Of a stretch of 64,000 nucleotides of DNA, positions 1 through 64,000 are shown in pieces. The notes under the pieces were generated by a model that ran no database searches, had not been told where the DNA came from, and saw only the letters and a program-made list of their open reading frames with translations. The stretch is from an uncultured Acidobacteriota bacterium. Lineage in GTDB: Bacteria; Actinomycetota; Acidimicrobiia; Spongiisociales; ZC4RG35. Numbering within the stretch: the stretch's first letter is position 1; each line of letters begins with the position of its first letter. The translations under genes and the position numbers were made by a program. The stretch is taken from positions 98,798-162,797 of the forward strand of contig CAVRHE010000011.1 in NCBI GenBank assembly GCA_963720925.1, written 5' to 3'.

Positions 1-1
1 T

Positions 2-433
2 CTTGCCTCTCTGGAGTGGGTCCTGGAGTCGACCGAGGCCAGGATCAGGGAGCATCTCGCCGAGTCCGGCGATCCCGCCACGGCAATCTCCAAGGTGGTG
101 GATGCGGTGTGGATCGGCCCGGAGGCGAATCACGACTTCTTCCGGTTCTATCTCGACGGTGTCGAGCACGAGGCGCGCTCGCCGGAGTTCGACGAGTTCG
201 CCGACCGGGCCAGGTCGATCATGAACAGCTTCTATCAGGAGGTCATCGTCGCCGGGGTGGATGCCGGCGTGCTCGACGTCGAGGACCCCACGGTGGCCGC
301 GATCCAGATGCGGGCGGTGATCGAGGGCACCTTCCTCCAATGGCTCCAGACCAGCGACTGGCGCACCAACCACGGGGAGTACAAGGAGCACTGCCGGCGG
401 GCCTTGCTTCGCGTCCTCGGGGCATCGCACTGA
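2..433 (+). CDS. TetR/AcrR-family transcriptional regulator, C-terminal ligand-binding part. It is partial because the 5' end lies upstream of the window.
   Basis: Frame 2 is open from position 2 to the stop at 431-433. Translation (LASLEWVLESTEARIREHLAESGDP...AVWIGPEANHDFFRFYLDGVEHE...) looks like a TetR C-terminal domain. No HTH is visible, so the N-terminus is outside the window. Confidence 0.5.
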   Translation, partial: LASLEWVLESTEARIREHLAESGDPATAISKVVDAVWIGPEANHDFFRFYLDGVEHEARSPEFDEFADRARSIMNSFYQEVIVAGVDAGVLDVEDPTVAAIQMRAVIEGTFLQWLQTSDWRTNHGEYKEHCRRALLRVLGASH

Positions 434-557
434 CCCAATCCACGATCTTCCCCGCTGCGAACCAACCCCAATGGAAGCAGTGGCCGCCGTCCGTCTTCAC
501 ACCGTGCGCAGGGGTGTGGGTAGCCTCGCTCGCTCCTGCTCGATCCGTCTGACACGC

Positions 558-1106
558 ATGTCAACAACACCCCCGCTGGACAGCCTCATGACACGGGTCG
601 CCCGGGGCGATGCCGAGGCGTTCTCCGAGCTCTACGACCAGACGTCGTCGATGGTCTACGGGTTGGCCCTTCGCGTGGTCCGCTCCGAGGCAATGGCCGA
701 GGAGGTGACCCAGGAGGTGTTTCTCCAGGTATGGCGTCAAGCATCAGGGTTCGACGCGCAGCGCGGCTCGGTCAAGTCATGGATGGCCACGTTGGCTCAC
801 CGCCGGGCAGTCGACGTCGTGCGCCGATCTCAGAGCGCCCGGGATCGGGAGCTGAAGGTGCCGGCGGATGGGCCGTCGGCCGATGTCGCCGAGATGGCGA
901 TCCTCGACGACGAGCGAGATCGGGTGCGTGCGGCCCTCGGCTCATTGACCGACTTACAGTTTCAGGTGATTGAGATGGCCTACTTCGGGGGCCTCACCTA
1001 CCGGGAGGTGGCCGAGCGGTTGGACACTCCGCTGGCAACGGTGAAGACACGGATCCGGGATGGGCTGACCCGTCTCCGATCTGCTTTGGGTGAAAACGAT
1101 GGATGA
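558..1106 (+). CDS. sigK: ECF RNA polymerase sigma factor, SigK-like
   Basis: ATG at 558. Sigma-70 region 2 (VYGLALRVVRSEAMAEEVTQEVFLQVWRQASGFD) and region 4 (QFQVIEMAYFGGLTYREVAERLDTPLATVKTRIRDGLTRLR) are present. It is collinear with mycobacterial SigK and is followed directly by an RskA-like gene. Confidence 0.85.
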   Translation: MSTTPPLDSLMTRVARGDAEAFSELYDQTSSMVYGLALRVVRSEAMAEEVTQEVFLQVWRQASGFDAQRGSVKSWMATLAHRRAVDVVRRSQSARDRELKVPADGPSADVAEMAILDDERDRVRAALGSLTDLQFQVIEMAYFGGLTYREVAERLDTPLATVKTRIRDGLTRLRSALGENDG

Positions 1107-1776
1107 CATGCACGATCTCGCAGCGGCCTATGCCGTGGACGCCCTCGACGACGAGGAACGAGCCGCGTACGAGGCACATCTCGCCGGTTGCCCCGAATGC
1201 CGCGAGGAGCTGGCCCGGCTCTCCGAAGCCACGGCTTCCCTGGCCGAAACTGTGGCGGTGACGCCGCCGCCAGAGCTCAAGGAGCGCGTCATGACGGCCA
1301 TCGCCGCCGAGGAGCCCGCCGATGTGATCCCGCTGGACGGTCGTCGTCGCTCCGCCCTCGGGTGGGGCCTGGTTGCGGTGGCTGCTTCGGTCCTCGTGGT
1401 CTCGGTGGGGCTGCTGGTGTCGAACGACGCCGGCCAGGGCGGAGCCGTCGCTGCCGTGCTCGAGGCTCCCGACGCGGTCGAAGTCGATCTCGACTCGGAC
1501 GTTGGTGGCGCCCGCTTCGTGTATTCGGAGTCACTTGGCCAGGGGGTGTTCACCGGTTCGGAACTCGATCTCCCCGAAGGGAATCGGGTCTACGAGCTGT
1601 GGCTGATCGACGAGGAGGGCCCGACCGCTGCCGGCGCCTTCCGACCGGAATCGCCAGAGGAGGCAACCGTCCTGGTCGAGGGCATCGAACCCGGTCTCAC
1701 CCTGGCCATGACCGAGGAGCCCGAGCCCGGTCTGGCGGAGCCCACCGGCGAGGTCCTGCTCAGCGCCGAGATCTAA
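1099..1776 (+). CDS. rskA: Anti-sigma-K factor RskA-like. It has an N-terminal anti-sigma domain with a zinc-finger-like H-x3-C-x2-C motif and one TM helix.
   Basis: The start overlaps the sigK stop by 8 nt. Motif AYAVDALDDEERAAYEAHLAGCPECREELARL is present. A TM segment (WGLVAVAASVLVVSVGLLV) is followed by an extracytoplasmic domain. Confidence 0.8.
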   Translation: MDDMHDLAAAYAVDALDDEERAAYEAHLAGCPECREELARLSEATASLAETVAVTPPPELKERVMTAIAAEEPADVIPLDGRRRSALGWGLVAVAASVLVVSVGLLVSNDAGQGGAVAAVLEAPDAVEVDLDSDVGGARFVYSESLGQGVFTGSELDLPEGNRVYELWLIDEEGPTAAGAFRPESPEEATVLVEGIEPGLTLAMTEEPEPGLAEPTGEVLLSAEI

Positions 1777-1797
1777 GTCACCGCTACCTTGAGGTCG

Positions 1798-3254
1798 ATG
1801 ACCAAGGTCGATCCCCATGTCTTCGTGATCTTTGGCGGCACAGGAGACCTTGCCCAGCGCAAGCTGATCCCGTCCCTATATCGGTTGATCAGGGACGAGG
1901 GGGCCGGCGACCATTGCGTGGTGCTCGGAGTGTCGCGCCGCGGCGGTCGGAGACGCCGCTTACCGGGAATGGGCGATTGAGGCACTCGTCGCCAGCGGGC
2001 TCGACGGCGAAGAGGTCGAGCAATGGTGCCGGCGCAATCTGCACCATCAGGCGCTCGGCGACGATGAATCCGGTTACGTCGCACTCCGGGAGCGCATCGA
2101 GACCATCGAGGCCGAGAGGGGCATTCCCGCAAATCGGGTCTTCTATATGGCTATCCCTCCGGGGGCGTTTGCTCCGACCATCCAGGGTCTCGGCAGCTCA
2201 GGGCTCAACCGGGGCCCAGGTTGGGTTCGGGTGGTCGTGGAGAAGCCATTCGGCACCGATCTCGAGTCGGCCCAGGACCCTCAACGAGCTCTTGCTCTCA
2301 CATTTCGAGGAGGCCCAGATCTACCGGATCGACCATTACCTGGGCAAGGCGACGGTTCAGAACCTGCTCACTTTCCGGTTCACCAACCCCATGTTCGAAC
2401 GCCTGTGGAACCGAGATCGGGTCAGCCGCGTCGAGATCACCGTGGCCGAAGACCTGGGCATAGGGGGTCGTGCCGGCTATTACGAGCGGGCGGGGGTGGT
2501 GCGGGACATGGTGCAGAACCATCTCACCCAGCTGCTCGCCCTGGTGGCGATGGAGCCCCCCAATGTCTTCGACGCCGACCGGATCCGCGACGAGAAGGTG
2601 AAAGCCGTGACAGCGGTGGCACCCATCGACGTGGCCGATGTCGTTTACGGGAGGTACGAGGCGGGTTGGCGGGACGGCAAGGCGGTGCCCGGATATCTCG
2701 AGGAAGAGGGCGTCGGCGCAGACTCGACCACACCGACATTTGTCGGGCTGAGGCTCTACGTCGACACCTGGCGCTGGCAAGGGATCCCGTTCCTGCTCAG
2801 GACGGGGAAGAGGCTGCCGGAGCGATCGACACACATCGCGGTGACCTTTCGGGAGCCGGCCCTCTGCGTGTTCCACGGACGTCGCGACGACTGCCTCCAC
2901 GAGCCCGATGTCCTCCTCATCATCCTCGAGCCCGACGAGGGATTCTCCTTGCGCTTCAATGTCAAGGCGCCCCATGAAGACACTGCGATCGATCCTCAGA
3001 CGCTGCATTTCCGATACTCAGATGTGTATGGGCCGCTTCCCGACGCCTATCAGACGCTGATTCTGGACATCCTCGAGGGTGACCAGACACTGTTTGTCAG
3101 GGCGGACGAAGTCGAGGCATCATGGCGTCTCTACGATCCGCTGCTCGAGCACCTGCCCAAGCTGATCGGCTACGAGGCAGGGACATGGGGCCCGCCCGAG
3201 ATGGATCAGGGCGTGGCCCTGGGCGGCGAGCATTGGATGCACCGCAAGGGGTGA
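1798..3254 (+). pseudogene. zwf: Glucose-6-phosphate 1-dehydrogenase (zwf) interrupted by two frameshifts, near 1945 and near 2285.
   Basis: Three consecutive frames read as the N-terminal NADP site (HVFVIFGGTGDLAQRKLIPSLYRL), then YREWAIEALVASG...RVVVEKPFGTDLESAQ, then LNELLLSHFEEAQIYRIDHYLGK...RYSDVYGPLPDAYQTLILD. Together they make one collinear G6PD. No opcA or pgl follows. Confidence 0.8.
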
Positions 3255-3266
3255 CGTCCAGGCACG

Positions 3267-3956
3267 TCACGCGGTGCGCAAAGTGATCGTTGCCATCGGA
3301 TTCAGTTCGAATTCGACAGTCACCCCCGGAAAGAGATCGATCGGAGGCACCACCGAGCCGCAGATGACGACATCGCCTGCCCTCATCTGCTCACCATGGT
3401 CGGCCAGTAGATCGGCCAGATGAGAGACCACCTCGATCACGCCGCCGGCGAGATCCTCCAGGCGGTTCGTGCGGGCTTGCTCCCGGCCATCCAACCTCAC
3501 CCGCGCCTCCAGACCAGTGAGATCGGCGCCGGCGCGACCCGAGTCGGACGGGCCGAGGACGACTCCTCGGTGAAAGATGTTCCCCACCAGGACTTCGTGC
3601 ACGTTTTCAGGTGGAGGGTCGATGTCGGCCAGCTCGATGGCAGGCCCGATGGCTGAGATCGCAGCCCGGGTCCCGTCGTGGCCGCTCCCCGGCGGGAGAT
3701 CGGACCCCAGATAGGCCGCAATCTCGGGCTCGGCCACCGGACGGGGCCAACCAACAACGTCGACTTCGGCGCCATCATCGAGGAGCGTGGCGTCGGTCAT
3801 GAACCCGATCAAGGGGCCGTCGATCCTGAATCGCTCCCGCCAAACCGGGGCGCCGAAGCCCGCCTTCCAACCTATTGGCCGGTACCCCTGAGAGATGAGG
3901 TCACTGCGCAACTCGAGCTGGCCCGTCAGACCGCTGGTCATCGCCGATTGGCTCAT
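3267..3956 (-). CDS. 2-keto-4-pentenoate hydratase / fumarylacetoacetate-hydrolase-fold hydratase (MhpD/HpcG-like)
   Basis: Intact ORF (MSQSAMTSGLTGQLELRSDLISQGYRPIGWKAGFGAP...ELNPMATITLRTA), about 230 aa, with the typical hydratase/decarboxylase family signature. It is the last gene of a minus-strand operon. Confidence 0.65.
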   Translation of the reverse strand: MSQSAMTSGLTGQLELRSDLISQGYRPIGWKAGFGAPVWRERFRIDGPLIGFMTDATLLDDGAEVDVVGWPRPVAEPEIAAYLGSDLPPGSGHDGTRAAISAIGPAIELADIDPPPENVHEVLVGNIFHRGVVLGPSDSGRAGADLTGLEARVRLDGREQARTNRLEDLAGGVIEVVSHLADLLADHGEQMRAGDVVICGSVVPPIDLFPGVTVEFELNPMATITLRTA

Positions 3957-4347
3957 CCCGGCAGCTCGTATCCGGCCGCATCGAGCGAGCCCGCCCCACT
4001 CCAACCCCAAACCAGTGTCACTTCCTCCTCGCCGGTGTTGTCGAATCCGTGCCAGAGGCCCCGTCTGGTGAACAGGACGTCTCCTTCGCCGGCAGGCTGG
4101 TCCTCGTCGTCGGTGTAGATCATTCCGTGGCCGGAGAGGACGATGAGGAACTCGTCGGCATTGGGGTGACGGTGCCGATCGTGCCGGGCTCCCGGCGGAG
4201 GACGGTCCAGCCGAGGAGGAGGTCGTCGGTGCCTGCCTTGGCCGCGTCGACGAGGAACTGCACCTTCATGTCGACCCAGCCCTCGTCCTCGCGCAGCCCA
4301 CCTTCGACCGGCACGTCGTGACGGTTGATCCGAAAGCGGCCGGTCAT
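3953..4347 (-). pseudogene. Cupin-domain protein with one frameshift near 4190.
   Basis: The N-terminal part (MTGRFRINRHDVPVEGGLREDEGWVDMKVQFLVDAAKAGTDDLLLGWTV) is in one frame. The C-terminal cupin core (HPNADEFLIVLSGHGMIYTDDEDQPAGEGDVLFTRRGLWHGFDN) is in another. Its ATG overlaps the upstream stop as ATGA. Confidence 0.55.
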
Positions 4348-5228
4348 TCGTGTCCTCCCAGTCGTCGATAGACATCGAAAACGGTGACAAAGTCGCGATT
4401 GCTCAAGCCGAGACCGTGGCAAGCGTTGAGCATCTCGTTCGCCGCAGCGGCGAGGGGCACGGGACTGCCCTGGCGCCGCCCCAAGTCGAGGGCGAGCAAC
4501 ATGTCCTTCTGCTGCAGGGTGACATTTGCCAAGTGGTTTGTCCGGCATGTTGCCCTCCAGGATGAATGGGCCCCTGTAGCCCATCACCGGTGATGCGACA
4601 ACGCTCTTGAGCATCGCGTCGACCGCGACGGCGCGGTCCACGCCTCCCTTCTCGGCCAACGCGACGGCCTCGCTGAAAGCCACCATCTCCACGATCAGAC
4701 AGAGGTTGATCGCCACCTTCATCTGGACGGCCATGCCGCTTGCTCCCGATGTAGGTGACATTCGGCCCGATCGCCTCCAGAACCGGGAGCACCTTCTCGA
4801 ATGCGGCGCGGTCACCGCCGACCATCACCGAAGCCTTGCCCTGCTCGAGCGAAACGGGGCTGCCCGACAGCGGTGCATCGAGCATCGTCCGTCCCGCCTC
4901 GGAATAGACAGGTGGCGATTTGTCGCGACGCATCGGGGTCGATCGTGCTCATGTCGGCGTAGATGCCATCCTGGCCGAGACCTGACAAGACGCCATCTTC
5001 CCCGATGGCGACTGACTCCACTGCCGTGGCATCGGTCACGATGGAGAGGACCACCTCGGCCGCCTCGGCCACCTGGCGGGGAGTGTCGGCCCATCCCATG
5101 CCTAGATCGCGGAGGGAATCGGCCTTCCCCGCGGTTCGGTTCCAGCCCGTGACATCGTGCCCGGCGGAGAGGAGTCGGGGAACGATGCCCTGGCCCATGT
5201 CGCCAAGGCCGATGAAGCCAACCCTCAC
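4344..5228 (-). pseudogene. 3-hydroxyisobutyrate dehydrogenase / 6-phosphogluconate-dehydrogenase-like NAD(P)-binding oxidoreductase. It is split over four frames, so about three frameshifts.
   Basis: The N-terminal Rossmann motif (MRVGFIGLGDMGQGIVPRLLSAGHDV) is followed by middle segments (YADMSTIDPDAS / AEAGRTMLDAPLSGSPVSLEQGKASVMVGGDRAAFEKVLPVLEAIGPNVTYIG / AVQMKVAINLCLIVEMVAFSEAVALAEKGG). The C-terminus reads MANVTLQQKDMLLALDLGRRQGSPVPLAAAANEM...RRLGGHE in yet another frame. Confidence 0.7.
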
Positions 5229-5320
5229 TCGGTCCTCCGGAGTCGATCGTCGAGGAAATCGAGTTTAAGGGGCGGTTTCCCGAGGAATACCTATCCGGGA
5301 TCGCTGGTTGGCGGAGCGCA

Positions 5321-6421
5321 ATGCAATTCGGAGTATTCAGCGTCGGCGACGTCACCGCCGACCCGACCACGGGCCGAACCCCGACCGAGGCCGAGCGGAT
5401 CAAGGCGATGGTCACCGTCGCCTTGAAGACCGAGGAGATCGGTCTCGACGTGTTCGCTACGGGTGAGCACCACAACCCCCCGTTCGTCCCGTCGTCTCCC
5501 ACGACGATGCTCGGCTACCTGGCCGCCCGTACCGAAAGAATCATCCTCTCCACGGCCACCACCTTGATCACGACTAACGACCCGGTGAAGATCGCCGAGG
5601 ACTTCGCCATGCTCCAGCATCTGGCGGATGGGCGGGTCGACCTGATGATGGGCCGCGGCAACACCGGCCCTGTGTATCCCTGGTTCGGCAAGGACATCAG
5701 GGACGGGATACCTCTGGCGATCGAGAACTATCACCTGTTGCACCGGCTGTGGCGCGAGGATGTCGTGGATTGGGAGGGCAAATTTCGTACCCCGCTCCAA
5801 TCCTTCACCTCGACCCCTCGGCCACTCGACGGGATACCACCGTTCGTATGGCACGGGTCGATTCGCAGCCCGGAGATCGCGGAGCAGGCCGCGTATTACG
5901 GGGACGGCTTCTTCGCCAACAACATCTTCTGGCCGAAGGAGCATTTCATCCGTCTGATCGATCTGTATCGGCGGCGATTCGAGCATTACGGTCACGGCAA
6001 GGCCGATCAGGCCATCGTCGGGCTGGGTGGCCAGGTGTTCATGCGCAAGAATTCGCAGGACGCGGTGCGGGAATTTCGTCCCTACTTCGACCACGCCCCG
6101 GTGTACGGCTACGGCCCGTCGCTGGAGGAGTTCACCGAACAAACGCCGCTCACGGTCGGCAGTCCACAGCAGGTCATCGAGAAGACCCTGAAATTCCGCG
6201 AGTACTTCGGCGATTACCAGCGCCAGCTGTTCCTCATGGACCACGCCGGCCTCCCCCTGAGCACGGTCCTCGAGCAACTGGAGATGCTGGGGAGTGAAGT
6301 GGTGCCCGTTCTCCGCAAGGAATTCGACTCATTGCGGCCGCCCCACGTCCCAGACGGCCCCACCCATGCCGGGCTCCGGTCGGCGGCGGAGGATCAGGTC
6401 GTGGAAGCAGAGATCTTGTGA
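5321..6421 (+). CDS. Luciferase-like monooxygenase (LLM-class flavin-dependent oxidoreductase), intact, 366 aa.
   Basis: Contains the full bacterial-luciferase TIM-barrel signature (FATGEHHNPPFVPSSPTTMLGYLAARTERIILSTATTLITTNDPVKIAEDFAMLQHLADGRVDLMMGRG). The stop overlaps the start of the next gene. Confidence 0.85.
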   Translation: MQFGVFSVGDVTADPTTGRTPTEAERIKAMVTVALKTEEIGLDVFATGEHHNPPFVPSSPTTMLGYLAARTERIILSTATTLITTNDPVKIAEDFAMLQHLADGRVDLMMGRGNTGPVYPWFGKDIRDGIPLAIENYHLLHRLWREDVVDWEGKFRTPLQSFTSTPRPLDGIPPFVWHGSIRSPEIAEQAAYYGDGFFANNIFWPKEHFIRLIDLYRRRFEHYGHGKADQAIVGLGGQVFMRKNSQDAVREFRPYFDHAPVYGYGPSLEEFTEQTPLTVGSPQQVIEKTLKFREYFGDYQRQLFLMDHAGLPLSTVLEQLEMLGSEVVPVLRKEFDSLRPPHVPDGPTHAGLRSAAEDQVVEAEIL

Positions 6422-7032
6422 AGCAGCGACGTCTCGCCGTGGTGAGTGGCGGGCTCAACGAGCCTTCTTCGACGCGGCTGTTGGCCGATCGGCTTGCTAC
6501 AACAGCCACCCAGGCCCTCGCGGATCTCGACGTCGAGGCACAGGTCGATGTCTTCGATCTGCGGGATCACGCCCATGATCTGACCAACATGATGTTGACC
6601 GGTATGGCCGGCCGGGAACTCGCAACGGCGATCGACAAAGTGGTGAAGTCCGACGGTCTGATCGCGGCAACCCCGATCTTCAGCGCCTCCTACTCCGGTT
6701 TGTTCAAAACCTTCTTCGATGTGCTCGAGCCCGATGCCCTGGCCGGCAAGCCCGCCTTGATCGCCGCCACGGCCGGGACCGCTCGGCACTCGCTGGCGCT
6801 GGAACATGTCGTCCGGCCCTTGTTCAGCTATCTCCGCGCGGTAGTGGTGCCGACGACGGTATTCGCCGCGTCTGAGGACTGGGGTACGGGAAGTAGTTCA
6901 GGCGAGGCCCTCTCGGAGCGTATCGACCGTGCCGGGCGCGAGCTGGCCCGATTGGTCGCCTCGGATCAGAGACCGGCGCCGGCAGACCCGTACGACGATG
7001 TGATGTCGTTCGAAGACCTTCTCGGAAGCTGA
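6418..7032 (+). CDS. NAD(P)H-dependent FMN reductase (SsuE/MsuE-like partner of the LLM monooxygenase)
   Basis: GTG start overlaps the upstream stop. Flavodoxin-like signature (LAVVSGGLNEPSSTRLLADRLA...GLIAATPIFSASYSGLFKTFFDVL...ALIAATAGTARHSLALEHVVRPLFSYLRAVVVP). Confidence 0.85.
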   Translation: MKQRRLAVVSGGLNEPSSTRLLADRLATTATQALADLDVEAQVDVFDLRDHAHDLTNMMLTGMAGRELATAIDKVVKSDGLIAATPIFSASYSGLFKTFFDVLEPDALAGKPALIAATAGTARHSLALEHVVRPLFSYLRAVVVPTTVFAASEDWGTGSSSGEALSERIDRAGRELARLVASDQRPAPADPYDDVMSFEDLLGS

Positions 7033-7034
7033 CC

Positions 7035-7367
7035 TTGCAGATCACCTTGACGACCACTGGCCGGAAGACGAAAAAGCCTCATAGGGTCACTCTCTACGCC
7101 TATCCCGACGACGACCGCCTGGTAGTCGTCGGTTCTTTTGGGGGACATCCCACCGATCCCGACTGGGCGGCCAATCTGCGGAAAACGCCACTGGCAAGCG
7201 TGCGCCGGGGAGGTGAAGAGATCGAGTACCGGGTGGAGGAGGTCGACGGGCCGGAGCGGGACCGTCTGTGGAAACTGGTCACCGACGCTTTCCCTCTCTA
7301 TGGGACCTATCAGGGCCGCACCAAGCGGCTGATACCGCTCTTCGTTCTCGAGCCTGTCGGCGGCTAG
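7035..7367 (+). CDS. Nitroreductase-family deazaflavin (F420)-dependent oxidoreductase, DUF385-type, 110 aa.
   Basis: Short protein (TGRKTKKPHRVTLYAYPDDDRLVVVGSFGGHPTDPDWAANLRKTPLASVRRGGEEIEYRVEEVDGPERDRLWKLVTDAFPLYGTYQ) with the split-barrel PNPOx-like fold. Confidence 0.75.
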   Translation: MQITLTTTGRKTKKPHRVTLYAYPDDDRLVVVGSFGGHPTDPDWAANLRKTPLASVRRGGEEIEYRVEEVDGPERDRLWKLVTDAFPLYGTYQGRTKRLIPLFVLEPVGG

Positions 7368-7447
7368 AGAGGACCGGATCGAACACTGTGGATGATTGAC
7401 CGGGATCGGTGCTCGGCTGTGCTTTTATTGGCGGTCAGGAGGACTCA

Positions 7448-8905
7448 ATGACCGCAAGACTCGGATTCCGGACTGTGTTCGCGCTGACCTTGATGGCAGC
7501 GCTCGTCGCGGCGTGCGGCGGCGACGAGATCGACATCGAAGAAGCCCAGGCTCAGTTCTGCACCGACGTCGAGGCATACGTCACGGCGCTCGACACCTAT
7601 GGCGGTCTGTTCGAGGACGTGGAGTTGACGGTTGGCGATGTCCAGTCCGCCGGCGACGAGCTGGAGCCCGCCCGGGAGGCCGTGCTCGACTCAGCTGCGC
7701 AGTTCCAGGAGGCGGTCGAGGCCGACCCGGATTCCGCAGTGGACATAGAGATCGTCGATCCGGAGTCGATCGAGGTCGTCGAGGAGGCGGAGGCGGCGTT
7801 TGACGATGCGGTCGCCGGGATCGATCAGCGGACCCTTGTCAGTGAGGCCGGGGTGTCGTTCACCTCCGCCGCATATGCCCTGCAGGTTGCCTGGGCCCGT
7901 CTGTTTGCCGACGCCGGTTGTCTCGATGATGAAGGCCTCGCCAATGCGACTCAATGGGTGTCCGACTATGTGACGGCCCTCCAGACCGACCTTGCCACGG
8001 CCGGCTATTACACCGGCGAGATCGATGGCATCTATGGGCCTGGAACCATCGATGCGGTGGAGCGGCTTCAGGAAGATTTCGACCTCCCCGTGACAGGATT
8101 GCTGGACCCGGCGAGTCAGGCTGCCCTGGCTGAGGTGCTCGGCCAGCAGGAGTCGGCCCAGGTCGCCGCTTTGCAGGGGATCCTCACCGCCACCGGGTAC
8201 TACGGCGGACCGATCGATGGTGTGTGGTCGATAGAGGTCGAAGACGCTTTGAAGGAGTTGCAGACGGACCTCGGTGTCCCGGCGACAGGCGTCGTCGACT
8301 CCGCCACGCTGCGCGCCTTCCAGGCTGCCCTGACCGAGGCCGGCGCCCCACCGCCACCGACAACTCCAGCGACTGAGTCGCCTGGGACCACCGCACCACC
8401 GTCACCGGCCACGACGGTTCCTGCCGTCACCACGACCGCTGCTCCGCCGACGACCCAACCCGCGCCTCCGACCACCCAGGCGCCGACCCCAACCGTGCCG
8501 GTCGTCGAGGGCAACATCCTCGAGGTGCTCGCAGATGCCGGCCAGTTCGGCGAGCTGTTGGCCGCCATCGACGCCGCTGGGCTCACCGAGACCCTGTCCG
8601 GACCAGGCCCGTTCACGCTCTTCGCTCCCACCGACGAAGCATTCTCACAACTCGCCGAGCCGCTCCCAACGGAGCCAGAGGCCCTGCAAGCCGTACTTCT
8701 CTACCACGTGGTGGAAGACAACCTGAACGGCTTCGAGCTGATGGGAATGAGCGCAGTGCCGACCGCACAAGGCTCCGAGATCGTGGTGTCGGTCGATCAG
8801 GGCGAGATCGTGCTGAATGGGTCATCGACGGTGACCATCGCCAATGTGCTCGGGACCAACGGCACGGCCCATGTGGTCAATGCGGTGCTGATTCCTCCCG
8901 GCTGA
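7448..8905 (+). CDS. Lipoprotein with two peptidoglycan-binding (PG_binding_1) domains, a Pro/Thr-rich linker and a C-terminal fasciclin (FAS1) domain. It is like MPT83/MPT70.
   Basis: A signal peptide with lipobox (ALTLMAALVAACGG) is followed by two repeats of GYYTGEIDGIYGPGTIDAVERLQ..., then a PT-rich linker, then a FAS1 core (FTLFAPTDEAFSQL...LLYHVV...GTAHVVNAVLIP). Confidence 0.8.
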   Translation: MTARLGFRTVFALTLMAALVAACGGDEIDIEEAQAQFCTDVEAYVTALDTYGGLFEDVELTVGDVQSAGDELEPAREAVLDSAAQFQEAVEADPDSAVDIEIVDPESIEVVEEAEAAFDDAVAGIDQRTLVSEAGVSFTSAAYALQVAWARLFADAGCLDDEGLANATQWVSDYVTALQTDLATAGYYTGEIDGIYGPGTIDAVERLQEDFDLPVTGLLDPASQAALAEVLGQQESAQVAALQGILTATGYYGGPIDGVWSIEVEDALKELQTDLGVPATGVVDSATLRAFQAALTEAGAPPPPTTPATESPGTTAPPSPATTVPAVTTTAAPPTTQPAPPTTQAPTPTVPVVEGNILEVLADAGQFGELLAAIDAAGLTETLSGPGPFTLFAPTDEAFSQLAEPLPTEPEALQAVLLYHVVEDNLNGFELMGMSAVPTAQGSEIVVSVDQGEIVLNGSSTVTIANVLGTNGTAHVVNAVLIPPG

Positions 8906-8913
8906 CCCCTCGT

Positions 8914-10164
8914 CTAAGGCCCACGGGGGTAAGGGATGGCCTGGATCTGCCTGATGGCCGATTTGATGTCGATCGTCGGTGGCCGTTGCGGCCGGGTCCT
9001 CGGGAGTGCCGAGGGGACCGGTCTGGGTGGTGGGTCGGCGTCGAGTTGGCTTCCGTTGGGCCGATAGAAGTCGAGGTGGCCGGGGGTCCCGTCGATACGC
9101 CATCCTCCTTCATGAACCAGGCCGTGATGGTGCCGGCAGAGCATGACCAGGTTGTCGAGGCTGGTGGGACCGCCCTCGGACCAGGGGATGACGTGGTGGA
9201 TGTCACACCAAGGCGCCGGCCGGTCGCATCCGGGGAAGATGCAGTGCAGGTCACGGGCGACGACGGCGATCCGGAGGGCGGGTGTGACCAGTCTCTTGGT
9301 CCGTCCCACGTCGAGAGGTTGGCTGTCGGGACCGAACACGACCCTGGTCAGGCTGGCGTCACAGGAGATCCTCGAAATCTCGTCGGCGGTGAGGAAGGTC
9401 CCAAGCTCTGTCTCGGAGATGCGGGGCTTACCTTCTTCGAACAGGGTTTCGGCGGAGACGTGAACGATGAGGCCGGGCCTCCCTGCGCCGGATTCGACCA
9501 TCTCCATAAGGAGGTCGGCCCGTCGGGCTGCGTTGGTTCGTGTCTCATCCGCGCCCGGGGGACCCGGGTCGAGTCGGGCTGCAAGTCTCTCCCCGGATTC
9601 GATGTCGACCCAGCCGTTGATCCGCATCATGTCGTGATCACGCCGGAGATTCAATGCTCTGGCCTCCCGGACCAATTGGCGTCCCGCGGCGAGGTCGTCA
9701 CGCGCCACCTGATCCAGCCAGTAATCGAGGCGCTTTCTCAAGTTTCGGATGAGGGGGGTGTCCAGGGCGATGCCGACCAGTTCGCTCTCAGCCTCCGTGA
9801 ACTCCTTAGAGGCCCGCCATCTCGCCTCCATCAGCACATCCACCTGAGCTCCCGAGATCAAGCCCTGCTCGAAGGCCAGCGAGACAATGGGCGCCTCGGC
9901 CAGTCCGTTCGCTCGGGCTACCAATCTCTGCGCTTCGCCGGGATGAAGGGACATTCGGTGCTTGAGAAGAGCGGTCATCGAGGTGTAGCCGTCGTGACCG
10001 AATGCCTTGATCTGATTGGCCCGGCCGACGAGCCGGGCGATTCGGGCCTCTTCGCGGTCCCGACTGCGAAGCGCCGAAGCCAGTTCATCGACCAGGTCTT
10101 CGGGTGCGGTCAGCTCGAGAAGCGGTTCGGTGGGGAAGTTCGAGGTCTCGAGCACATCGAACAT
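8914..10164 (-). CDS. HNH endonuclease with an N-terminal DUF222 domain (13E12-repeat / REP13E12 family)
   Basis: Intact 416 aa. The HNH motif is CIFPGCDRPAPWCDIHHVIPWSEGGPTSLDNLVMLCRHHHGLVHEGGW. A DUF222-like N-terminal region precedes it. A 416-aa antisense ORF on the + strand is taken to be spurious. Confidence 0.85.
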   Translation of the reverse strand: MFDVLETSNFPTEPLLELTAPEDLVDELASALRSRDREEARIARLVGRANQIKAFGHDGYTSMTALLKHRMSLHPGEAQRLVARANGLAEAPIVSLAFEQGLISGAQVDVLMEARWRASKEFTEAESELVGIALDTPLIRNLRKRLDYWLDQVARDDLAAGRQLVREARALNLRRDHDMMRINGWVDIESGERLAARLDPGPPGADETRTNAARRADLLMEMVESGAGRPGLIVHVSAETLFEEGKPRISETELGTFLTADEISRISCDASLTRVVFGPDSQPLDVGRTKRLVTPALRIAVVARDLHCIFPGCDRPAPWCDIHHVIPWSEGGPTSLDNLVMLCRHHHGLVHEGGWRIDGTPGHLDFYRPNGSQLDADPPPRPVPSALPRTRPQRPPTIDIKSAIRQIQAIPYPRGP

Positions 10165-10249
10165 ATGTTCGATACGCTACCAGGACACGGTGACAAATTC
10201 AATGGATACCTGAGAAGTTTCAGGGATTCTGAATAGAGCCGGACTCGCT

Positions 10250-10645
10250 ATGTTGCGGTCGATGGAACACATCGGGGCCGGGGCCGAAGCGTGGAGCCCG
10301 TCGGGAACAGAGCATTTCACCGGGCTGGTATGGAACCGAAGACTGAGAGATTCCGAGGAAGGCATCACCATGATCGCCGTTCAGTTCGCACCGGGAGCAC
10401 GGAGTGACTGGCACAGTCATCCTGGGGGCCAACTCCTTTACGTGGTCTCCGGGTCGGGGCTCGTTCAGACCGAGGACGGATCGACAGTGCGGATCGCGAC
10501 AGGCGATGTCGTGCACGCACCTCCAGGAGAACGGCATTGGCATGGGGCGGGTATGGATTCGCCATTGATGCATCTCTCGCTGACCAGCGGTGGGCCGACC
10601 GCCTGGGAGGGAAAGGTCACCGACGAGGAATACGGTCGTCACTGA
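10250..10645 (+). CDS. Cupin_2 domain protein
   Basis: Cupin motifs with His ligands (GARSDWHSHPGGQLLYVVSGSGLVQTEDGSTVRIATGDVVHAPPGERHWHGA). It is divergent from the HNH gene and sits in a slightly lower-GC promoter region. Confidence 0.7.
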   Translation: MLRSMEHIGAGAEAWSPSGTEHFTGLVWNRRLRDSEEGITMIAVQFAPGARSDWHSHPGGQLLYVVSGSGLVQTEDGSTVRIATGDVVHAPPGERHWHGAGMDSPLMHLSLTSGGPTAWEGKVTDEEYGRH

Positions 10646-10678
10646 CCTAGTGCCGCCGGTTGTGGCAGCCTTCCCGAT

Positions 10679-12226
10679 GTGACCACCACCAGCGCGCGAA
10701 CCGTCCGACTGGGGGCAACCGATTATCCGGTCGTGCTGCCCAGTCTGCGCGATCCGCGCCTGCATCTGGCCGGCGTCATCATCACCATCCACGTGCTGGG
10801 CCAGGTGGCCCTCGATTTCCGGGTTTCGGTTCCTCAGATCCTCGCCGCCATCCTCGCCTGCGCCGTCATCGAGGTGGCGCTCACCTTTCGTAAGACCAAA
10901 CAGATCGTTTGGCCGGCCAGCGCCATGCTCACCGGCAGCGGTGTCGCCCTGATCCTTCGCATCGTCGGTCAGGAGCGCGGAGACCACTGGACGTTGAACG
11001 GTTGGTACCTGTTCGCCGGGATCGCCGCCCTCTCGTTGCTCACCAAGTACTGGATCCGATATCGAGGCACCCACGTCTTCAACCCATCGAACGTCGGGCT
11101 GGTCGCAGCTTTCCTGGTTCTGGGAAGCGAGGTCATCGAGCCACTGGACTTCTGGTGGGCGCCTCTCGACTTCTGGATGGTCGCCGCTTACGCCGTCATC
11201 CTCGTCGGTGGCGTCCTCATCACCTCCCGCCTCCGCTTGCTCACCCTGGCCGCAGTGTTCTGGCTGACCCTTGCCGTCGGTCTCGGAGTGCTCGCTGCCT
11301 CGGGACACTGCATGACCGCGGCATGGGCTCTCCAACCCGTATGCGGGACCTACTTCTGGTCGGTGATCGTGGCTTCGCCGGAGGTGCTCATCTTCCTGTT
11401 CTTCATGATCACCGACCCCAAGACCATCCCAGAGGGCCGTGCGGCGCGGATTGCGTTTGCAGTGTGCCTGGCACTGGTCTGCACCCTGCTGATGGCGCCG
11501 CAGACCACAGAGTTCGGAGCCAAAGTGGGGTTGCTCGCCGGTCTCGTCGTGATGACACCACTTCGGTTCATCCTCGACCGTGTCTTCAAATCAGACAGGA
11601 TCGAGTCATTGGCCAAGTCGTCGACGAGTCGACCGGTCCGGGCCTTCGCCCCGGGCGCCGTCGTTGGAGCTCTCCTCGTCTTGGTGCCTCTGGCCATCGT
11701 GCTCGCCGGCGCCCCGGCGCGAAGCACTGCTGTGGCCGCCCCGGTCGCGTCTCCGCCGCCCGAGATCGAGATCGACCCGGCACAGCTTCCCGACGTCACC
11801 ATCAGCGCCGAGGCGGCAGCCTTGCAAGGCGAGGTCGACCCGAACGCCGTGGCCCTCGGCCTGGCCCAGGCACTCGCCGTGGAAGCCGAGGCGATCCGTC
11901 GCGCCGACACCTCGCTGTTGCGGTCGGCCGATGACGCGGAGCGGCTCGTCGAGATGGAACGGGTCGTCGAGCAGACGGCGACCAGTGGCGTACATGCAGT
12001 TCCCACCCACACGTTCGACTCGCTTCACGTCGACGTCGCTCCCACCGACGAGACACAGGACGCAGCCAGTCTCGGGCTGGTCGCAAAGGGGACGGTGGAG
12101 ACCATCACCTACGATGCCGCCGGCGTCGAGCAGGCCCGGGGCAGCGAGCCTTTTTCCAAGACGTTCGTCCTGCGGCCTGAGGTCGGGGACAGATGGCTGA
12201 TCGTCGCGGAGGTGGAGGATGGCTGA
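10679..12226 (+). CDS. Stand-alone NqrB/RnfD-family polytopic membrane protein (putative covalently flavinylated subunit-like protein). It has an extra TM helix and an extracytoplasmic C-terminal domain of about 170 aa.
   Basis: Two hallmark RnfD/NqrB motifs are present: HVFNPSNVGLVAAF (compare GQNPFNPA) and FLFFMITDPKTIP (compare ILTDPVT, whose Thr carries FMN in NqrB/RnfD). About 8 TM helices are followed by a helix VVGALLVLVPLAIVLAG and a soluble domain. No other rnf/nqr genes are nearby. Confidence 0.55.
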   Translation: MTTTSARTVRLGATDYPVVLPSLRDPRLHLAGVIITIHVLGQVALDFRVSVPQILAAILACAVIEVALTFRKTKQIVWPASAMLTGSGVALILRIVGQERGDHWTLNGWYLFAGIAALSLLTKYWIRYRGTHVFNPSNVGLVAAFLVLGSEVIEPLDFWWAPLDFWMVAAYAVILVGGVLITSRLRLLTLAAVFWLTLAVGLGVLAASGHCMTAAWALQPVCGTYFWSVIVASPEVLIFLFFMITDPKTIPEGRAARIAFAVCLALVCTLLMAPQTTEFGAKVGLLAGLVVMTPLRFILDRVFKSDRIESLAKSSTSRPVRAFAPGAVVGALLVLVPLAIVLAGAPARSTAVAAPVASPPPEIEIDPAQLPDVTISAEAAALQGEVDPNAVALGLAQALAVEAEAIRRADTSLLRSADDAERLVEMERVVEQTATSGVHAVPTHTFDSLHVDVAPTDETQDAASLGLVAKGTVETITYDAAGVEQARGSEPFSKTFVLRPEVGDRWLIVAEVEDG

Positions 12227-13405
12227 CAACCCGGTGATCACCATGCTTGGGCGCAGGCTCCGTCTGGCGGTCATTGGCGGCGGCCCGGGAAGCTTCATTG
12301 GGGACATGCATCGATCTGCCGCGCGTCTCGATGACCGTTATGAGTTGGTCGCCGGTGCCCTCTCTTCAGACCCGGAGCGCTCTCGCGCCGCCGGGGTCGG
12401 GCTCGGTATCGTCGAAGATCGGGCATATCCGGCCGCCATCGCCCTGCTCGAGGCTGAGGCCGCCCGGGCCGACGGCGCTGACGTGATCTCGATCATGACT
12501 CCCAACGACAGTCATCACGAGTACGCAGCGGCCGCCCTCGATCTCGGCTTCGACGTCATCTGTGACAAGCCGATCACCAACACGCTGGAGGAGGCACTCG
12601 ATCTGGTCAAGCGGGTGGAGCAGACCGGTCTCGTCTTTTGCCTAACCCACAACTACACCGGGTACTCGTTGGTCCGCCAGGCGAAAGCCATGGTCGCCGA
12701 CGGCCAATTGGGGGAGATCCGGCTCGTTCAGGTCGAATACGTCCAGGGTGGAAAGGCGAGCGAGAACGATCCAGATCCGGCCGGCGGGCTTCCGTGGCGA
12801 TACGACCCGGTGCGGGGTGGCCCGTCGTTGGTGATGGGGGACATCGGGACACATGCCCACAACCTGGCTCGATTCATCACGGGTCTCGAGGTGACCGAGG
12901 TCGCCGCCGAGGTCGGTGCCATCGTTCCCGGACGACTCGTCCATGACTACGCCGGGGCCTGCTTCGATTCGAGAACGGAGCCCGGGGATCGTTCTGGGTC
13001 ACCCAAGCTGCGGCAGGAGTCGAGAACGCGCTACGGATACGGGTCTCCGGGACCCGGGGCAGCGTCGAATGGCACCAGGAGCAGCCGATGCGTCTCCTCT
13101 TCACCCCATTGGCGGGCCCAGCGGAGTGGCGAACCCCAAACGGGCCGGGAACACTTCCCCTCGCCGCCCGCTCCACACGGATCGTCGCCGGACATCCGGA
13201 GGCCTTCCTGGAGGCGTTCGCCAACATCTACTCCGATGCGGCCGAGGCGATCGCGGCACGGCGCAGCGGCACCACACCCGACCCGCTGGCCCTCTATTTC
13301 CCCAACGCCATCGACGGTGCCGTCGGTCTCCGTTTCGTCGAAGCGGTCATCACCTCGAGCCAGGAAGGCGGCGTCTGGACCGACGCCACCCCAGACTTCC
13401 TCTAG
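12219..13405 (+). pseudogene. Gfo/Idh/MocA-family NAD(P)-dependent oxidoreductase with one frameshift near 12958, a missing C in a C-run.
   Basis: The N-terminal Rossmann part (LRLAVIGGGPGSFIGDMHRSAA...CDKPITNTLEEALDLV) is in frame 0. The C-terminal part (LLRFENGARGSFWVTQAAAGVENALRIRVSGTRGSVEWHQ...HPEAFLEAFANIYSDAAEAI) is in frame 2. The two parts are collinear. Confidence 0.8.
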
Positions 13406-14780
13406 CCGGTCATCGTCATGGCCCGGTCGGGCCGGAGCAGGAACGGTGGGAGGTAGCCGGGGATGTTGGAGAAGGGGAGCACATCCGGGTGCAGGTCGAT
13501 GCCGAGGGAATCCCTCATGAACTCACGCCGGGCCGATATGCGCCGCCACGCGTCCGGATAGCGATCGGCCATTCTCTCCCGCAACGACTCGTCCGCCAGA
13601 GCGATGCCGTCCTCGATGTTGGTGGTGAAGTATTCGGTGCCCGTTGCCGGGATGATGTCGACCTGAAGTGCCATACCCGAGGCCAGCTCGATGTCGGATC
13701 CGGCGACCGACGGGTGAGTTCACCCACTCGTCGAGATGTGATCTGATGACCCGGGTTGAGGAAGATGCCGAAGAACGGGTCACCGAGATGCCGGTCGATG
13801 ATCTCCTGGAGTGCCCCGCCCTTCTGACCGACATGGAGCGCTTCGTACCACTCGGCCACCGCCTCGAAATAGGGAGCGACCAGACGATCGACATAGTCGT
13901 CGATTTCTTCCGGCAGGTCATCGGGGCCTTCCGCCACGAACCCGGCTCGGCAGTTGAGGGCGCCCCAGATCCCGAAGGCGACGGTGAACCGGTCACCGCG
14001 CTCGATGGGCCGGTCGCCGGGGCTGAGCAAACCAAGAGACGCCCTGGGGCCGGCGGTCAGCATCAGGTGACACGAGAGCGGTGTCCCGTTCCATTCGAGC
14101 AGCCGGACCGCCTCTTGCTCGGTCAGGCCAGGGCGGAGCCCCTCGAGGACACGACGCACGCCGCTCGAGGTGTGACAGGCGGCCCACTCGTAGTAGGCGA
14201 GCTGGTCGACTTCGTTGACCACGCGGAGCCCGTCGGCCGCGCCGATGAGGATGTCCGCGGCATTTTCGACTGCGCCCTCCGACCCGGCGAGGCGGCGAAG
14301 CTCGTCGACGATGAAGGCGGGGAGGTCGATGATCCCGCTGTCTTCGAACACCTTCCATCCCACCACGCCGACCCTGCTTCCGGCGACTATCCCTTCCTGT
14401 CCCAGAATCTCGCCTAGGGGCAGAGACCGGTCGCGGGGCTGGCTGGGCAAACTGAAGTCCTGGTAGAGATGCCGCCGCATGGCGAGGGGAGCGGCGCCCG
14501 CCATTCCCCAGCACTCGTTTCCTACGAGGATCGCCGGCTCATGGTCATCGCCTACGACCAGGAGGGCCTCTTCGAACCTGGGGTCGAACCCGGTGAGGTA
14601 AGAGAGATTGGCGCTGTGCTCGCGGTCGGCGTACACCACAACCCGGTCGAATCCCCGCTCAGCTGCTCGCACGCGCAGACGCTCCATGCGATCTTGGTAG
14701 ATCGAGTCGGAGATGACCGGCATCGCATCGGGCATACCGAAATCCGGCAGCTCCACCTCGGTGAGACTGGCCCCGCTCAT
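13402..14780 (-). pseudogene. M24-family metallopeptidase (Xaa-Pro aminopeptidase / creatinase-like) with about two frameshifts near the 3' end (around 13690-13735).
   Basis: The N-terminal creatinase-like region and the pita-bread core are in one frame (…FGIWGALNCRAGFVAEG…GIFLNPGHQI). The C-terminus (ALQVDIIPATGTEYFTTNIEDGIALADESLRERMADRYPDAW...) is in another frame. Confidence 0.7.
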
Positions 14781-14784
14781 GACT

Positions 14785-16437
14785 TCATCCGTTCGGGTCG
14801 AAGGCGACTGCACGGTCGGCGTCACGCTCGATGATCGTCAGTTGGTTCGTGCTCACGTTGAGCCACCGCCCCTTCTCGCCATCAGGCCACTGCACCCGAA
14901 CCTCAACGCTATCCGCATCTCCGGCGCCGAAGTGGGCCCAACCCAGTTGCCCGCCGGCGTGCCCCCCACCCACGGTGACCTCTCGCTGCACCACGCGGTT
15001 CCCGACCTTCACCTCGATCCAGGACCCGATGCCGTCGACGTTTGGCGCCGGCTGCTGCAATCGGATTCCGACCCAATTCCCCATCGCCACAGGGGAGGCG
15101 GCGTCACCCCATCCGACGTTCCGCCAGAGCTTGATCTTCTCGCGCCGGTTCACCTCGACCAGATCGAGCATGCCATCGAGATTGAAGTCGGCGAGAGCGG
15201 CGCCCCGTGATCGAGCGAAGTCCACGATCCCGGCCTCCTCCGCCATCTCGGTGAAGCTCCCATCCGGGTTGGCGATGAGGAGGTTGTTGGGATCCCTGAC
15301 CGCATAGCCAGGCTGTGCCTCGACATTCCCTTTGGACACGAACAGGTCGACGAGGGTGTCGTTGTTGACGTCTTGGAACTCGGGATGCCAGGCAGTCGAG
15401 GGTGCCGCTGTGTCGCCAACATACGGTCGATGGGCGGTCAGCCCGCGCTCAAAGGCGATGTCGATGTAATTGGGCTGTGTCGGCCCATCCGCCAGGGTCT
15501 GCAACTTGTTGTCGCCCTGACTGGTGAGGAAGAACTCGGGGAGCCCGTCGCCGGTCACGTCGTGGCCGGCGATGCCCATCCCCCAGATCTGCATCGGCTG
15601 CCATCCCTCCTCTTCGGTGTACAGATCAGGGGCTTCGTCTGGCGAAATGCGCCAAAGCTGTTCCTGTCCGTTCCGGTAATAGTGCTGGTCGTTGGTCATG
15701 CGTAGATCACGACGACCCGATCGGTCCCAGTCGCTGAACAGGACCGACAAGGTGCACCAGCCCGGGGACAGGGTGATCGGCTCGACGTATCGATCGCCTT
15801 CGGGTCGGTACAAATAGTGGTCGGCGCAGGTACCGGACAGCTGGCCGTCCTCTGCCAGGTAATTGCCGAAGGCGAGCGTTGGCATCGCGCCATCGCCCTC
15901 CCACGTGGCGCTGAAGCCAACGGTCCAGTCATCCCGTGCGTCGAGGGACCAAGTCTCGTTGGCCCGCTCGAACGTGCAGTCCCCCCGCCCACGAAGCAAG
16001 ACGTCTTCGCCGAATCTGAGCACCGCCAGATCGGCGTGTTGGTCACTGTCGATGTCCAGCGGGTAGGCCCCGGTCACTCCGGTGAGATTGCTGGAGGGCC
16101 CATCCAGCAATTGTCCGAATCGAAGGGCTCCACCGATCGCACTGTCATTGTGATAGAGCCCGCTGGGATTGGTGCCTCCCGCCATGTATAGGTCGGAAAG
16201 TCCGTCTTCATCACAGTCGAGCACTGCGACGCCACCGCCGACGAAATACTCGAACTCGCCGTCGTACACATGGTCGACGCCTGATTCCGCTGATTCGTCG
16301 ACGAATCGGGGAGGTGGCGACGCGGCATCGGGCAGGTCGGATCCGAAGACGGCCACGGCTCCCGTTGCGAGCGCGCCGGCGATGACTGCCCCGGCTGCCA
16401 CACCGATGACGAGCCAGGCCCAGGCCCGGGCTGTCAT
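14785..16437 (-). CDS. CRTAC1-family / ASPIC-UnbV protein with FG-GAP/VCBS-like repeats. It is secreted or membrane-anchored.
   Basis: Intact, about 550 aa. An N-terminal hydrophobic anchor (WAWLVIGVAAGAVIAGALATGAVAVFG) is followed by repeated D-x-D-x-DG calcium-binding-like motifs (LDCDEDGLSDLYMAGG, DIDSDQHADLAV, DVNNDTLVDLFV, ADFNLDGMLDLVEVN). The C-terminus is UnbV_ASPIC-like. Confidence 0.65.
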   Translation of the reverse strand: MTARAWAWLVIGVAAGAVIAGALATGAVAVFGSDLPDAASPPPRFVDESAESGVDHVYDGEFEYFVGGGVAVLDCDEDGLSDLYMAGGTNPSGLYHNDSAIGGALRFGQLLDGPSSNLTGVTGAYPLDIDSDQHADLAVLRFGEDVLLRGRGDCTFERANETWSLDARDDWTVGFSATWEGDGAMPTLAFGNYLAEDGQLSGTCADHYLYRPEGDRYVEPITLSPGWCTLSVLFSDWDRSGRRDLRMTNDQHYYRNGQEQLWRISPDEAPDLYTEEEGWQPMQIWGMGIAGHDVTGDGLPEFFLTSQGDNKLQTLADGPTQPNYIDIAFERGLTAHRPYVGDTAAPSTAWHPEFQDVNNDTLVDLFVSKGNVEAQPGYAVRDPNNLLIANPDGSFTEMAEEAGIVDFARSRGAALADFNLDGMLDLVEVNRREKIKLWRNVGWGDAASPVAMGNWVGIRLQQPAPNVDGIGSWIEVKVGNRVVQREVTVGGGHAGGQLGWAHFGAGDADSVEVRVQWPDGEKGRWLNVSTNQLTIIERDADRAVAFDPNG

Positions 16438-16508
16438 GTTTGCCCCTCGTGGGTCGGCTCGACACAATGCCGCATGGGCAGATTGTGTCGAATGGAGGAG
16501 GCTATGAG

Positions 16509-17504
16509 GTGACGGACCCCGTCAGGTGGGGTGTGCTCGGCTGCGCCGACATCGCGGTGAGGAAGGTGATACCCGCGATGAACGGGTCGGAGTTGAGCTT
16601 TGTCACCGCCATCGCTTCGCGATCCTCGGAGCGGGCCCGGGCCACGGCAGACACCCTGGGCATTCCCCGATCCTACGGAAGCTACGAGGAACTGCTTAAT
16701 GACCCTGACATAGAGGCGGTCTACATCCCGTTGCCCAACCATCTCCATCCGGACTGGGCAATTGCTTCGGCCGAGGCGGGCAAGCACGTCCTGTGTGAGA
16801 AACCACTCGCCACGAGTAGCTCGGTGGCCAAGCAGATGATCCACGCGGCGGAGCGATCCGGTGTGAAGCTCATGGAAGCTTTCATGTACCGCCTCCATCC
16901 GCTCTGGATCGAGGTCCGCCGGCTCCTTGCCGAAGGAGCCGTGGGTGAGCTGCGCGCCATCCAGTCGTTCTTCTCCTATCACAACATCGACCCCGACGAC
17001 ATCCGGAACCGAGTCGACGCCGGCGGTGGATCTCTTCACGACATCGGTTGCTACCCGGTCAATGTCGCCCGAATGCTCTTCGATGCCGAGCCTTCCGACG
17101 TGATCGCCACCATTCGCAGGGATCCCGAGTTCGGCACCGATGTGCTGACTTCCGTGATGCTCGACTTCGATGGCCGCCATGCGGCTTTCACTTGCTCGAC
17201 CCAATTGGAGGACGACCAGAGAGTCCACATCTATGGGACGGCCGGTCGTCTCGTGGTGGAGATCCCGTTCAACATCCCGCCGGATCGTCCGACCCGGGTC
17301 CTGTTGGTGTCCGGTGGGGACCCCCCGGTCGACCCCAATGTGGTGGTTCATCAGGTTCCTGCGGCCGACCAGTACCGGGTGCAGGCGGACGCGTTCTCTC
17401 GCGCCATCCGTGACGACACACCGGTGCCAACTCCACCCCAGGACGCCCTAGCCAATATCGAGGTCATGGAGCGAATCTTCGCGGACGCCGCCGCGCGAGC
17501 CTGA
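16509..17504 (+). CDS. Gfo/Idh/MocA-family oxidoreductase. The start is uncertain: GTG 16509 after a GGAGGAGG site, or ATG 16467.
   Basis: Rossmann N-terminus (VRWGVLGCADIAVRKVIPAMNGSE...EAVYIPLPNHLHPDWAIASAEAGKHVLCEKP). The C-terminal domain is intact. Confidence 0.8.
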   Translation: MTDPVRWGVLGCADIAVRKVIPAMNGSELSFVTAIASRSSERARATADTLGIPRSYGSYEELLNDPDIEAVYIPLPNHLHPDWAIASAEAGKHVLCEKPLATSSSVAKQMIHAAERSGVKLMEAFMYRLHPLWIEVRRLLAEGAVGELRAIQSFFSYHNIDPDDIRNRVDAGGGSLHDIGCYPVNVARMLFDAEPSDVIATIRRDPEFGTDVLTSVMLDFDGRHAAFTCSTQLEDDQRVHIYGTAGRLVVEIPFNIPPDRPTRVLLVSGGDPPVDPNVVVHQVPAADQYRVQADAFSRAIRDDTPVPTPPQDALANIEVMERIFADAAARA

Positions 17505-18798
17505 GCCGGGTCACGCCGGACCGGGCGCGAGTGTGTCCAGCCGGGTCGGCGATGACCTCCGAGATGGCCAGCTCCGCCGCGCCGATCAGAGGGGCATCGG
17601 GCCCGAGCCCGCTGGCCGCGATATCGGCGATGTCACCCGGGGCGTCGAGTGCGCCGAGACGGGCGCCTTCGAAGACTGCTTTCTCCAGGAACGGGAAGAG
17701 AGGGTGATAGAACCCGCCGAGCACGACCAGTTGCGGGTTGAAGACGTTGATCAGGTTGCCGATCCCCAACCCGAGCCATCGCCCGATCTCGGCGAGGGCA
17801 TCGAGAGTCTTCTGGTCGCCGGCATCGGCCCTGGCGACGATCGTGTCCACGAGGCTCAGCCCGGTGACATTCGACGGGATCCCGGCGAGACGGGCCAGAG
17901 CTGCTTCTCCGGCTTCCGTCTCCCAGCAGCCGGTCGCGCCGCAGCGACAGAGATGACCGTCGGGGCTGATCAGGGTGTGCCCCGCCTCGCCCGCGTAGCC
18001 GGCCACCCCCAACATTGGCTTCCCGTCGTGGATGATCCCGGCGCCGATTCCGGCCTCACCCGAGATGTAGATGAGATGGGGTACCCCGGCACCCACTCCG
18101 CGCCGGAACTCGGCGAGGGCGCCGAGGTCGGCTTCGTTGGCGACGAGGACCGGGTCGCTCAGCCCCAGGGCGGTGGCGAGCATGTCACCGAGGGCCACGT
18201 TCCTCCAGCCGAGGTTGGGGGCGAGCTGGACGAACCCGTCGGATCTCCGGGTGACCCCGGCGACACCGACGCCGACCCCGGTCAGGATCGAGTCGGCGGG
18301 CAGTCCTCCCAGCAGCTCGCCGGACAGGCCGGCGACGACTTCGACCGTCTCGGCCGCCGACTCGCCACGGGGCCGCGCCACCCGGACTTGTTCGTAGACA
18401 TGACCACCGAGGCCAACCGTGGCGACTGCCACCGAGTCGACCGACAACTCGATCGATAGAACCACGGCGCCCTGGGGCCGGGTGCTCACCATTGGGGAGG
18501 GCCGTCCCGGACCCGAGGGGGCGACCGCCGGGCCCTCCTCGACGAGGCCGAGGTTGGTCAGCTCGCCGATGAGGTCGGCGATGGTGGAGCGGTTGAGCCC
18601 GGTGGTGGCAGTCAGCTCGGAGCGAGAGACCGGTCCGTGAAGGTGGAGGCTCTCCAGGACCACCGCCAGATTGTGGCGGCGCAGCTCGTCGGCGGCGACG
18701 CCCTTGGGCCGGTGATGGGCATCCCTCCCGGCCGTTATCTGGGTGCGGTTCAAGTGTCTCCCGGGAGGCCTGTTGGGTGCTGGGACCTTATGCCGCAA
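17464..18798 (-). CDS. ROK-family transcriptional regulator (XylR/NagC-like). It is divergent from the sugar ABC operon.
   Basis: N-terminal wHTH (RRHNLAVVLESLHLHGPVSRSELTATTGLNRSTIADLIGEL). ROK sugar-kinase-like core with the CxCGxxGC zinc motif (CRCGATGCWE). The true start is probably downstream of 18798, for example GTG about 18699 or TTG about 18753, because a palindrome overlaps the maximal ORF start. Confidence 0.8.
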   Translation of the reverse strand: MRHKVPAPNRPPGRHLNRTQITAGRDAHHRPKGVAADELRRHNLAVVLESLHLHGPVSRSELTATTGLNRSTIADLIGELTNLGLVEEGPAVAPSGPGRPSPMVSTRPQGAVVLSIELSVDSVAVATVGLGGHVYEQVRVARPRGESAAETVEVVAGLSGELLGGLPADSILTGVGVGVAGVTRRSDGFVQLAPNLGWRNVALGDMLATALGLSDPVLVANEADLGALAEFRRGVGAGVPHLIYISGEAGIGAGIIHDGKPMLGVAGYAGEAGHTLISPDGHLCRCGATGCWETEAGEAALARLAGIPSNVTGLSLVDTIVARADAGDQKTLDALAEIGRWLGLGIGNLINVFNPQLVVLGGFYHPLFPFLEKAVFEGARLGALDAPGDIADIAASGLGPDAPLIGAAELAISEVIADPAGHTRARSGVTRLRLARRRPRRFAP

Positions 18799-18808
18799 TT
18801 TGTTGCGG
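18793..18808. promoter_or_regulatory. Perfect 6-4-6 inverted repeat CCGCAAtttgTTGCGG. It is a candidate operator for the adjacent ROK regulator.
   Basis: Seen directly in the divergent intergenic region between the ROK regulator and the xylF-like gene. Confidence 0.4.
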
Positions 18809-18887
18809 GGTCAAACATATGACGGTTATGCTCGCATCGGTCGGCGTGGGGTCGTTATGGCCGTTCGCGTCGACTCGTACGGATATT

Positions 18888-18909
18888 TGCCAACCCTTCG
18901 GGGTGGCAA
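18888..18909. promoter_or_regulatory. Near-palindrome TTGCCAACCCttcgGGGTGGCAA just upstream of the xylF-like RBS. It is a second candidate operator or hairpin.
   Basis: Seen in sequence 24-45 nt upstream of ATG 18933. Confidence 0.3.
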
Positions 18910-18932
18910 CCGGAGGAGGAAGGAACAACAAG

Positions 18933-20129
18933 ATGAAAAGACGCCTAATGGCGTTGGTAGCCGTCATCGCCCTCGTCATCGCCGCTTGTGGTGGTGAAGA
19001 AGGAGGAGACACCACCGAAGCTGGTGCCGACACGACGGCAGCCGGAGCGACCACGACGGTGGCCGAGGCGACCACGACGGCAGCGGGTGCCAGCACCACT
19101 GCCGCTGCCGGAGGCGACGGCGATTGCCTCGTCGGCATGTCGTGGAACAACTACAACGAAGAGAGATGGGCCAAGCACGATGAGCCCGCAATCCAGGCAG
19201 CCCTAGAGGCCGGCGGATGCGCGTACACGTCGACAGATGCCGGTTCATCCGAGGAGCAGCAGATTGCCGACGTCGAGAACCTGATCAACCAGGGAGCTGA
19301 CGTCGTCATGATCCTGGCCCAGAACACGCAGGCGATCCTGCCCGCGGTTCAGGCCGCCACTGATCAGGGAATCCCGGTCATCGCCTATGACCGCCTCATC
19401 GAGGACGCGAACACCTTCTACGTCAGCTTCGACAACGTCCTGGTGGGTCAGCTGATGGCCGAGGTCGTCTTCGATCTGGTGCCGACGGGGAACTACTTCA
19501 TCATCAAGGGCAACGGTGCCGACGCCAACTCCGACTTCCTCCGTGAGGGGATCGGGTCTGTCATCGATGCCGCGGCCGAGGCCGGTGACATCACCATCCT
19601 CGAGGAGGACTACACCGACAACTGGGATCCGGCGCTCGCTCAGACCACGGTGGAACAGTGGCTGAGCGCGCACGACAACGACGTGCAGGCCATCGTCTCC
19701 GAGAACGACGGAATGGCCACCGGCGCAGCCGCCGCCCTCGATGCCCAGGGCCTCCTCGGCACGGTGGTGTTGTCGGGCCAGGACGCCGACGTCGCCGCCC
19801 TCCAGCGGGTGGCAGCCGGGACGCAGGCTGTGTCGGTGTGGAAGGACGCCCGTGCGCTGGGCACGGCTGCCGGTGAGGCTGCCGTGCAGTTGGCCGGCGG
19901 CGCCGCCCTCGCCGATGTCGAGGGAACGGCTGAGTTCATCTACACGAACAAGGAATCCGGTGCAGAGACGGTACTGACCAGCATCCTGCTGACACCGATC
20001 CCGATCACCCAGGAGAACCTCCAGGAGGTGGTCGATGCGGAGTGGATCACGGTCGAGGAGCTCTGCTCGGTACCGGGGGGACTGTCGGCTCCTGCGCCTC
20101 CTGACCAATCGCTGAGGCGAAATCGATGA
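18933..20129 (+). CDS. xylF: Sugar ABC transporter substrate-binding lipoprotein (xylose-binding XylF-like, periplasmic-binding-protein type I)
   Basis: RBS GGAGGAAGG precedes it. Signal with lipobox (LVAVIALVIAACGG) and a Thr/Ala-rich linker. PBP-I core (DCLVGMSWNNYNEERWAKHDEPAIQAALEAGG...GADVVMILAQN...GIPVIAYDRLIEDANTFYVSFDN). Confidence 0.85.
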   Translation: MKRRLMALVAVIALVIAACGGEEGGDTTEAGADTTAAGATTTVAEATTTAAGASTTAAAGGDGDCLVGMSWNNYNEERWAKHDEPAIQAALEAGGCAYTSTDAGSSEEQQIADVENLINQGADVVMILAQNTQAILPAVQAATDQGIPVIAYDRLIEDANTFYVSFDNVLVGQLMAEVVFDLVPTGNYFIIKGNGADANSDFLREGIGSVIDAAAEAGDITILEEDYTDNWDPALAQTTVEQWLSAHDNDVQAIVSENDGMATGAAAALDAQGLLGTVVLSGQDADVAALQRVAAGTQAVSVWKDARALGTAAGEAAVQLAGGAALADVEGTAEFIYTNKESGAETVLTSILLTPIPITQENLQEVVDAEWITVEELCSVPGGLSAPAPPDQSLRRNR

Positions 20130-20131
20130 TG

Positions 20132-20163
20132 TATTGCGCCCCCGGTTCATCGGGGGCGCAATA
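20132..20163 (+). terminator. Perfect 13-bp stem-loop (TATTGCGCCCCCG-gttcat-CGGGGGCGCAATA) 3 nt after the xylF stop. It is an intercistronic attenuator or mRNA-stabilising hairpin between the SBP and permease genes.
   Basis: Seen in sequence. It is followed by a pyrimidine-rich stretch (cgttcccgttctct). Hairpins of this kind are common in ABC operons, where they set the stoichiometry of SBP versus membrane components. Confidence 0.55.
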
Positions 20164-20191
20164 CGTTCCCGTTCTCTAATGTGGTGAGCTC

Positions 20192-21512
20192 ATGAGCGTG
20201 GTGGAGGCTCCGCCGACACAGTCGGACACTCTCGAACCGGGATCGCGCCGGTCGCTGGGATCGTATCTGCGGGACAACGAGATCGATACCCGAATGGTGG
20301 GCATGATCGCTGTCCTCCTGGCGATCTGGCTTGTCTTCCATTTCCTGTCCGGGGGAACGTTCATTACGCCCCGCAATCTGTGGAACCTCTCGGTGCAGAC
20401 CTCGACGATCGCGATCATGGCCACCGGGATGGTGCTCGTCATCGTTTCCCGCAACATCGATCTCTCGGTCGGCTCCATGGTGGGGACTGTGGGCATGGTG
20501 ATGGCCATGCTCCAGGTCGAATGGCTCCCACCACTGATGGGCTCGGGCAACTCTTGGATTTGGCTCGTCACGCTCGCCATCGGCGTGGTCTTGGGAGCTC
20601 TCATCGGCGCCTTCCAGGGATCGATAATCGCCTACGTCGGCGTCCCCTCATTCATCGTCACGCTGGGCGGACTGCTGGTGTGGCGGGGGTTTGCCTGGCT
20701 CACCGCCAGTGGCCGGACCATCGCCCCGATGGACGCCACGTTCCAGCTCCTCGGAGGTGGATCCAGCGGGTCGCTGGGGGAGACGGGTAGCTGGATCGTC
20801 GGCGGTGTCGCCTGTGTCGGGATCGTTGCTCTTCTCGTCATGGGTCGTCGTCGTCGTCGCAAGTTCGGCTTTCGGCTTCGCCCGACGTGGCTCGACGTCG
20901 TCCTCGGGGTCCTGGGCTGCGCCGTCGTCCTCGCCGCGGTCTGGGTGATGAACAGCTACTACCTGCCGGAGAACCTGGCCATCCAGTACGCCGAGGAGCA
21001 TGACATCCCGATTCCCGAAGGTGGCCTTCAAATCCCGCTCGGAATCCCTTATCCGGTGCTGATCTTGATCGGGGTCACCCTGGTCATGAGCTTTGTCACC
21101 AACCGGCTCCGCTTCGGTCGCTATGTCTTTTCCCTCGGGGGAAATCCAGAGGCAGCCAACCTGGCCGGGATCAAGACCAAGCGCACCCTCGTCAGAGTCT
21201 TCATGACCATGGGGATCTTGGTGGCGATATCGGGCGCGGTCTCAATCGCGCGTCTCAACGCTGCGGTGAGCGGTCTCGGCACGTTGAACGAGCTCTATGT
21301 CATCGCCGCTGCAGTCATTGGCGGCACATCCCTGTCGGGAGGGATCGGGACCATTCCCGGAGCCATCCTCGGCGCGCTCGGTCATGCAGTCGCTGCAATC
21401 CGGCATGGTCCTCATCGGGGTCGGCGCTCCGGTGCAGGACGTCGTGCTCGGAGTCACCTTGGTGGTCGCGGTCGCCATCGACACCATCTATCGGAGGAGG
21501 GCGGCCCGATGA
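20192..21512 (+). pseudogene. xylH: Sugar ABC transporter permease (XylH-like) with one frameshift near 21380.
   Basis: A body of about 10 TM helices is in one frame (…[35 protein letters not shown]…). The C-terminus ([43 protein letters not shown]) is in another frame and ends with an ATGA overlap onto the ATPase gene. Confidence 0.8.
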
Positions 21513-22306
21513 CGATGCCCTCCCAAAACGGCGGCACCCCCCTCGTCGAGATGAGGGACATGAGTGTCAGCTTCGGCGGCGTGCACGCGGTGAAGGACGT
21601 CACCATCGACCTCCACCAGGGGGAGATCCTCGGTTTGGTCGGTGGCAACGGCGCCGGCAAGTCGACCCTGATCAAGACCCTGGCCGGAGCCCAGAAGGCG
21701 GACTCTGGCGAGATTTTCATCGACGGCGAGCCGGTGAGCATCACCACACCTCGTGACGCCAAGTCATACGGGATCGAGACCATCTATCAGACCCTGGCAC
21801 TGGCCGACAACCAGGACGCCCCGAGCAACATGTTCCTCGGCCGGGAGCTGATGACCCGCTGGGGCACCCTCGACGACTCGGCGATGGAGGATGCCACCAG
21901 GAAGATCATGGCGAGGCTCAACCCGAGGTTCCAGAAGTTCAAGGAACCGGTGTCCACTCTGTCCGGTGGCCAGCGCCAATCGGTGGCCATCGCCCGGGCA
22001 GTCCACTTCAACGCCAGGATCCTGATCATGGACGAGCCCACCGCCGCCTTGGGCCCGGCCGAGACGGAACAGGTCCGTGAGTTGATGCGGCAGCTGCAAT
22101 CGGAGGGCCTCGGCATCATCATGATCAGCCACGATATCCATGACGTGTACGACCTCGCCGATCGGATCTCCGTCATGCTCCAGGGCAAGCTGGTGGGGAC
22201 GGTGAACAAGGACGACGTCACCATGGACGAGGTCCTGGCCATGATCATCATCGGCAAGAAGCCCGAAGAGGTCACCACCAAGGAGCTGGAACAGCTCCAC
22301 GGCTGA
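21509..22306 (+). CDS. Sugar ABC transporter ATP-binding protein with a single ABC domain, intact.
   Basis: Walker A ([10 protein letters not shown]), signature ([14 protein letters not shown]), Walker B (ILIMDEP), H-loop (MISHD). Confidence 0.85.
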
Positions 22307-22468
22307 GCCCGGCCGACACCCGATCCCAACCCGTCGGGAGAAGACGCGGCCAAACCCTGTGAACCAGCTGGTGAACGTATAGCCGCATACGCTTGCAGGC
22401 CTACGGTCCCATGAGGCTATCTTCCAGGATTCCGGGGCAACATGATTGCTCGACGAGGAGGAAACGTC

Positions 22469-23592
22469 ATGCCAGCAGACACCGTGCAATTGCTCAGCCC
22501 TTCGCGAAGGAACTTCCTCAAGGCGCTCGGGATGACCGCGGCGATCGGGCTCATCAACGCCTGCACCAACGACGGGGCCACCGCCACCACGGCTGGGGGC
22601 TCCGGCGGGACGGGGAGCACCGCCGCCACCGGCGGCTCGGGTGCGGGGAATTTCCCCGAGACGCCCGAGTGGAATTTCGTCTTCGTCAACCATGTCACCA
22701 CCAACCCGTTCTTCGTGCCCACGGTGTACGGGATCGAGGACGCCGCGGCCATCCTCGGCATCCCTACTCCCCAATGGACCGGGTCGGAGGACGCCGACAA
22801 CGGCGGCGATGGTCAACGCCATGGAAGCCGCCATTGCCGGCCAAGCCGACGGCATCGGGGTCTGCCTGGTCGATCTCGAGGCATTCAACGGGCCCGACCG
22901 ACGAGGCCCTTGCCGCAGGAATCCCGGTCATCGCCTACAACGCCGACACCCCACCCGGCAACCCGAACAACCGACTCTGCTACGTCGGTCAGGATCTATA
23001 CGGGTCGGGCTTCGAGATGGGCAATCGCATCGTCGAGCTCGTCGGATCCGGGAAGGTGGCGCTGTTCATCGCCACCCCGGGGCAGCTCAACATCCAGCCC
23101 CGCATCGATGGCGCCATGGACGCCATCGCTGAGTCGGGGGCCGACATCGAGGCGATCGACATCGCCACCGGCGCCGCGCTGGAGGAAGAGTTGAGCACGG
23201 TCGAGGCGTGGTATCTGGGCAACCAGGACGCCACTGGCATGTTCGCCGTCGATGCCGGCAGCACCCAGGCCGTAGGCCAGGTGGTCCGGGACCAGAACGC
23301 CCGGGACAACGGCCTGGCGGGCGCCGGCGGGTACGACCTGTTGCCGGAGACGGTGGAACTGGTCTCAGAGGGAGTGCTCGACTTCACCATCGACCAGCAG
23401 CCTTATCTGCAGGGGTTCCTCCCCACTGTCTACCTCTATCTGTACAAGCTCTCGGGCGGGGTCGTCACACCTCCGGAGACCAACACCGGTCTGGTGTTCC
23501 TCGACTCGTCGTCCGCCCAGTTGTTCCTGGAGACGGCGAGCCGGTTCGAAGGCGATGCAGAAGAACAGGCGATAGTCGAGCCCGTAGGCTGA
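22469..23592 (+). pseudogene. Second sugar ABC substrate-binding protein (PBP type I) with a twin-arginine/lipoprotein signal. It has two frameshifts, near 22800 and near 22895.
   Basis: RBS GAGGAGG precedes it. Tat motif SRRNFLKALGMTAAIGLINAC. The core is split over three frames (NFVFVNHVTTNPFFVP... / AAMVNAMEAAIAGQADGIGVCLVDLEAFNGP / TDEALAAGIPVIAYNADTPPGNPNNRLCYVGQD...), which are collinear. Confidence 0.75.
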
Positions 23593-23601
23593 CACACATA
23601 G

Positions 23602-24612
23602 ATGACTGACACTGCTGTCGCACCGCCCCGGCCCCAGACCATCTGGGGCCGGGTCGGTGACTTTCTGGTGCGACGGCCGGAGTCGACCATCGCCTTGGTG
23701 GCGTTGGCGCTCGGGGCCTATTTCGCGGTGGTCAACCCGGCGTTCCTGACCACGGCCAACATCCGGGTCATCTCCCAGTACATGATCGCCACCGCGATCC
23801 TTGCCGCTGGCCAGGTCATGCTCCTGATCAGCGGGGAGATCGACCTGTCGATGGGCAATGTCTATTTCATGACCCCGTTCCTGGTCTTCTTCGCCAGCGA
23901 GGCCGGTCTCGTTCTTCCCCTCGCCATCCTGGTTGGCGTGCTTGGAGCCGGGGTGGTGGGCTATCTCAACGGGGCGATAAGCCTCGGGTTCGGCATCCCG
24001 TCCTTCATCGTCACCCTGGGCATGGGGTTCGTGATCAACGGATTCACTCTCAACATCTCGGATGGGTTTCCCAAGCGCGTCCCCTCCACCGGAGTCGGGG
24101 CCGCGATCTTTGGAGACGCCAACTTCTCCGGGTTGATGTGGGTGATCATCATCGTGATCGCGATGCATCTGATCCTCAACCACTCCCGATGGGGGATCTA
24201 TACGGTTGCAGTCGGTGGCAACCCGCTGGGAGCTGCCGAAGCCGGTGTCCCCAGCCGGAGCATCAAGATGCGCAACTTCATCCTCGCCGCAATGCTGGCC
24301 GGCTTCGCCGGGGTGATCGAAGGGATCCGCGTGGGCTCGTTCGACCCGGGCGCCGGCGTGGCCGGGACCAAGGTTTTCCTGTCGGTGGCAGCCGCGGTGA
24401 TCGGTGGCACCCTTCTCTCCGGAGGGTCGGGGACCATCATCGGCGCCTTCTTCGGTGCCCTCGTCCTGGCCATCCTGCAAGACGGGTTCAATCTGGAAGG
24501 AGTGAGTGCCTTCACCTTCACCATGGTCCTGGGTGGCGCGATCATCCTGGCCATGATCCTCAATTCGCTGGCGAACAAGGCCCGGGTCAGATCACAGAGC
24601 GCCCGATTATGA
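23602..24612 (+). CDS. Sugar ABC transporter permease (ribose/xylose-type, BPD_transp_2), intact.
   Basis: 336 aa, polytopic. Conserved motif GGNPLGAAEAGVPSRSIKMRNFILAAMLAGFAGVIEG. Confidence 0.85.
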   Translation: MTDTAVAPPRPQTIWGRVGDFLVRRPESTIALVALALGAYFAVVNPAFLTTANIRVISQYMIATAILAAGQVMLLISGEIDLSMGNVYFMTPFLVFFASEAGLVLPLAILVGVLGAGVVGYLNGAISLGFGIPSFIVTLGMGFVINGFTLNISDGFPKRVPSTGVGAAIFGDANFSGLMWVIIIVIAMHLILNHSRWGIYTVAVGGNPLGAAEAGVPSRSIKMRNFILAAMLAGFAGVIEGIRVGSFDPGAGVAGTKVFLSVAAAVIGGTLLSGGSGTIIGAFFGALVLAILQDGFNLEGVSAFTFTMVLGGAIILAMILNSLANKARVRSQSARL

Positions 24613-25400
24613 CCTCTGGATCAAACGGTGAAGCGATCAGGGCCGAGGGGATCGGGAAGACGTACGGGCCAGTCGTTGCACTGCGTGACATCAACATCCG
24701 ACCTGGCCAAAGGCGAAGTGCTCGGGCTGATCGGAGACAACGGTGCCGGGCAAGTCGACCCTGATCAAGATCCTCACCGGTTTCACCCAGCCCGATCAAG
24801 GGCAGATCTTCATCTATGGGGAGGAGATGAAGCTCCGTTCCGTTTCCCACGCACGGGAACTCGGGATCGAGACGGTCTACCAGGACCTTGCCTTGGTCAA
24901 CCAACTACCCGTGTACGCCAACATGAGCCTGAACAAGGAGGCGGTGCACCGCCCGATCCCCTTCCTCGACAAGAAAGAGATGCGGGAGCTGGCTCGGACC
25001 CATCTTGGCGGACATGGGGGTCCGCATCCCCTCGGTCGACACCGAGGTCGGCTTTCTCTCCGGGGGCCAGCGTCAAGCCGTGGCCATCGCCCGGGCCGTG
25101 TACTCCGATGCCAAGGTGATCCTGCTCGATGAGCCGCTGGCGGCGATGGGGGCCAAGGAGAGCGCCATCATCATCGACCTGATCAAGGGTCTGCGGGAGA
25201 AGGGCGAGGTCTCGATCATCCTCATCGCCCACAACTTCGCCCAGGTCGTTGAGATGTGCGACCGGGTCAATCTGGTTCAGCACGGCCGTATCACTTTCGA
25301 CACCCCCGTGAGCGAGACCTCGGTTCAAGGAGCTGACCGATCTGGTCTCTGCGGAGTATCGGACCCGGGGAATCGGCTGAGTTCTCAGCTGAGGGCGTGA
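24609..25400 (+). pseudogene. ABC transporter ATP-binding protein of the second sugar transporter, split over four frames (about three frameshifts).
   Basis: Segments MTSGSNGEAIRAEGIGKTYGPVVALRDINI / LAKGEVLGLIGDNGAG / KSTLIKILTGFTQPDQGQIFIYGEE... / LSGGQRQAVAIARAVYSDAKVILLDEPLAAMG...IILIAHNF together make one collinear ABC domain. Confidence 0.7.
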
Positions 25401-26872
25401 AACGAAGGGGAGAGGGCGGGGTAGAGGCGGTAAAGCGAGCGTGGGCTGCCGCGTAGGTCTTCCGATCCGATGACGGCGCGGCCACGGGGTCCACATCGAT
25501 GACTTCGCTCGCCGCCCGCTCCACTGATTCGAACCACCCGACTCCGACCGCCGCCAGGAGAGCGGCTCCATAGGCGGCCCCCTCCTCGGTGCCCACGACG
25601 GCGATCTCGGCGCCGAGCACGTCGGCCAGGATCTGCCGCCAAAGAGCACTGCGGACCCCACCCCCGGAAGCCCGGATCTGATGAGGTGCGGCCAATCCGG
25701 CAGAGACCATCAGATCGAAACCGTCCCGCAGCCCGAAGGCGACACCCTCCATCACGGCGCGGGTCAAGTGGCGCAGGTCGTGGCGCACTGTCAGCCCGAC
25801 GAAGGCCCCGCGGGCAAGCGGATCGGGGTGAGGGGTCCGCTCCCCGGTGAGATAGGGGAGAAAGAGGAGCCCGTCGCTCCCGGGAGGAACCTCGGATGCT
25901 CCCTTCACCAGGTCGTCGAACGAGAGATCGGGGGCGACTGCATCCCGTAGCCATCTGAGACTGCCTGCTGCCGACAGCATCACCCCCATCATGTGCCAGC
26001 GGTCGGGGACCGCATGGCAGAAGGAATGGACCCGGCCTTCTGGTTCCACCGCCACGCCGTTGGTGGTGGCGAACACGACCCCGGAGGTGCCGAGGGACAG
26101 AGCGACGACACCGGGTGCGATCGCCCCGACACCGACGGCATTGGCCGATTGGTCGCCTCCGCCCGCCACTATCGGCGTGCCGACCAGGAGACCGGTCGCG
26201 GCTGATCCGTCAGTGCTCACCTTTCCGATCACCTCGGGCCCTTCGTGAGTGGCGGGGAGCAGATCCGGGCTGATGCCGAGGGCATCCACAACCTCGGGAG
26301 ACCATGTCCTCATCTTCAGATCGAAGAGGATCGTTCCCGATCCGTCCGCCACATCGGTTGCGTAGTCCCCACTCAGGCGGAATCGCACGTAGTCCTTGGG
26401 GAGGAGCACCTGGCGTACTCGTGCCCAGTTGTCCGGCTCGTGGTCCTGCACCCACAGCAACTTCGGGGCCGTGAACCCGGTCAGGGCATCGTTCCCCGTG
26501 ATCTCGATCAGGTTCTGCTTCCCGACGCGGCGCCGGATCTCGTCGCATTGCGGCCCGGTCCTTTGATCGTTCCAGAGGATGGCGGGCCTGCACCACCGCG
26601 CCCTCCTCGTCGAGGAGCACCGAGCCGTGCATCTGCCCGGTCAGCCCTACCGCCTCGACGTCACCAGGCGACGTCTTGGTCGCCTCCATCACATCGCGAA
26701 TCGAGGCGATGGTGCCCTCCCACCACGACTCAGGTCTCTGCTCCGACCAGAGTGGTTGGGGGGTCTCATAGCCGTAGCCGGCGGCGGCCGTGCCTTTCAC
26801 GTCGCCGGACCCATCCACCAGGATCGCCTTGGTCGACGTAGTGGAGGTATCGATTCCGAGGACGAGGCTCAT
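25385..26872 (-). pseudogene. xylB: Xylulokinase (FGGY family) with about two frameshifts, near 26590 and near 25450.
   Basis: N-terminus MSLVLGIDTSTTSTKAILVD...GLTGQMHGSVLLDEEGAVV. Then PAILWNDQRTGPQCDEIRRRVGKQNLIEITGNDALTGFTAPKLLWVQDHEP... in another frame. C-terminal tail LYRLYPALSPSFHALS in a third frame. Confidence 0.8.
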
Positions 26873-26905
26873 GCTTCACCCCTCAGCATGATCCACGGCG
26901 ACGGA

Positions 26906-28244
26906 TCAACGCCCCGAGGACCAGATGACCCGGTTGACCCGGTTCTCGAGCAGTTCCTGGTTCCCGGAAACCGGCGTGGGATCGATCTCACCCGCCGCCA
27001 CCCGTTCCTCGAGGGTCTCGAGGGTCTCGTCGCCGGCGAGGATCGACGCTCCGAGATCGGCCGACCATCCCGCATATCGTTTCTCGAGAGGGCCGGACAG
27101 GGTCTCCGACTCGACCATGTCTGCCGCCACCAGCAGGGCTCGGGCCAGGGTGTCGATCCCACCGACATGGCCGTGGAAGAGATCGGTGCGATCCATCGAT
27201 TGGCGGCGCAACTTGGTGTCGAAGTTGAAACCGCCGGTGGTGAAGCCCCCACCTCGCAGGATCTCATACAGGGCGAGGGACAACTCGTCCACCGAGTTGG
27301 GGAACTGGTCGGTGTCCCATCCGTTCTGGTAGTCACCGCGATTGGCGTCGACGGATCCGAAGATCCCGTTGGCCACCGAGTAGGCCACCTCGTGATGGAA
27401 AGAATGCCCGGCCAGCGTGGCGTGGTTGCCCTCGATGTTGACCTTGTACTCGTCGACGAGGTCGAAGCGCTCGAGGAACCCGTGGACGGTCTGGCAGTCG
27501 TAGTCGTATTGGTGCTTGGTCGGTTCGGCTGGCTTGGGCTCGATGAGGAGAGTCCCGGTGAACCCGATCTTGTGTTTGTGCTCGGCCACCATGGTCAGGA
27601 ATCGGGCGAACTGCTCTCCCTCCCGCTTGAGGTCGGTGTTGAGCAGCGTCTCGTATCCCTCGCGGCCACCCCAGAGCACGTAGTTGGCGCCATCGAGCCG
27701 GTGGGTCGCCTCCAAGGCGTGCTTCACCTGGGCCGCGGCATAAGCGAAAACCCCGGGGTCCGGATTGGTGGATGCACCGGCGGCGTAACGCGGATGGGAG
27801 AACAGGTTGGCGGTGCCCCACAGGAGACGGACGCCAGTCTCGGCCATCTTCTTTTCGGCGTAGTCGACCATCGCCTCGAGGTTGGCTGCCGATCCGGCAA
27901 AGGTGCCGGCCTCTGGGAGCGATGTCCACGTCGTGGAAGCAGAAGAACGGCGTCCCTAGTTTGGTGAAGAACTCGAATGCCGCGTCCATCTTCTGACGCG
28001 CACTCGCCATCGGGTCTTCGCTCATCCCCAGCCAGGGCCGGTCGAAGGTGCCGGCGCCAAAGACGTCGCTGCCCGGCCAGTTGAACGAGTGCCAGTAGCA
28101 GACGGCGATCCTGAGATGGTCTTCCATCGTCTTCCCGAGCACCATCCGGTCAGGGTCGTAGACCCGAAACGCCAGGTCGTCACTCGAACCTGAGGCGGCG
28201 AATCCGATCGGCCCCGACACCTCGGCAAAGAACTCTTCCGGCAC
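26906..28244 (-). pseudogene. xylA: Xylose isomerase, class II (long, E. coli/Bacillus type), with one frameshift near 27905.
   Basis: GTG start after a GGAGG site. N-terminal part LAFRVYDPDRMVLGKTMEDHLRIAVCYWHSFNWPGSDVFGAGTFDRPW...[10 protein letters not shown]. After the shift it reads [43 protein letters not shown]...FHHEVA...WDTDQFP. It aligns end to end with E. coli XylA. Confidence 0.85.
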
Positions 28245-28522
28245 GTTCAACCTCCACTGATTCCCGACGCGAACCGGTGAAGGATATTTAGTCGAGAGGC
28301 CCGGGGCAAAGGGAGCTTCCAGACCCGAGATGATGCTGTTAGACACCACGCCGACGTGTCCCGACGCATTAACATCATGGTTCTTGCCGTGCTTCGTCGC
28401 CGTCGGCGTGTCCGGCATCTCCGAGACCGGCATGGGCCGCATCCGAAGACCTCGGGCCGTTCATCGACGACGACGGGCATCCTGGCGAGCCCTATCTCGA
28501 ATGGCTCGCCGGGCTGGGGGCG

Positions 28523-29734
28523 GTGCAGGGGTGCAACCCGCCGCGCAACGATCGCATCTGCCCGGATCGGGTGCTCAACCGGGTGGAGGCGGCGAAGATC
28601 TTGGTGAGAGTCGGGGTCCGCGTCGGGACCATTCCCCCGCCTGGATCCGCACCGGATCGGTTCGTCGACGACGAAGGGATATGGGGAGGTGCCGCCGAGA
28701 GACTGGCCAATCACCTCGCGGCACTCGGGATCGTCGACGGCTGTGACCCACCGACCAATCGCCATTTCTGTCCGTTCGCCCCGCTCAAACGAGGGCATGT
28801 CGCCAAGATCGTGGTGCGGACGCTCGATCTCGACGCCCCGCCCGGATACCGGTCGCCGTGGGACGACACCTCGAGCCGGTTCTACGACGGCGTTGCCCGG
28901 ATCGCCGCATACCGCGGCATGTGGGACGCCAGTGCAGGACGGTTCGCCGGGGAGACGCCGGTGACACGCGCCGAGTTCGCCTGGGTGTTGGCCGCCGCCC
29001 TCGACGTTCGTCACTGGCCCACCGATCCGTTTCGGGCGTCCCGTGTGGAGTCACTAGCCAGCCGGTTCCCGCAACAGTCCTTCACCGCCTACGTCTTCGA
29101 CACCCGCTCAGGTTGTGCCTTCTGGATGAGCCCTGCGCAACGGCTTCGCACGGCCTCGGTTTTCAAGGTCATGGTGATGGCCGGGACGTTGCTCGAGGCA
29201 CAAGTGAGAGAGCGTGCGCCGACCGCATGGGAAATGGGGCAGATGACACCCATGATCACCGAGTCCGCCGACGATCCGGTCCGCTCCCTGTGGCGGTCCT
29301 TTGGCGGATCACCCTGGTATCGGCGGCAGACGCGGATCTTCGGTCTCTCCGACACCGTGGCGGTGGGCGACAGGGAGAGCGGCTGGGGTCGCACCACGAC
29401 GTCCGCCAAGGATCAGGGAGACCTGATCAGACAGGTGTTGCTCGGCCACTGGGGCCCCCTCGACCTCACACATCGGGCGGTGGCATGGGAGTTGATGACC
29501 TCGGTGGTCCCGTCACAGACCTGGGGGATCACCAGCGGGGTCCCGAGTGGGTGGACGGTGGCCCAGAAGAACGGCTTCGCCGGAGGGGTTGCCAACTCCG
29601 TAGGGTTCGTCGAGGACCCCGATGGTGGGGGGTATGTGATCGTGGTGCTGTCCAATGGCTGGCCGACCTGGAGTCGGGGCGTGGCCGTCGTGGAGGAGAT
29701 CGCCGGCTGGGTGTCGTCGGTGCTGGCAGGCTGA
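28523..29734 (+). CDS. Secreted protein with SLH-like 'GCNPP' repeats at the N-terminus and a class-A beta-lactamase-like serine-hydrolase domain at the C-terminus. The N-terminus is probably incomplete.
   Basis: Repeats GCNPPRNDRICPDRVLNRVEAAKILVRV and FVDDEGIWGGAAERLANHLAALGIVDGCDPPTNRHFCPFAPLKRGHVAKIVVRTL follow the SLH pattern (F-x-D…W…I…L…GI…G…F-P…TR). The hydrolase part has S-x-x-K (SVFKV) and K-N-G in place of KTG (AQKNGFAGG). In-frame upstream sequence (DLGPFIDDDGHPGEPYLEWLAGLGAV) continues the repeat but has no start codon or signal peptide, which suggests a 5' frameshift. Confidence 0.6.
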   Translation: MQGCNPPRNDRICPDRVLNRVEAAKILVRVGVRVGTIPPPGSAPDRFVDDEGIWGGAAERLANHLAALGIVDGCDPPTNRHFCPFAPLKRGHVAKIVVRTLDLDAPPGYRSPWDDTSSRFYDGVARIAAYRGMWDASAGRFAGETPVTRAEFAWVLAAALDVRHWPTDPFRASRVESLASRFPQQSFTAYVFDTRSGCAFWMSPAQRLRTASVFKVMVMAGTLLEAQVRERAPTAWEMGQMTPMITESADDPVRSLWRSFGGSPWYRRQTRIFGLSDTVAVGDRESGWGRTTTSAKDQGDLIRQVLLGHWGPLDLTHRAVAWELMTSVVPSQTWGITSGVPSGWTVAQKNGFAGGVANSVGFVEDPDGGGYVIVVLSNGWPTWSRGVAVVEEIAGWVSSVLAG

Positions 29735-29764
29735 GCGGATTGGTCCCCCGGGCCTGAACGGCGC

Positions 29765-30226
29765 TCAGACGGCGGAGCGGGATGACTCCACGATGGTCGC
29801 CTCATACGCGCCCCTCGGCGCTTCGATTGTCACCACGTCACCTACCCGCTTGCCCAGGATGGCCGTGGCCAGCGGTGAGTCCGACGAGATTCGATTGGTG
29901 TCGAGACCTGCTTCGGCCGGGTGCACGATCAGATGCCTGACTTCCTCGCCATCATCGAGTCGAATCGTCACCCAATCGCCGACCTGCACGATGTCGGGGT
30001 CCTCGGGGATGTCGTAGACATTGCCCGCGGTCTCCAGGACGTACTTGAGCTGCTCCAGCTCCCGAAGAGCGAGGTCCTGCTCGAGTCGGGGCGCCATCTC
30101 GTCGTCTTCTTCTTCGATCGCCTCGACGAGAGCAGGGATGGTTTCCTCCGCGAGACGACGGGCGCGTTCCTCGAGGAGCACGCGGCCCTCCTGGGTCAGG
30201 AGCGGTGGCTCGCCTGTCGATGTCAT
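29765..30226 (-). CDS. GreA/GreB-family transcription elongation factor homolog (short GreA-like)
   Basis: MTSTGEPPLLTQEGRVLLEERARRLAEETIPALVEAIEEEDDEMAPRLEQDLALRELEQLKYVLETAGNV has a coiled-coil N-terminus. The C-terminus has an FKBP-like fold (GDWVTIRLDDGEEVRHLIVHPAEAG...IVESSRS). Confidence 0.65.
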   Translation of the reverse strand: MTSTGEPPLLTQEGRVLLEERARRLAEETIPALVEAIEEEDDEMAPRLEQDLALRELEQLKYVLETAGNVYDIPEDPDIVQVGDWVTIRLDDGEEVRHLIVHPAEAGLDTNRISSDSPLATAILGKRVGDVVTIEAPRGAYEATIVESSRSAV

Positions 30227-30367
30227 CTCGAATCCCTTCGCCGTGCCCGCAGAGCGGATTCCGTGGATTAGAGAAAAGCCCGATGAACGACTTTCGCCGC
30301 CCTTCGGGCCCTTCAGATCCAACCTTGGCACATGCCTTCGGATTTGTCCAGCGAGTTGAACCGGGAA

Positions 30368-31456
30368 TCAGGCATCATCGTGGACCTCGATCTCTTGATG
30401 CCCGGCGTCCGGCGCAGCGAATACATGCAGACGCTCGGCCTCTTGTCCGAGGCCCTTCACCTGGGCGCGGGGGACCTTGCGCAAGAGGTGCACTTCGAGC
30501 TTCGATGTCTTGCCCGTCCGGCCCATCTTCCACCACCCGCTGAACATCCCCTCTACGAGGAGATTTCCCACCCAGCCGGGGGGCACGATCCCCGTCGTGA
30601 AGAACCGGGAGCGGTCTGAGTGACCGAGGAGGACGTTGTCGTACTCGGGCAGGAAGCGGGGCGGCGCGGGCGTGTCCTCGTCGAGGATCGGGGCGTCGGG
30701 GAGGTCGAGCAGGTCGGAGCCATCCGGGCCGCGAAGGGTGCGGAGACGTTCCCGCATGCCGTCGACTACCTGGCGCAACCCGTTGAGCCTCGACCACACC
30801 CTGATGTCCGAGATCGTGGCCGGCCCAAACGCGGCCAGATATCGCAAGACGATCTGCTCATGGTCTCGCATCGCGGGGAGCCCGCTCCCGATCCAACCCT
30901 CGATGGTGGTCCATGTCGCCGCCCCGGTTCGTCCCCACAATCCGCGTGGGGGCACCTGGATCACGGGCAACAGGTAGGTGACTACCTGCGCCATCGAGGT
31001 CCCGGGCACGTTCGGCCATTTCTCCTCGAGTGCCCTTGCCAAATCGGCTCGTGTCATGGGTCCCTCGTCGAGCAACGACTTGCCCTGGTCGAGGAGCACG
31101 GCCCGGTCGAGGCCTGCGGTGTCCTTGGCGAAAGACGTGGACCCGAGGACAGCGGCCAGGGTCTCCTGGAGGTGTGAGCGCAGGAACAGGAAGTCGGACG
31201 TGGTGGACATGTGGAGCGTGGCCCGCATCAAGGCGCCCCGGAGTGCCTCACGGCGTTCGAGCATCCCCGACAGGGTTTGCGGGTCGAATCCCTCGAGGCG
31301 CGACCACAGGGCGTAGTAAGGGTCGTGCGGATTCTGCGCCTGCATCCCCACGAGGACCTCCATCGCCTCGGCCGGGGTTTGTTGGGCGCGCTCGAGCAAC
31401 AACTGCCGCCCCAAAGTGGTCCGGTTCAGTGCCCTTCTGCTGACCTCGATGGTCAA
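30368..31456 (-). CDS. Winged-helix DNA-binding protein of the YcaQ/AlkZ (DUF1006) family, a putative DNA glycosylase for interstrand-crosslink repair.
   Basis: TTG start. N-terminus TIEVSRRALNRTTLGRQLLLERAQQTPAEAMEVLVGMQAQNPHDPYYALWSRLEGF. The long N-terminal extension of the listed ORF is Arg-rich read-through and is excluded. Confidence 0.6.
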   Translation of the reverse strand: MTIEVSRRALNRTTLGRQLLLERAQQTPAEAMEVLVGMQAQNPHDPYYALWSRLEGFDPQTLSGMLERREALRGALMRATLHMSTTSDFLFLRSHLQETLAAVLGSTSFAKDTAGLDRAVLLDQGKSLLDEGPMTRADLARALEEKWPNVPGTSMAQVVTYLLPVIQVPPRGLWGRTGAATWTTIEGWIGSGLPAMRDHEQIVLRYLAAFGPATISDIRVWSRLNGLRQVVDGMRERLRTLRGPDGSDLLDLPDAPILDEDTPAPPRFLPEYDNVLLGHSDRSRFFTTGIVPPGWVGNLLVEGMFSGWWKMGRTGKTSKLEVHLLRKVPRAQVKGLGQEAERLHVFAAPDAGHQEIEVHDDA

Positions 31457-32106
31457 TGCTTGATTTCGAGCCCGCCGAACAGGACGGTGGCGTTGACTGC
31501 CAACGTCGGGGCGTCTGCAGAGACCGGCTCCTTGGCGGTTGCGTTCTCGATCCCGCCGAACAGGGGCAGGCCACGAGTGACGACGTTCCAGCCCTGGGGC
31601 ACTGTGATATCCACCCCCCCGAACGCGGCGAACACGTCGAGCTCGGCGCCGGGCGCGGGCACTGTGTCGCGGAGGTCCACTTCGGCCCCGCCAAAGACCG
31701 CCGAGATGCTTCCGCCCTGGAATTCCTTCGAATGCGATGCGATCTCGCTGCCGGAGAACACGTTGAAGCTGTTGACGCGCTCGCCGGCTTCGGTTTTCGC
31801 CCCGAGGCCACGTCCGAAGAGCACGAGGAGCCCGACGAAGATGATCGCGGCCGGGATGATGAAGTTGCCGAGGTCGATGATGTCGAGATTCGACAGGAGG
31901 AAGGCGAGGCCGACGGCCGTGATGATCAAAGCCACTGGCCAGTGACGCGGGTTGGCGGCGAAAGTGAGAATCCCGGCGAGGAGCACGATCGCCGGCCACC
32001 AGGTGCCGAAGATCTCGCCCGCATCGAGCACACCCGCGTTGTCGAGGAGCAGGACCGTCCCCACCGCGACGATGAGCAGACCAAAGAAGAGGCGACCCCA
32101 GTTCAT
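31453..32106 (-). CDS. LiaF-like cell-envelope-stress membrane protein (DUF2154 / cell-wall-active-antibiotics-response protein)
   Basis: Four N-terminal TM helices, then a C-terminal beta-rich domain with repeated FGG motifs (AVFGGAEVDL, FAAFGGVDITV, LPLFGGIENA, TVLFGGLEIKH). Confidence 0.6.
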   Translation of the reverse strand: MNWGRLFFGLLIVAVGTVLLLDNAGVLDAGEIFGTWWPAIVLLAGILTFAANPRHWPVALIITAVGLAFLLSNLDIIDLGNFIIPAAIIFVGLLVLFGRGLGAKTEAGERVNSFNVFSGSEIASHSKEFQGGSISAVFGGAEVDLRDTVPAPGAELDVFAAFGGVDITVPQGWNVVTRGLPLFGGIENATAKEPVSADAPTLAVNATVLFGGLEIKH

Positions 32107-32130
32107 GGGCGGGAAGCTACCAGCCGTCTC

Positions 32131-32928
32131 TCAGTCCCCTGCGACGAAGAACCTCCACTCTCCGGTCTCGGTGATGCCGATACGCCACAAGGCGTAAGAG
32201 CCGAACGCGGCCGACTGGTCGAGCTCCTCCTGGGTGTAGACGGTGAGCAAGGCCTCCATGTCGGCCGGCGGGATCTCGTCCCACGAGTCGTAGACGAAAG
32301 CGGAGGGCCAGTAGTAGTGGCGGGGCAGACCGTCGTAATCCTCGAAGGCATAGGGGGTGTCGAACAGCTCGACCAGGAGGGCCAATGCTGGATAGGTGCC
32401 CTCCTCCTCCCACATCGGGATCATCTCGAAGCCGCCGCCGCCGAAGCTCGTCACGAAATCTGGAGAGGCCAACGCCTCGAGCGCCTCGAAGTCGCAAGCG
32501 ATCGCTGCCGCGGCGATGGCTCGTCTGGCGTCGGCGACCAGTGTCGGTAGCCCTTCCTGCTCGGCAGGCATGGGCAACCCGGCGGCCGAGCAGTCGGCAA
32601 CGACAGGCGGAACGGTTGTCGCGCTCGGACCCGTTGTAACGGGCTCAGGCACCGTGGTCGATGCCGGGACCGGCGAAGTGGAGGGGGTGGAGCCACTGGC
32701 TGGCCCGGAGTCATCGGGGTTCGAGATCATCGGGAGCACGCCCAAGGTCACGATCACCACACCGAAAGCAGCGGCGAAGATCAGCCAGCCGCGGGGAAGG
32801 GCGCGGCGCGCATCGGTATCGAGGGGTGGCGGCACCGCATGTTTGGCCGACTGGCGCAGCTCCTGGGCAGCCTGTTCCATCCTTTGCTCGAATTCGTCGA
32901 GATGCTTCACGTCGTCTCCTCGCGCCAT
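32131..32928 (-). CDS. Sigma-factor-associated single-pass membrane protein (putative anti-sigma factor) with a Pro/Thr/Ser-rich linker and an uncharacterised extracytoplasmic domain.
   Basis: Its ATG lies 17 nt downstream of the ECF sigma stop. MARGDDVKHLDEFEQRMEQAAQELR, then TM LIFAAAFGVVIVTLGVL, a PTS-rich linker and about 170 aa ending ...GEWRFFVAGD. The 5' part of the listed 443-aa ORF is read-through into the sigma gene and is excluded. Confidence 0.45.
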   Translation of the reverse strand: MARGDDVKHLDEFEQRMEQAAQELRQSAKHAVPPPLDTDARRALPRGWLIFAAAFGVVIVTLGVLPMISNPDDSGPASGSTPSTSPVPASTTVPEPVTTGPSATTVPPVVADCSAAGLPMPAEQEGLPTLVADARRAIAAAAIACDFEALEALASPDFVTSFGGGGFEMIPMWEEEGTYPALALLVELFDTPYAFEDYDGLPRHYYWPSAFVYDSWDEIPPADMEALLTVYTQEELDQSAAFGSYALWRIGITETGEWRFFVAGD

Positions 32929-32944
32929 ATATCCAGACGCCGGC

Positions 32945-33425
32945 TCAGATGTGCCCTCGCCTTGTGCAGGTGGGCTTTCACCGCCCCCGGGCTCACACCC
33001 ATGACTTCGCCGATCTCGGCGACCGAGAGTTGGTCGACGTAGTGCAGGACGGTGGCCTGCGCTTGTCGTCTCGGTAGTTTTCGCACCTCGTCCCAGACTT
33101 CGGTGGCGCTCGAGGTCAGCTCGGGGAGCGTGTCCTCGCCGGCGCGGCCTCCGAGCCGGGTCACGGCACGCAGCTCGGCGCCGGCCTTGCGTTGGAGCGA
33201 TGTCGCCCGGTTGATCAGGACCCGGCGCACCCAGGCGCCGGGATCGTCGTAGCCCGAGACCTGGTCCCAGTTTCGGTGGGCGGCCAGGAACGATTCCTGG
33301 GCGAGATCCTCTGCCGAAGAGCCGGTTCTGAGGAGGGCGCGCGCGATCGCCACCATTCGTCCGTACTCGCGCCGGTAGAAGCTCTCGAACGGCTCGACGT
33401 CGAGCGCTCCGATCTCTGTCGAAGG
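32945..33425 (-). CDS. ECF RNA polymerase sigma-70 factor
   Basis: Region 2 (YGRMVAIARALLRTGSSAEDLAQESFLAAHRNWDQV) and region 4 (QATVLHYVDQLSVAEIGEVMGVSPGAVKAHLHKARAHLSRRL). The start is approximate (a GTG near 33425). Confidence 0.8.
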
Positions 33426-33535
33426 CACGTGTCTCCTCGATTCTTGGAACGTGCTCACTCACCTAACACGCACCAGCCCACTAACTGGTTTACCCGGAAT
33501 CGCGCCGCGGGTATGAAATAGGATTCGGATCGAGC

Positions 33536-36148
<2,613 letters not shown>

Positions 36149-36152
36149 GAGC

Positions 36153-36181
36153 AACTGATCCGTTGGGCAGGTGTCCTCGAC
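36153..36181 (+). repeat. 29-bp direct repeat, copy 1 (AACTGATCCGTTGGGCAGGTGTCCTCGAC), immediately after the clpB stop.
   Basis: 28 of 29 positions match copy 2 at 38621-38649. Both copies begin right after a TAG. Confidence 0.8.
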
Positions 36182-36358
36182 GCGATGGCCGATTCGGGGG
36201 TAGTGCGGCAATGTTGGTACGGTGGGGGCTCAAGCGGCCTCGGTGCCAGTCCTTCGTTTTCTCGCAGAGCTCAATGATGCGGCTCTCCGTCGCCGGCGAT
36301 CGCTGTGGCTCAAGTACAGCCGACGCATTCACCGGTCGTTCACGTCACGGAGATCTGT

Positions 36359-37555
36359 ATGAAACAAAGCCAAGCCATCCTTCCGTCGATCGGACTGGTC
36401 AGCACCTATCCACCGACAGTCTGCGGTCTCGCCACCTTCACCGCCGCTTTGCGCGGGGCGATGGCAGAGGAGCGCGGATCGGAAGAGGGTCTCGAGGTCT
36501 TGAGTCTGGGGGACGGCCGCCTCGAGGGATCCCGACCCGAAGTAACATTTCAGCACGTCAACGGTGATCCATACTCGTTGCGGCAGGCGGTTCGAATCCT
36601 GAACCGCCACGACGTCGTCTTCTTCCAACATGAGTACGGGATCTATGGCGGGCCTGACGGCGCTGAGATACTCGACTTCATCTCCGACCTGGAAGTCCCG
36701 ACCATCGTCACGCTGCACACCGTGCTGGACAAGCCGACACTGCGACAGAAGCGGATTCTGGAGAGGATTGTCGACCTTGCGGGGCAGACGGTCGTGATGA
36801 GCCACACAGCCCTGCGCCGATTGCGGGACAGGTACGACGTCGACTCCGACAGAGTGACGATGGTTCCTCACGGGGCGAGTCCCGGACTGGCCGTTCCGGG
36901 AGCTGGCACCGGGCCGCGACCGGTCGCCCTGACCTGGGGTTTGATCGGGCCGGGCAAAGGCCTGGAGACTGCTCTAGACGCCTTCGCCGCCGTGAAAGAC
37001 CTGGAGCCGCTTCCCCGCTACGTGATCCTCGGCAAGACCCACCCCAAGGTGCAGGCCGCCCAAGGAGATTCATATCTGGATGGGCTGAAGGCGAAGGCGC
37101 ACGCTCTGGGTCTGGAAGATGTTGTCGAGTTCGACAGCCGTTACCTGGATACCGATTCCCTTTCTGCCGAGATCCGACGGGCCGATGTCGTCCTTCTTCC
37201 CTACGAGTCGACGGAACAAGTCACATCCGGTGTGTTGGTCGAGGCCCTCGCCGCCGGGAAGCCGGTGGTTGCCACGGACTTCCCCCACGCGGTCGAGATG
37301 CTCGGCACCGGTGCCGGCGCCCTCGTCCCCCACTCCGATCCCGATGCGATGGCGACCGCCTTGCGCGGAGTCTTCGCGGAGCCCGGGGTGGCATCTCGTA
37401 TGGCGACTATCGCAACCTCGATCGGCTCGACCCTCCACTGGCCGGTGGTGGCGGACCGATATGAGTCGATCGCGGGGGACCTCGTCGATCGCAGGTCTCT
37501 GGTGGATGAGTTCCCCTCGGGCCGGCGGGCTGTCGCTCTGGCCAAGGTCGGATGA
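36359..37555 (+). CDS. Glycosyltransferase family 4 (GT-B fold, 'group 1')
   Basis: MKQSQAILPSIGLVSTYPPTVCGLATFTAAL...the C-terminal donor-binding motif is ESTEQVTSGVLVEALAAGKPVVATDFPHAVEML. The stop overlaps the next gene (ATGA). Confidence 0.8.
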   Translation: MKQSQAILPSIGLVSTYPPTVCGLATFTAALRGAMAEERGSEEGLEVLSLGDGRLEGSRPEVTFQHVNGDPYSLRQAVRILNRHDVVFFQHEYGIYGGPDGAEILDFISDLEVPTIVTLHTVLDKPTLRQKRILERIVDLAGQTVVMSHTALRRLRDRYDVDSDRVTMVPHGASPGLAVPGAGTGPRPVALTWGLIGPGKGLETALDAFAAVKDLEPLPRYVILGKTHPKVQAAQGDSYLDGLKAKAHALGLEDVVEFDSRYLDTDSLSAEIRRADVVLLPYESTEQVTSGVLVEALAAGKPVVATDFPHAVEMLGTGAGALVPHSDPDAMATALRGVFAEPGVASRMATIATSIGSTLHWPVVADRYESIAGDLVDRRSLVDEFPSGRRAVALAKVG

Positions 37556-38614
37556 AGTCGACCATGGATCGGTCGTCGCTTTGGGCCGACCCTGACATCC
37601 TGGCCACAATCGACGACCTCCCTGAACCGCGTTTTCATCACCTGCTTCGCATGACCGACCACGTGGGCCTCTGGGAGCATGCCCGGTATACGACGCCCAG
37701 GCCCGAGCATGGCTATTGCACCGATGACAACGCCCGCGCCCTCATAGTGATGTGCCGTGAACCAGGCCCGTCTGTCGAACTGGTCGGACTGTCTCGGATG
37801 TATTTCCGGTTCGTGGTGGAATCCGCCCTCCCCGAGGGCGGGTTCCACAACAGGCGGGGAGCGGACGAATCGTGGGCCGACGAGATCGGCTCCGACGACT
37901 CGCAGGGTCGAGCCATCTGGGCTCTGGGCACTGCTGCCCGGCGGGCACCCGAGAAGTGGATGCGTCGTGCCGCACTCGAGCTCTTTCAGCAGCAGGAGAG
38001 CTTTGCGTCTCGCTCGCCGCGGGCCAACGCCTTCGCGATTCTGGGTGCCTCCGAGGTGTTGAGCGAGGACCCGGCACACACCATGGCCAGCAGGGCAATG
38101 GCCAAATGGGCCGGGCAACTCCATGTTCTCGATGACCGGGAATGGCCTTGGCCCGAGAGACGGCTTGCCTACGACAATGCCCGCATCCCGGAGGCGCTCA
38201 TCGCGGCCGGGGCGGCCTTCGGCCACGACCAACTCGTCGCAGCCGGCCTTGGCCTACTCGGATGGCTGGTGACAATCGAAACCTGCGACGACCACTACAG
38301 CTTCACGCCGGTCGGGGGCTGGGCCCGGGGTGAGCACAGGCCCGGCTACGACCAGCAACCGGTTGAGACGGCGGCGATGGCCGATGCATGCGCTCGAGCC
38401 TGGGAGCTCACCGGCGACGACAAATGGAGAGAAGGGGTGCTGACCGCCGGCGCGTTGGTTGGTCGGAGGAAACGACGGCAAGACCATTCTCTACGACTTC
38501 GAAACCGGCGGATGCTGTGACGGCCTGACCGTCAGCGGGCCCAATCTGAACCAGGGTGCCGAGTCGACGCTCTCCGCCTTGAGCACCCTCCAGCAAGCTC
38601 GAAGGGTCGTTTAG
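37552..38614 (+). pseudogene. GT4-associated (alpha/alpha)6-barrel glycosidase-like protein of uncertain family, with one frameshift near 38450.
   Basis: The body (LLRMTDHVGLWEHARYTTPRPEHGYCTDDNARALIV...) is in one frame. The C-terminus (WLVGGNDGKTILYDFETGGCCDGLTVSGPNLNQGAESTLSALSTLQQARRVV*) is in another. The family call is tentative. Confidence 0.45.
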
Positions 38615-40559
38615 CCGCTGAACTGATCCGTTGGGCAGTTGTCCTCGACCGAGTACTCCTCGCCCGAGCGCCGGTAGGAATACAGGCAGTCAGCCGCGCC
38701 GACCTGGACCTCGAGAGTGAAGACGTCTTCCTCCCAGTCGTACGAACCCTCCCCGGTGAGGGTCAGCCCGTCCATGAAGGCGCATTCCTCGAAGATGAAA
38801 CCGTCGGTCTCGTCCTGGGCGGTGAAGGTGATCACCCCACCCTGGTTGCAACCCACCGGCATGTCGCTGACGGTGTCCCACCAGTAGTACTCGGGCATGT
38901 AGAAGATCTCGAATTCGACCGAGTCGAACATGGTCTCTGCGCTGTCGAACTCATCCACGGTGAGGGGGAGCAGCGAGATGTAGTAACCGACGACGTCTCC
39001 CTCGCATTCGGACTCCTCCGGTGCGGTGCCTTCCACGATGAAGCTGGTTACGGCGTCGTCCGGGCATTCGTTGCCCCGTCCGAAGATGACATGAGGCCCG
39101 CCTTGCTTGCTGATCAAATACCCTTCCTCGAGACGTTCAGCGACGTCTACTCCCTGCTGATGCGGAGTGGCCGGATCGGCGGTCGCGCCCAGCACCACCG
39201 TGGGTACGCCGGGGGCGGCAAGAGGCGCCGGACGGGTCGGATCGTCGCTTGCCGTGGGCCAGAAAGCACAGGGCAGATCACCAAAGAACACGGCTCCCAG
39301 ACGGGCGGGGTCCATATCGGCGCCGGCGGTGAAGAACGCCTGCGCGGTCTCTTCCGGCGTCGACCCCGGGTAGTGGTAATCGAGACATTCGACCGCGTAG
39401 TAGATGGCATCCGAATAGGTCGGGTCTTCGATCGCTGTCTCGGTCTCCGCGTCGATCCCGACGTTCAGGTAGAGGAGCCTGAGAAGGGGCACCAGGTCAC
39501 CCCGTCCACTTTGGGCAGCCAGCGCTCGAAGGAACATCATCCGATCGTCCTCCGAGTACATCTGGCCGCTGGCCACGACCTCGAGGTCCCCGAGGCCGAA
39601 GGTGCGCTCCTCGAACCCGCCGGTGGCCAAGGGGTACGGAGCGGTCAGCGGGCCTTCGACCAACAGGGCGAGCAGCTGGTCGTACGCCTGGTCGGGGGAC
39701 ACGCCGAGATCCGCTGCGCAGAACTCGTCCTCGGCGCAGTAGTCCAGCGTCGACTGGAGCGTGGCCCCGAAGGCCGTTGCCTGCTCCTGAAAGAAGTCGA
39801 GGCCCTCCAGGGTGAGATCGACCGTTCCGTCGAGGACCATTCGGGCGACGCGTTCGCTGGTGGGCGTCCGCATAGGTCTGGGAAAGCTGGGTGCCGTAGC
39901 TCTCCCCGTACAGGACGATCTGGTCATACCCAAAGGTCTCGCGGAACACCTCGAGATCCTCGGCTGCCTGGTCGGTGCCCAGGTAGGGGAGAATCGCCGG
40001 ATTGCCCATCTCGGAGACACAGCCCTCCGAGAAGGTGGATGCGGCCGCAGTCAGCGCTTCCTGATCGAAGCCGAGACCCGTCGTCGCGTCCACCCGGTAG
40101 TAGTCCGCCGCCGCCTGCGGGCAGCTCAGGCCACCCGACATCGCGACCCCGCGCTGGTCGAAGAAGACGATGTCGTACGACTCCGGTATCGCCGGGTCCA
40201 GGGCATCGGTATAAGAATCGGCGGCCGCGATGCCCGGAGCTGCCGGGGCCTCCGGTTGCGGTGACGAACGCCCCGAGGCTGTCCCCGGTGGCGGGGAGCA
40301 CGGCGAAGGTCACCGGGATGGTTCTCTCGTCGGCTGGATCGAAGTGATTCATCGGCATGTCGAGCGTCACACAGGTGAACACCGAGTCGGGGCAGAGGCT
40401 GGCGTCTAGATCCTCCATGAGTTGACCGGTGCTCGGGCGCTCCGTCGTGGTGGTCGGGCCGGCAGTGGTCGTTTGCGGCGGTTCTGTGGTCCGGTTCCCC
40501 CCGTCGGTGGTGCACGCTGCGAGCAGCAACAACACCCCTACCTGACACCACCTCCGCAT
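38611..40559 (-). pseudogene. Secreted S33-family alpha/beta-hydrolase (tripeptidyl aminopeptidase-like) lipoprotein with a Cys-rich C-terminal extension. It has two frameshifts, near 40260 and near 39850.
   Basis: Lipoprotein signal (VGVLLLLAACTT). FVTATGGPGSS, then in a second frame GIAAADSYTDALDPAIPESYDIVFFDQRG...with the nucleophile elbow YGESYGTQL. The third frame carries the rest plus about 130 aa containing 8 Cys. Confidence 0.7.
38621..38649 (+). repeat. 29-bp direct repeat, copy 2 (AACTGATCCGTTGGGCAGTTGTCCTCGAC). On the minus strand it encodes the last 10 codons of the peptidase gene (VEDNCPTDQF).
   Basis: See copy 1. The two copies bracket the GT4 plus glycosidase-like gene pair. 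Confidence 0.8.
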
Positions 40560-40584
40560 TGGCGGCATCGTACGCCGCATATTC

Positions 40585-42055
40585 GTGGCGTCGGGCATAC
40601 TCCGGCGGTTGCCACAGCTCCTCGCTCGGTCCCTCGTCTTCATCACATCTGCCGCGGTTCTAATCCTGGAGATCCTGGCCGGGCGGCTGCTCGCGCCCTA
40701 CCTGGGGGTGAGCCTCGAGGTATTCACCGGCATCATCGGTGTGATCCTTGCCGGGATTTCCGTCGGGGCGTGGGCCGGCGGGCGGGCGGCGGATCGTGGA
40801 GACCCCCGTCGCCTCATCGGGCCTCTCCTCGTCGCCGGCGGCCTGACTGCGGTGGCGTCGCCACTGCTGGTCGACCTGGCCGGCCCGGCGGCCTCGACCG
40901 GGCCTGTTTCGATCGTCGGCCTCAGCCTCATCGGGTTCTTCGCCCCGGCAGCGATCCTGTCGGCGATTCCACCCATCGTGGTGAAGATCAGATTGGCCTC
41001 GTTGCAGGAGACGGGTTCTGTGGTCGGGACGTACTCCGCCATTGGGACCGCGGGAGCCATCTTCGGCACTTTCGTGACCGGGTTCGTGCTGATCGCCGCC
41101 TTTCCCACGAGGCCGATCGTGATCGTGGTGGGATTTGTGCTCGTGCTGCTCGGGGTGGCGGTATGGGTCGGGCGCAGCGCCTGGACCGTGACCGGCTCAC
41201 ATTGTTTCGCTGCTCCTCCTCAGCGGTTTGACCCTCGGATTCGACGGCCCCTGCCAGTACGAGACCAGCTATCACTGCGCCGAAGTAGTGGCCGACACCG
41301 GGCGACCCTCGGGAAGGCTCCTGGTCTTGGACCGCGGCCACAACAGTTACGTCGATCTCGACGACCCCACTCATCTCGAGTTTCGCTACATACGGGTGAT
41401 GGCCGACCTGATAGACGTGGAGATGCCGCCGGGCCCTCTAAACGTCGTTTCGATCGGTGGCGGAGGGTTCACGTTGCCCGGCTACCTGGCCGCCACGCGG
41501 CCAGGCACCGACCACCGCGTCCTCGAGATCGACGCGTCCTTGGTGGAGATCGGCCGACGCCACCTCGGGTTCGAAGACGAAGCCGAGGTGATCATCGACG
41601 ACGCCCGGAGATCGATCACGCAGATTGCTCCTGGCTCGGTCGATGTCGCCGTGGGCGACGCCTTCACCGGCCTCACCGTTCCCTGGCATCTGACCACGGT
41701 GGAGTTCGTCGAGATGATCGGTGACACCCTGGCTCCCGGCGGCTTGTACACGGTCAATGTGATCGACCGGCCCGAGGCGAGGTTCGCCCGAGCGGAGGCG
41801 GCGACTCTCAGCGAGGTCTTCGACCATGTGGCGGTGTTCGCTCCAGAGGGCTACTTCACCGGCGCCCGCGGCGGCAACTACGTCCTCGTCGGGTCGGATG
41901 ACCCGATCGACATGGATCGCGTCCGGGAGACGCTCCTTTCCAGAGGGGGTGTCGAAATCGGTCTGGCCGGCGATGAGCTGGCCCGATTCATCGACGACGC
42001 CCGTCCCTTGACCGACGACTTCGCCCCGGTCGACCAGATGCTTAGCGGTCTCTGA
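40585..42055 (+). pseudogene. Fused MFS-like membrane domain / spermidine-synthase-like methyltransferase, with one frameshift near 41195.
   Basis: The N-terminal half has about 7 TM helices (…AILSAIPPIVVKIRLA…). After the shift it reads SLLLLSGLTLGFDGPCQYETSYHCAEVVADTGRPSGRLLVLDRGHNSYVDLDDPTHLEFRYI...VVSIGGGGFTLPGYL...VGDAF, which is the SpeE-like AdoMet fold. Confidence 0.7.
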
Positions 42056-42078
42056 CGCCGGGTTTGTAGGGTGGTGCG

Positions 42079-42336
42079 ATGTTGCGGATCAAACACACTC
42101 GACGCGAGCGAGAGATCGAGGGCGCCCGAGGCGTGACCCTGACCTCTGCCAACAGTGGGTTCTTCGGGGCGACTTCATTCGGAGGCGGTGGCTTCTCCTA
42201 TCACCGTCCAGTCCTCGTCAGAAACCCGGGCACCGGGGCAATGATCCCGATCCGGGATCATGTGATGACTGTCAGGCTCGCTGCGGCTGCAGTGCTCCTG
42301 ATGGCGCTGATCTGGAGGTGGATCGATGGCAAGTGA
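42079..42336 (+). CDS. Small hypothetical protein (85 aa) with a C-terminal hydrophobic helix. It is translationally coupled to the GerW-family gene.
   Basis: The ORF ends 11 nt inside the next ORF. A Gly-rich stretch is present. No family was recognised. Confidence 0.3.
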   Translation: MLRIKHTRREREIEGARGVTLTSANSGFFGATSFGGGGFSYHRPVLVRNPGTGAMIPIRDHVMTVRLAAAAVLLMALIWRWIDGK

Positions 42337-42703
42337 GAGCTACACGACCTCGGAAACCGTCGCGGCACGTATCGGCGACGCCCTGACCGGGCTGTTCGGC
42401 GAGGCCTCCCCGAGCACCTTGTTCTCCGAGCCAATCCAACACGGAGACGACTTCGTCGTCACTGCGGTCGCCTGGGAGCGGGCCGGTGGCTTCGGGTTTG
42501 GCGCCGGCCAGGGTCAGGGCCAGGGTGAGGAGAGCGGGAGCGGAGAAGGTGGGGGAGGTGGCGGCTTCTCGCAAGGACGTCCGGTAGCGGTGATCAGGGT
42601 CACGCCGACTGGGGTGGAGGTGACGCCGGTGATCGACTTCACCAAGATCGGCGTCACGCTGCTCCTGGCATCGCTCGGGGTCTGGCGAGCCCTCAGCCGC
42701 TGA
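42326..42703 (+). CDS. GerW/YtfJ-family protein (sporulation-protein-YtfJ-like)
   Basis: DFVVTAVAWERAGGFGFGAGQGQGQGEESGSGEGGGGGGFSQGRPVAVIRVTPTGVEVTPVIDFTKIGVTLL. The Gly-rich insert and the flanking beta strands are typical of this family. Confidence 0.55.
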   Translation: MASESYTTSETVAARIGDALTGLFGEASPSTLFSEPIQHGDDFVVTAVAWERAGGFGFGAGQGQGQGEESGSGEGGGGGGFSQGRPVAVIRVTPTGVEVTPVIDFTKIGVTLLLASLGVWRALSR

Positions 42704-42725
42704 GGTCATCGCCGCCGCTCGCAGC

Positions 42726-44211
42726 TCAGGACTGACGCGCCCGCCCGGAATCGGGATCGATGATCAAGGACGACACGTCGACGGCTTGGAATGCCGATCC
42801 GGGGATCTCCTTCAACTCTCGCAGCATGTCGTTGTCCCATCTGGGATCGGGGCTGCCGGATATGTACCAGGACGAGCCGTTGTCGGCGAGGATGATCCCG
42901 TACTCCTTGAAGGCCCGCAGAATCACCTGCACCTGTGCGGAGAAACCCGAGATGTCGAATTGGGACGACAGGCGAAACCTCTGCCCCATGGGCGGCAAAG
43001 CGACGCTGGACGAGTCGGAGGCGTCGTGTCGGGCGGGCCAGACGTGCGCCGACTCTCGTCAGTGGCGCTGTGAATCTGATCGCGTGATCGATGTGCCCGG
43101 AGAGGACTTCGTCGTAACGGACGAGGCCGGGGAAGATCGGCAGTCCGGCGGCATCTGCTGAGGTCCAGCCGTCCGGGCGTAATCGAGATGAATCGAGTTG
43201 ATATCGGGCACCGGACGCGGCTTGCCACGACGATCCAAGCCCTGGGTGGGCATCGAACAATTCGAAGAGCTCGCATCGATAACGGTCGACGACGATGACA
43301 TGACGATCACCCGACGAATCGGCCCCCCCTTCGATCGGGGCGCCGGCAGGGATCGGGAATGGTCCAGGGTCGGACTCGGCGCCGTACGCGGTATACGTGA
43401 CGGGCACGGCTGGGGTGCCGGCCTGCGCTTCGATGTAGGGGATGCCAATGGGGCTATTGGACCCCGGCGGCCACACACCTGAGCCAAAGTCGGGGTGGAG
43501 ATGGGCCGAGGCCCCGATCGATGACACGTATTGAGCCGATCGTGCATGCACCGGCAGACCATCGATCCGGGTGTTCCAGATGTCGTCCGCAGGCAGGGTG
43601 GGGCATCGTGCCGGTGGTCGGTTTGGGGTGAGGTGGGTGGCTCGGGTGAGGAGGGTGGCCATCTGGTCTCGTCTGATCGGGTCGTCGGGGCAGAACCGGG
43701 TGTTGGCCGGCGGGTTGCAGCCGATGGTCACTCCGGCGGCAGCGATCTTTTGGATTGCTTGTTCGAAGAGGTGGCCGTTGTCGTCGGTGAACCGGTCGTG
43801 GTTGGACACCGGATAGTTGAAGGCTCTGGCCAGCATGGCGGCCATCTCTCCCCGGGTCATGTTCCGTTCCGGGCAGAACCGGTTGTTGGCCGGGGGGTTG
43901 CAGCCCTGGGTTATCCCGGCGGCGCGGAGACGGTTGATCCCAGCTTCGAATGTGCTGGCTTCGTCGTCGACGAAATAGTCGTTGGGGGTGGAGCCGAGAT
44001 CGAGGGCTCGGGCCAGGAACACTGCCATTTGGCCACGGGTGACGGTCCGATCTGGACAGAAGCGATCATTGACCGGCGGGTTGCACCCACGGGTGATGCC
44101 CTCGGCGGCGATGGCCTCGATGCCCCCCTCGTGGACATTCCCATCGTCATCGACAAACGAGCCTCCAGGAGGAAGCACCGCCAGGAACACCGCCAACAAC
44201 AGCGCATGCAC
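42726..44211 (-). pseudogene. Secreted protein with three SLH-like 'GCNPP' repeats and an uncharacterised C-terminal domain of about 330 aa. It has one frameshift near 43052.
   Basis: Signal-like N-terminus (VHALLLAVFLAVL). Three repeats of the form FVDDDGNVHEGGIEAIAAEGITRGCNPPVNDRFCPDRTVTRGQMAVFLARAL. The C-terminal domain continues in another frame (…SAHVWPARHDASDSSSVALPPMGQRFRLSSQFDISGFSAQVQVILRAFKEYGIILADNGSSWYISG…). Confidence 0.55.
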
Positions 44212-44256
44212 CGCTAGTGAATCGACTCCTTCGCCGCCCGACTCAAGGGGTACGGC

Positions 44257-44715
44257 CTAGACATCGGCCCCGGGCTTCACCACCAGTACGTCACACATCG
44301 CACCCTTGACTGCCTGGTCGGCGGTCGAGCCAAGCAGCCATCGGCCCACTCTTCCTCGCCCCCGGGGGCCGACCACCAGCACCGATCCACCGGCCTCGGA
44401 GCAGTAGGTGATGAGTGTCTTGCCCGGGTCGCCGTCGAGCTCGACACGGATCACCTCAGCCTCGGAGTCTTGGAGGATGGGCCCGGCCTGCTCCCAGATC
44501 TCGGCTCGGTCGCTCTCAGCCAATTCGCGGGTGTGGATGGTGCGATCACCTTCGAGATGGAGGACCGCCGGGCTGACGTCGAGGACGTGCACGACGTGAA
44601 GCGCGACGCCACGCCATTCGGCTTCCCGGGCGGCGTGTCGTAGTGCGGTGAATCCGGGCTCGGATCCGTCGATTCCCACCACTACCGGCCCCGTTGCGCC
44701 AGACGTCGCTGTCAT
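44257..44715 (-). CDS. Universal stress protein (UspA family)
   Basis: VVVGIDGSEPGFTALRHAAREAEWRGVALHVVHV...the ATP-binding motif is VLVVGPRGRGRVGRWLLGSTADQAVKGAMCDVLVV. Confidence 0.8.
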   Translation of the reverse strand: MTATSGATGPVVVGIDGSEPGFTALRHAAREAEWRGVALHVVHVLDVSPAVLHLEGDRTIHTRELAESDRAEIWEQAGPILQDSEAEVIRVELDGDPGKTLITYCSEAGGSVLVVGPRGRGRVGRWLLGSTADQAVKGAMCDVLVVKPGADV

Positions 44716-44738
44716 GGCGGCATCCTAGGATCCCGAAA

Positions 44739-45632
44739 ATGGCAGCGATCGAGGTCAAAGGGCTGGCGAAGTCCTACGGCGATGTCGTGGCGGTCGACGG
44801 TGTGGACATCACGATCGAGTCGGGCGAGGTGTTCGCCCTGCTCGGGCCCAACGGCGCCGGGAAGACCACCACCGTCGAGATCCTCGAGGGACATCGGTCC
44901 GCCGATGGCGGCCGCATCAGCGTGCTCGGCTTCGATCCTTCAACGGGTGGCCGTGCGTACCGAGAGCGGATCGGGATCGTCCTCCAGGAAGGCGCGGTGG
45001 AACGTGAGTTCTCCGTACGGGAGGTGCTGTCGATCTACGGAGGTATGTATCCCAGGCGTCTCGACGCCGACCACTTGATCGACCTCGTCGGGCTCACCGA
45101 GAAGGCCGACGCCCGGATCAAGACCCTGTCGGGCGGCCAGCAACGCAGACTCGAGCTCGCCTTGGGGCTGGTCGGTGATCCCGACCTCTTGTTTCTGGAT
45201 GAGCCGACAACCGGTTTCGACCCCTCGGCGCGAAGGCAGGCGTGGGGGATCCTCGAGAACCTGACTGCCCTTGGGAAGACGATCCTGCTCACCACCCATT
45301 ACATGGACGAGGCGCAGCATCTCGCCGACAGGATCGCCGTCATCGACCGGGGCAAGATCGTGGCCGAGGGCACGCCCGAGACGCTCGGAGGACGGGCAGA
45401 TGGGAAGAGCGTCATCCGATTCGCTCTTCCTCCGGGCGTCAGCCCGGAGGAAGTACCAGTCAGCGCGATCACTGTGAACGGCGGCCTCGTCGAGGTCAAT
45501 GCCGAGTCCGCCACCCGTGCACTCCATCAGCTCACGACTTGGGCCCTCGGGAAGGGCCTGGAGCTGGAACGGCTCCAGGTGACCCGGCCGTCCCTCGAAG
45601 ACGTCTATCTGGAGTTGACCGGTGAGCACTGA
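44739..45632 (+). CDS. ABC-2-type (DrrA-like) transporter ATP-binding protein
   Basis: Walker A (GPNGAGKTTT), signature (LSGGQQRRLELALGL), Walker B (LLFLDEPTTGFDP). Its stop overlaps the permease start. Confidence 0.85.
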   Translation: MAAIEVKGLAKSYGDVVAVDGVDITIESGEVFALLGPNGAGKTTTVEILEGHRSADGGRISVLGFDPSTGGRAYRERIGIVLQEGAVEREFSVREVLSIYGGMYPRRLDADHLIDLVGLTEKADARIKTLSGGQQRRLELALGLVGDPDLLFLDEPTTGFDPSARRQAWGILENLTALGKTILLTTHYMDEAQHLADRIAVIDRGKIVAEGTPETLGGRADGKSVIRFALPPGVSPEEVPVSAITVNGGLVEVNAESATRALHQLTTWALGKGLELERLQVTRPSLEDVYLELTGEH

Positions 45633-46464
45633 CGCGTTGCGACGGCCCCCCGTGGTTTCCCTGGTCTGGCAGCAGTTCCTCTATCAGAACAAGGTCTTCT
45701 GGCGCACTCCGATCGCGGCGTTCTTCACCATTGTGTTCCCACTCATGTTGCTCGTGCTCTTCACCGCGATCTTCGGCAACGAGGAGATCGAAGGCCTGGG
45801 GATCACCACGGCTCAATACTTCACTCCCGGCCTCGCCGTGTTTGCTGCTGTCTCGGCGACTTACACCAACCTGGCCATCGGCACCGCCATCGCCCGGGAC
45901 AACGGGATACTCAAACGCATCAGGGGAACACCGATCCCACCCTGGGGGTACATCGCCGGGCGGGTAGTTTCGTCCGTCTACCTGGCCTTCCTTGCCATGG
46001 CTCTCATGATGGCGGTTGGGGTGGTCTTCTACGGTGTCCAGATCATCGCCCGGACGCTGCCGGCAGCCTTGCTCACATTCGTAGTCGGAGTCAGTTGTTT
46101 CGCGGCCCTCGGCATGTTGGTGGCGGCGATCTCGCCAAACGGCGACGCCACGCCTGCCATCACGAACGCCACCCTTCTCCCGGTGGCGTTCATCTCGAAC
46201 ATCTTCTTCCCAATCGAGAACCCACCTCGGTGGATGGAGATCGCAGGCAACTTCTTCCCACTCAAGGCGTTTGCCGAGGCATTCCGTGACGCCTTCGATC
46301 CCACGCTGACCGGGTCTCAGTTCCACTGGCCCCAGATCGGCTATCTCCTCCTTTGGGGAGTCGTGGCCGGCCTCCTCGCGATTCGGTTCTTCAAGTGGGA
46401 ACCGTCAGCGGGGTCGACGTCGCGTCGTCGTCGGAGAGATGAGTCGAAACCCGTAGCCGCATGA
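45622..46464 (+). CDS. ABC-2-type transporter permease
   Basis: Six TM helices, an ABC2_membrane-like layout, coupled to the upstream ATPase. Confidence 0.8.
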   Translation: MSTDALRRPPVVSLVWQQFLYQNKVFWRTPIAAFFTIVFPLMLLVLFTAIFGNEEIEGLGITTAQYFTPGLAVFAAVSATYTNLAIGTAIARDNGILKRIRGTPIPPWGYIAGRVVSSVYLAFLAMALMMAVGVVFYGVQIIARTLPAALLTFVVGVSCFAALGMLVAAISPNGDATPAITNATLLPVAFISNIFFPIENPPRWMEIAGNFFPLKAFAEAFRDAFDPTLTGSQFHWPQIGYLLLWGVVAGLLAIRFFKWEPSAGSTSRRRRRDESKPVAA

Positions 46465-46471
46465 CCAGGAG

Positions 46472-47506
46472 GTGATTCCGTTGCACACCGCAGACCCGGA
46501 TCGATATCGCCGGATGCCTTATGCCCGCTCGGGGCGGAGCGGCCTCGATTTGCCCCGCATCTCTTTGGGGTTGTGGCACAACTTCGGGGGCGAGTCGCTG
46601 ACCGAGGAGGGTCGGCGCATGATCCTGAGCTCGTTCGACCAGGGGATCACCCACTTCGACCTGGCCAACAACTACGGGCCTCCGCCCGGATCGGCGGAGC
46701 GGAACTTCGGGTCGCTCATGGCGTCGGACCTGGCGCCCTATCGAGACGAGCTGATCATTTCCACCAAGGCGGGATACGACATGTGGGAGGGGCCTTATGG
46801 TGAATGGGGCTCTCGGAAATACATGCTGGCCAGCTTGGACCAAAGCTTGGCGCGTATGGGGCTCGATTACGTCGACATCTTCTACTCCCATCGATACGAC
46901 CCCGACACCCCGCTCGAGGAGACCTTGGGCTCGCTCGACACCGCGGTCCGGTCGGGCAAGGCTCTCTACGTCGGGATCTCCTCATATGGCCCAGAGAAGA
47001 CCCGTGAGGCGCACGCGATCCTCGCCCGGCTCGGGACACCGTTCATCATCCATCAACCCTCCTATTCGATGCTCAATCGGTGGGTGGAAGACGGCTTGCT
47101 CGACGTCCTCGGCGACCTCGGCATCGGCTGCATCGCATTCTCCCCATTGGCCCAGGGGCTGCTGACCGACAGGTACCTCGATGGCATCCCCGCCGACTCC
47201 CGGGTGGCGAAGGGAGGTGCGCTCGATCCCTCGATGCTCTCCGAGGACAACATGGCCCGGGTGCAGGCCCTGAGCGACATGGCACGAGAACGCGGCCAAT
47301 CGCTGGCCCAGATGGCCGTCGCCTGGGTGTTGCGCGACGATCGCGTCACCTCGGCTCTCATCGGCGCAAGCCGCTGGTCACAGGTCGAAGACCTGCTGCG
47401 GGCGGTGGACAACACGCGGTTCAGTGACGAGGAGCTGGCCGCGATCGATCGGCACGCGGCGGAGGGCGATATCAACCTTTGGGCCAGATCCAGCGACGCG
47501 GGCTGA
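46472..47506 (+). CDS. Aldo/keto reductase (AKR14 / YghZ-Gpr-like L-glyceraldehyde-3-phosphate reductase)
   Basis: GTG start. It aligns end to end with E. coli YghZ (…SLGLWHNFGG…GITHFDLANNYGPPPGSAERNFG…ELIISTKAGYDMW…IGASR…). Confidence 0.85.
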   Translation: MIPLHTADPDRYRRMPYARSGRSGLDLPRISLGLWHNFGGESLTEEGRRMILSSFDQGITHFDLANNYGPPPGSAERNFGSLMASDLAPYRDELIISTKAGYDMWEGPYGEWGSRKYMLASLDQSLARMGLDYVDIFYSHRYDPDTPLEETLGSLDTAVRSGKALYVGISSYGPEKTREAHAILARLGTPFIIHQPSYSMLNRWVEDGLLDVLGDLGIGCIAFSPLAQGLLTDRYLDGIPADSRVAKGGALDPSMLSEDNMARVQALSDMARERGQSLAQMAVAWVLRDDRVTSALIGASRWSQVEDLLRAVDNTRFSDEELAAIDRHAAEGDINLWARSSDAG

Positions 47507-47515
47507 CGGATCCAG

Positions 47516-47962
47516 GTGAGAGATTCTGAAGTCAAGCGATGGTCCGCCCTTCACCGGGTGCTCTACGAGGCGACAAACGGAGCGCTCGGCCGGCGTCTGG
47601 TCGGCAACGACATGCTTCTCCTCACCACACGCGGGAGGCGGACCGGCGAGGCGCACACCGTCCCGTTGCTCTATCTTCGCGACGGGGACCGTCTGTTGGT
47701 GATCGCCTCTTACGGCGGGCGCGACCACCACCCCGAGTGGTATCTCAACCTTCTCGCGGAGCCCGAGGTCACGGCTCGCGTCGGTGCTCGTAATCTGGCG
47801 ATGACCGCGCGAACCGCTTCTTCTTCAGAGCGAGACGTTTGGTGGCCCCAGGTGGTGGCCGCTTACGGCGACTACTCCGTCTATCAACAGAGGACAGAAC
47901 GAGAGATCCCGGTGGTCGCACTCGAGCCCGCGGTCGGAGGCCGCACAGTGGCAGAGCCCTGA
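47516..47962 (+). CDS. Nitroreductase-family deazaflavin (F420)-dependent oxidoreductase (DUF385-type). This is the second copy in the window.
   Basis: ALHRVLYEATNGALGRRLVGNDMLLLTTRGRRTGEAHTVPLLYLRDGDRLLVIASYGGRDHHPEWYLNLLAEPEVTARVG. Confidence 0.75.
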   Translation: MRDSEVKRWSALHRVLYEATNGALGRRLVGNDMLLLTTRGRRTGEAHTVPLLYLRDGDRLLVIASYGGRDHHPEWYLNLLAEPEVTARVGARNLAMTARTASSSERDVWWPQVVAAYGDYSVYQQRTEREIPVVALEPAVGGRTVAEP

Positions 47963-47982
47963 GGTCGCATAATCTCAGCCTC

Positions 47983-49137
47983 ATGTCGATCGCCGACCGC
48001 CTTGCATCGTTCGGGGTCACCATCTTCAGCGAGATGACCGCGCTCGCCCTCGAGCACGATGCCATCAACCTGGGACAGGGATTCCCGAACTGGGAAGGTG
48101 CCGGCTTCGTGAAGGAGGCCGCGGCTCGATCATTGGCGGAAGGCGGCAGCGACCAGTATCCGCCGAGTCAGGGAGTGCCCGCGCTGCGGCAAGCCATTGC
48201 AGATCGATACGGGCCGCTGCTGGGCAGGGAGATAGATCCTGTCGAAGAGGTGACGATCACCTGCGGATGCACGGAAGCACTTGCAGCATCGTTCCTGGGG
48301 CTGATCGACCCCGGAGACGAGGTGATCCTCATCGAGCCCTTCTACGACGCGTATCCGGTATTCGTCTCAATGACCGGGGCGGTCCCCAGGTATGTGACTC
48401 TGAGACCGCCGGGGTTCGAGCTCGACTTGGACGAGCTTCGATCCTTGTTCTCTCCGAACACGAAGGCGATCGTCCTCAACAACCCCCACAACCCGACCGG
48501 CCGGGTGTTCACCGATGAGGAGCTGTCGGCGATCGCTGCACTCTGCGTCGAATATGACGCGATCGCCATCACCGACGAGGTCTATGAGGAGATGGTCTAC
48601 GACGGCCGGCATCTGCGACTGGCCACTTACGAGGGGATGCGGGGGAGAACCCTGACTCTGTCCTCGATCGGCAAGACGTTCTCGCTCACGGGTTGGAAGG
48701 TCGGGTGGGGCATTGCCCCGACAACCCTCACGGCAGGGTTGCGCGCCGCCCACCAGTTCCTCACCTTCACCACTCCGACTCCGGTGCAGCACGGTGCGGT
48801 GGCGGCGATGACCGCCCCGGTCGATTTCTATGAGGACCTCCGCTCGGGTTACCTGAAGAAGCGGGACCTTCTGGCCGATGGGCTCGTGCGGGCCGGATTC
48901 GACGTCCACCGCCCCCAGGGCACGTACTTCATGATGGCCGGTTTCGACCGCTTCGGATTCGCCGACGATCGCACGTTTTGCCGACATATGGTGGAGGCCG
49001 CTCGGGTAGTGGCGATCCCCCCGAGCGGCTTCTACCACCGGCCCGAGGATGGGGCCTCGCTGGTCCGCTTCGCCTTCTGCAAGGACGAGGAGATCCTCAC
49101 CGAGGCGCTGGACCGACTCAGCGACCTCGGCGGGTGA
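47983..49137 (+). CDS. PLP-dependent aminotransferase, class I/II (kynurenine/methionine-aminotransferase-like)
   Basis: MSIADRLASFGVTIFSEMTALALEHDAINLGQGFPNWEGAGF...LNNPHNPTGRVFTDEEL...SSIGKTFSLTGWKVGW, with the Lys in SIGKTF. Intact 384 aa. Confidence 0.85.
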   Translation: MSIADRLASFGVTIFSEMTALALEHDAINLGQGFPNWEGAGFVKEAAARSLAEGGSDQYPPSQGVPALRQAIADRYGPLLGREIDPVEEVTITCGCTEALAASFLGLIDPGDEVILIEPFYDAYPVFVSMTGAVPRYVTLRPPGFELDLDELRSLFSPNTKAIVLNNPHNPTGRVFTDEELSAIAALCVEYDAIAITDEVYEEMVYDGRHLRLATYEGMRGRTLTLSSIGKTFSLTGWKVGWGIAPTTLTAGLRAAHQFLTFTTPTPVQHGAVAAMTAPVDFYEDLRSGYLKKRDLLADGLVRAGFDVHRPQGTYFMMAGFDRFGFADDRTFCRHMVEAARVVAIPPSGFYHRPEDGASLVRFAFCKDEEILTEALDRLSDLGG

Positions 49138-49168
49138 GGCTGCTCAGCCGGCGAAGGCGGGCATCACC

Positions 49169-50128
49169 TCACGCCGCGAACAACTCCAGGCTGGACAGGT
49201 CGTAGGCGGGGTCAGGGAAGTAGATGATGGCGTATTCCAGGCCGAGGGCCTCCCAACCCTTGAGATAGGTGATGACCTGGTCGGGGGTGCCGGAAGCGTA
49301 TTTGTAGAGCTTCGCCTGCTCGGCGGCGCGGTCCTCGGGGACGTACTGGCGCAACCGGGTCTCCAGGGCTCGGATCTTCTCCTGGGCTCCGGATTCCGTC
49401 TCATCGCACACGACGTTGAAGTTGGCCGACCTGGTTATCGAATCGAAGTCGCGGCCGAGATCGCGGCAATGCCCGGCCAGCACCTCGGATTTGTGGGCGA
49501 AAAGGTCGGGCTTGATGCCGAAGTTGGTGTACTCGGCGTGGCGGGCCGCCACCCGCAGCGTCAACTGCTCGCCGCCGCCGGCGATCCAGAGCGGGATGTG
49601 GGGCGTCTGGACCGGTTTGGGTTGGCAGATCGCACCCTCGAGCCGGTAGTGCCGACCTTCGTATTGGACCACCTCCTCGGTCCACATCGCCTTCATGATC
49701 TCGACACCCTCTTCGAGCATCTTGATTCGCGGCGCAGGATCCCGGAATGGGTAGCCGTACCCTTCGTGCTCGTGCTCGTACCAGCCGGCGCCGATCCCCA
49801 TTTCGAGCCGGCCTCCCGAGATGACGTCGATCGAAGCCGCCACCTTGGCCAGGTATGACGGTGGGCGGTAGGTGTTGCATGTGCACATCTGGCCAAGTCG
49901 AACCGTGCTCGTGACTGCGGCCAGCGCCGCCATCAGCGTCCACGCCTCATAGGTGACCTCCTGGGTCGGGGCGGGGACGGTGTGAAAGTGGTCGTACACC
50001 CACAGCGACTCGAAACCGGTCTCTTCGATGCGGCGGGCCACCCTGGTCATCGTCTCCCAGTGCTCTTCCCGGTCGATCCCGGTCAGATCGAGACGCCAAC
50101 CCTGGGGCACGAATGCTCCGAATCTCAT
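49169..50128 (-). CDS. LLM-class oxidoreductase (luciferase-like). The F420-dependent subgroup is plausible.
   Basis: MRFGAFVPQGWRLDLTGIDREEHWETMTRVARRIEETGFESLWVYDHF...MGIGAGWYEHEHEGYGYPFRD. Confidence 0.75.
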   Translation of the reverse strand: MRFGAFVPQGWRLDLTGIDREEHWETMTRVARRIEETGFESLWVYDHFHTVPAPTQEVTYEAWTLMAALAAVTSTVRLGQMCTCNTYRPPSYLAKVAASIDVISGGRLEMGIGAGWYEHEHEGYGYPFRDPAPRIKMLEEGVEIMKAMWTEEVVQYEGRHYRLEGAICQPKPVQTPHIPLWIAGGGEQLTLRVAARHAEYTNFGIKPDLFAHKSEVLAGHCRDLGRDFDSITRSANFNVVCDETESGAQEKIRALETRLRQYVPEDRAAEQAKLYKYASGTPDQVITYLKGWEALGLEYAIIYFPDPAYDLSSLELFAA

Positions 50129-50228
50129 GGGGCGAGGCTAACGAGGTGCCAACTGCGTCGGCGAAACCTGGTTGGACCTGGTCTTTCCGTGTTTACACTT
50201 CATCGCTCCCCGAGACACCCAGGGAGCG

Positions 50229-53200
50229 ATGACGGCACCTTTCTTCGATCCTGGCCCGGATCGAGACGCCTGCGGCGTCGGCTTCATCGCGGCCCGGGAT
50301 CTCGCCCCTAGCTTCCGATTGACCCGTCTTGCCGTCGAGTGCCTGGTCAACCTCGACCACCGCGGGGCACGCGCCGCCGACGGGACCGGTGACGGCGCTG
50401 GTCTGCTGACACAGGTGCCGCATCGGCTGATCAACCGCGAGTTGGCCACGCACGGGCTCGAGGTGCCGCCGGCGCGTCTCGGAGTCGTGATGTGTTTCCT
50501 CTCACCAACCGAGGCTGCGGCATCGCGCTCGGTGGTTACCGAGGCCATCGAGGCGGAAGGGATGCAACTCCTGTTCTGGCGCTCGGTCCCCACCGATCCG
50601 TCAGTCCTCGGAGATCACGCCCGGTTCGTCCTCCCCCTCATCGAGCAGGCCATCGTCACCGGCGACGAAGAGGGCGCCGCCTTCGAGAGAAGCCTGTACT
50701 TGTCCCGGAAGCGGATCGAGAAAGCAGATGTCCCCGGGCTCTCCGTCCCGTCGGCCTCCGGCCGAACCGTGGTCTACAAGGGTTTGTTCACCGCATCCAA
50801 GATCTCTGATTTCTACTGGGACCTGCGCGACCCTGATTTCGAGACTGCGTTCGCCATCTTCCACCAGCGGTATTCGACCAACACCTTCCCGTCGTGGGAC
50901 AACGCTCAACCGTTCCGCACCCTCGCCCACAACGGTGAGATCAACACCATCCAGTCCAACCGATCGTGGATGGTGGCCAGGGAGAAGGCGGCGACGCCGG
51001 GGGTATGGGGGGATCGCCTGCCTGACGTCTTCCCTTTCCTCCAGCCCGGCATCTCCGACTCGGGGAGCCTCGACAACGTGTTCGAGTTGCTCATGCAAAG
51101 CGGCCGGTCGCTGCCACACGTCAAGGAGATGCTCATGCCCGCGGCCTGGGAGAACGTCCCTGACCTGGAGCCGGACCTCGGCGCCTTCTACGCCTATCAC
51201 GCTTTTCTCACCGAGCCTTGGGACGGTCCGGCAGCCATAGCGGCCACCGACGGATCGTCGCTGCTGGCCGGCATGGACCGCAACGGTCTTCGCCCTGCCC
51301 GGTGGGCGGTCACGCCCGAGGTGCTCCTGGTCGCGTCAGAGGCGGGGGTCTGCCCCGAGGAGGAGTCCAAGGCCACTGCCACCGGCCAACTCGGGCCGGG
51401 TGAATTGATCCTGTTCGATGGTGAGACGGGCCATGTGCTGCACTCCGAGGAGGTCAAGCAAGCGCTGGCCACGGCCCGGCCGTACGGGGATTGGGTGAAC
51501 ACCGAAACTCTCCGCATCCAGGCTTCGTTCGACGGTCTTGCCGACGAGCGCTTCGACGCCGCCGCGCTGAGTCGGGTGTTCGGGTACACCGCCGAGGAGC
51601 GCAGGCTCGTCATCGCCGACATGGCGAAGGGTGACAACCCGCTCGGATCGATGGGCGACGACACCGGGCTCGCCGTTCTGGCCAACAAGCCACGCCGACT
51701 CACTCAGTTCTTCCACGAGCAGTTTGCCCAAGTGACCAATCCACCAATGGACCCGATCCGGGAGAAGCTGGTCATGTCCCTCCGCATCCAGCTCGGACGG
51801 CGCGGCCCTCTGCTCGAGGACCGGCCGCAACAGGCCCACCTCATCGAGCTGTCCAGCCCGATTCTCTCCGATGCAGAGCTGGAATCGATCGTCCGTTCCG
51901 GGGACGCGAGGTTCTTCTCACACTGGATCGCCACCACCTGGGCCGTGTCGGACGGACCTGAAGGGATGGAGGGCCGACTCGACGAGATCTGTGAGGAAGC
52001 CACCCAGGCGGTCAAGCTGGGGGCGACGATCATCGTGCTCTCCGATCGGGAGACAGAGGCCACCAGGGCGCCGATACCGATGCTCCTCGCCTTGGGGGCT
52101 GTCCATCACCGGCTGATTGACGAGGGGGTGCGGGGATCGGTTTCTCTGGTTGTGGTATCGGGGGAGCCACGCGACCCGCACGACCTGGCCTGCCTGGTCG
52201 GTTTCGGGGCGTCGGCCGTGAACCCCTACCTGGCCATCGAGCATGCTCGCGATCTCGCTGCGTCGGGCGCCATCGACGTCGACCCGGTGGCGGCGCAGGA
52301 GAACTACCGGCAGGCCATGGAGGGTGGCCTGCTCAAGATCATGTCCAAGATGGGTATCTGCACGCTTTCCGCCTACCGCGGCTCTGAGCTCTTCGAGGTC
52401 ATCGGGCTCTCCGAGCAAGTCTGCCGGAAAGCGTTCCGCAACGCCCCGCGCCGTCTTCGGGGTGTCGGGACGAAGGAGCTTGCCCGCCAGGCGCTGCAAC
52501 GTCACGAGGCTTACACGACCGGGGTGCCCGATCCCGGTGGGTTCTACAAGCATCGCCGTGGCTCCGACACCCACGTCACCAGCCCGATGGTCGTGCTTGC
52601 CGTGCAGAAGGCGGTTCGCTCGGGCGACCCGGAAGATTGGGACAAATACATCGAGATGATCTCGGATCGTGATCCGGCGCTGGTGCGAGATCTCCTCACC
52701 TTCGTGCAGCGGGAACCGGTCCCCCTCGAGGAGGTGGAGCCGGTCGAGGCCATCATGCGCCGATTCACTACTGCGGCCATGTCTCACGGCGCGCTCTCGG
52801 CGGAGGCCCACGTGGCCCTCGCCGAGGCAATGAACCTGATCGGTGGGCACTCCAACTCCGGCGAGGGAGGGGAGGACCCGATCCGGTTCGGCACCCCGAT
52901 GAACTCGGCGATAAAGCAGGTCGCATCGGGCCGTTTCGGGGTCACCCCGGCATATCTCCACTCCGCCGACGAGCTACAGATCAAAATGGCGCAGGGATCG
53001 AAGCCGGGCGAAGGCGGCCAGCTGCCCGGACACAAGGTGTCAGCCGAGATTGCCCGCCTCCGGTACACCGAGCCCGGGGTCACCTTGATCTCGCCGCCCC
53101 CGCATCACGACATCTACTCCATCGAAGACCTCGCCGAGCTCATTTACGACCTCAAGGCGTTCAAGCCGACAGTCCTCGTCTCGGTGAAGCTGGTGAGCGA

Positions 53201-54599
53201 GCCTGGCGTCGGCACGATCGCGGTCGGCGTGGCGAAGGCCGACGCGGATGTGATCACCATCTCTGGATCGGAAGGGGGCACCGGCGCATCACCACTCGTG
53301 TCGATAAAGCACGCCGGCTCACCCTGGGAGCTCGGCCTGGCCGAAGCGCACCAGGTCCTCACCACCAACGGCCTCCGCTCGAGGGTGCTGCTGGAGACAG
53401 ACGGTGGGCTTCGCACTGGGCGCGACATCATCGTCGCTGCCCTGCTCGGAGCGGAGCGATTCGGTTTCGGGACACTTCCACTGCTCGCCATGGGCTGCAA
53501 GATGGTTCGCCAGTGCCACCTCAACACCTGCCCGGTTGGGATCGCCACCCAGCAGGAGGACCTGAGGGCGAAGTTCACCGGATCGGCCGATCAGGTCGTC
53601 CTCCTCTTTCGTCGCCTGGCCGAAGAGGCACGGAGGCACATGGCCGCACTCGGAGCCCGCTCGATCGCCGACCTGGTGGGACGCGCCGACCTGCTGCGCC
53701 CGATCGATCCCCAGCACCCGCTCTCCGCGGACCTCTCGGCCATGCTGCTCGCATCGAAAGGCGGAAAGGTCCACGAGGGATATCGCAAGCTCCCGTTGTC
53801 GAGCCTCTCGGTTCGCCTCGTCGCCGACAGTCAGGAGGCGATCGCCACTCGCCAACCCGTCGACCTCTCCTATCCGATCCGCAACGTCGACCGGGCGATA
53901 GGCGCCCGGCTCTCGGGTGAGATCACCGCCCGGTACGGGAGTGACGCCCTGCCCGAGAGCACGATCGTCGTCAAGCTCGCCGGCACAGCCGGACAGAGCT
54001 TTGGCGCCTGGCTGTGCAATGGGGTGGAATTCCATCTCGAGGGAACGTCCAACGACTACCTCGGCAAGGGGATGGGTGGCGGTCTGGTCTCGGTTACGCC
54101 CCGACGCCCGACCGGGTCCGCCCCTCACGCGGCCGGCAACGCGGTCCTCTACGGAGCGACCGGGGGCCGTGCCTTCCTGGCCGGTCGTGTCGGTCAGCGC
54201 TTCGCAGTTCGCAACTCCGGCGCGACCGCGGTCATCGAGGGCTGCTCAGACCATGGCTGTGAGTACATGACGGGCGGCAAGGTGCTGGTTATCGGTGACG
54301 TCGGTCGCAACTTCGCGGCCGGGATGACCGGAGGAGTGGCCTATGTGTGGGACCCGGATCTCAGTCTCAAGGCGCTGCTGGCCGACACCGCGCCCTCGGC
54401 GCGCCGTCCGTCGGACGCCGACCTGGCCGACATCAGATCGCTGATCGAGACTCACCTCCGTTACACCACCAGCCCTGTGGCCGAGCAGATCCTCGACGAC
54501 TGGAATCGGCAGGAAGGGGCTTTCTGGGTGATCTCTGCATCGGCCCCACGGCGCAAGCCAGTGGAGGTCGAGGTGACAGAGGTCCCTGCCGCCGGTTGA
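50229..54599 (+). CDS. gltB: Glutamate synthase large subunit, intact 1456 aa.
   Basis: Ntn amidotransferase N-terminus (CGVGFIA), an FMN/central domain, a 3Fe-4S Cys motif and a C-terminal GXGXG domain. No frameshift over 4.4 kb. No gltD follows. Confidence 0.95.
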   Translation: MTAPFFDPGPDRDACGVGFIAARDLAPSFRLTRLAVECLVNLDHRGARAADGTGDGAGLLTQVPHRLINRELATHGLEVPPARLGVVMCFLSPTEAAASRSVVTEAIEAEGMQLLFWRSVPTDPSVLGDHARFVLPLIEQAIVTGDEEGAAFERSLYLSRKRIEKADVPGLSVPSASGRTVVYKGLFTASKISDFYWDLRDPDFETAFAIFHQRYSTNTFPSWDNAQPFRTLAHNGEINTIQSNRSWMVAREKAATPGVWGDRLPDVFPFLQPGISDSGSLDNVFELLMQSGRSLPHVKEMLMPAAWENVPDLEPDLGAFYAYHAFLTEPWDGPAAIAATDGSSLLAGMDRNGLRPARWAVTPEVLLVASEAGVCPEEESKATATGQLGPGELILFDGETGHVLHSEEVKQALATARPYGDWVNTETLRIQASFDGLADERFDAAALSRVFGYTAEERRLVIADMAKGDNPLGSMGDDTGLAVLANKPRRLTQFFHEQFAQVTNPPMDPIREKLVMSLRIQLGRRGPLLEDRPQQAHLIELSSPILSDAELESIVRSGDARFFSHWIATTWAVSDGPEGMEGRLDEICEEATQAVKLGATIIVLSDRETEATRAPIPMLLALGAVHHRLIDEGVRGSVSLVVVSGEPRDPHDLACLVGFGASAVNPYLAIEHARDLAASGAIDVDPVAAQENYRQAMEGGLLKIMSKMGICTLSAYRGSELFEVIGLSEQVCRKAFRNAPRRLRGVGTKELARQALQRHEAYTTGVPDPGGFYKHRRGSDTHVTSPMVVLAVQKAVRSGDPEDWDKYIEMISDRDPALVRDLLTFVQREPVPLEEVEPVEAIMRRFTTAAMSHGALSAEAHVALAEAMNLIGGHSNSGEGGEDPIRFGTPMNSAIKQVASGRFGVTPAYLHSADELQIKMAQGSKPGEGGQLPGHKVSAEIARLRYTEPGVTLISPPPHHDIYSIEDLAELIYDLKAFKPTVLVSVKLVSEPGVGTIAVGVAKADADVITISGSEGGTGASPLVSIKHAGSPWELGLAEAHQVLTTNGLRSRVLLETDGGLRTGRDIIVAALLGAERFGFGTLPLLAMGCKMVRQCHLNTCPVGIATQQEDLRAKFTGSADQVVLLFRRLAEEARRHMAALGARSIADLVGRADLLRPIDPQHPLSADLSAMLLASKGGKVHEGYRKLPLSSLSVRLVADSQEAIATRQPVDLSYPIRNVDRAIGARLSGEITARYGSDALPESTIVVKLAGTAGQSFGAWLCNGVEFHLEGTSNDYLGKGMGGGLVSVTPRRPTGSAPHAAGNAVLYGATGGRAFLAGRVGQRFAVRNSGATAVIEGCSDHGCEYMTGGKVLVIGDVGRNFAAGMTGGVAYVWDPDLSLKALLADTAPSARRPSDADLADIRSLIETHLRYTTSPVAEQILDDWNRQEGAFWVISASAPRRKPVEVEVTEVPAAG

Positions 54600-54608
54600 G
54601 CGCGCACG

Positions 54609-54907
54609 ATGACCTCGTTGGCCGGATCCAGGCCCACCTGAGCGGCCGGGGGGAGTTGACCGAGGGCCGGGTGCTCGACGGCGACGGCTATTTCCTCGAT
54701 GGACATCTCGTGGTGGCGGTGATGGGCGACGACCTGTGCGTCCAGGTCGGGCGCGAGGAATGGGACGACACCCTGGCCGGCGAGGGGGTGCGACCGCTTC
54801 TCTTCGCCGACTTGCCCGTGCCGGGCTGGGTGATGGTGGATGGCGCGTCGGTTGTCGGCGAGGAATCCCTCGCCGGATGGATCGAGAGCGCCCTTGCTCG
54901 AGGCTGA
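54609..54907 (+). CDS. TfoX/Sxy N-terminal-domain-like small protein. The start is uncertain: ATG 54609 is out of frame by one base with the ORF body, so a 5' indel is possible.
   Basis: Frame-2 translation DDLVGRIQAHLSGRGELTEGRVLDGDGYFLDGHLVVAVMGDDLCVQVGREEWDD...GWVMVDGASV...ESLAGWIESALARG matches the TfoX_N pattern (…FGG.GL..DG..FA.V.DD.LYLK…). Confidence 0.35.
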
Positions 54908-55397
54908 GCACATCGTGGTGATGGGGGCGATGGGCTCCGGCAAGACCACACTTGGCCGGAGATTGGCCGAGGCCCTGGGCCGCGATTTCCACGACTCCGA
55001 TCGATCGATCGAGCGGCGCATTGGAAAGTCAGGTCGTGAGATCGCGGAGACCGACGGCGTCGATGCATTGCACCGCCTCGAGAGAGATGTGTTCCTCGAA
55101 GCCCTCTCGAGCGATGAGCCGGCGGTGATAGCCGCGGCCGCGTCGGTGATCGAGGACGCCGAAGTGCGCGAAGGCATGACCGGTGCTTTCTGCGTGTGGG
55201 TGACCGCGGATCCCCGGATCCTCGCCGAAAGGGCGACAAAGAGCGATCATCGTCGATCGGTTGCCGTCTCCGAGCATCTCGAACGGCGGGACCGGCTCTT
55301 CACGGAGATGGCGGACCTGGTGATCGACACCGGGGACCGATCGGCCGGTGAGACGGCGATGCTGGTCCTCGAGGAGCTGCGAGGGGCGAAGAATTGA
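54894..55397 (+). CDS. Shikimate-kinase-like P-loop kinase (AroK/gluconokinase family)
   Basis: HIVVMGAMGSGKTTLGRRLAEALGRDFHDSDRSIERRIGKSGREIAETDGVDALHRLERDVFLEAL. It has a P-loop and Asp motifs. It stands alone, not in an aro operon. Confidence 0.55.
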   Translation: MLEAEHIVVMGAMGSGKTTLGRRLAEALGRDFHDSDRSIERRIGKSGREIAETDGVDALHRLERDVFLEALSSDEPAVIAAAASVIEDAEVREGMTGAFCVWVTADPRILAERATKSDHRRSVAVSEHLERRDRLFTEMADLVIDTGDRSAGETAMLVLEELRGAKN

Positions 55398-56620
55398 GCG
55401 TCGGCGCGGCAGAGAGTTTTCGACTCGGCGTCAACTATTGGCCGCGGCGAAAGGCGATGTACTGGTGGTCGGACTTCGACCGGGGCGAGGTGGCCGAAGA
55501 GTTCGATTTGATCGCATCGCTCGGCATGTCGGTGGTGCGGATTTTCCTTCTCTGGGAGGATTGGCAGCCGTCTCCCGATTCGGTTTCGCCAGAGCGTCTC
55601 CGAGACTTGGGCGTCGTGCTCGATCTCGCCGCCGAGCGAGGGCTGGGTCTCGATGTGACGTTCTTCACCGGCCACATGAGTGGGCCGAACTGGTCGCCGG
55701 GATGGCTCCTCGACCCGGGTGCCGGGTGCCCCTCCCCCGATGTTCGTCAGGTCGTCAGCGGAGGGATGGTGGTCGATACCGGCTACCGGAACATGTTTCA
55801 GGACAGGGCCGCTCTCGACGCCGAGCGCCTCCTCCTCGAGGCGGTGGTGGGCACATACCGGGAGCACGCAGGGGTCTGGATGTGGAACCTCGGCAATGAG
55901 CCCGACCTGTTTGCCCGTCCCCGAGATGCGTCGGCGGGGCGATCCTGGGTCAAGGAGATGACCCAACTGGTCGAGGAAATCGATCCCCGCCATCCAATCA
56001 CCACCGGTCTGCACACCGCCAATCTCTTCGCCGACAACGGGCTCCGTGTCGACCATGTCTTCGACGAAAGCGACGTCGCCGTCATGCATGGCTACCCCAT
56101 GTACGTCGACTGGGCCCGTGACCCCCTCGACCCCGACTTCGTCCCCTATCTATGCGCCCTCGTCACCGCCCTGACCGGGAAGCCGTGTCTGGCCGAAGAA
56201 TGGGGTGGGTGCACATCGCCAGACACCGCCGATTCCACGACCTGGGCCTGGAACGCATACGGTGCGCCGAGGACCCAATTCATGGCCGGGGAGGAGGCAT
56301 TCGCCGAGTATGTCGAGTCGGTCCTGCCGCGGTTGGTCGACGTCGGGTCGACCGGGGCCTTCATGTGGTGTTTCGCCGACTATCACCCTGACCTCTGGGA
56401 TCGGCCCCCTTGCGACGAGGGCGGCGCTAAGCACGAACGTCATTTCGGTCTGATCCGACCCGATGGCAGCCTCAAGCCACACGCCGAGGTGATCAGGAGG
56501 TTCGCCGCCACCGAGCCAACGGTCAGAGCCCCGGTGAAGACCTTGACACTCGACGTCACCCCCGACGAGTACTACGTCGACCCGGCCGCTCACGCCCGCC
56601 GTCTCTATCAGCAGTGGTAG
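55394..56620 (+). CDS. TIM-barrel glycoside hydrolase (GH5/'cellulase'-like clan GH-A)
   Basis: FRLGVNYWPRRKAMYWWSDFD...VRIFLLWEDWQP...WMWNLGNEPD, with the catalytic NEP acid/base. …TGLHTANLF… Intact 408 aa. Confidence 0.6.
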   Translation: MSVGAAESFRLGVNYWPRRKAMYWWSDFDRGEVAEEFDLIASLGMSVVRIFLLWEDWQPSPDSVSPERLRDLGVVLDLAAERGLGLDVTFFTGHMSGPNWSPGWLLDPGAGCPSPDVRQVVSGGMVVDTGYRNMFQDRAALDAERLLLEAVVGTYREHAGVWMWNLGNEPDLFARPRDASAGRSWVKEMTQLVEEIDPRHPITTGLHTANLFADNGLRVDHVFDESDVAVMHGYPMYVDWARDPLDPDFVPYLCALVTALTGKPCLAEEWGGCTSPDTADSTTWAWNAYGAPRTQFMAGEEAFAEYVESVLPRLVDVGSTGAFMWCFADYHPDLWDRPPCDEGGAKHERHFGLIRPDGSLKPHAEVIRRFAATEPTVRAPVKTLTLDVTPDEYYVDPAAHARRLYQQW

Positions 56621-56647
56621 CCGGGCGTCATATCCGGGACGCCGGGC

Positions 56648-57673
56648 TTAGCGGTGGAGGACCTGTCGTCTCGGCTTGGGGTCGTGCGCCGAGCCGCTCC
56701 TCGGGCCGCGGCCCCGTGAGGCGACCTGGATGAGATCGCCGAGCATCGCGCTCGCCGTTGGCTGACCCCCGGCCCCGGGCCCGGTGAAGAGGAGACGTCC
56801 GACCGACGGCCCCTCGATGAAGATGGCGTTGGTCACCCCATTGACCCCGGCCAGCGGATGATCGGCGGGGAGGCTCATCGGCTTGACCTTGGCTTCGACC
56901 CGACCATCGATTCCCCGCTGCGCCGAGCCGATCAGCTTGATCACCTCGCCGTTCTCGTTTGCGGAGGCCACGTCCTCGGCGCTCACGCCCTCGATCCCTT
57001 CACACTCGACCTCCCAGGGAGCGACGCGCTCGCCGAAGGCGAGGCTGGCGAGGATCGATGTCTTGAATGCCGCGTCGCGGCCTGACACGTCATCCGCGGG
57101 GTCGGTCTCGGCGTAACCAAGACGCTGAGCTTCGGCCAGGGCATCGTCGTAACTGCGGCCCTCCTTGGCCATCGCGGTCAGGATGTAGTTGGTGGTCCCA
57201 TTCACGATTCCGCTCACCACATCGATGTCCTCGCCGGCGAGACTCTCAGCCAGAGGGCGAATCACGGGGATCCCGCCGCCCACAGCTGCCTCATACATGA
57301 CAGAGACGCCTGCTCGTTTTGCCGCCTCCATGATCTCCTGACCTCTGGTGGCGATCAGTTCCTTGTTGGCGGTGACCACGGGTTTGCCCGACCGCAGGGC
57401 GGCCAGAACCAGGGTGCCCGCCGGCTCCAGGCCACCGATGACCTCGACGATCACGTCGATCGAGGGGTCGGTGACGACCGATAACGCGTCGTCGGTGATC
57501 CGATCGGACTTGATGTCGAAGGGACGCTCCTTGGCCAGGTCCCTCACCGCGACACGACGAACCTCGAGATCCACCCCCGACTTGAGCCGGATGGCGTCCC
57601 TATCGGCGAGCAGCCTGCTGACCAGGGTGCCGCCGACGGTCCCGGCGCCGAGCACGCCGACCCGGACAGTCAT
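56648..57673 (-). CDS. hom: Homoserine dehydrogenase, a short form of 341 aa without a C-terminal ACT domain.
   Basis: MTVRVGVLGAGTVGGTLVSRL...KPVVTANKELIA...GIVNGTTNYILT...the catalytic domain ends at the convergent GH gene, leaving no room for an ACT domain. Confidence 0.85.
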   Translation of the reverse strand: MTVRVGVLGAGTVGGTLVSRLLADRDAIRLKSGVDLEVRRVAVRDLAKERPFDIKSDRITDDALSVVTDPSIDVIVEVIGGLEPAGTLVLAALRSGKPVVTANKELIATRGQEIMEAAKRAGVSVMYEAAVGGGIPVIRPLAESLAGEDIDVVSGIVNGTTNYILTAMAKEGRSYDDALAEAQRLGYAETDPADDVSGRDAAFKTSILASLAFGERVAPWEVECEGIEGVSAEDVASANENGEVIKLIGSAQRGIDGRVEAKVKPMSLPADHPLAGVNGVTNAIFIEGPSVGRLLFTGPGAGGQPTASAMLGDLIQVASRGRGPRSGSAHDPKPRRQVLHR

Positions 57674-57981
57674 GGCGTCCGCCTCGATTCTCTCTGCTCT
57701 CTCATTTGACCTTCGCTTCTCGGATGGCCGCCCCGGGAGTGGGGAATCAAAAAGATCCGCTCCCTGCCGGTGCGGATCTCGTGTTTCGTGTGGTTGTGGC
57801 GCTTGCTTACACGGACGAGTCGCACGGCCTCTCGGTCGTGGTCGTCATACCGGTCGTGAGCCAAGCACTCATGTATAAGGCAAGGTATCCGGGATCGTGG
57901 ATCAAGTCAATGCCGCGCCCCTCCGCCACAGGATCTTGCACAAATCCGGCGGAATGCAATAGCCTTGTGATTGACGAAGCG

Positions 57982-58063
57982 CTCATCTTGAGCGGTTGAG
58001 GGATCAGGCCCGATGAAACCGCGGCAACCGGCGCAAGCACGGTGCCAATGCCTGGATCGATGA
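57982..58063 (+). ncRNA. SAM-I (S-box) riboswitch in the 5' leader of metH
   Basis: CUCAUCUUGAGCGGUUGAGGGAUCAGGCCCGAUGAAACCGCGGCAACCGGCGCAAGCACGGUGCCAAUGCCUGGAUCGAUGAG. It matches the S-box consensus almost base for base (P1 CUCAUC/GAUGAG, GAGGGA, GGCCCGAUGAAACC, GGCAACC, GGUGCCAAUNCCUG). A GC-rich hairpin (GCCGGAGCC-auu-GGCUCCCGGC, 58066-58087) follows as the expression platform. Confidence 0.85.
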
Positions 58064-58128
58064 GTTGCCGGAGCCATTGGCTCCCGGCGCTCTTCAAGCG
58101 TTTCGAGAAGAAACAGAGGAGTAGACCG

Positions 58129-61100
58129 GTGAGCGAGGCTCGGCCGAGCGACTACATACATTTCGTGCAATCCGGTCTCGTCATCTTCGACGGGGCTACC
58201 GGCACCAACCTTCAGACCGTCGGGCTCACCGCCGACGACTTCGGCGGCCCGTCCCTCGAGGGATGCAACGAGTTGTTGAACCTGCGTCGTCCCGACGTGA
58301 TCAGAGACCTGCATCGCTCTTTCCTGGAAGTCGGGGTGGACGTGGTGGAGACCAACACCTTCGGAGCCTTCGCCGTCCCGCTGGGGGAGTACGGGCTCGA
58401 GGACCAGTCCTACGAGATCGCGGCGTCAGGGGCGACATTGGCAAGAGAGGTCGTGGACGAGTTCGTCAAGGCGGATGGACGGCCCCGGTATGTTGCCGGG
58501 TCGATCGGTCCCGGAACAAAATTCGCCACCCTCGGCCAGATCTCATATCAAGACCTGGCCGCGGCCTACGAAGTGGAGTCTTCCGGGCTCATCGACGGAG
58601 GCGCCGACCTCCTGATCATCGAGACCCAGTTCGACTTGCTCGGGGCCAAAGCCGCCATCGACGGGGCCCGCAGGGCGATGAAAGCCGCCGGTGTGGAGAT
58701 CCCTCTCCAGGTCCAGGTCACCATCGAGCTCACCGGGCGGATGCTGCCCGGCACCGAGATCGGCGCCGCCCTGACCACCCTCGAAGCGCTGCGACCCGAT
58801 GTGATCGGCCTCAACTGCGCCACCGGGCCCGCGGAGATGTACGAGCCGCTGCGCCACCTCGCCCGCCACTCGACGGTGCCGGTGGCGGCGATACCCAACG
58901 CGGGACTTCCTCATGTGGAGGACGGGCAGATGGCCTATGACCTGTCACCTGACGACCTGGCCCATCACCTCGGACAGTTCGTCACCGAGATGGGGATCGG
59001 CGTGATCGGGGGCTGCTGCGGCACGAGCCCGGCGCATCTGGCCGCAGTTGTGGAGAGGACCCGCCCCCTCTCGCTCATAGACGCGCAAGCCAGAGACGAT
59101 CCCTTCGGCTGCGTCGATCTACAGCCAGGTTCCATTTGACCAGGACACGTCGTTCTTGATCATCGGGGAACGGGCCAACGCCAACGGGTCACGCGCCTTC
59201 AAGGAGTCCCTGCTCGCCGACGACCTCGATGGATGCGTGTCGATCGGCCAGGATCAGGTGAAGGAGGGGGCTCATCTCGTCGACCTCTGTGTCGATTATG
59301 TCGGGCGGGACGGAGTGGCCGACATGCTCAAGCTGGCCGCTGCTTTCGCCACCGATGTTGCCGCCCCCGTCGTGCTCGACTCAACCGAGCCCGAGGTCAT
59401 GGAGGCCGGTCTCGAACGGCTCGGCGGCCGCAGTTTGCTCAACAGCGCCAACCTCGAGGACGGCGAAGAGCCGGGCTCGCGTCTCGACCGGGTTTTCGGG
59501 CTGGCTCACAAGCACGGGGCCGGAGTCATCTGTTTGCTCATCGACGAGGAGGGGCAGGCCCGCACCCTGGAATGGAAGCTGCGGATCGCACATCGCATCC
59601 ACGACCTCGCCGTCGAACGCTATGGCTTGCGTTCCGAGGACTTGATATTCGATGCCCTCACCTTCCCTCTCACCACGGGTGGCGACGACCTGCGCAAGGA
59701 CGCGATGATCACCCTCGACGCCATCCGGCAGATCAAGACCGAGCTGCCCGGGGTCAGGACCGTGCTCGGCGTGTCCAACGTCTCCTTCGGTCTGAACCCG
59801 GCGGCACGGCGCATCCTGAATTCTGTGTTCCTCCACGAAGCGGTCGAGGCCGGTCTCGACGCGGCAATTGTCCACGCCGGGAAGATCGAGCCGCTCAACC
59901 GGATCGACCCTGAGCAGCGCCAGGTCTGCCTCGATCTCATCTACGACAGGCGTGCCGAGGGTTACGACCCATTGGAAAAGCTCCTCGAGCTGTTCGCCGG
60001 GGTGGAGACGGTGGAGCGGTCGGAGAGCGATTACGAGGGCATGGCGGTGGGAGAGCGGCTCGCCAAGCGCATCATCGACGGTGACCAGAAGAACGTCATC
60101 GCAGACCTCGACGTCGCCTTGGGGGAGGGCTCCGAGCCCCTCGACATCATCAACAACTACCTCCTCGATGGGATGAGGACGGTCGGCGACCTCTTCGCCA
60201 GTGGTGAGATGCAACTCCCCTTCGTCCTCAAGTCGGCAGAGACCATGAAGAAGGCCGTCGCCTATCTCGAGCCGATGATGGAGAAGGCCGAAGGCTCGAC
60301 CCGGGGCCGGATCGTGCTCGCCACGGTGTCAGGCGACGTCCACGACATCGGCAAGAACCTGGTCGACATCATCCTGACCAACAACGGGTACGAGGTGCAC
60401 AATCTCGGCATCAAGATCGGCATCTCGGAGATGATCGCCAAGTTCGAGGAGACCTCAGCTGACGCGATCGGGATGAGCGGGCTGTTGGTGAAGAGCACCC
60501 TGATCATGCGCGACAACCTCGAGGAGTTGGAGCGACGGGGTCTGGGCAAGGTCCCCGTGCTCCTTGGTGGGGCCGCCTTGACCAGGAACTACGTCGAGGC
60601 CGATCTCCGATCTCGATACCAGGGCCCGCTCTACTACGGCAAGAACGCATTCGCCGGGCTCGAGGCAATGGGGAAGATCGTGGCCGGCGAGCCCGCTCCC
60701 GAGCCCATCGCGGCCAGGCAATATCACGAGCGGGAGACCGCCGGGGGTGTCATCCCGGCCCGGTCGCCCGACGTCAAGCGGGACAACCAGATCTTCGTGC
60801 CGCCCTTCACCGGGTCCCGGGTGATCCGGGGGGTCTCGATCGACGAGATCGTCCCCTATCTCAATCTGACCGCCCTCTTCCGCAACCAGTGGCAATACCG
60901 GCCGGAGAAGGGGGAACGGGACCTCGATTTCAAGGAACGGCTCACCCCGCTGCTTCGGGAGCAGATCGCTCTGGCCCGTCATGACGACCTGCTCAACCCC
61001 AAGGTGGTCTACGGATACTTCCCCGCGAACGGCGACGGCGACGACCTCGTGATCTGGGACGACGTCAGCGCTCAAAGGGAGCTGACCAGGTTCAGCTTTC

Positions 61101-61616
61101 CCCGCCAGCGGGAGGACCCGTACCTGTGCATCGCCGACTTCTTCCGACCGGTCGGCGAAGAGGTCGACTACGCCGCCTTTCACATCGTCACGATGGGCGA
61201 CAAGGTCTCCGACCGCACCAAGGATCTGTTCGAGCAGGACCGTTACACCGACTACCTGCTCCTTCATGGTCTCGGTGTGGAGATGGCCGAGGCCCTCGCC
61301 GAGCACTGGCATCATCGGATCCGGGAGGAGTGGGGGTTCGTCGATGAGGACGGACCGTCCCTCCTCGGGCTGTTCCGGCAGCAGTATCGGGGTGGACGCT
61401 TCTCATGGGGATACCCGGCGTGTCCCGACCTCGAGGACAACGAGAAGGTGGCCTATCTACTCGGGCGCCGACCGGATCGGGATCACGGTGGGCGAGGAGA
61501 CCTTCTATCAGTACCAGCCGGAACAGACGACCTCGGCCATCATCTGCCATCACCCTCAGGCGAAATATTTCGTTGCCCGCAAGCCCAGGGAGGACCGAGA
61601 TGCTGACAAAGGCTGA
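58129..61616 (+). pseudogene. metH: Cobalamin-dependent methionine synthase with two frameshifts, near 59120 and near 61465.
   Basis: GTG start after AGAGGAG. The Hcy-binding domain is in frame 1 (…GGCCGTSPAHL…). After the shift it reads QVPFDQDTSFLIIGERANANGS...with a pterin-binding domain, B12-binding domain (GDVHDIGKNLV) and AdoMet-activation domain in frame 2. The last 50 aa (ADRIGITVGEETFYQYQPEQTTSAIICHHPQAKYF...) are in frame 0. Confidence 0.85.
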
Positions 61617-62395
61617 GGGCTGGTTGCGGATTGCCGAGATCAACCCTCCCGAGCTCCCCAACCTCCAGCATCGGAGCCTGTCGCCCGGCTTGGAGCCATG
61701 TGCTGGTGACCGACAATGTCTTCGGGCGGATCCGTGTCTCGCCGTATGCGTTCTCGGCCCGCATCACCCATGACACGCCCGACGTGCACCCGACGGTGGT
61801 GGTGTCGACCAGGGACCGGAACATCCTGGCCATCGAATCCGAGGTGAGAGGTGCCCTCGGCAACGGAGTCGATTCGTTTCTCGTCGTCATCGGCGACACG
61901 GTGCCCCACGTCGACCATCTGGCGCACCACTACGAGATCGTCGAGCACCTCAGGGAGCTCCAGGAGAATTTGCCTGATTTCGAGGTGGGCATGCCCTCCC
62001 GATTCCGCGAGTGGCAATTCCGGCGCAGGATCGAGCTGGGGGCCCAGTTCTTCGTCACCGGGCCGATCCTCGACCCCGAGGTGATGGAGCGGCACCTCGG
62101 TCTGCTCAACCTGAAGCCGGAAGACCCTCCCGTCTTCGTGATGGTCATACCTCCCTTCAGCTTGTCCTGGGTGGAGCAGATGGAGGCCATCGGGTCGGTC
62201 CCTTCTACCGACGGCATGAAACAGCGACTTGCCGACCTCAGCCCCGAGGTGGGTCGCAAGCTCGGATGGGAGATGATCTCCGAGGCGGAGAAGCGGGCGA
62301 GGGACGCCGGGGCGGCCGGCGTCATCCTGATGGGGCTGAAATACGAATCGGTGGTTGGTGAGGCGGCGGAGAACTGGCTGAACCGGCGCGATTGA
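61600..62395 (+). pseudogene. metF: Methylenetetrahydrofolate reductase (MetF-like) with one frameshift near 61670. Its ATG overlaps the metH 3' end.
   Basis: MLTKAEGWLRIAEINPP... in one frame, then SHVLVTDNVFGRIRVSPYAFSARITHDTPDVHPTVVVSTRDRNILAIESEV...ELGAQFFVTGPILD in the ORF frame. Confidence 0.65.
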
Positions 62396-62403
62396 CCTTC
62401 GAC

Positions 62404-62964
62404 CTACCCGGGGTCGTGGGCCGCGGCGCGCCATTCCTCGTCGGTCGAGGCGCCCGCATCCGTGGCCCTGACGACGGCTTCTATCTGGGCATCCGTCAGG
62501 TCGTCGACAAGGCAGAACTCGTTCCCGAATGGATCCTGCATCACCGCCCAGTCGATGATCGGTGGTTCGTCACCATGAGAGCCCGGCCGCGGGTACAGGC
62601 TCGGCGCCTTTTTCACCGCTCCTCCCAGGGCAACTATCCGGGTTATGGCCTCGTCGATGCCGTCGTTGGGAGTCACGTCGATATGGGCGCGATTGGGGTG
62701 ATCCCCTTTGCGGCTCTTCACCACCTGCAGGATGAGCTCGTGCTTCCAGGGGTTCTTCTGTCCTAGATACCCAAATCGGCGATGCCATCCTTCGGGCTCG
62801 CTGCCGATGACTTCCAGTCCGGTGACTGCCGACCAAAAGGCGTATCCCTGCGCGAGATCATTCACGTCGATGACAGTGGCGCGATAACTCCCGATCCCGT
62901 GCAAGGGTGTCTCCGGCTGGGTGGGGACAGGTCGAGCCCTGTCATGGGTGGGTGGTGATCCCAT
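62404..62964 (-). CDS. VOC-family (glyoxalase / bleomycin-resistance fold) protein
   Basis: YRATVIDVNDLAQGYAFWSAVTGLEV...AHIDVTPNDGIDEAITRIVALGGAV...DPFGNEFCLVDD. Confidence 0.6.
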   Translation of the reverse strand: MGSPPTHDRARPVPTQPETPLHGIGSYRATVIDVNDLAQGYAFWSAVTGLEVIGSEPEGWHRRFGYLGQKNPWKHELILQVVKSRKGDHPNRAHIDVTPNDGIDEAITRIVALGGAVKKAPSLYPRPGSHGDEPPIIDWAVMQDPFGNEFCLVDDLTDAQIEAVVRATDAGASTDEEWRAAAHDPG

Positions 62965-63131
62965 CGGTCGGCGAGGATAGTGACGGGGCGTGGCGGCTCA
63001 GGGTGGTCGCACCCTTGTCTCATTAATCCTGGGTAGTCCTGGGTCCTACGATTCCAGGGGTGACGCAGGAGCCGTCGGATCTCGAACGTCTGCTCGGGCC
63101 AGACCGAAGACAGCTTCCCCGCCCTCGTGGT

Positions 63132-64000
63132 ATGGCGCTCATCGTCGCTCTGATCGCAGTGGCCGTCGTGGTCGGGCTGGTGGTTCTCTGGCCCGGTGAA
63201 ACCCCGGAGTTCGACCGATTCGCCTTTGGGTTCGCCGACGAGGTGATACCGGCCACGGTGGAATCGGTCGAGACCGCCCCTTGTAGCTACGCCGCCGAGT
63301 TCGACTGTCAGGCCGTGATCTTCACGGATGGGACCGACACGTTCTCGCAGGAGTTCCCCGACGAGCCCGGGCAGCCGCAATTCGAGTCCGGGGACCCGGT
63401 CTACTTGTCGGTCGTCGTGGCGGAGGACGGGAGCGTGTCGCTCAGCTACTACGACAAGAATCGGGGACCACTGTTGGCGGCCGTGGCCCTCGTATTCGCA
63501 ATCGCCGTGGTCGTACTGGGGCGCATGCGTGGCGTGGCGGCTCTGGTCGGTCTCCTCATCAGCGTCGCCATCCTGATCTGGTTCATAGTTCCGGCGATCA
63601 TCGCCGGCCGTGATGCGGTGATGGTGGCTCTGGTGGGAGGTGGTGCCATCGTGTTGATCTCCCTCTATCTCGCCCACGGCTACACGCCATTGACCCATGT
63701 GGCCGCTGTTGGTGCGTTTGCCGCTCTGACGCTGACCACGGTCCTGTCCTACGTGGTCGTCGAGCTGGCACAGTTCACTGGCCTTGCCAGTGAGGAGGCC
63801 TTCTACCTCCTTGCTTTGCCCGACATCGATCTCTCCGGCTTACTCCTCGCCGGCATCGTTCTCGGTGCCCTCGGTGCCCTCGATGACGTCACTGTCACCC
63901 AGGCGTCAGCCGTGTGGGAGGTCGGAGGGGCAAATCCGGAACTCGTACAGCGAGACCTATTCGACTCCGGTCTTCGGATCGGACGCGACCACATCGCGTC
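63132..64000 (+). CDS. YibE/F-family membrane protein. It is partial because the 3' end lies beyond the window.
   Basis: Frame 0 is open from ATG 63132 to the window end. It is absent from the supplied ORF track because no stop codon is reached. MALIVALIAVAVVVGLVVLWPGE..., multiple TM helices, and the family motif LGALDDVTVTQASAVWE. Confidence 0.7.
   Translation, partial: MALIVALIAVAVVVGLVVLWPGETPEFDRFAFGFADEVIPATVESVETAPCSYAAEFDCQAVIFTDGTDTFSQEFPDEPGQPQFESGDPVYLSVVVAEDGSVSLSYYDKNRGPLLAAVALVFAIAVVVLGRMRGVAALVGLLISVAILIWFIVPAIIAGRDAVMVALVGGGAIVLISLYLAHGYTPLTHVAAVGAFAALTLTTVLSYVVVELAQFTGLASEEAFYLLALPDIDLSGLLLAGIVLGALGALDDVTVTQASAVWEVGGANPELVQRDLFDSGLRIGRDHIA

Follow-up and report, generated by a model that had tools for sequence, protein, structure and literature searches.

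Low-coverage long-read metagenome bins carry frameshifting indels, and in tests of the IDEEL type such single-base indels fragment conserved ORFs (PMC9262707; PMC12007338). The classical residual error of long reads is homopolymer-associated and consists mostly of deletions in high-GC genomes (PMC8574707, PMC12007338). Frameshifts also result when two alleles are merged into one collapsed consensus, and they are reported to vanish on allele- or strain-resolved assembly (PMC8445201). In bacterial pseudogenes, finally, the ratio of insertions to deletions is about 0.76, the size range of the indels is broad, and stops and relaxed constraint are found (PMC6054270). The pseudogenes of Candidatus Burkholderia leaf-nodule symbionts include many frameshifted genes, sometimes with several frameshifts per gene.

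The 64,000-nucleotide stretch of contig CAVRHE010000011.1 analysed here, referred to as the window, resembles each of these systems in part. The contig is a metagenome contig of 309,858 bp from an uncultured member of the Acidimicrobiia. As in published long-read assemblies, single-base indels fragment conserved ORFs, relatives assembled from short reads have none, and assemblies differ in their load. However, the published errors are mostly deletions in homopolymers, while here 25 of 28 lesions are insertions and about half lie clearly outside homopolymers, i.e., the signature differs from classical residual long-read error. The likeness to collapsed haplotypes is the apparent merging of two alleles. 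The case in PMC8445201 is a diploid eukaryote, whereas in the window the alleles would be bacterial strains co-occurring in a metagenome, and the tandem-allele signature is drawn from sister assemblies, not from reads. With the Burkholderia symbionts the window shares the many frameshifted genes with several hits per gene, but the excess of deletions, the many indel sizes and the stops of real pseudogenes are not seen, and pairwise dN/dS gives no sign of their relaxed constraint.

We suggest that the frameshifts are very probably consensus errors from a collapsed strain mixture and not mutations in the organism. If they were real, the window would be an unusual example of an environmental actinobacterium whose genome has begun to decay, with B12-dependent methionine synthesis lost. 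As artefacts, they cause about 30% of the genes in the window to be mis-called as fragments or false fusions.

Frameshifted genes in the window

Frameshift-aware protein-to-DNA alignment to intact orthologues from relatives identifies 28 one-base frameshifts in 17 genes, and Pfam coordinates show single families spread across adjacent frames. Frame plots based on GC3 and a codon score make the frame changes visible but leave the strands indistinguishable, hence the orthologue-guided alignment. The original prediction of about 35 frame changes in about 20 genes was right that the frameshifts exist but too high in number; it may include some frame changes downstream of gltB, at 54.6-56.6 kb, that merely mark the normal limits of genes. 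Assessable coding sequence carries 0.47 frameshifts per kb, against the predicted rate of about 1 per kb. No tRNA genes were found in the window by scan.

The first gene hit is zwf (glucose-6-phosphate dehydrogenase, 1798..3227, plus strand). Surplus bases at ~1941 and ~2274 divide it into three frames, across which the Pfam families G6PD_N and G6PD_C are spread. Alignment to the L091 orthologue (85.5% identity, no stops) places the two one-base insertions at 1942 and 2273. On the minus strand, the cupin gene (3959..4347) is missing one base at about 4199-4201, where GGG has become GG, and the HIBADH-like NAD-binding dehydrogenase (4347..5228) has surplus bases at about 4533, 4743-4747 and 4910-4913. 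NAD_binding_2 and NAD_binding_11 of this dehydrogenase are scattered over four ORFs; it is 88.7% identical to its L091 orthologue with a dN/dS of 0.09.

A missing C at about 12958 had been predicted, and the alignment confirms a one-base deletion at 12958 in the Gfo/Idh/MocA oxidoreductase (12219..13393, plus strand). In the creatinase/M24-like peptidase (13405..14822, minus strand) surplus bases are found at 13704 and 13739, only 35 nt apart; the T at 13739 is flanked on either side by a G that five relatives conserve.

Both sugar ABC transporters are affected. Permease 1 (20192..21509, plus strand) has a surplus base at 21379/21380 that puts the final 43 codons in the same frame as the following gene, thereby creating a false 704-aa permease-ATPase "fusion" ORF (20192-22306). 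Sugar-binding protein 2 (22469..23592, plus strand), aligned to P0241, P0244 and P0245 at 92-95% identity, carries surplus bases at ~22805 and ~22890. Sugar ABC ATPase 2 (24609..25377, plus strand) has four within 770 nt, at 24701, ~24748, 25009 and ~25325. Despite these four frameshifts, the corrected ATPase has 94.5% amino-acid identity to its L081 orthologue and a dN/dS of 0.047.

In xylB (xylulokinase, 25388..26872, minus strand), three references agree on a surplus base at ~26590 and a missing base at ~25427, near the C-terminus. Xylose isomerase, xylA (26909..28253, minus strand), has a surplus base at 27914-27918, close to the extra A that had been placed at about 27905. Three further genes follow: a 352-aa hypothetical protein (37552..38611, plus strand; surplus base at ~38447-38449), a TAP-like alpha/beta hydrolase (38614..40568, minus strand; ~39858 and 40232) and a 481-aa hypothetical protein (40609..42052, plus strand; ~41194-41199). 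The last has no Pfam match. It is probably the gene that had been called a "SpeE fusion", a label for which Pfam offers no support.

The SLH-domain protein (42729..44209, minus strand), aligned to P0251 (91.9%) and P0252, has a surplus base at ~43053. For the luciferase-like oxidoreductase (49147..50128, minus strand), three references agree on a surplus base at 49174/49175, which alters the last 8 residues; the window reads CC where relatives have G, T or A. At the end of the window, metH (B12-dependent methionine synthase, 58144..61613, plus strand) has surplus bases at ~59082 and ~61466, and in metF (61600..62392, plus strand) a run of C is interrupted by a surplus G at 61683. Corrected metH is 89.6% identical to L172 with a dN/dS of 0.072. 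Upstream of metH lies an intact SAM riboswitch.

The spectrum of the lesions

Insertions dominate the spectrum, with 25 single-base insertions against 3 single-base deletions (probability of at least 25 of 28 being insertions, 4.5e-7). The deletion bias, stops and larger deletions of genuine pseudogenes are absent: every lesion is 1 nt long, and neither in-frame stops nor multi-base or large lesions occur in the 21.4 kb of hit genes. If about ten substitutions arise for each indel, genuine decay would be expected to have left roughly 8 stops, as 3% of random substitutions create one.

The identity of the surplus bases is also informative. A base inserted at random is expected to copy a neighbour 47% of the time, and a base inserted by slippage almost always. 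At no fewer than 11 of the 22 evaluable insertions the inserted base copies no neighbour, and several insertions split G4 or C4 runs. This is not the change of homopolymer run length that marks classical residual long-read error. The doubled sites are placed too ambiguously for their codon position to be informative.

Polishing failure dependent on GC content was considered and dropped, as GC content around the frameshift sites shows no association with them at any window size.

Distribution of frameshifts and intact genes

The strong clustering originally described is borne out at short range, where 12 spacings are below 400 nt and only 4.6 would be expected (P about 5e-5), and by the sum of the four largest gaps (P = 0.003). 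By other measures it is weak, both for the largest single gap (P = 0.17) and for the number of genes hit, which is 17 where 20.7 would be expected (P = 0.05). The densest cluster, with 6 frameshifts in 3 kb, lies within an island that is absent from L176, one of two assemblies of the same species used below.

As had been stated, the window has uninterrupted reading frames for clpB (33536..36148, plus strand), gltB (50229..54599, plus strand; 95.8% identical to L171), hom, the aminotransferase and the aldo/keto reductase, which the alignment confirms. The chance of about e^-7 that had been attached to an error-free clpB and gltB is overstated: it is 0.03, for two genes chosen after the fact. 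A ClpB search of genome contigs gave nothing closer than 80% among the matches listed.

Comparison with relatives and same-species assemblies

The closest public relatives of the window are contigs from the ENA assemblies ERZ25039536 and ERZ25039504, which have Flye-style names. Two same-species comparators, L176 (96.3% identical to the window) and L177 (96.6%), are about 4% divergent from it, and the names and lengths of the contigs suggest that these two and L175 are long-read assemblies. The same-species comparison of the lesions extends from 18.4 to 47.5 kb in the window. When whole blocks are aligned to the sister species at the nucleotide level, noise is high between genes, and such alignments serve here only to confirm sites inside coding sequence.

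Full-length orthologues of the broken genes are found in every JGI, NCBI MAG and k141_-named (MEGAHIT-style) contig, as well as in a 3.18-Mb contig named ctg..._50x_c. In the region covered by all three same-species assemblies (26375-42095), the six frameshift insertions of the window are missing from both L176 and L177, and the outgroup L081 agrees with these two at all six. L176 lacks all 7 of the window's frameshift insertions that it covers, i.e., 21380 and the six just mentioned. In the three-way alignment, each one-base indel is confined to a single assembly, and none of the lesions is shared by descent with a close relative.

The sister assemblies have their own breaks. In L176 these are in a GT4 glycosyltransferase, the TAP hydrolase and permease 1, where it lacks the window's base at 21380 but has a surplus base of its own at window position 21233. 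L177 is broken in clpB, GreA, AlkZ and LiaF; its clpB copy is divided into ORFs of 59, 410, 179 and 234 aa, and its error load is about 5 gaps per kb, mostly deletions. In L175, xylB is broken five times. One-base lesions, at differing sites, are present in every Flye-named sister assembly and never in the JGI, NCBI MAG or k141_-named assemblies. The high dS of the L176 glycosyltransferase (0.65) is not an alignment error, a possibility that was ruled out; it is a truly divergent allele with 22% divergence.

Selection on broken and intact genes

Against the sister species, dN/dS is 0.05-0.17 in the broken genes, the same as in the intact genes. Against the same-species assembly L176 it is 0-0.26 in broken and 0.04-0.28 in intact genes. 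By this measure the relaxed selection that decay would predict is not seen, although pairwise dN/dS is too weak a test to rule out decay that began very recently. Window-specific amino-acid changes are somewhat more frequent in broken genes (100/89) than in intact genes (75/120; odds ratio 1.8, P = 0.006), and they are scattered along the broken genes. This excess could reflect slightly relaxed constraint, extra substitution errors or faster-evolving genes.

A probable origin in collapsed strains

At 3-4 of the 8 private insertions of the window, the surplus base gives both SNP alleles of L176 and L177 in tandem. By chance this is expected at 2.7% of sites (P about 1e-3). In xylB, the window has TGC where the two assemblies have GC and TG, and the surplus base is in neither. 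At the xylA site, TGGGA in the window corresponds to TGGG or GGGA in relatives. In the 352-aa hypothetical protein, CG in the window stands against C in L177 and G in L176, and at ~39858 in the TAP-like hydrolase TG stands against T in L177 and G in L176. Compared with other relatives, doublets are seen at 21380, 24701 and 40233. The sister assemblies show the pattern at 2 of 9 sites in L176 and 0 of 8 in L177. In the window it is found at about a third to a half of the testable insertions; it is enriched, not universal.

The position of the frameshifts follows the divergence between strains. Within 26375-42095, the part of the window covered by both L176 and L177, all six frameshifts fall in the 6.7 kb that differ from L177 by at least 2.4%, and none in the 9 kb with 99-99.8% identity to L177, the stretch that includes clpB (0.427^6 = 0.006). 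On a finer scale, the 150 nt around the sites show no significant increase in polymorphism (P = 0.25).

From these patterns in the sequence, we suggest that reads of at least two co-occurring strains of one species were probably collapsed into a single consensus. At a substitution between the strains, the aligner or polisher would take the two alleles for one inserted and one deleted base, and both bases would be kept, giving one extra base and a shifted frame. Where the strains are nearly identical, as in the clpB stretch, the consensus would be clean. Errors would cluster where the strains diverge or where some of them lack the stretch altogether, for example in the second sugar-transporter island, in xylAB and around the TAP hydrolase. 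We infer the sequencing platform, the mixing in this sample and the same origin for the remaining insertions. Against this explanation stands the divergence of about 4% from the same-species assemblies, at which private real mutations would be possible in principle.

Low coverage or failed polishing could also have left random single-base errors with no mixing of strains, which we regard as a possible but tentative explanation. The errors are patchy and clustered, the sister assemblies differ strongly in error loads and types, bins under 40x need polishing (PMC9262707), and about half of the insertions have no known alternative allele. Random noise, however, leaves unexplained the allele doublets, the confinement of errors to strain-divergent stretches within 26375-42095 and the bias to insertions outside homopolymers, which is unlike published residual-error profiles. 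Noise and strain collapse are compatible, as both are artefacts. Programmed ribosomal frameshifting or transcriptional slippage, which would restore the proteins, has a negligible probability: nothing beyond one-base frame shifts speaks for it, the 28 sites share no motif, and no relative has an orthologue that is shifted at these codons.

Genuine reductive decay of accessory and sugar catabolism genes and of metH was one of the two explanations put forward in the original prediction, and it is not supported. As very recent pseudogenisation in this strain, with sugar catabolism, zwf and the route through metH and metF being lost, we consider it very unlikely. Accessory and sugar genes are enriched among the hits, these show the modest lineage-specific excess of amino-acid changes described above, and comparators at 4% divergence leave room for private mutations. 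Nevertheless, it would have to account for a one-base, nearly insertion-only and non-slippage spectrum free of stop codons, for up to four hits in one gene under otherwise strong purifying selection, for dN/dS values unchanged from those of intact genes and for the lack of any lesion in common with a relative. In addition, housekeeping genes including clpB are broken in sister assemblies, and the regulatory element upstream of metH is preserved. In mycobacteria, non-homologous end-joining is linked to non-templated single bases, and Ku/LigD-type repair adding such bases at repeated double-strand breaks would suit the single-base, often non-templated insertions and the actinobacterial lineage. 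Yet four repaired breaks within 770 nt of one gene are implausible, allele doublets are not predicted, and the same class of lesion recurs in the Flye-named assemblies and in none of the JGI, NCBI MAG or k141_-named ones, making such scars extremely improbable. A reading in which the surplus bases exist in the organism and have become fixed, in a free-living member of the Acidimicrobiia at the onset of losing xylose use, zwf and metH/metF by some unusual insertion-only process such as non-templated end-joining addition, is likewise highly improbable.

The other explanation originally offered, assembly error, is roughly right, and the errors correlate with strain heterogeneity. The frameshifts being almost certainly consensus errors, they are best read as a quality warning rather than as biology. 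The tandem-allele signature, together with the confinement of errors to strain-variable stretches, could provide a read-free check for collapsed-strain errors in long-read MAGs. At least nine of the intact predicted proteins of the window are already present in public protein collections.

The window and its relatives

The window (64 kb, 65% G+C) is densely coding on both strands. Its ClpB and GltB have their nearest counterparts in sediment and soil metagenomes, among uncultured Acidimicrobiia; amino-acid identity is 94-96% for JGI sample 3300009157 and 90% for several MAGs. The public protein collection holds at least nine intact window proteins (NCBI and ENA; one 309,858-bp contig). The syntenic comparators were the JGI Ga0105092 contigs L091 (sister species), L081 and L171, the contigs L086-L090 (NCBI/ENA MAGs) and L172, a 3.18-Mb ENA contig; orthologues are full length in all of them. 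Through cluster members of window proteins, two same-species assemblies were reached, both in ENA: L176 (ERZ25039536 contig_119965, 256 kb) and L177 (ERZ25039504 contig_97198, 96 kb), which are 96.3% and 96.6% identical to the window. Another related contig, L175 (ERZ25039536 contig_51761, 743 kb), is about 83% identical to it.

Number and clustering of the frameshifts

Frameshift sites were called by protein-to-DNA alignment allowing one-base frame changes, with nucleotide alignment as a cross-check. Guided by orthologues, we find 28 frameshifts in 17 genes of the window; the lesions of the original prediction thus exist, but not in the number given there (about 35 in about 20 genes). The Pfam domains G6PD_N/G6PD_C are spread across three frames, and NAD_binding_2 and NAD_binding_11 across four ORFs. 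Some frame changes 3' of gltB are normal boundaries between three small genes. The missing C at about 12958 is real, and the extra A reported at about 27905 is indeed a surplus base, but lies at 27914-27918. Orthologue alignment also bears out that clpB, gltB, hom, the aminotransferase and the aldo/keto reductase are unbroken, and about 35 further genes are intact. In the C-terminal tail of sugar-binding protein 1 (19455-20129) there is a 4-nt indel near 20066 relative to L176, and there are codon gaps relative to L175; these differences, which may be a further error or natural variation, were left out of the 28.

Under a uniform model of 28 events over 60.1 kb of assessable coding sequence, 12 spacings are shorter than 400 nt, where 4.6 are expected (P ~5e-5). 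The four largest event-free stretches total 33.8 kb where 23.8 kb would be expected (P = 0.003). Binning at 2 kb gives a variance-to-mean ratio of 1.5 (P = 0.03), events fall in 17 genes against an expectation of 20.7 (P = 0.05), and the longest gap taken alone is not unusual (P = 0.17). Clustering is genuine at scales between a few hundred bases and about 3 kb; the second sugar-transporter island (22326-25371) has the densest group, with six events in 3 kb. The strong clustering originally proposed therefore holds at short range, but its headline statistic, e^-7 for an error-free clpB plus gltB (7.0 kb), was overstated because the measured rate is 0.47 per kb and not about 1 per kb; the chance of escape is 0.03.

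The lesions are private to each assembly

In a three-way alignment of the window, L176 and L177, with L081 as outgroup (window 26375-42095), no one-base indel is shared between assemblies. The window has six frameshift sites in this region, and at all of them the surplus base is unique to the window, being absent from both same-species assemblies; the insertion at 21380 is also missing from L176. Private insertions number about ten in L176, where they hit the GT4 glycosyltransferase, the TAP hydrolase and permease 1; L177 has about 32 private deletions and 10 insertions. The errors are mostly deletions in L177 and mostly insertions in L175, L176 and the window. In L175, xylB (12910-13940) has five frameshifts, in codons other than those of the window. 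In L177, gene calling splits clpB (7180-9800) into four ORFs (59, 410, 179 and 234 aa). A housekeeping gene that seemed "protected" in the window is thus disrupted in a genome almost identical to it, so that a functional reading of the pattern falls away.

The public ENA assemblies ERZ25039504 and ERZ25039536 thus bear heavy frameshift loads themselves. A false 704-aa "permease-ATPase fusion" ORF occurs both in the window (20192-22306, forward strand) and in L176 (16750-18864, reverse strand), where it arises from different one-base insertions 147 nt apart (window 21380; window position 21233 for L176); the two genes are separate, with a 4-nt overlap, in L175 and L086. False fusions of this kind make their way into public gene calls, as the called gene of L176 illustrates. 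P0253, a close homologue of sugar-binding protein 2 on a 207,639-bp ENA contig, needed its own one-base frame change for alignment with the window, which suggests a frameshift error in one more public long contig.

Gene decay or assembly artefact

The original prediction left two explanations, reductive decay of accessory genes including metH, and coverage-dependent assembly error. At 25 of the 28 sites there is one surplus base and at three one missing base; the 21.4 kb of affected genes contain no in-frame stop codons, no 2-, 4- or 5-base indels, no large deletions and no insertion elements. Curated bacterial pseudogenes have an insertion:deletion ratio of about 0.76, and just a third of their deletions are one base long (PMC6054270); given that ratio, at least 25 insertions in 28 has P = 4.5e-7. 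When corrected, the broken genes are conserved like intact ones, and their dN/dS against the sister species (0.05-0.17), proposed as a check for relaxed selection, is on par with that of intact genes. ATPase 2 has four frameshifts, yet is 94.5% identical with a dN/dS of 0.047, and the 73 codons surrounding the frameshift in permease 1 match L086 at 100% identity, with a dS of 0.47. Directly upstream of metH-metF, a SAM (S-box) riboswitch (57980-58066, forward strand) is intact (67.7 bits, gathering score 44.4), suggesting that the operon is SAM-regulated and functional. The sole observation leaning towards relaxed constraint is a branch-specific excess of window-specific amino-acid changes (broken 100/89, intact 75/120; odds ratio 1.8, P = 0.006). 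It is equally expected from substitution errors in the same stretches or from faster evolution of broken genes in both lineages, which is indeed seen, and the changes are scattered along the genes without concentration near the shifts. The window lacks the defining features of genuine reductive pseudogenisation, and gene decay, that of metH included, is not supported. The frameshifts are very probably artefacts; the assembly-error option was essentially right, and the original observation as a whole is partly confirmed.

A proposed collapsed-strain consensus

Replication slippage would nearly always insert a base that matches a neighbour. At sites with conserved flanks, at least 11 of 22 surplus bases copy neither neighbour, and several interrupt a G4 or C4 run (GG[C]GG at 25009, GGG[A]G at 27918, C[G]CCC at 61683); a random base is computed to equal a neighbour 47% of the time. 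Frameshifting indels are well known in long-read metagenome bins, notably below about 40x (PMC9262707, PMC12007338), which the window resembles except for the lack of homopolymer association. Published residual long-read errors are homopolymer-bound and mostly deletions in GC-rich genomes (PMC12007338, PMC8574707), unlike the insertion-rich profile here.

Several window sites hold, in tandem, both alleles that separate its relatives: TGC at 26590 (TG in L177, GC in L176), CG at 38448 (C in L177, G in L176), TG at 39858 (T in L177, G in L176), TGGGA at 27916 (TGGG in L081, GGGA in L176), CG at 21380 (C in L176, G in L086), GA at 24701 (G in L081, A in L175) and GCCCGG at 40233 (GCCCG in L086, CCCGG in L176, L177 and L081). 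An automatic test, with a chance rate of 2.7% per site, detects such doublets at 3 of the 8 insertions private to the window, and a fourth was found by eye (P ~1e-3); they occur at 2 of 9 L176 insertions (P = 0.011) and at none of 8 in L177. A second allele is known for about half of the window insertions.

The window and L177 are 99-99.8% identical across 29.4-38.4 kb, which includes clpB and has zero frameshifts, and diverge by 2.4-3.3% at 38.4-42 kb and by 15-16% at 26.4-28.4 kb (xylB/xylA). All six frameshifts in the L177 overlap fall in divergent stretches (0.427^6 = 0.006); a finer-scale test of strain divergence around frameshift sites was not significant (P = 0.25). The window, L081 and L175 carry the second sugar ABC operon (binding protein, permease and ATPase; 22326-25371). 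L086 does not, and neither does the same-species L176, from which the whole island is missing, which makes it a within-species presence/absence polymorphism.

Strain heterogeneity is a more likely driver than plain coverage. Judging from the sister assemblies, we lean slightly towards a mechanism in which reads of co-occurring strains would be merged into a single consensus that retains both alleles at some polymorphic sites, each adding one base. This would account for the insertion bias, the non-homopolymer context, the clustering and the enrichment in strain-variable (accessory) genes. A similar mechanism is reported for a diploid eukaryote, in which a mosaic two-allele consensus gave apparent frameshifts (PMC8445201).

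Mosaicism and gene placement

Across 26375-42095 the same-species genomes (window, L176 and L177) are mosaic. Between the window and L176, divergence is 22% within the GT4 glycosyltransferase gene (36.4-37.4 kb) and 1-3% elsewhere. Together with the uneven identity between the window and L177, this suggests allele replacement by recombination.

The DUF222/HNH endonuclease gene (8917-10164, reverse strand) is found at this same place in the sister species L091, with 72.9% identity, and resembles a mobile-type gene with a stable location here; close to metF in the contig L173, too, a DUF222 fragment is called. The SLH-domain protein gene (42709-44211, reverse strand) lies between YtfJ-like and Usp genes in the window and L177; L172, L086 and L089 lack it there. 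No Pfam family matches the protein's C-terminal 300 residues, for which there are many homologues about 495 aa long (P0251-P0360).

Follow-up and report, generated by a model that had tools for sequence, protein, structure and literature searches.

A self-standing RnfD/NqrB-like membrane protein with a predicted outer NTF2-like domain and recurrent links to FG-GAP/ASPIC propellers and sugar-uptake genes

To our knowledge, RnfD and NqrB are otherwise found only within six-subunit ion-pumping redox complexes and in one two-subunit derivative. The riboflavin/Na+ pocket of NqrB has T162, N203, F342 and D346 among its ligands (PMC10643135), and N124 and D248 have been described for the corresponding pocket of Clostridium tetanomorphum RnfD (PMC9588780). 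The two-subunit derivative, called the NQR/RNF-like system, uses an NqrB/RnfD-like transmembrane (TM) protein without the flavinylated Thr, for which a one-way transmembrane electron transfer has been proposed; the defining features of the system are a PF00175 domain at the cytosolic C-terminus, a partner of the NqrC/RnfG type that is flavinylated, and an ApbE context (Meheust 2021, PMC8238504; Huang 2024, PMC11334425).

The window, i.e. the whole 64-kb stretch of DNA analysed here, carries a gene (Table 1) whose product had been described in a first-pass annotation as an NqrB/RnfD-family protein that stands alone and bears an added extracytoplasmic domain, a description that profile alignment with hhalign, fold comparison with Foldseek and the predicted topology all upheld. 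The open reading frame is intact and aligns end to end with 515-aa homologues of 90-92% identity; tandem paralogues were not found. More than 3000 full-length homologues exist. Clustered at 50% identity, the family makes up about 1,900 groups; it occurs in more than 500 species-level genomes, for the most part MAGs of uncultured Acidimicrobiia from soil and of Chloroflexota type. The family is a widespread but unstudied membrane module, and the earlier remark that such proteins are poorly characterised is right for it. Some homologues carry the automatically assigned names 'RnfD' or 'NqrB' in the databases.

Table 1. Features of the RnfD/NqrB-like gene and its surroundings (positions in the window)
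Feature	Position	Strand	Details and basis
Small cupin gene	10250..10645	+	33 nt upstream of the RnfD-like gene, same strand; Pfam Cupin_2
RnfD/NqrB-like ORF	10679..12226	+	GTG start, 515 aa plus stop, C-terminal NTF2-like domain
RnfD/NqrB-homologous 10-TM core	10724..11611	+	aa 16-311; hhalign, Foldseek
FNPSN motif	11078..11092	+	aa 134-138; N135 equivalent to NqrB N203 and C. tetanomorphum RnfD N124 (alignments)
IEPLD, outward-facing loop	11135..11149	+	aa 153-157; E154 at the flavinylated-Thr position (hhalign register)
Outward loop SGHC...PVC	11309..11344	+	Cys pair C211 to C222, H210; co-variation in alignment
FFMITDPKT motif	11399..11425	+	aa 241-249; F242 and D246 equivalent to NqrB F342 and D346; D246 to C. 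tetanomorphum RnfD D248
Eleventh TM helix	11633..11707	+	aa 319-343, cytoplasm to outside; AF2 helix, hydropathy
Predicted extracytoplasmic NTF2-like (Tim44/ARC6-like) domain	11774..12223	+	aa 366-515; AF2, Foldseek
Gfo/Idh/MocA oxidoreductase GFO1	12219..13405	+	start overlaps the RnfD-like stop by 8 nt; Pfam
Cytoplasmic M24/creatinase-like protein	13405..14780	-	conserved neighbour; about 458 aa in relatives
FG-GAP/UnbV_ASPIC beta-propeller protein	14785..16437	-	membrane-anchored; Pfam
Sugar-utilisation genes	16467..24612	.	second Gfo/Idh/MocA, ROK regulator, CUT2-type sugar ABC transporter; Pfam

Homology and fold of the membrane core

Alignment with hhalign against a mini-alignment of diverse RnfD and NqrB sequences, rebuilt from printed alignments, gave a match over 269 columns with 96.9% probability (E 1.4e-10). 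A homologue search from E. coli RsxD returned only sequences of at least 84% identity and was unsuitable for a profile, and hhalign against RsxD alone covered the N-terminal half only, at 7.7% probability. For the structure, AF2 prediction with 21 close homologues led to a pLDDT of about 45 in the TM domain, and confidence was raised by an alignment of 57 family sequences (lowest identity 34%), which was also the basis of the residue counts and led to a model of the 515-aa protein with pLDDT 90.8 and pTM 0.87. When this model was searched with Foldseek, every one of the 14 best PDB matches was a chain of RnfD or NqrB, the lowest E being 1.1e-4. They were led by RnfD 9eri_D, 8rbq_D and 7zc6_D and NqrB 7xk3_B, for which E lies between 1e-4 and 4e-4 and the target TM-score is 0.58-0.63 for the three RnfD chains and 0.48 for NqrB. 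A profile search of the PDB similarly gave RnfD and NqrB as the sole sequence matches at E <= 0.05, weak and confined to the region of the TDP motif, and a single-sequence search of the PDB with the 515-aa protein gave noise only.

The first-pass annotation had named the Pfam family NQR2_RnfD_RnfE (PF03116) as a check, with a score below threshold as grounds for rejection. Formally this is what was seen, although the more sensitive comparisons above do establish homology: the protein fell short, with 17.7 bits against a gathering threshold of 27.7 (E 0.0025; aa 50-273 aligned to model positions 40-264). Six family members (P0131, P0150, P0173, P0188, P0198 and P0236) pass this threshold with 29-37 bits. 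A search of NCBIfam at E <= 0.01 gave no match, including to TIGR01946 rnfD (cut-off 207 bits), for which the relative P0150 reached 21 bits only. Because PF03116 stays below threshold and NCBIfam is silent, the superfamily homology rests on hhalign and on the fold: a core of ten TM helices in two inverted five-helix halves that can be aligned over its whole length with RnfD (7ZC6_D, 8AHX_D, 9ERI_D; E. coli RsxD) and shares the fold of NqrB (7XK3_B, 8A1T_B). Conserved positions common to RnfD include SAxLTG, K, FNP(A/S), FFxxTDP and the acidic YP[ED]G-equivalent positions, in addition to the Asn/Asp residues of the riboflavin/Na+ pocket. The core is also the most conserved part of the protein: roughly 20 of its residues never vary, and a good number of these are polar and intramembrane. 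The gene product is thus a true but distant, self-standing member of the RnfD/NqrB superfamily.

Pocket residues, FMN position and outer domain

Both motifs that had been read as signatures of an FMN-carrying subunit, FNPSN and FFMITDPKT, are indeed present, but not with that meaning. Judged from the alignments, FNPSN and FFMITDP correspond to the Asn/Asp pocket in which NqrB and RnfD hold riboflavin and Na+, with N135 and D246 as its Asn and Asp, and not to the site of FMN attachment. T162, G198, N203, A205, F342 and D346 of NqrB correspond to T85, G130, N135, S137, F242 and D246 here, whereas NqrB N200 is replaced by His132 and the N-terminal quinone-site region of NqrB does not align. N135, P136, N138, F242, D246 and P247 are invariant in all 57 sequences and T85 is kept in 54 of them. 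T85, N135, S137, F242 and D246, which make up the centre of the pocket, are strictly retained, as are the conserved acidic residues E65, E278 and D/E300. All riboflavin hydrogen-bonding positions of NqrB, including the backbone positions as well as T85 and F242, are kept or conservatively changed.

The position of the covalent FMN gave the opposite picture. The flavinylated T187 of RsxD ('ATPLD') aligns with hhalign to E154, and this position is occupied by E (38), D (12), N (5) or S (2) among the 57 sequences and never by T, which speaks against the FMN-carrying subunit of the first-pass annotation. Nor could the flavinylated Thr be located within TDPKT, as had been suggested, since the equivalent of T187 is E154 and TDPKT is placed on the cytoplasmic half of the membrane by the positive-inside count. 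Reading of the 515-aa sequence revealed no D-x-x-(S/T)-x-A-T type flavinylation motif elsewhere, a T236-type FMN site as in NqrB is missing, and the extracytoplasmic loops that bear FMN in RnfD are about 30 and 20 aa shorter here according to hhalign. On this alignment evidence the protein has lost the covalent-FMN site and is not flavinylated. The loss fits with the finding that rnf, nqr, ApbE and FMN_bind genes, and hence RnfA/B/C/E/G and the other Nqr subunits, are missing from essentially all large open reading frames of the window (Pfam), which extends to the 64 kb what had first been noted for the near surroundings. ApbE, FMN_bind or Rnf/Nqr subunit genes were likewise not found in any annotated homologue locus.

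Following the core, the AF2 model and hydropathy confirmed the extra TM helix and the roughly 170 residues behind it that had been noticed before; neither this helix nor an outer domain is present in RnfD. The N-terminus is predicted to lie inside and the C-terminal domain outside, because Lys and Arg are biased to the predicted inner loops (22 against 4 on the outer loops, counted on the AF2 helices, with seven in aa 296-321 just before the eleventh helix), a Cys pair occurs in an outer loop, and C-terminal fusions are to domains that are secreted when separate. C211 and C222 are both present in 41 sequences and both absent in 16, with no mixed cases, and probably form a disulfide; H210 in the same loop is near-invariant (55/57). 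A catalytic redox-active disulfide was rejected as the pair is missing in 16 of the 57 members, and bis-His haem binding was rejected as H29 and H38 are not invariant.

The structure prediction proposed for the C-terminal domain led to an NTF2-like alpha+beta cone consisting of two helices (H388-408 and H420-436) followed by four long strands, with pLDDT 75-95 for the domain as a whole and mostly 85-97 for these helices and strands. Foldseek matched it to the IMS domains of ARC6/PARC6 and the C-domain of Tim44 (5U9O, 5D9R, 3QK9, 2CW9) with E values of 1e-3 to 1e-2, and also to SnoaL-like proteins, with target TM-scores of 0.6-0.7 overall. In ARC6/PARC6 and Tim44 the same cone stands right after a TM helix, but identity is 13-16% and functional residues are not shared, so the likeness is one of fold only. 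A sequence-family match was not obtained from Pfam, and a search with the domain alone returned seven fragments, all of the same family and none of another architecture. Few of its residues are invariant.

One may ask whether the protein belongs to the NQR/RNF-like system, with a flavinylated NqrC/RnfG-like partner encoded elsewhere that would deliver the FMN. In the TM subunit of that system, too, the flavinylated Thr is missing, and a site for a non-covalent flavin has presumably been kept. However, the C-terminal PF00175 NAD-binding domain is missing according to Pfam, the C-terminus is NTF2-like and predicted outside the cell instead of cytosolic, FG-GAP/ASPIC proteins take the place of the usual partners, and neither an FMN_bind partner nor ApbE is encoded in the window or the annotated homologue loci. 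As PF00175 gave no match and genes with PF04205 or PF02424 are missing from the window and from the homologue loci, membership in this PF00175-type system was rejected, and we regard it as very improbable.

Gene neighbourhood and fusions

The small cupin gene is probably co-transcribed with the RnfD-like gene and recurs upstream in the relatives L006-L008, L010, L012 and L059 and in the fused homologue P0188. Directly downstream, Gfo/Idh/MocA genes occur in only a subset of the relatives, and GFO1 of the window is frameshifted near 12968 as seen by tblastn, which also located a frameshift near 13750 in the M24-like gene; both may be due to assembly errors or to pseudogenisation. The latter lies within 6 kb of the RnfD-like gene in 13 of 14 close loci and the FG-GAP/ASPIC gene in 12 of 14. 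In addition, at least 23 of 28 long homologues carry the FG-GAP/ASPIC propeller and the RnfD-like domain fused in a single chain; other fused outer domains are a NosD-like beta-helix and BNR, the unit of TM core and NTF2-like domain being constant, and in P0219 and P0179 an MFS sugar transporter is fused. A fusion to a recognised redox domain was not present among the long homologues scanned with Pfam. The same sugar-utilisation genes as in the window flank relatives and fused homologues, and the kinds of genes found nearby hint at oxidative pathways of rhamnose or pentose type. Thus, 'no partner subunits', as the protein had been characterised, holds for Rnf and Nqr partners but misses a recurrent tie, by genomic position and by fusion, to FG-GAP/ASPIC propellers and sugar-uptake genes. 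Among the more distant unfused members, about two thirds lack an FG-GAP gene at a distance of up to 6 kb; the genes around them differ from locus to locus, and de novo clustering of neighbours at loci of 51-56% identity gave no conserved partner. For the FG-GAP and M24-like proteins, comparison with the PDB and NCBIfam led to no functional assignment, a promoter and terminator scan at the locus gave no informative signal, and literature searches for a link between RnfD and FG-GAP, or for the function of UnbV/ASPIC in bacteria, found nothing functional.

This neighbourhood bears on the idea that the protein is a displaced member of a canonical Rnf or Na+-NQR complex whose other genes lie elsewhere in the genome, for which the superfamily resemblance and the occasional automated names are the only arguments. 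The flavinylated Thr is missing, the extra TM helix and outer domain are conserved in more than 500 species-level genomes, PF03116 stays below its gathering score with no match to TIGR01946, and the family has its own conserved neighbourhood that is not of the Rnf type. These four observations effectively refute a displaced subunit, which is scarcely credible. The proteins are instead a separate large family in which the inner pocket was kept, the covalent FMN discarded, and an outer NTF2-like domain and propeller partners acquired.

From the fusions it might also be argued that the core is a degenerate RnfD relic which tethers glycan-binding or glycan-cleaving outer domains near sugar importers, with the NTF2-like domain as a docking module. 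The diversity of the fused outer domains beside a constant TM and NTF2-like unit, the paucity of invariant residues in the NTF2-like domain and the structural matches to ARC6/PARC6, whose NTF2-like domains are protein-docking modules, are consistent with such a scaffold. Nevertheless, the invariant and often polar intramembrane residues of the core go far beyond the needs of an anchor, the FG-GAP protein of the window already has its own N-terminal hydrophobic anchor, and many family members are without any outer partner, so we consider a mere anchor improbable.

Possible functions

From the conserved pocket and the recurrent neighbours, we tentatively propose a riboflavin-based module for the movement of electrons or ions across the membrane, which would serve an extracytoplasmic, carbohydrate-related partner, although we hold this with less than even confidence. 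The protein would bind riboflavin non-covalently in the membrane and act as a small transmembrane electron conduit, possibly coupled to cations. On the cytoplasmic side it could be linked to the menaquinone pool, in parallel to NqrB, where riboflavin hands electrons to quinone, or to a dehydrogenase such as the overlapping Gfo/Idh/MocA protein. On the outer side, loop residues (E154, D157, W159, W160, H210 and W216) might build a site together with the NTF2-like domain and with the propeller protein; the last of these would probably act on or bind a carbohydrate, which the adjacent transporter would then import. A comparable architecture exists in membrane-bound quinoprotein (PQQ) glucose dehydrogenase, which combines a quinone-reducing TM domain with an outer beta-propeller and is encoded among sugar-catabolic genes; the likeness is in architecture only, as sequence and fold are unrelated, and we know of no FG-GAP/ASPIC propeller that binds PQQ or any redox cofactor.

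An extracytoplasmic redox role that depends on a flavin, with riboflavin bound non-covalently, is possible. Since a Na+ site has been proposed for this same Asn/Asp pocket in RnfD and NqrB, conservation of the pocket is no proof of a flavin. Moreover, with the outer FMN gone, no recognised cofactor would span the distance between an inner riboflavin and the outside, we know of no redox role for FG-GAP/ASPIC, NosD-like beta-helix or BNR domains, Gfo/Idh/MocA follows downstream in some relatives only, and distant unfused members often lack FG-GAP. A minimal one-protein module that connects the quinone pool or a cytoplasmic dehydrogenase via riboflavin with an outer site, with or without a cation, is unlikely as a specific form of the proposal.

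A non-redox explanation, in which the RnfD/NqrB fold with its two inverted five-helix repeats works free of flavin beside the sugar importer and the propeller, either as a channel for cations (Na+/H+) or in cation-coupled transport or energisation, is somewhat unlikely. N135, D246, E65, E278 and D/E300 match residues implicated in Na+ binding or translocation in RnfD/NqrB, the outer FMN site is gone, and neither a redox partner nor a redox fusion was found. The tight link to MFS sugar transporters, fused in two homologues, and the solitary distant members, as expected of a self-sufficient membrane protein, point in the same direction. On the other hand, the preservation of the riboflavin hydrogen-bonding positions would be unexplained, we know of no stand-alone channel function of this fold outside Rnf and Nqr, and a second sugar transporter seems redundant as a bona fide transporter always adjoins.

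If the proposed one-protein redox reading is true, the family would represent an Rnf-derived, ApbE-independent and probably carbohydrate-directed extracytoplasmic oxidoreduction in monoderm soil bacteria and offer a first functional handle on bacterial ASPIC/CRTAC1-like propellers; a redox-active family would mean that one subunit of a pump was pared down to an autonomous electron wire across the membrane for which ApbE is not needed. If an ion or solute pathway is correct, the RnfD fold would be able to function in the absence of flavins. In both cases, the FG-GAP/ASPIC (CRTAC1-like) propellers of bacteria, themselves unstudied, are tied to sugar utilisation and to a partner in the membrane. 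In one locus, a gene for a DM13 protein, a domain with a proposed role in electron transfer, is located directly upstream of the RnfD-like gene.

RnfD/NqrB homology and predicted flavin sites

The first-pass annotation described the RnfD-like protein as an orphan, FMN-carrying member of the NqrB/RnfD family. In the PF03116 search proposed there, the protein scored 17.7 bits, formally below the Pfam gathering score of 27.7 bits and hence the outcome named there as a refutation, and an NCBIfam search gave no match. In a profile search of the PDB, RnfD and NqrB chains were the only matches at E <= 0.05 (8ahx_D, E 0.0023; 7zc6_D, E 0.037; 7xk3_B, E 0.05). When the profile of the family's transmembrane region was compared by hhalign with a small set of aligned RnfD/NqrB sequences (that of E. 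coli RsxD and others that were rebuilt), aa 16-311 matched RsxD 3-350 over 269 columns with 96.9% probability and E 1.4e-10. The AlphaFold2 model (57 diverse homologues; pLDDT 90.8, pTM 0.87) had RnfD or NqrB chains as all of its 14 best PDB matches in Foldseek (best E 1.1e-4, target TM-score up to 0.63), and several family members pass the PF03116 threshold on their own. Therefore, despite the sub-threshold score, the protein is a genuine but divergent branch of the RnfD/NqrB superfamily, as had been claimed. A homologue search returned more than 3000 relatives, the best 120 of them all full-length (about 505-560 aa) and mostly from Acidimicrobiia MAGs; 515-aa metagenome proteins matched end to end with 90-92% identity, and a scan of one genome per species detected the family in at least 531 genomes.

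FNPSN (aa 134-138) and FFMITDPKT (aa 241-249), previously read as FMN-carrier signatures, are indeed present and among the most conserved positions of the family. Riboflavin in V. cholerae NqrB is liganded by T162, the G198 backbone, N200, N203, the A205 and F342 backbones and D346 (PMC10643135); in C. tetanomorphum RnfD, N124 and D248 flank riboflavin and are also the proposed Na+ site, with T153 carrying the covalent FMN (PMC9588780). These pocket residues align to T85, G130, H132, N135, S137, F242 and D246, with N135, F242 and D246 invariant (57/57 family members) and T85 and S137 each found in 54/57. As the riboflavin and Na+ residues map onto them, FNPSN and FFMITDP are, judged by alignment, motifs of a putative riboflavin/cation pocket and not of an FMN-attachment site. 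SAxLTG, K123, E65 and D/E300 are further RnfD/NqrB hallmarks that have been kept, as has E278, the acidic position of YP[ED]G.

The flavinylated Thr occurs as T187 in 'SQATPLD' of RsxD and within 'TTATPL' in clostridial and Acetobacterium enzymes. By hhalign, T187 aligns to Glu154 in 'VIEPLD'; confidence is low in this stretch of the alignment, with the register supported by P-L-D, which both sequences share. The part of NqrB with T236 lies outside the rebuilt sequence used. Position 154 is E, D, N or S in the family but never T, and the flanking extracytoplasmic loops lack about 30 and 20 residues relative to those of RsxD. Given Glu154 and the shortened loops, the sequence indicates that ApbE cannot use this protein as a substrate at the canonical position, contrary to the proposed FMN-carrying role. 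This fits with the absence of ApbE nearby: as annotated for the surroundings of the gene, a Pfam scan covering nearly every large ORF in the 64-kb window detected no rnf, nqr, ApbE or FMN_bind genes.

Outer domain, gene neighbourhood and fusions

The AlphaFold2 model shows ten core helices; after them come a short amphipathic helix at 305-314, TM helix 11 at 319-343, a linker rich in Pro and Ala and, at 366-515, a compact alpha+beta domain, in agreement with the additional helix and extracytoplasmic domain described in the first pass. Predicted loops carry 22 Lys/Arg on the inner side, seven of them just before TM11, versus 4 on the outer side, which argues for a predicted topology with the N-terminus inside and loops 149-164 and 208-222 and the C-terminal domain outside. 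C211 and C222 of loop 208-222 co-vary perfectly (both in 41 sequences, neither in 16), as expected of an extracytoplasmic disulfide. TDPKT was placed towards the cytoplasmic half of the membrane, against a periplasmic position of its Thr. Structure prediction of the C-terminal domain yielded an NTF2-like fold, resembling the ARC6/PARC6 intermembrane-space domains and the Tim44 C-terminal domain (Foldseek); few of its residues are invariant, and a search with the domain alone detected no sequence relatives outside the family.

On three long contigs with close homologues, the upstream side is variable and the downstream side conserved, comprising a Gfo/Idh/MocA gene, a convergent pair encoding an FG-GAP/UnbV_ASPIC protein and a ~458-aa protein (no Pfam match, distantly M24/creatinase-like), a second Gfo/Idh/MocA gene and a CUT2 sugar ABC transporter. 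Neighbours were scored within 6 kb at loci flanked by 4 kb or more on each side. At >=57% identity to the window's protein (n=14), FG-GAP/ASPIC was found in 12 loci, M24-like in 13, Gfo/Idh/MocA in 14 and a sugar-binding protein in 8; at 51-56% identity (n=39) the counts were 14, 8, 8 and 10, with neighbours otherwise unconserved. Loci were grouped by identity and not by phylum because several MAG records carry taxon labels that seem inconsistent. The labels 'uncultured Acidobacteriota', 'Chloroflexia' and 'Actinomycetes' conflict among near-identical or related contigs (L009, which is the same contig as L001, and other MFD loci), and phylum-level statements from record titles are unreliable. 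GFO1, the window's first downstream Gfo/Idh/MocA gene, overlaps the RnfD-like stop by 8 nt with its start and is directly 3' in a subset of loci only. The window's FG-GAP protein carries a hydrophobic anchor at its N-terminus and is therefore outward-facing.

The link to FG-GAP proteins is made physical by gene fusions. Within the top 150, 28 representatives are 600 aa or longer. FG-GAP/ASPIC repeats occur in at least 23 of these, usually following the NTF2-like domain in the chain. Other fused outer domains are a NosD-like beta-helix (P0123) and a BNR_2 propeller (P0152); in P0154 and P0188, vanadium-haloperoxidase-like domains (VCPO_2nd, DUF6851; PAP2-like) follow the FG-GAP/ASPIC propeller. 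An MFS sugar transporter is fused N-terminally in P0219 and, weakly, in P0179; the 1484-aa P0219 ORF, on a 5.4-kb contig, is a genuine triple fusion or else an artefact of read-through. Loci of fusion proteins encode sugar ABC or MFS transporters, Gfo/Idh/MocA, SDR, cupin, FGGY kinase and sugar-acid dehydratase. A DM13-domain gene ends 2 nt before the P0152 gene, whose stop is overlapped by an MFS Sugar_tr gene by 4 nt; an electron-transfer role has been proposed for DM13 domains. The earlier statement of no partner subunits thus stands for Rnf/Nqr genes, but not in view of the FG-GAP/ASPIC neighbours and fusions.

Possible function and closest systems

Among described systems, the nearest is the two-subunit NQR/RNF-like one, which is without the flavinylated Thr; its defining features are a PF00175 domain in the cytosol, an NqrC/RnfG-like partner that is flavinylated, and an ApbE context (PMC8238504, PMC11334425). 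The missing Thr is common to its TM subunit and the RnfD-like protein, whereas the latter has no PF00175 domain, and neither the partner nor ApbE was found in the window or the annotated homologue loci. Membership in this system, and likewise displacement from a canonical Rnf/Nqr complex (an option raised in the first pass), are disfavoured, as the defining features failed. Most database entries of the family read 'hypothetical protein' and no literature linking RnfD/NqrB homologues with FG-GAP/ASPIC proteins was found, in line with the view that such stand-alone proteins are poorly characterised; the family is a distinct, widespread architecture within the superfamily.

The family combines an RnfD-type core, by alignment devoid of the covalent FMN site and retaining the putative riboflavin/cation pocket, with an outward NTF2-like domain and a recurrent tie to outer beta-propeller/beta-helix domains and sugar-uptake loci. 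A non-covalent flavin, probably riboflavin, may reside in the membrane and connect the cytoplasmic side with an outer site that would be formed by the conserved outer loops, NTF2-like domain and propeller. Its cytoplasmic partner could be menaquinone, by analogy to NqrB, where electrons go from riboflavin to quinone, or a dehydrogenase that docks there. We put this flavin-based link forward tentatively, at less than even chance, because the conserved pocket residues coincide with the proposed Na+ site, the scheme offers no outer cofactor and the fused domains include no known redox domain. The leading alternative, a pathway for cations or solutes that works without flavin, is rated only slightly lower. 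A scaffold role is improbable; the very strong conservation of polar residues inside the membrane speaks against it.

Frameshifts and other features of the window

Compared to L001 homologues, GFO1, the M24-like gene and glucose-6-phosphate dehydrogenase are split over two or three frames, which suggests indel errors of long-read assembly or locus decay with pseudogenes; the RnfD-like ORF is spared. G+C is about 65% throughout.

Coordinates of the RnfD-like gene, window features and genes at fusion loci
Feature	Sequence	Position	Strand	Remark
Glucose-6-phosphate dehydrogenase	window	1801-3227	+	split frames
Luciferase-like monooxygenase, NADPH-dependent FMN reductase, F420H2-dependent quinone reductase	window	5216-7367	+	cluster
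Secreted-looking protein	window	7409-8905	+	two PG_binding_1, C-terminal fasciclin; kept upstream in L001, L005
DUF222 + HNH endonuclease	window	8914-10164	-	just upstream of cupin/RnfD-like genes
RnfD-like gene	window	10679-12226	+	GTG start, 515 aa, intact
GFO1	window	12219-13405	+	frame switch near 12968
M24-like gene	window	13405-14780	-	frame switch near 13750
BPD_transp_2 permease + ABC_tran ATPase	window	20180-22306	+	one ORF
Second ABC_tran gene	window	24933-25400	+	seems truncated
FGGY kinase, xylose-isomerase-like TIM barrel	window	25291-27955	-	adjoin CUT2 transporter
Methionine synthase (MetH)	window	58000-59139, 59081-61606	+	overlapping ORFs
P0219	L090	774-5228		MFS sugar transporter + RnfD-like core + FG-GAP/ASPIC propeller
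DM13-domain gene	L088	7199-7999
P0188	L091	8001-12119		propeller + vanadium-haloperoxidase/PAP2-like fusion

In MetH, S-methyl_trans falls in one ORF while the second ORF encodes Pterin_bind, B12-binding and Met_synt_B12, probably through another frameshift; the oddities of the sugar ABC transporter reflect either unusual fusions or additional errors of frame. The FGGY kinase and xylose-isomerase-like genes, accompanied by rhaM and a DeoR regulator in the L003 equivalent, suggest a rhamnose-type or related deoxy-/pentose-sugar catabolic locus. The DUF222/HNH gene, whose L001 counterpart is split into two small ORFs, is perhaps a mobile or selfish element located at a variable junction. Another F420H2_quin_red gene is found some 1.5 kb upstream of P0123 (L086), which may be coincidence as this family is abundant in Actinomycetota.

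Follow-up and report, generated by a model that had tools for sequence, protein, structure and literature searches.

The locus downstream of clpB raises the question of how a short 3′-terminal piece of a convergent peptidase gene came to lie a second time, on the far side of a two-gene cassette, and whether the resulting direct repeats mark the ends of an integrative element, as a preliminary description had proposed. Within the window, the whole 64-kb stretch of DNA analysed, the 29-mer AACTGATCCGTTGGGCAG[G/T]TGTCCTCGAC occurs at 36153–36181 (copy 1) and 38621–38649 (copy 2), the copies being identical at 28 of 29 positions and bracketing the two genes as that description had it. A search of the 64 kb tolerating up to three mismatches returned only these two matches, with 0.00 expected from 100 shuffles. 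Copy 1 begins 4 nt beyond the clpB TAG rather than directly after it, as first stated. Copy 2 does encode VEDNCPTDQF on the minus strand, but these are codons −12 to −3 of the peptidase gene and not its last ten, the reading frame ending in ...DQFSG-stop. The 4-nt overlap of convergent stops (TTAG, 38611–38614) had been described correctly, and relatives carry CTAG at this place with either the second cassette gene or clpB upstream. At up to seven mismatches, a single recognisable copy is present at the copy 2 position in 13 of 21 genome loci, and junction alignment shows that the peptidase 3′ ends of the remaining loci are more diverged. The same arrangement recurs in independent assemblies (L001 and L039–L041, with diverged forms in L042 and L046/47); it is real, and an assembly artefact is ruled out.

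Between the two copies lie a leader, a GT4 gene and a second gene (Table 1). The spacer that follows copy 1 (36186–36358) is orthologous to that of repeat-less relatives in an alignment of 17 loci, and no Rfam family matched it, the single Rfam match in the window lying elsewhere and being weak, below the gathering score. The GT4 product has only generic GT4 matches in NCBIfam and the PDB. For the second product we found no Pfam or NCBIfam match; a homologue with 90% identity has an AlphaFold model of pLDDT 87.8, and the best PDB matches are YPO2471 (7tem), followed by sugar 2-epimerases and then GH9. In the window this second gene carries one +1 frameshift at 38447 and the peptidase gene two +1 insertions, at 39858 and 40232, all three private to the window. 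Peptidase homologues of 648–655 aa are intact, and the three single-base insertions are probably sequencing errors.

Table 1. Features of the clpB–peptidase locus, in window coordinates.
Feature	Position	Strand	Basis
clpB, 870 aa	33536–36148	+	ORF; Pfam AAA_2, ClpB_D2-small, Clp_N; tail ...EFENPS-stop, TAG stop
Probable orphaned relic of a clpB/peptidase empty-site junction	36144–36185	.	Single junction of L003/L005 aligns here and to 38612–38651
Copy 1 of the 29-mer, non-coding relic core	36153–36181	+	Mismatch search, shuffles
Spacer and GT4 leader	36186–36358	+	Alignment of 17 loci, RNAalifold
Conserved extended −10-like element, TGGTACGGT	36215–36223	+	Alignment of 17 loci
Anti-SD/SD pairing in the conserved GT4 leader	36285–36289 with 36348–36352	+	Alignment, RNAalifold
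GT4-family glycosyltransferase gene, 398 aa	36359–37555	+	Pfam Glycos_transf_1, Glyco_trans_1_4, Glyco_transf_4
Second cassette gene, predicted (alpha/alpha)6-barrel protein, ~353 aa	37552–38614	+	Three-frame translation; AlphaFold model of homologue
Divergent (D-type) allele patch in the cassette	37388–38186	+	Window identity to L001 versus L042
Overlapping stops, TTAG	38611–38614	.	TAG on the plus strand, TAA on the minus strand
Copy 2 of the 29-mer, working peptidase 3′ end	38621–38649	-	VEDNCPTDQF, then SG-stop
TAP-like alpha/beta-hydrolase (peptidase) gene, lipoprotein-like N-terminus	38611–40646	-	Pfam Abhydrolase_4, Abhydrolase_1

The relatives compared are soil Acidimicrobiia MAGs, and five of their loci (L003, L005, L012, L013 and L015) are true empty sites in which the peptidase gene directly follows clpB, the arrangement that had been predicted for an unoccupied site. 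Here the two genes converge with overlapping stops (CTAG), and the long loci compared (L003, L005 and L013) retain synteny with the window for more than 6 kb on either flank. In L003 and L005 a single stretch of 40–43 nt matches both window copies; aligned through this junction, copy 1 duplicates the 3′ end of the peptidase gene, as had been proposed, and the duplication measured against the empty-site relatives spans ~40 nt (36144–36183 and 38612–38651). The empty alleles fall in clade X and in the L010 clade, and none was found within the superlineage of the window allele. Occupied relatives tell against the two repeats as a unit: the left one is undetectable in most cassette-bearing relatives at this locus (among them sister clade Y, clade X, L009 and L010), which thus carry the GT4 pair without a flanking repeat, and the spacers of clades X and Y score at chance level against peptidase 3′ ends. 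The relic is confined to the superlineage of the window (the window itself, L001, L039–42 and L046/47). The cassette is always found at this one clpB-adjacent locus, even at 65% peptidase identity, and additional genes separate its second gene from the peptidase gene in deeper outgroups. The cassette is presence/absence-polymorphic, with empty alleles interspersed among occupied ones across the tree.

The end of clpB distinguishes the alleles further. Its tail has the same length in the window (ENPS-stop), in L046 (ENSG-stop) and in empty alleles (ENPA-stop, ENPV-stop), whereas in occupied alleles without the relic it is 9 aa longer and ends in TGA. Short-tail alleles continue from TAG through 4–7 nt (6 in empty alleles) into (A/C)(A/C)CTGATCC, and the diverged relic alleles keep the register of the empty junction at stop and spacer, reading TAG CCGATG in L046 and GAG GCGCTG in L042. 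Scored against peptidase 3′ ends, the L042 relic reaches z = 5.8 to 12, a score attained by 0 of 300 shuffles. In the window the relic runs from the clpB TAG through the spacer GAGC, a degraded form of CCGCTG, and the 29-nt core to GACGC; the spacer differs from CCGCTG by a 2-nt deletion and two substitutions, while the adjacent 29 nt differ at one base, and the T at position 12 of the core is a synonymous variant specific to the lineage. Indels and substitutions separate the relics of close strains, copy 1 in L001 and L039–41 having one 1-nt deletion and two substitutions, and three diverged alleles are known. We found no RNA structure at copy 1 (folding z-scores −1.24 to +1.14) and no terminator-like site there. 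A minus-strand reading through the relic meets no stop for the peptidase frame; the left flank of copy 1 could not restore that frame, because no in-frame stop follows. The relic is non-functional, unconstrained and drifting.

Sequence identity across the locus changes abruptly, with breaks near 36140, 37388 and 38186. The window is 98–100% identical to L042 except across 36140–37388, and 96–98% identical to L001 in the flanks but only 68–90% across 37388–38186. The 5′ half of the D-type GT4 gene shares only 70–77% identity with every other type. N-type GT4 and peptidase trees are congruent; the D-type allele is incongruent, yet substitutes for an allele at the same locus. For the most part the cassette tracks the phylogeny of its flanks, with mosaic alleles.

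Taken together, the locus looks like the product of ordinary recombination rather than of a mobile element. We consider it probable, from the comparison of these alleles, that copy 1 is a decaying, orphaned peptidase gene end that stayed behind after recombination, through a single non-homologous joint, of an empty allele with a cassette-bearing one. The relic, still joined to the clpB stop, would then preserve the geometry of the empty alleles, with clpB and the peptidase gene convergent and their stops overlapping. The left part of the hybrid allele would be an empty-type junction (short clpB tail, TAG, spacer and peptidase tail), and the GT4/barrel cassette and the real peptidase 3′ end would follow to the right of the relic. 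Such a hybrid could arise from a cassette-less and a cassette-bearing allele by a single homologous exchange within either clpB or the peptidase gene, the second junction being one non-homologous joint just right of the relic. This joint would lie near 36181–36186, within outer limits of 36181 and ~36198, where the candidate microhomologies, GACGC and CTCG..CGG, are weak and ambiguous. The outcome would be ~40 nt of junction on either side of the cassette, with no part for an integrase or an att site, and the left-hand piece would have drifted after the event. The mismatch between a diverged spacer and a nearly intact core is not predicted by a single young event, and either gene conversion or a complex indel is therefore needed as a further step; in the allele shared by the window and L001, short-tract gene conversion from the real gene end probably renewed the first 18–29 nt of the core. 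The sequences show directly a duplication, empty sites, a common register, decay, mosaicism and a lack of mobile-element features; the succession of events, the illegitimate one-sided joint and the gene conversion are what we infer. Because N-type GT4 genes and flanks give congruent trees, loss of the cassette followed by its regain is indistinguishable from the entry of an empty-type clpB end into a chromosome that was already occupied. The cassette itself would be old and for the most part inherited vertically, homologous recombination shuffling its alleles.

How do other explanations fare against these observations? That the cassette is an integrative element, or was moved in trans by a site-specific recombinase, with the 29-mers as attL and attR derived from the peptidase 3′ end, was the reading of the preliminary description, and it does account for direct repeats that bracket exactly the two genes and for orthologous one-copy empty sites, found in at least two clades with identical overlapping-stop geometry. 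We nevertheless regard it as highly unlikely, since it is largely refuted by the missing left repeat of most occupied relatives, where an element would show both copies at all occupied sites. As the preliminary description noted, no integrase is present: the cassette holds only the GT4 and (alpha/alpha)6-barrel genes, and a Pfam search found no recombinase in it or among the genes called within ~6 kb to either side in orthologous loci, nor any excisionase or transposase in or near it. Signs of foreign origin are equally lacking, the GC content being native (0.60–0.67 in the cassette versus 0.61–0.68 outside), the phylogeny congruent and plasmid or phage matches to the cassette absent. The cassette’s fixation at one clpB-adjacent locus, down to 65% peptidase identity, and the free decay of copy 1 argue likewise, and if the two copies recombined as they now stand, the peptidase gene would lose its stop. 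It is scarcely probable that a site-specific system, unlinked and so far unrecognised, uses the peptidase tail as its site, with repeated precise gain and loss of the cassette at the overlapping clpB/peptidase stops; were it to exist, the window repeats would be genuine attL and attR and the empty sites in two separate clades clean excisions. A target-site duplication by a transposon or insertion sequence is not supported: the cassette ends carry no inverted repeat, Pfam finds no transposase in the cassette, and ~40 nt compares with the 2–14 bp of such duplications. A functional motif common to two gene ends (terminator, sRNA or protein-binding site), a chance match or an assembly artefact has a negligible probability. 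Both copies do lie 4–6 nt downstream of a plus-strand TAG stop, but zero chance matches are expected, independent assemblies agree, and a motif is opposed by the absence of a folding signal, a terminator-like site or an Rfam match and by the lack of conservation of copy 1 among close strains.

Recombination at the locus might also have been of another kind or age. In a rather unlikely version, the duplication dates from the first placement of the cassette directly beside the peptidase gene, in a common ancestor of the window lineage, X, Y, L009 and L010, from which all occupied loci would descend; the left copy would have decayed beyond recognition in most lineages and been refreshed repeatedly by gene conversion in the superlineage of the window, and the empty sites would be retained pre-insertion alleles or clean deletions between the copies. 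Several details fit: the second cassette gene ends in the CTAG overlap that clpB has in empty alleles, as though this stop were the start of the duplicated target; the TGA stop of repeat-less clpB genes lies in a CTGA(T/C)C motif that aligns with CTGATCC of the relic, and L042 shows exactly such a read-through; and in deeper outgroups the additional genes keep the second cassette gene apart from the peptidase gene. L009 has ENP-stop, TAG CCG in register, with faint similarity beyond (TAGCCG...GGGC..TTG), and L002 and L020 score marginally against the L046 relic (reached by 2–5 of 500 shuffles), scores that fail under multiple testing; these similarities leave room for a much older origin. Against so old an insertion stand the chance-level spacers of X and Y, and under uniform neutral decay a gradient from ~70% (L042, L046) through 97% (window) to nothing in sister clades would need ad hoc conversion; the T at position 12, lineage-specific and synonymous, makes the window core at least partly recent. 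Local ectopic copying without any empty allele is improbable; here repair or a template switch near the clpB stop of an ordinary occupied ancestor would have brought ~30–40 nt of the peptidase 3′ end, 2.4 kb distant, into the spacer. The distance from the FEN codons of clpB to the leader is 95 nt in the window versus 93–96 nt in most repeat-less relatives (85 in L009), a near constancy that suggests replacement rather than net insertion, and short identities in some repeat-less spacers (CTGATC, GCGAT) could have primed a switch. It predicts neither a clpB tail shortened exactly to empty-allele length nor the register of TAG, 6-nt spacer and peptidase tail in three diverged alleles, however, and the copied tract would need to include the peptidase stop region.

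The locus thus offers a natural example, from uncultured soil Acidimicrobiia, of a small accessory block kept polymorphic between two core genes, and cautions that direct-repeat pairs at gene 3′ ends are not always att sites. Together with clpB tail length, the relic can serve as a marker to trace allele exchange among these lineages, and the function of the predicted GT4 and (alpha/alpha)6-barrel cassette behind its conserved leader may be the more rewarding question.

Integrative elements at gene 3′ ends carry a replacement gene end, as do e14 or phage 21 in E. coli icd and tRNA-targeting islands. The present locus resembles them in the duplication of a gene 3′ end as core repeats around inserted DNA, in the intact gene and in the single-copy empty sites of relatives. 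It differs from them in having no integrase, a vertically inherited cassette at always one locus, typical base composition, a left repeat missing from most occupied relatives, and a left copy and flank that cannot serve as a gene end.

A closer parallel to the proposed recombination is homology-facilitated illegitimate recombination (HFIR), in which insertion is anchored by homology on one side only and orphaned 3′ regions of genes remain. The literature describes it in Acinetobacter, S. pneumoniae, P. stutzeri and E. coli, and it has been proposed to act in Vibrio T6SS arrays (PMC3240628; PMC5361080 and its references 41, 42 and 47). As in the HFIR insertions and orphaned 3′ regions of Rhs, CDI and T6SS loci, a homologous anchor and a non-homologous joint would have inserted DNA beside a conserved gene, and a displaced, non-functional and drifting fragment, homologous to a nearby intact gene, lies on the far side of the inserted block, here a peptidase tail beside clpB at a locus whose mosaic alleles attest homologous exchange. 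Unlike in those systems, the orphan measures only ~40 nt and is far from an entire module, what was inserted is not foreign DNA but one allele of a clade-native cassette, and the candidate microhomologies at the joint are ambiguous; the scar is nonetheless of a known kind and reveals no new mechanism. Finally, the scattered empty and occupied alleles, syntenic flanks and mosaic tracts are those of presence/absence polymorphism in small accessory blocks between core genes, but where clean homologous exchange is scarless, the 40-nt relic would record a non-homologous joint, and with it a recombination event that was not purely homologous.

The 29-mer AACTGATCCGTTGGGCAG[G/T]TGTCCTCGAC has only two matches in the window at up to three mismatches, with none in shuffled sequence, and the preliminary description was correct in seeing these as direct repeats that bracket a cassette of two genes, a GT4 glycosyltransferase gene and a second, 'barrel' gene, between clpB and the convergent gene of a TAP-like alpha/beta-hydrolase (the peptidase gene). 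The right-hand repeat, copy 2, lies at the 3' end of the peptidase gene and translates as VEDNCPTDQF, leaving SG and the stop codon beyond it; the TAA of this gene and the TAG that ends the second cassette gene overlap as TTAG. The minus-strand reading of the left-hand repeat, copy 1, which starts 4 nt past the clpB TAG, gives VEDTCPTDQ and meets no stop as it continues antisense into clpB, which rules copy 1 out as a gene end. Four single-base (+1) insertions, at 38447, 39858, 40232 and 41199, each break a frame: one lies in the second cassette gene, two in the peptidase gene and one in the membrane-protein gene that follows. All four are absent from the orthologous loci L001, L042, L044 and L023; because they are private to the window and because L042, likewise a long-read contig from this lineage, carries many private insertions of like kind, we treat them as long-read consensus errors rather than signs of pseudogenes, and the genes are probably intact.

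Features of the clpB-peptidase interval in the window
Feature	Coordinates	Strand	Remarks
clpB	33536-36148	+	ends ...EFENPS TAG
Copy 1 of the 29-mer	36153-36181		non-coding
Spacer and leader			177 nt between copy 1 and the GT4 gene
GT4 glycosyltransferase gene	36359-37555		
Second cassette gene	37552-38614		
Copy 2 of the 29-mer	38621-38649		3' end of the peptidase gene

A genome scan with the C-terminal part of the peptidase returned 21 loci, all in Acidimicrobiia-type metagenome-assembled genomes (MAGs), to which L023-L049 were added by exact-protein look-ups through the peptidase 90% cluster and homologues of the second cassette gene; look-ups of the same kind with the window's clpB and GT4 products found no record, and one metagenome scan with a lineage-specific 26-mer retrieved a single short contig that stops before clpB. 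In the clpB, GT4 and peptidase trees the window groups with L001 and L039, followed in branching order by clade Y (with L023 and L033 as its representatives), clade X (L002-L008 and L020), L009, the L010 clade and deeper lineages. Sequence identity together with the junction sequences placed L040-42 and L046/47 in the window's group, and L024-L038 were put in clade Y because their junction sequences are identical. The clpB-GT4-barrel gene order holds in nearly all loci; in L018 GT4 is present and the barrel gene was not detected, and the deeper loci carry additional genes ahead of the peptidase gene.

An empty site, predicted in the preliminary description as clpB converging directly on the peptidase gene, is indeed found at five loci (L003, L005, L012, L013 and L015). 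The empty sites are orthologous, and in L003, L005 and L013 collinearity with the window extends over more than 6 kb to the left and to the right of the junction. A single 40-43 nt junction in L003 and L005 aligns to both 36144-36183 and 38612-38651, so that what is single-copy sequence there corresponds to the two copies flanking the cassette in the window. The earlier proposal that an insertion duplicated a gene end is essentially right. One MAG, JALDXP01 (MCT-CON-03), holds both an occupied locus of the clade X type (L006) and an empty locus of the L010-clade type (L015). This raised the possibility that empty and occupied sites are paralogous loci, which we reject: synteny holds on either side, and each of the two contigs falls in a different clade, so that a bin mixed from two populations is the most likely explanation.

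Near-intact copies of the left repeat are confined to the window, L001 and L039-41, those of L001 and L039-41 carrying a 1-nt deletion and two substitutions. Two more alleles of the window's superlineage (the window, L001, L039-42 and L046/47) have a decayed, recognisable copy at the same place, namely L046/47 and L042, and the resemblance of the L042 spacer to peptidase 3' ends is significant (z = 5.8-12, a score reached by 0/300 shuffles). Read from the clpB tail, the L046/47 allele is ...ENSG TAG CCGATG CCCCTGATCC-TGGGCCGGTGATCCTCGAC GC..., that of L042 ...ENAD GAG GCGCTG ACCTGATCCAGGGCGGCGTGTGGTCCTCGAC GC... and the empty junction ...ENPA TAG CCGCTG AACTGATCCGTCGGGCAGTTGTCCTCGAC GC.... All relic alleles resemble the empty junction in having EN separated by two codons from the stop position, with the spacer and the peptidase tail after it; we conclude that the relic, comprising the clpB stop, spacer and copy 1, is the empty-site junction itself and thus more than a 29-mer. 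In the window's relic the spacer is degraded (GAGC, with a 2-nt deletion) and the core retains 28/29 positions; core position 19 is G, as in the L046 relic, and positions 1-18 match the functional gene end throughout, a synonymous T specific to the lineage among them. We infer that this unevenness arose when copy 2 later served as donor in a short gene conversion.

In L042 the clpB TAG is mutated to GAG, resulting in read-through (874 aa) to a TGA inside the relic's CTGATCC, a route that may have given repeat-less relatives their longer clpB tails. The clpB tail is 9 aa longer and ends in TGA in clade Y, clade X and L010, and L009 has a short ENP* tail.

The occupied alleles are furthermore mosaic. 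The window is 98-100% identical to L042, but only 68-88% across 36140-37388, and 96-98% identical to L001, but only 68-90% across 37388-38186, where it equals L042 and L046 in carrying a divergent 'D-type' allele that replaces part of the cassette. These sharp identity breaks, which bound mosaic tracts at 37388-38186 and, in L042, at the equivalent of 36140-37388, indicate that cassette alleles are swapped piecewise among lineages through homologous recombination. The D-type 5' half of GT4 is only 70-77% identical to every other sampled type, which places its source lineage outside the sample. We found no signal that clpB sequence had been imported, the last 100-300 nt of the window's clpB being no nearer to empty-site genomes than the remainder of the gene. 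Elsewhere in the window, an SLH-domain protein gene (501 aa, 42706-44211) is present in the window and L042 and absent from L001 and L040, the ends of this indel having only short microhomology in common (GCGCC.GC.CCG), and a beta-lactamase-family gene (28523-29734) lies inside a 1.4-kb stretch (28308-29750) missing from L003, L004, L005 and L013.

Besides a generic GT4 enzyme, the cassette codes only for a protein with an (alpha/alpha)6-barrel fold, and NCBIfam and Pfam yielded no specific function for either gene. The structure model of the barrel protein (pLDDT 87.8) is closest among solved folds to YPO2471, then to sugar 2-epimerases or isomerases and then to GH9; 'glycosidase-like', as the second gene had been termed, is therefore one possibility, with YPO2471 and the sugar 2-epimerases being nearer. 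The protein is one of a large uncharacterised family (3280 members at E <= 1e-40 among the candidates scored) for which neither Pfam nor NCBIfam has a model, and some sources label its members 'glycosyltransferase'.

Within 36215-36358 a conserved extended -10-like motif, TGGTACGGT, precedes a ~130-nt leader ahead of GT4. Conservation of the leader spans 17 non-redundant loci, as far as relatives at 65% peptidase identity, and an invariant CUCCG (36285-36289) within it is predicted to base-pair with CGGAG, the Shine-Dalgarno sequence (36348-36352). Compensatory change affects only 3/22 predicted pairs, the MFE z-score is 0.11, and an Rfam search of 36000-38800, leader included, identified no family, the only match being a weak one to mraW (20.9 bits, gathering score 50). 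We regard the leader, with its anti-Shine-Dalgarno pairing, as a candidate, unproven, for translational control of a riboswitch or thermometer-like kind.

Nothing suggests a mobile element at this locus. GC content is equal inside and outside the cassette; the neighbouring genes include no recombinase families, and plasmid and phage collections searched with the whole cassette contain no similar DNA. Neither the two copies, folded on each strand, nor the leader gave z-scores that could be told from shuffles, and a promoter and terminator scan found nothing at the repeats. Most occupied loci (clades Y and X, L009 and L010) have no detectable left copy, the very observation that the preliminary description had named as refuting its att reading of the 29-mers, and an att or integrative-cassette mechanism is not supported.

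The simplest account of these sequences is recombination between an empty and an occupied allele through a single homologous exchange plus a single non-homologous joint immediately to the right of the relic, an event that would have left the peptidase tail of the empty junction orphaned beside clpB; the recipient chromosome could have been either empty or occupied. We favour a date for this event at the base of the window's superlineage. A live alternative is that the event is older and is the one that first placed the cassette against the peptidase gene, the left copy having decayed in most lineages. Faint in-register traces in L009, L002 and L020 are in line with such an age, but in Smith-Waterman comparisons the spacers of clades Y and X, L009 and L010 are no more similar to peptidase 3' ends than shuffles are, and against the relic alleles the repeat-less spacers reach marginal scores only.

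Such a structure agrees with what has been described as the outcome of homology-facilitated illegitimate recombination, and with the 'orphaned 3' regions' known from other recombination-prone loci (PMC3240628, PMC5361080). We regard the locus as a fresh example of an already known type of recombination scar.

Follow-up and report, generated by a model that had tools for sequence, protein, structure and literature searches.

The 64 kb stretch of DNA analysed here (hereafter the window) probably carries an Acidimicrobiia metH-metF(-like) bicistron placed under SAM feedback control by an aptamer devoid of the P4 helix, the three frameshifts in its coding sequences being sequencing or assembly insertions. 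The presence of a riboswitch upstream of metH, proposed in an earlier note on this DNA, was borne out by a Rfam covariance-model scan, in which RF00162 (SAM-I) matched positions 57980-58066 (+) with 67.7 bits (E 1.2e-13; gathering score 44.4 bits) and was the sole Rfam family matched across the window. The host is given as a soil Acidimicrobiia genome. The features of the leader and of the two genes are the following.

57980..58066, plus strand: predicted SAM-binding aptamer (SAM clan, best match SAM-I RF00162) without P4, 87 nt
57981-87/58059-65, plus strand: P1, 7 bp, 98.5% of cells paired, one pair changed on both sides
57992-97/58017-22, plus strand: P2a, with UA/CG/UG covariation
57998-99 and 58012-16, plus strand: asymmetric internal loop of P2 (GA / GAUGA), in agreement with the RF00162 consensus
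58000-02/58009-11, plus strand: P2b (GGG/CCC), invariant
58005-08 with 58051-54, plus strand: PK-1 complementarity (CAGG/CCUG), whose 3' side is invariant and which is thus without covariation
58023-32/58037-46, plus strand: P3 with a GCAA loop, 98.6% paired
58067..58088, plus strand: hairpin H1, a 9 bp stem containing a single bulged C and capped by an AUU loop, starting 1 nt after the P1 3' strand
58089..58095, plus strand: anti-Shine-Dalgarno (anti-SD) strand GCUCUUC, able to pair with the SD or alternatively with the P1 3' strand and the PK-1 strand
58100..58114, plus strand: inner hairpin GUUUC/GAAAC inside the SD-sequestering helix, 93% paired
58116..58122, plus strand: SD of metH, GAGGAG(U) (GAGGAG at 58116-21), 7 nt before the GTG at 58129 and 3' strand of the sequestering helix
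58129..61616, plus strand: metH, encoding a cobalamin-dependent methionine synthase of 1161 aa once repaired
61587-93, plus strand: SD of the metF-like gene, GGGAGGA
61600..62395, plus strand: metF-like gene of divergent MTHFR fold, ATG at 61600, 264 aa after repair

RNAalifold recovered P1, P2a, P2b and P3 among the relatives, and a covariance model of the whole leader gave pairing of 91-100% for the aptamer helices, of which P1, P2a and P3 covary. Relatives with a CUAGG loop retain the PK-1 pairing to CCUGG, and P3, reduced to 8-9 bp and a tetraloop, differs among relatives in the length and sequence of its distal part, with compensatory changes. P4, which is part of the four-helix junction of SAM-I, was found neither in the window nor in 49 distinct relatives: P3 is separated from the P1 3' strand by 12 nt only (AAUGCCUGGAUC), and the P4 of the model is passed over by a local end in the RF00162 alignment (1 nt vs 17). 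The element is therefore a P4-less variant rather than the almost perfect match to the S-box consensus first described, and of the two checks suggested at that time, the bit score came out in favour of a SAM riboswitch, as did P1, P2 and P3 from the expected P1-P4 set, but P4 did not. Ligand binding could be weakened or altered by this loss. Literature searches returned no description of P4-less SAM-I aptamers.

SAM-I control of metF and metH is textbook knowledge, examples being metF-H2 of T. tengcongensis and yitJ of B. subtilis, which encodes a fusion of Hcy methyltransferase and MTHFR. The opinion that SAM control of metH is less usual for Actinobacteria is not supported, since 50 of the 74 evaluable Acidimicrobiia loci have a SAM-I element ahead of metH and the textbook metF-H2 leader is the one on which the 2GIS structure is based (PMC3064774). 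No SAM-I element occurs at another position in these 74 loci, and the 11 relatives that were scanned all matched RF00162, with 68-74 bits. A SAM riboswitch on metH is the rule in the Acidimicrobiia clade examined.

The GTG start codon of metH is located 62 nt past the aptamer end (65 nt in the earlier note), and this interval holds the predicted expression platform. H1 was found in all relatives and varies in sequence, with compensatory changes in 8 of its 9 pairs and 91% of cells paired. It is followed by the anti-SD GCUCUUC, which resembles the P1 5' strand (CGCUCAUC); in the relative L045, both P1 strands and this mimic are altered jointly. The helix formed by GCUCUUC (58089-95) and GAGGAGU (58116-22) has been changed on both sides in 7 of 7 pairs, and in about 40 of the 47 distinct leaders its 3' strand is an SD located 5-9 nt ahead of a start codon. 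Over the 48 distinct leaders aligned by the whole-leader covariance model, 94.3% of cells were paired as compared to 37-51% in slid controls, such pair counts being biased towards the structure to which the alignment was fitted. The MAFFT alignment had misaligned the hairpin arms, so that RNAalifold missed the platform helices, which were recovered by the covariance-model realignment. In an alternative conformer with P1 open, GCGUU (58098-58102) would pair instead with AAUGC of J3/4 (58047-51); the P1-open pairing as a whole is 90% conserved (24-57% when slid) and, its 5' partners being invariant core bases, the argument for it is one of conserved complementarity. Conformer energies computed on growing transcripts differ by 0.5-4.8 kcal/mol between the P1-open and P1-closed forms before the SD is transcribed; once it is transcribed, the MFE structure combines P1, H1 and the sequestered SD. 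Equilibrium folding of the full leader gave a paired SD both with the aptamer enforced and with P1 blocked, without difference between the two, so that the switch would have to be kinetic.

Since the SD and the P1 3' strand are alternative partners of the anti-SD, and since no terminator (stem and U-run) was found at any site in 57600-58300, we infer that SAM switches translation OFF. Bound SAM would lock P1 and PK-1, leaving the GCUCUUC located after H1 free to pair with the SD GAGGAGU around the GUUUC/GAAAC hairpin; ribosome binding would then be blocked, and metH as well as the coupled MTHFR-like gene would stay untranslated. Without SAM, the P1 3' strand, the PK-1 strand and J3/4 would pair with GCUCUUC and the following GCGUU, extending H1 into a long anti-sequestor stem and leaving the SD free. 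Because the MTHFR-like enzyme is expected to make the methyl donor 5-methyl-THF that MetH uses to methylate homocysteine, SAM would repress the last two steps in the synthesis of its own precursor. A consensus scan revealed neither a promoter nor a terminator.

An action of the riboswitch on transcription seems unlikely to us. H1, or the alternative hairpin CUC..GGCGCU/AGCGUU..GAG, would in this case form when P1 is closed and act as a terminator without U-tract, of actinobacterial type or assisted by Rho. H1 adjoins P1 like the terminators of many SAM-I leaders, it is maintained by compensatory changes, and every SAM-I switch whose characterisation predates that of the Xanthomonas one relies on a terminator (PMC7270179). 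Moreover, an mRNA whose SD is occluded often becomes accessible to Rho, and the two mechanisms may therefore both be at work. However, in addition to the missing stem with U-run, H1 is followed by GCGCUCUUCAAG and not by a U-run, it is present in both predicted conformers and does not discriminate between the states, and it is the SD-covering helix that covaries and changes from one state to the other.

As the sequence stands, the five Pfam domains of metH are distributed over two frames, the Hcy-binding domain in frame 1 (58129-59139) and the pterin-binding, B12-binding and activation domains in frame 2 (59081/59156-61606), the last ~50 codons lying in a third one. A natural split of metH into two genes was considered and rejected, as homology extends upstream of the TTG of the second frame and every relative has a single ORF. 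Once the bases at 59079 and 61463 are removed, the repaired MetH is full length, has its five domains in order and matches TIGR02082 with 1230.5 bits (equivalog cutoff 1010.85 bits) over profile positions 5-1181 of 1182. With the metH stop corrected to 61614-16, the ATG of the downstream gene falls within metH and the two genes overlap by 17 nt; an overlap of 8-20 nt is conserved in 45 of 46 relatives. The two genes are probably translationally coupled, as had been proposed; the overlap of the ATG with a TGA (ATGCTGA) exists in the uncorrected sequence and gives way to the 17 nt overlap after correction.

The name metF, given to the second gene in the earlier note, is somewhat overstated. Its product matches PF02219 marginally (26.2 bits for a gathering score of 24 bits, profile positions 46-281 of 287), 26 of 28 members of its family have a PF02219 match (best E 4.8e-08), and sequence and profile searches gave no meaningful PDB match. 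The predicted fold is clearly that of MTHFR: the AlphaFold model of the homolog P0001 (97% identical; pLDDT 82.5, pTM 0.84) had as its top 37 Foldseek matches in the PDB only MTHFRs, with TM 0.66-0.74 and probability 1.00. The (beta/alpha)8 barrel is shared with canonical MTHFRs (TM 0.70-0.74) such as the enzymes of E. coli (1B5T) and T. thermophilus (1V93), and the genomic context fits a supply of 5-methyl-THF to MetH, whereas the identity to these enzymes is only 13-17%, the protein is ~30 residues shorter and its Pfam score barely passes the cutoff. The match to the flavin-independent mycobacterial Mfr (8BGR) is weaker (TM 0.57). This MTHFR-fold family of 262-265 aa has more than 1,200 members, often annotated as "hypothetical" at NCBI, and acquires a functional context from the operon.

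Three single-base insertions interrupt the operon, at ~59079 (CAT[A]GAC) and 61463 (CTC[G]GGC) in metH and at ~61683-84 in the metF-like gene. They most likely represent sequencing or assembly errors, because they are absent from every relative, including a short-read contig at 95% nucleotide identity, because the deletion of these three bases restores full-length proteins with neither internal stop nor deletion, because the repaired genes bear the mark of purifying selection (dN/dS of 0.07 vs L027 and 0.03 vs others, overall range 0.03-0.08), and because at least two other genes of the window, an ABC ATPase and an HIBADH-like gene, are split as well. The latter count relies on Pfam partial-domain evidence on ORF pairs, which replaced a GC3 frame plot too coarse to count frameshifts; most of the overlapping pairs suspected of being split genes (luciferase-like/FMN reductase, shikimate kinase/glycosidase and F420H2 reductase/aminotransferase) proved to be separate intact genes. 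The earlier note had reached the same conclusion for metH from the riboswitch itself; the conclusion stands, but not the reasoning, since the leader would still be there in an operon that had lost its function recently, and an intact riboswitch alone cannot demonstrate an error.

A genuine and recent loss of metH and of the MTHFR-like gene in this strain, which would rely for example on metE or on methionine import and would keep the riboswitch as an intact relic, is improbable in our view. It would account for the clustering of three lesions within 2.6 kb, against no coding indel in the 5.9 kb upstream (vs L027), and for the position of the 59079 insertion outside any homopolymer. The non-synonymous share of changes 3' of the first break is also higher in the window lineage (4/14) than in L027 (1/26), and the dN of the metF-like gene on the window lineage is about twice that between intact relatives, an excess that is consistent with noisy sequence as well as with a slight relaxation. 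On the other hand, three independent indels normally bring tens of neutral, mostly non-synonymous substitutions, while synonymous changes dominate here, with 21 to 7 in the window lineage overall and 10 to 4 in the part 3' of the first break (P = 3e-4 to 6e-3 under neutrality). Furthermore, the 50 codons after the second break show no amino-acid change from relatives at dS 0.5-0.9, the repaired frames are free of stops and deletions, and the similar splitting of unrelated genes argues for a window-wide cause. An error origin of the three insertions thus appears as the better explanation.

The class of the element within the clan also deserves consideration. The absence of P4 and the hairpin after the P1 3' strand (H1, 58067-88) are both characters of SAM-IV (RF00634), and H1 could be seen as part of an aptamer of SAM-IV-like fold (no P4, a P5 hairpin after P1, and a PK-2 joining the P3 loop to the 3' tail) that merely scored best as SAM-I in Rfam. 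The succession of P3, PK-1 strand, P1 3' strand and hairpin without P4 is that of SAM-IV (PMC6890682), H1 is invariably present, and a strong complementarity between P3 and the tail exists in a few distant lineages (10 nt in L038, 7 nt in L056 and L068). In spite of these similarities, we regard this assignment as very improbable: PK-2 was not found in the window clade, where the P3 loop is GCAA and complementarity to the tail is at chance level (best run 3 nt, p ~0.9), the 3' tail is already explained by its pairing with the SD, and RF00162, not RF00634, was the best-scoring model of clan CL00012 for the window as for each of the 11 relatives scanned, cmscan keeping the best match within this clan. 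The SAM-I/IV variant (RF01725) was discarded as well, since it needs a P2 without internal loop (PMC2864571) and such a loop is present here. Tentatively, and with somewhat more doubt than conviction, the Acidimicrobiia leader may add a fourth peripheral architecture to those of the SAM-I/SAM-IV clan, consisting of a minimal three-way junction with a SAM-I core, a kinked P2 and PK-1, neither P4 nor PK-2, and a translational platform in which the look-alike strands CGCUCAUC (P1 5') and GCUCUUC compete for the P1 3' strand. If this holds true and SAM affinity is normal, neither peripheral domain would be needed for the binding pocket of the clan.

In biological terms, these data suggest an ordinary feedback by the end product on the final steps of the methionine pathway, which changes little; only the P4-less architecture is mildly new, SAM-I control of metF and metH being already known. 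Nevertheless, the roughly 50 natural aptamers of SAM-I type that lack P4, together with their covarying platform for SD sequestration, constitute a compact system to ask what P4 or PK-2 add to SAM-clan folding. Metabolic reconstructions based on this assembly should regard its broken metH and metF genes as errors of sequence, without scoring a loss of the pathway. Their decoding by programmed +1 ribosomal frameshifting, although all three breaks are +1 and in the same direction, is scarcely credible, as the insertions occur in no relative, no known slippery or stimulatory motif was seen at the three sites, and three such sites in one operon would to our knowledge be unprecedented.

Among known systems, SAM-I(Xcc) of Xanthomonas campestris is likewise of SAM-I type, lacks a Rho-independent terminator and acts mainly on translation through an anti-SD/SD helix (PMC7270179). 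It differs from the window element, which adjoins metH-metF, by its control of metA-metB-hom and by a platform that also binds uncharged initiator tRNA (PMC7270179), of which there is no hint here. With SAM-IV (RF00634; PMC6890682), the element has in common a clan core without P4, a hairpin that adjoins the P1 3' strand and its occurrence in Actinomycetota, but it has no PK-2 in the window clade, its P2 internal loop and core score as SAM-I, and its 3' tail pairs with the SD. Compared with the SAM-I leaders of T. tengcongensis metF-H2 and B. subtilis yitJ, it has a three-way and not a four-way junction owing to the missing P4, a P3 of 8-9 bp closed by a tetraloop, and a control predicted at the SD without intrinsic terminator; metH comes first in the operon and metF second, and the MTHFR, of 264 aa, has diverged strongly. 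The core sequence (RF00162, 67.7 bits), P1, P2a/P2b with the internal loop, the complementarity for PK-1 and P3 are conversely shared with these leaders, as are the regulated functions (MTHFR and homocysteine methylation) and, as far as it can be predicted for the window element, a logic in which SAM turns expression OFF and the P1 3' strand does the switching.

The only Rfam family found within the 64-kb window is the SAM-I riboswitch (RF00162), which matches positions 57980-58066 of the + strand with a score of 67.7 bits (gathering score 44.4; E 1.2e-13). The riboswitch, the metH-metF-like gene pair and the broken frames claimed by the earlier note are thus all present, the Pfam domains of the two genes being distributed over separate ORFs. 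Comparison of 49 distinct leaders with RNAalifold recovered helices P1 (7 bp), P2a, P2b and P3, with covariation in P2a (UA/CG/UG), P1 and distal P3, and the CCUG of J3/4, the junction after P3, is complementary to CAGG of the P2 loop, which would form pseudoknot PK-1. The earlier note had counted on a fourth helix, P4, which is absent: in the window, P3 is followed by the P1 3' strand after only 12 nt, the Rfam model skips P4 there as a local end, and the leaders of all relatives compared likewise lack it. P2 displays an internal loop, and a hairpin, H1 (58067-58088), is present 3' of P1. A search for a PK-2-like pairing in the window found a GCAA tetraloop closing P3 and a complementarity to the tail no better than chance. 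SAM-I was also the best match of its clan for the window and for 11 of 11 relatives scanned. Considering the presence of the P2 loop, the lack of P3-loop/tail complementarity beyond chance and this clan match, the element is best regarded as a SAM-I-type aptamer without P4.

Strong complementarity between the distal part of P3 and the tail following H1 was observed in a few other lineages, extending over 10 nt in locus L038 (4773-4937; CGCUGGUGAG with CUCACCAGCG) and over 7 nt in L056 and L068, with L006 listed among the same lineages. It could be a PK-2-like contact specific to these lineages, or one more competitor strand.

Scanning a genome collection with the C-terminal part of MetH retrieved 80 loci, nearly all from Acidimicrobiia MAGs of soil and sediment, the closest being L027, a contig from short reads that is 94.9% identical to the window at the nucleotide level over 7.9 kb. 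Among evaluable loci, the aptamer and the metF-like gene occur together in 42, the aptamer without this gene in 7 (one having a frameshifted copy), the gene without the aptamer in one, and neither in 23; no Rfam family at all was found in 11 aptamer-less loci. A SAM riboswitch on metH, which the earlier note regarded as less usual for Actinobacteria, is therefore the norm in these Acidimicrobiia. Downstream of the operon lie a convergent glyoxalase-like gene and a YibE/F-like gene, and the upstream divergent gene, hom, shares with it the intergenic region 57845-57980, where small indels vary between relatives. The features of the locus are as follows.

Features of the metH locus (window positions)
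56648-57844, - strand: homoserine dehydrogenase (hom), a methionine/threonine-pathway gene, divergent and upstream of the riboswitch
58129 (GTG) to stop 59139, + strand: metH ORF 1, full homocysteine S-methyltransferase domain (Pfam)
from 59081, + strand, next frame: metH ORF 2, open, with pterin-binding, B12-binding cap, B12-binding and activation domains
61631-62395, + strand: metF-like ORF before repair, marginal Pfam MTHFR match (26 bits, cutoff 24)
~59079: insertion 1, CAT[A]GAC
61463: insertion 2, CTC[G]GGC
61683-61684: insertion 3, GTC[G/C]CCGG

The three insertions were located by nucleotide alignment and occur in no relative; in every relative both MetH parts share one frame and the metF-like parts are contiguous. 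Deletion of the three bases restores a MetH of 1161 aa (58129-61616) and a MetF-like protein of 264 aa (61600-62395) with no internal stop, the repaired MetH matching the TIGR02082 equivalog over its full length (1230 bits, cutoff 1011). For metH, dN/dS amounts to 0.07 in comparison with L027 and to 0.03 with relatives further away; for the metF-like gene it is 0.06-0.08. When substitutions of the window lineage were polarised by three outgroups, 11 synonymous and 3 non-synonymous changes were counted before the first break and 10 and 4 after it (P 3e-4 to 6e-3 under neutrality for the latter ratio), and the 50 codons past the second break display 12-18 synonymous and no non-synonymous differences with relatives. 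Had the gene been dead long enough to acquire three indels, numerous neutral substitutions, most of them non-synonymous, would be expected, and they are not seen. The alternative to an artefact is a very recent real inactivation.

Frame breaks also affect genes outside this operon. An ABC-transporter ATPase gene (24731-25400, + strand) is split at about 25.0 kb, with ABC_tran positions 23-93 in ORF 24731-25132 and 102-137 in ORF 24933-25400, a +1 frame change fitting a single-base insertion. A 3-hydroxyisobutyrate-dehydrogenase-like gene (4344-5264, - strand) shows two frameshifts, apparently one deletion and one insertion, leaving consecutive pieces of its two domains in three ORFs:

5264-4812, - strand: NAD_binding_2, profile 1-111
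4824-4120, - strand: NAD_binding_11, profile 2-66
4583-4344, - strand: NAD_binding_11, profile 69-121

Intact large genes are also found in the window, e.g. gltB (1485 aa). With insertions found in no relative, a clean repair, purifying ratios and other split genes in the window, we consider the metH and metF-like frameshifts to be most probably sequencing or assembly errors, as the earlier note argued at least for those of metH. Isolated frame breaks recur in public assemblies of the group: in two MAGs with isolate names beginning MFD, metH is split over two frames (L030, 2958-3910) and the metF-like gene breaks off after 58 aa (L044, 8459-8635). Three stretches of the window (433-5216, 40050-41192 and 43058-44221), 1-5 kb long, combine clear GC3 periodicity with short or fragmented ORFs and probably hold more broken genes; a partial FAA_hydrolase match (3267-4265, - strand) lies within the first.

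The identification of the second gene as metF holds as regards the MTHFR fold and the genomic context, the enzyme itself being far from canonical. The Pfam MTHFR profile matches the repaired protein, and likewise 26 of 28 relatives, only weakly, NCBIfam gives a partial match to the MTHFR portion of YitJ-type bifunctional enzymes, and sequence and profile searches of the PDB returned no match. The family comprises 1217 matches, with members of 262-265 aa, named MTHFR by JGI and often "hypothetical" by NCBI. The AlphaFold model of a 97%-identical member (pLDDT 82.5, pTM 0.84) has MTHFR/MetF structures as its top 37 PDB matches (TM 0.66-0.74, identity 13-17%), and fits the flavin-independent mycobacterial enzyme less well (TM 0.57). 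Invariant motifs of the family, unlike those of canonical MetF, include NPPE, VTDNVFGRIR, STRDRNILAIESEVRGA and H-x-DH-x-AHH; the histidine-rich one could reflect a different cofactor chemistry. The gene's start overlaps the end of metH, by 8-20 nt in 45 of 46 relatives and by 17 nt in the repaired window, and this conserved overlap, together with an SD of its own, makes the translational coupling proposed earlier plausible.

Regarding the expression platform, GAGGAG at 58116-58121 precedes the GTG at 58129 and is included in a predicted helix:

58089-58095 (GCUCUUC, anti-SD) with 58116-58122 (GAGGAGU), + strand: SD helix of the whole-leader covariance model

This model of the whole P1-closed conformer (aptamer, H1, SD helix and inner GUUUC/GAAAC hairpin), searched in all loci, matches the window together with 50 loci and a copy truncated at its 5' end, and none of the 23 loci without aptamer. 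Over 48 distinct leaders, in an alignment fitted to the model and hence biased towards the structure, 94.3% of paired cells are conserved as pairs against 37-51% with partners slid, and compensatory changes affect 8 of 9 pairs of H1, 7 of 7 of the SD helix and 3 of 5 of the inner hairpin. SD and anti-SD co-vary (e.g. CUCUUC:GAGGAG and CUCAC:GUGAG), and in about 40 of 47 distinct leaders the 3' strand is a bona fide SD 5-9 nt from GUG, UUG or AUG.

Conformer energies of growing transcripts favour an open P1 before the SD emerges (ends at 58104 or 58113), by only 0.5-4.8 kcal/mol, J3/4 AAUGC, the PK-1 strand UGGA and the P1 3' strand GAGU being paired with GCGUU, UUCA and GCUC flanking H1; once the transcript reaches 58122, the minimum becomes P1 and H1 with a sequestered SD. 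The P1-open pairing is kept in 90% of cases across relatives against 24-57% with partners slid; since the bases on its 5' side belong to the invariant core, no covariation is possible there. In L045, matching changes affect both strands of P1 and the anti-SD mimic. No switch was seen when the full leader was folded at equilibrium, the SD being paired either way, so the decision would have to be kinetic. The main rival is a contribution of a terminator or of Rho to the control; no hairpin followed by a U-run was found in 57600-58300. On balance we favour a translational OFF switch, a reading somewhat better than even.

The start region xUG-AGC (58129-58135; Met-Ser, the codon always AGC) is nearly invariant in all related leaders and complementary to the GCUCA that occurs in the P1 5' strand and again in the anti-SD; the P1 5' strand pairs with it in some predicted folds. 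This conservation may reflect an added layer of start-codon occlusion or mere N-terminal conservation. In many relatives (L005-L020, L068, L078), 30-250 nt of variable sequence (or 10-40 codons) are inserted between the conserved SD/GUGAGC start and the point where MetH conservation begins, implying either a highly variable N-terminus or a true start further downstream.

SAM-IV riboswitches also lack P4 and carry a hairpin (P5) after P1, as H1 here, and differ by a PK-2 that links the 3' tail with the P3 loop (PMC6890682), for which the window has no complementarity beyond chance; SAM-I/IV variants have a P2 without internal loop (PMC2864571), which the window aptamer retains. Control of MTHFR and of homocysteine methylation is the archetypal role of SAM-I, the Thermoanaerobacter tengcongensis metF-H2 leader being the source of crystal structure 2GIS (PMC3064774) and Bacillus subtilis yitJ the standard SAM-I model (PMC7270179), and the regulatory idea is not new. 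Translational control by SAM-I has a precedent in Xanthomonas, all SAM-I riboswitches characterised before it using terminators (PMC7270179). No description of a conserved lack of P4 with an SD-sequestering platform was found in the literature searched, and this combination constitutes the new, if mildly new, part of the system.
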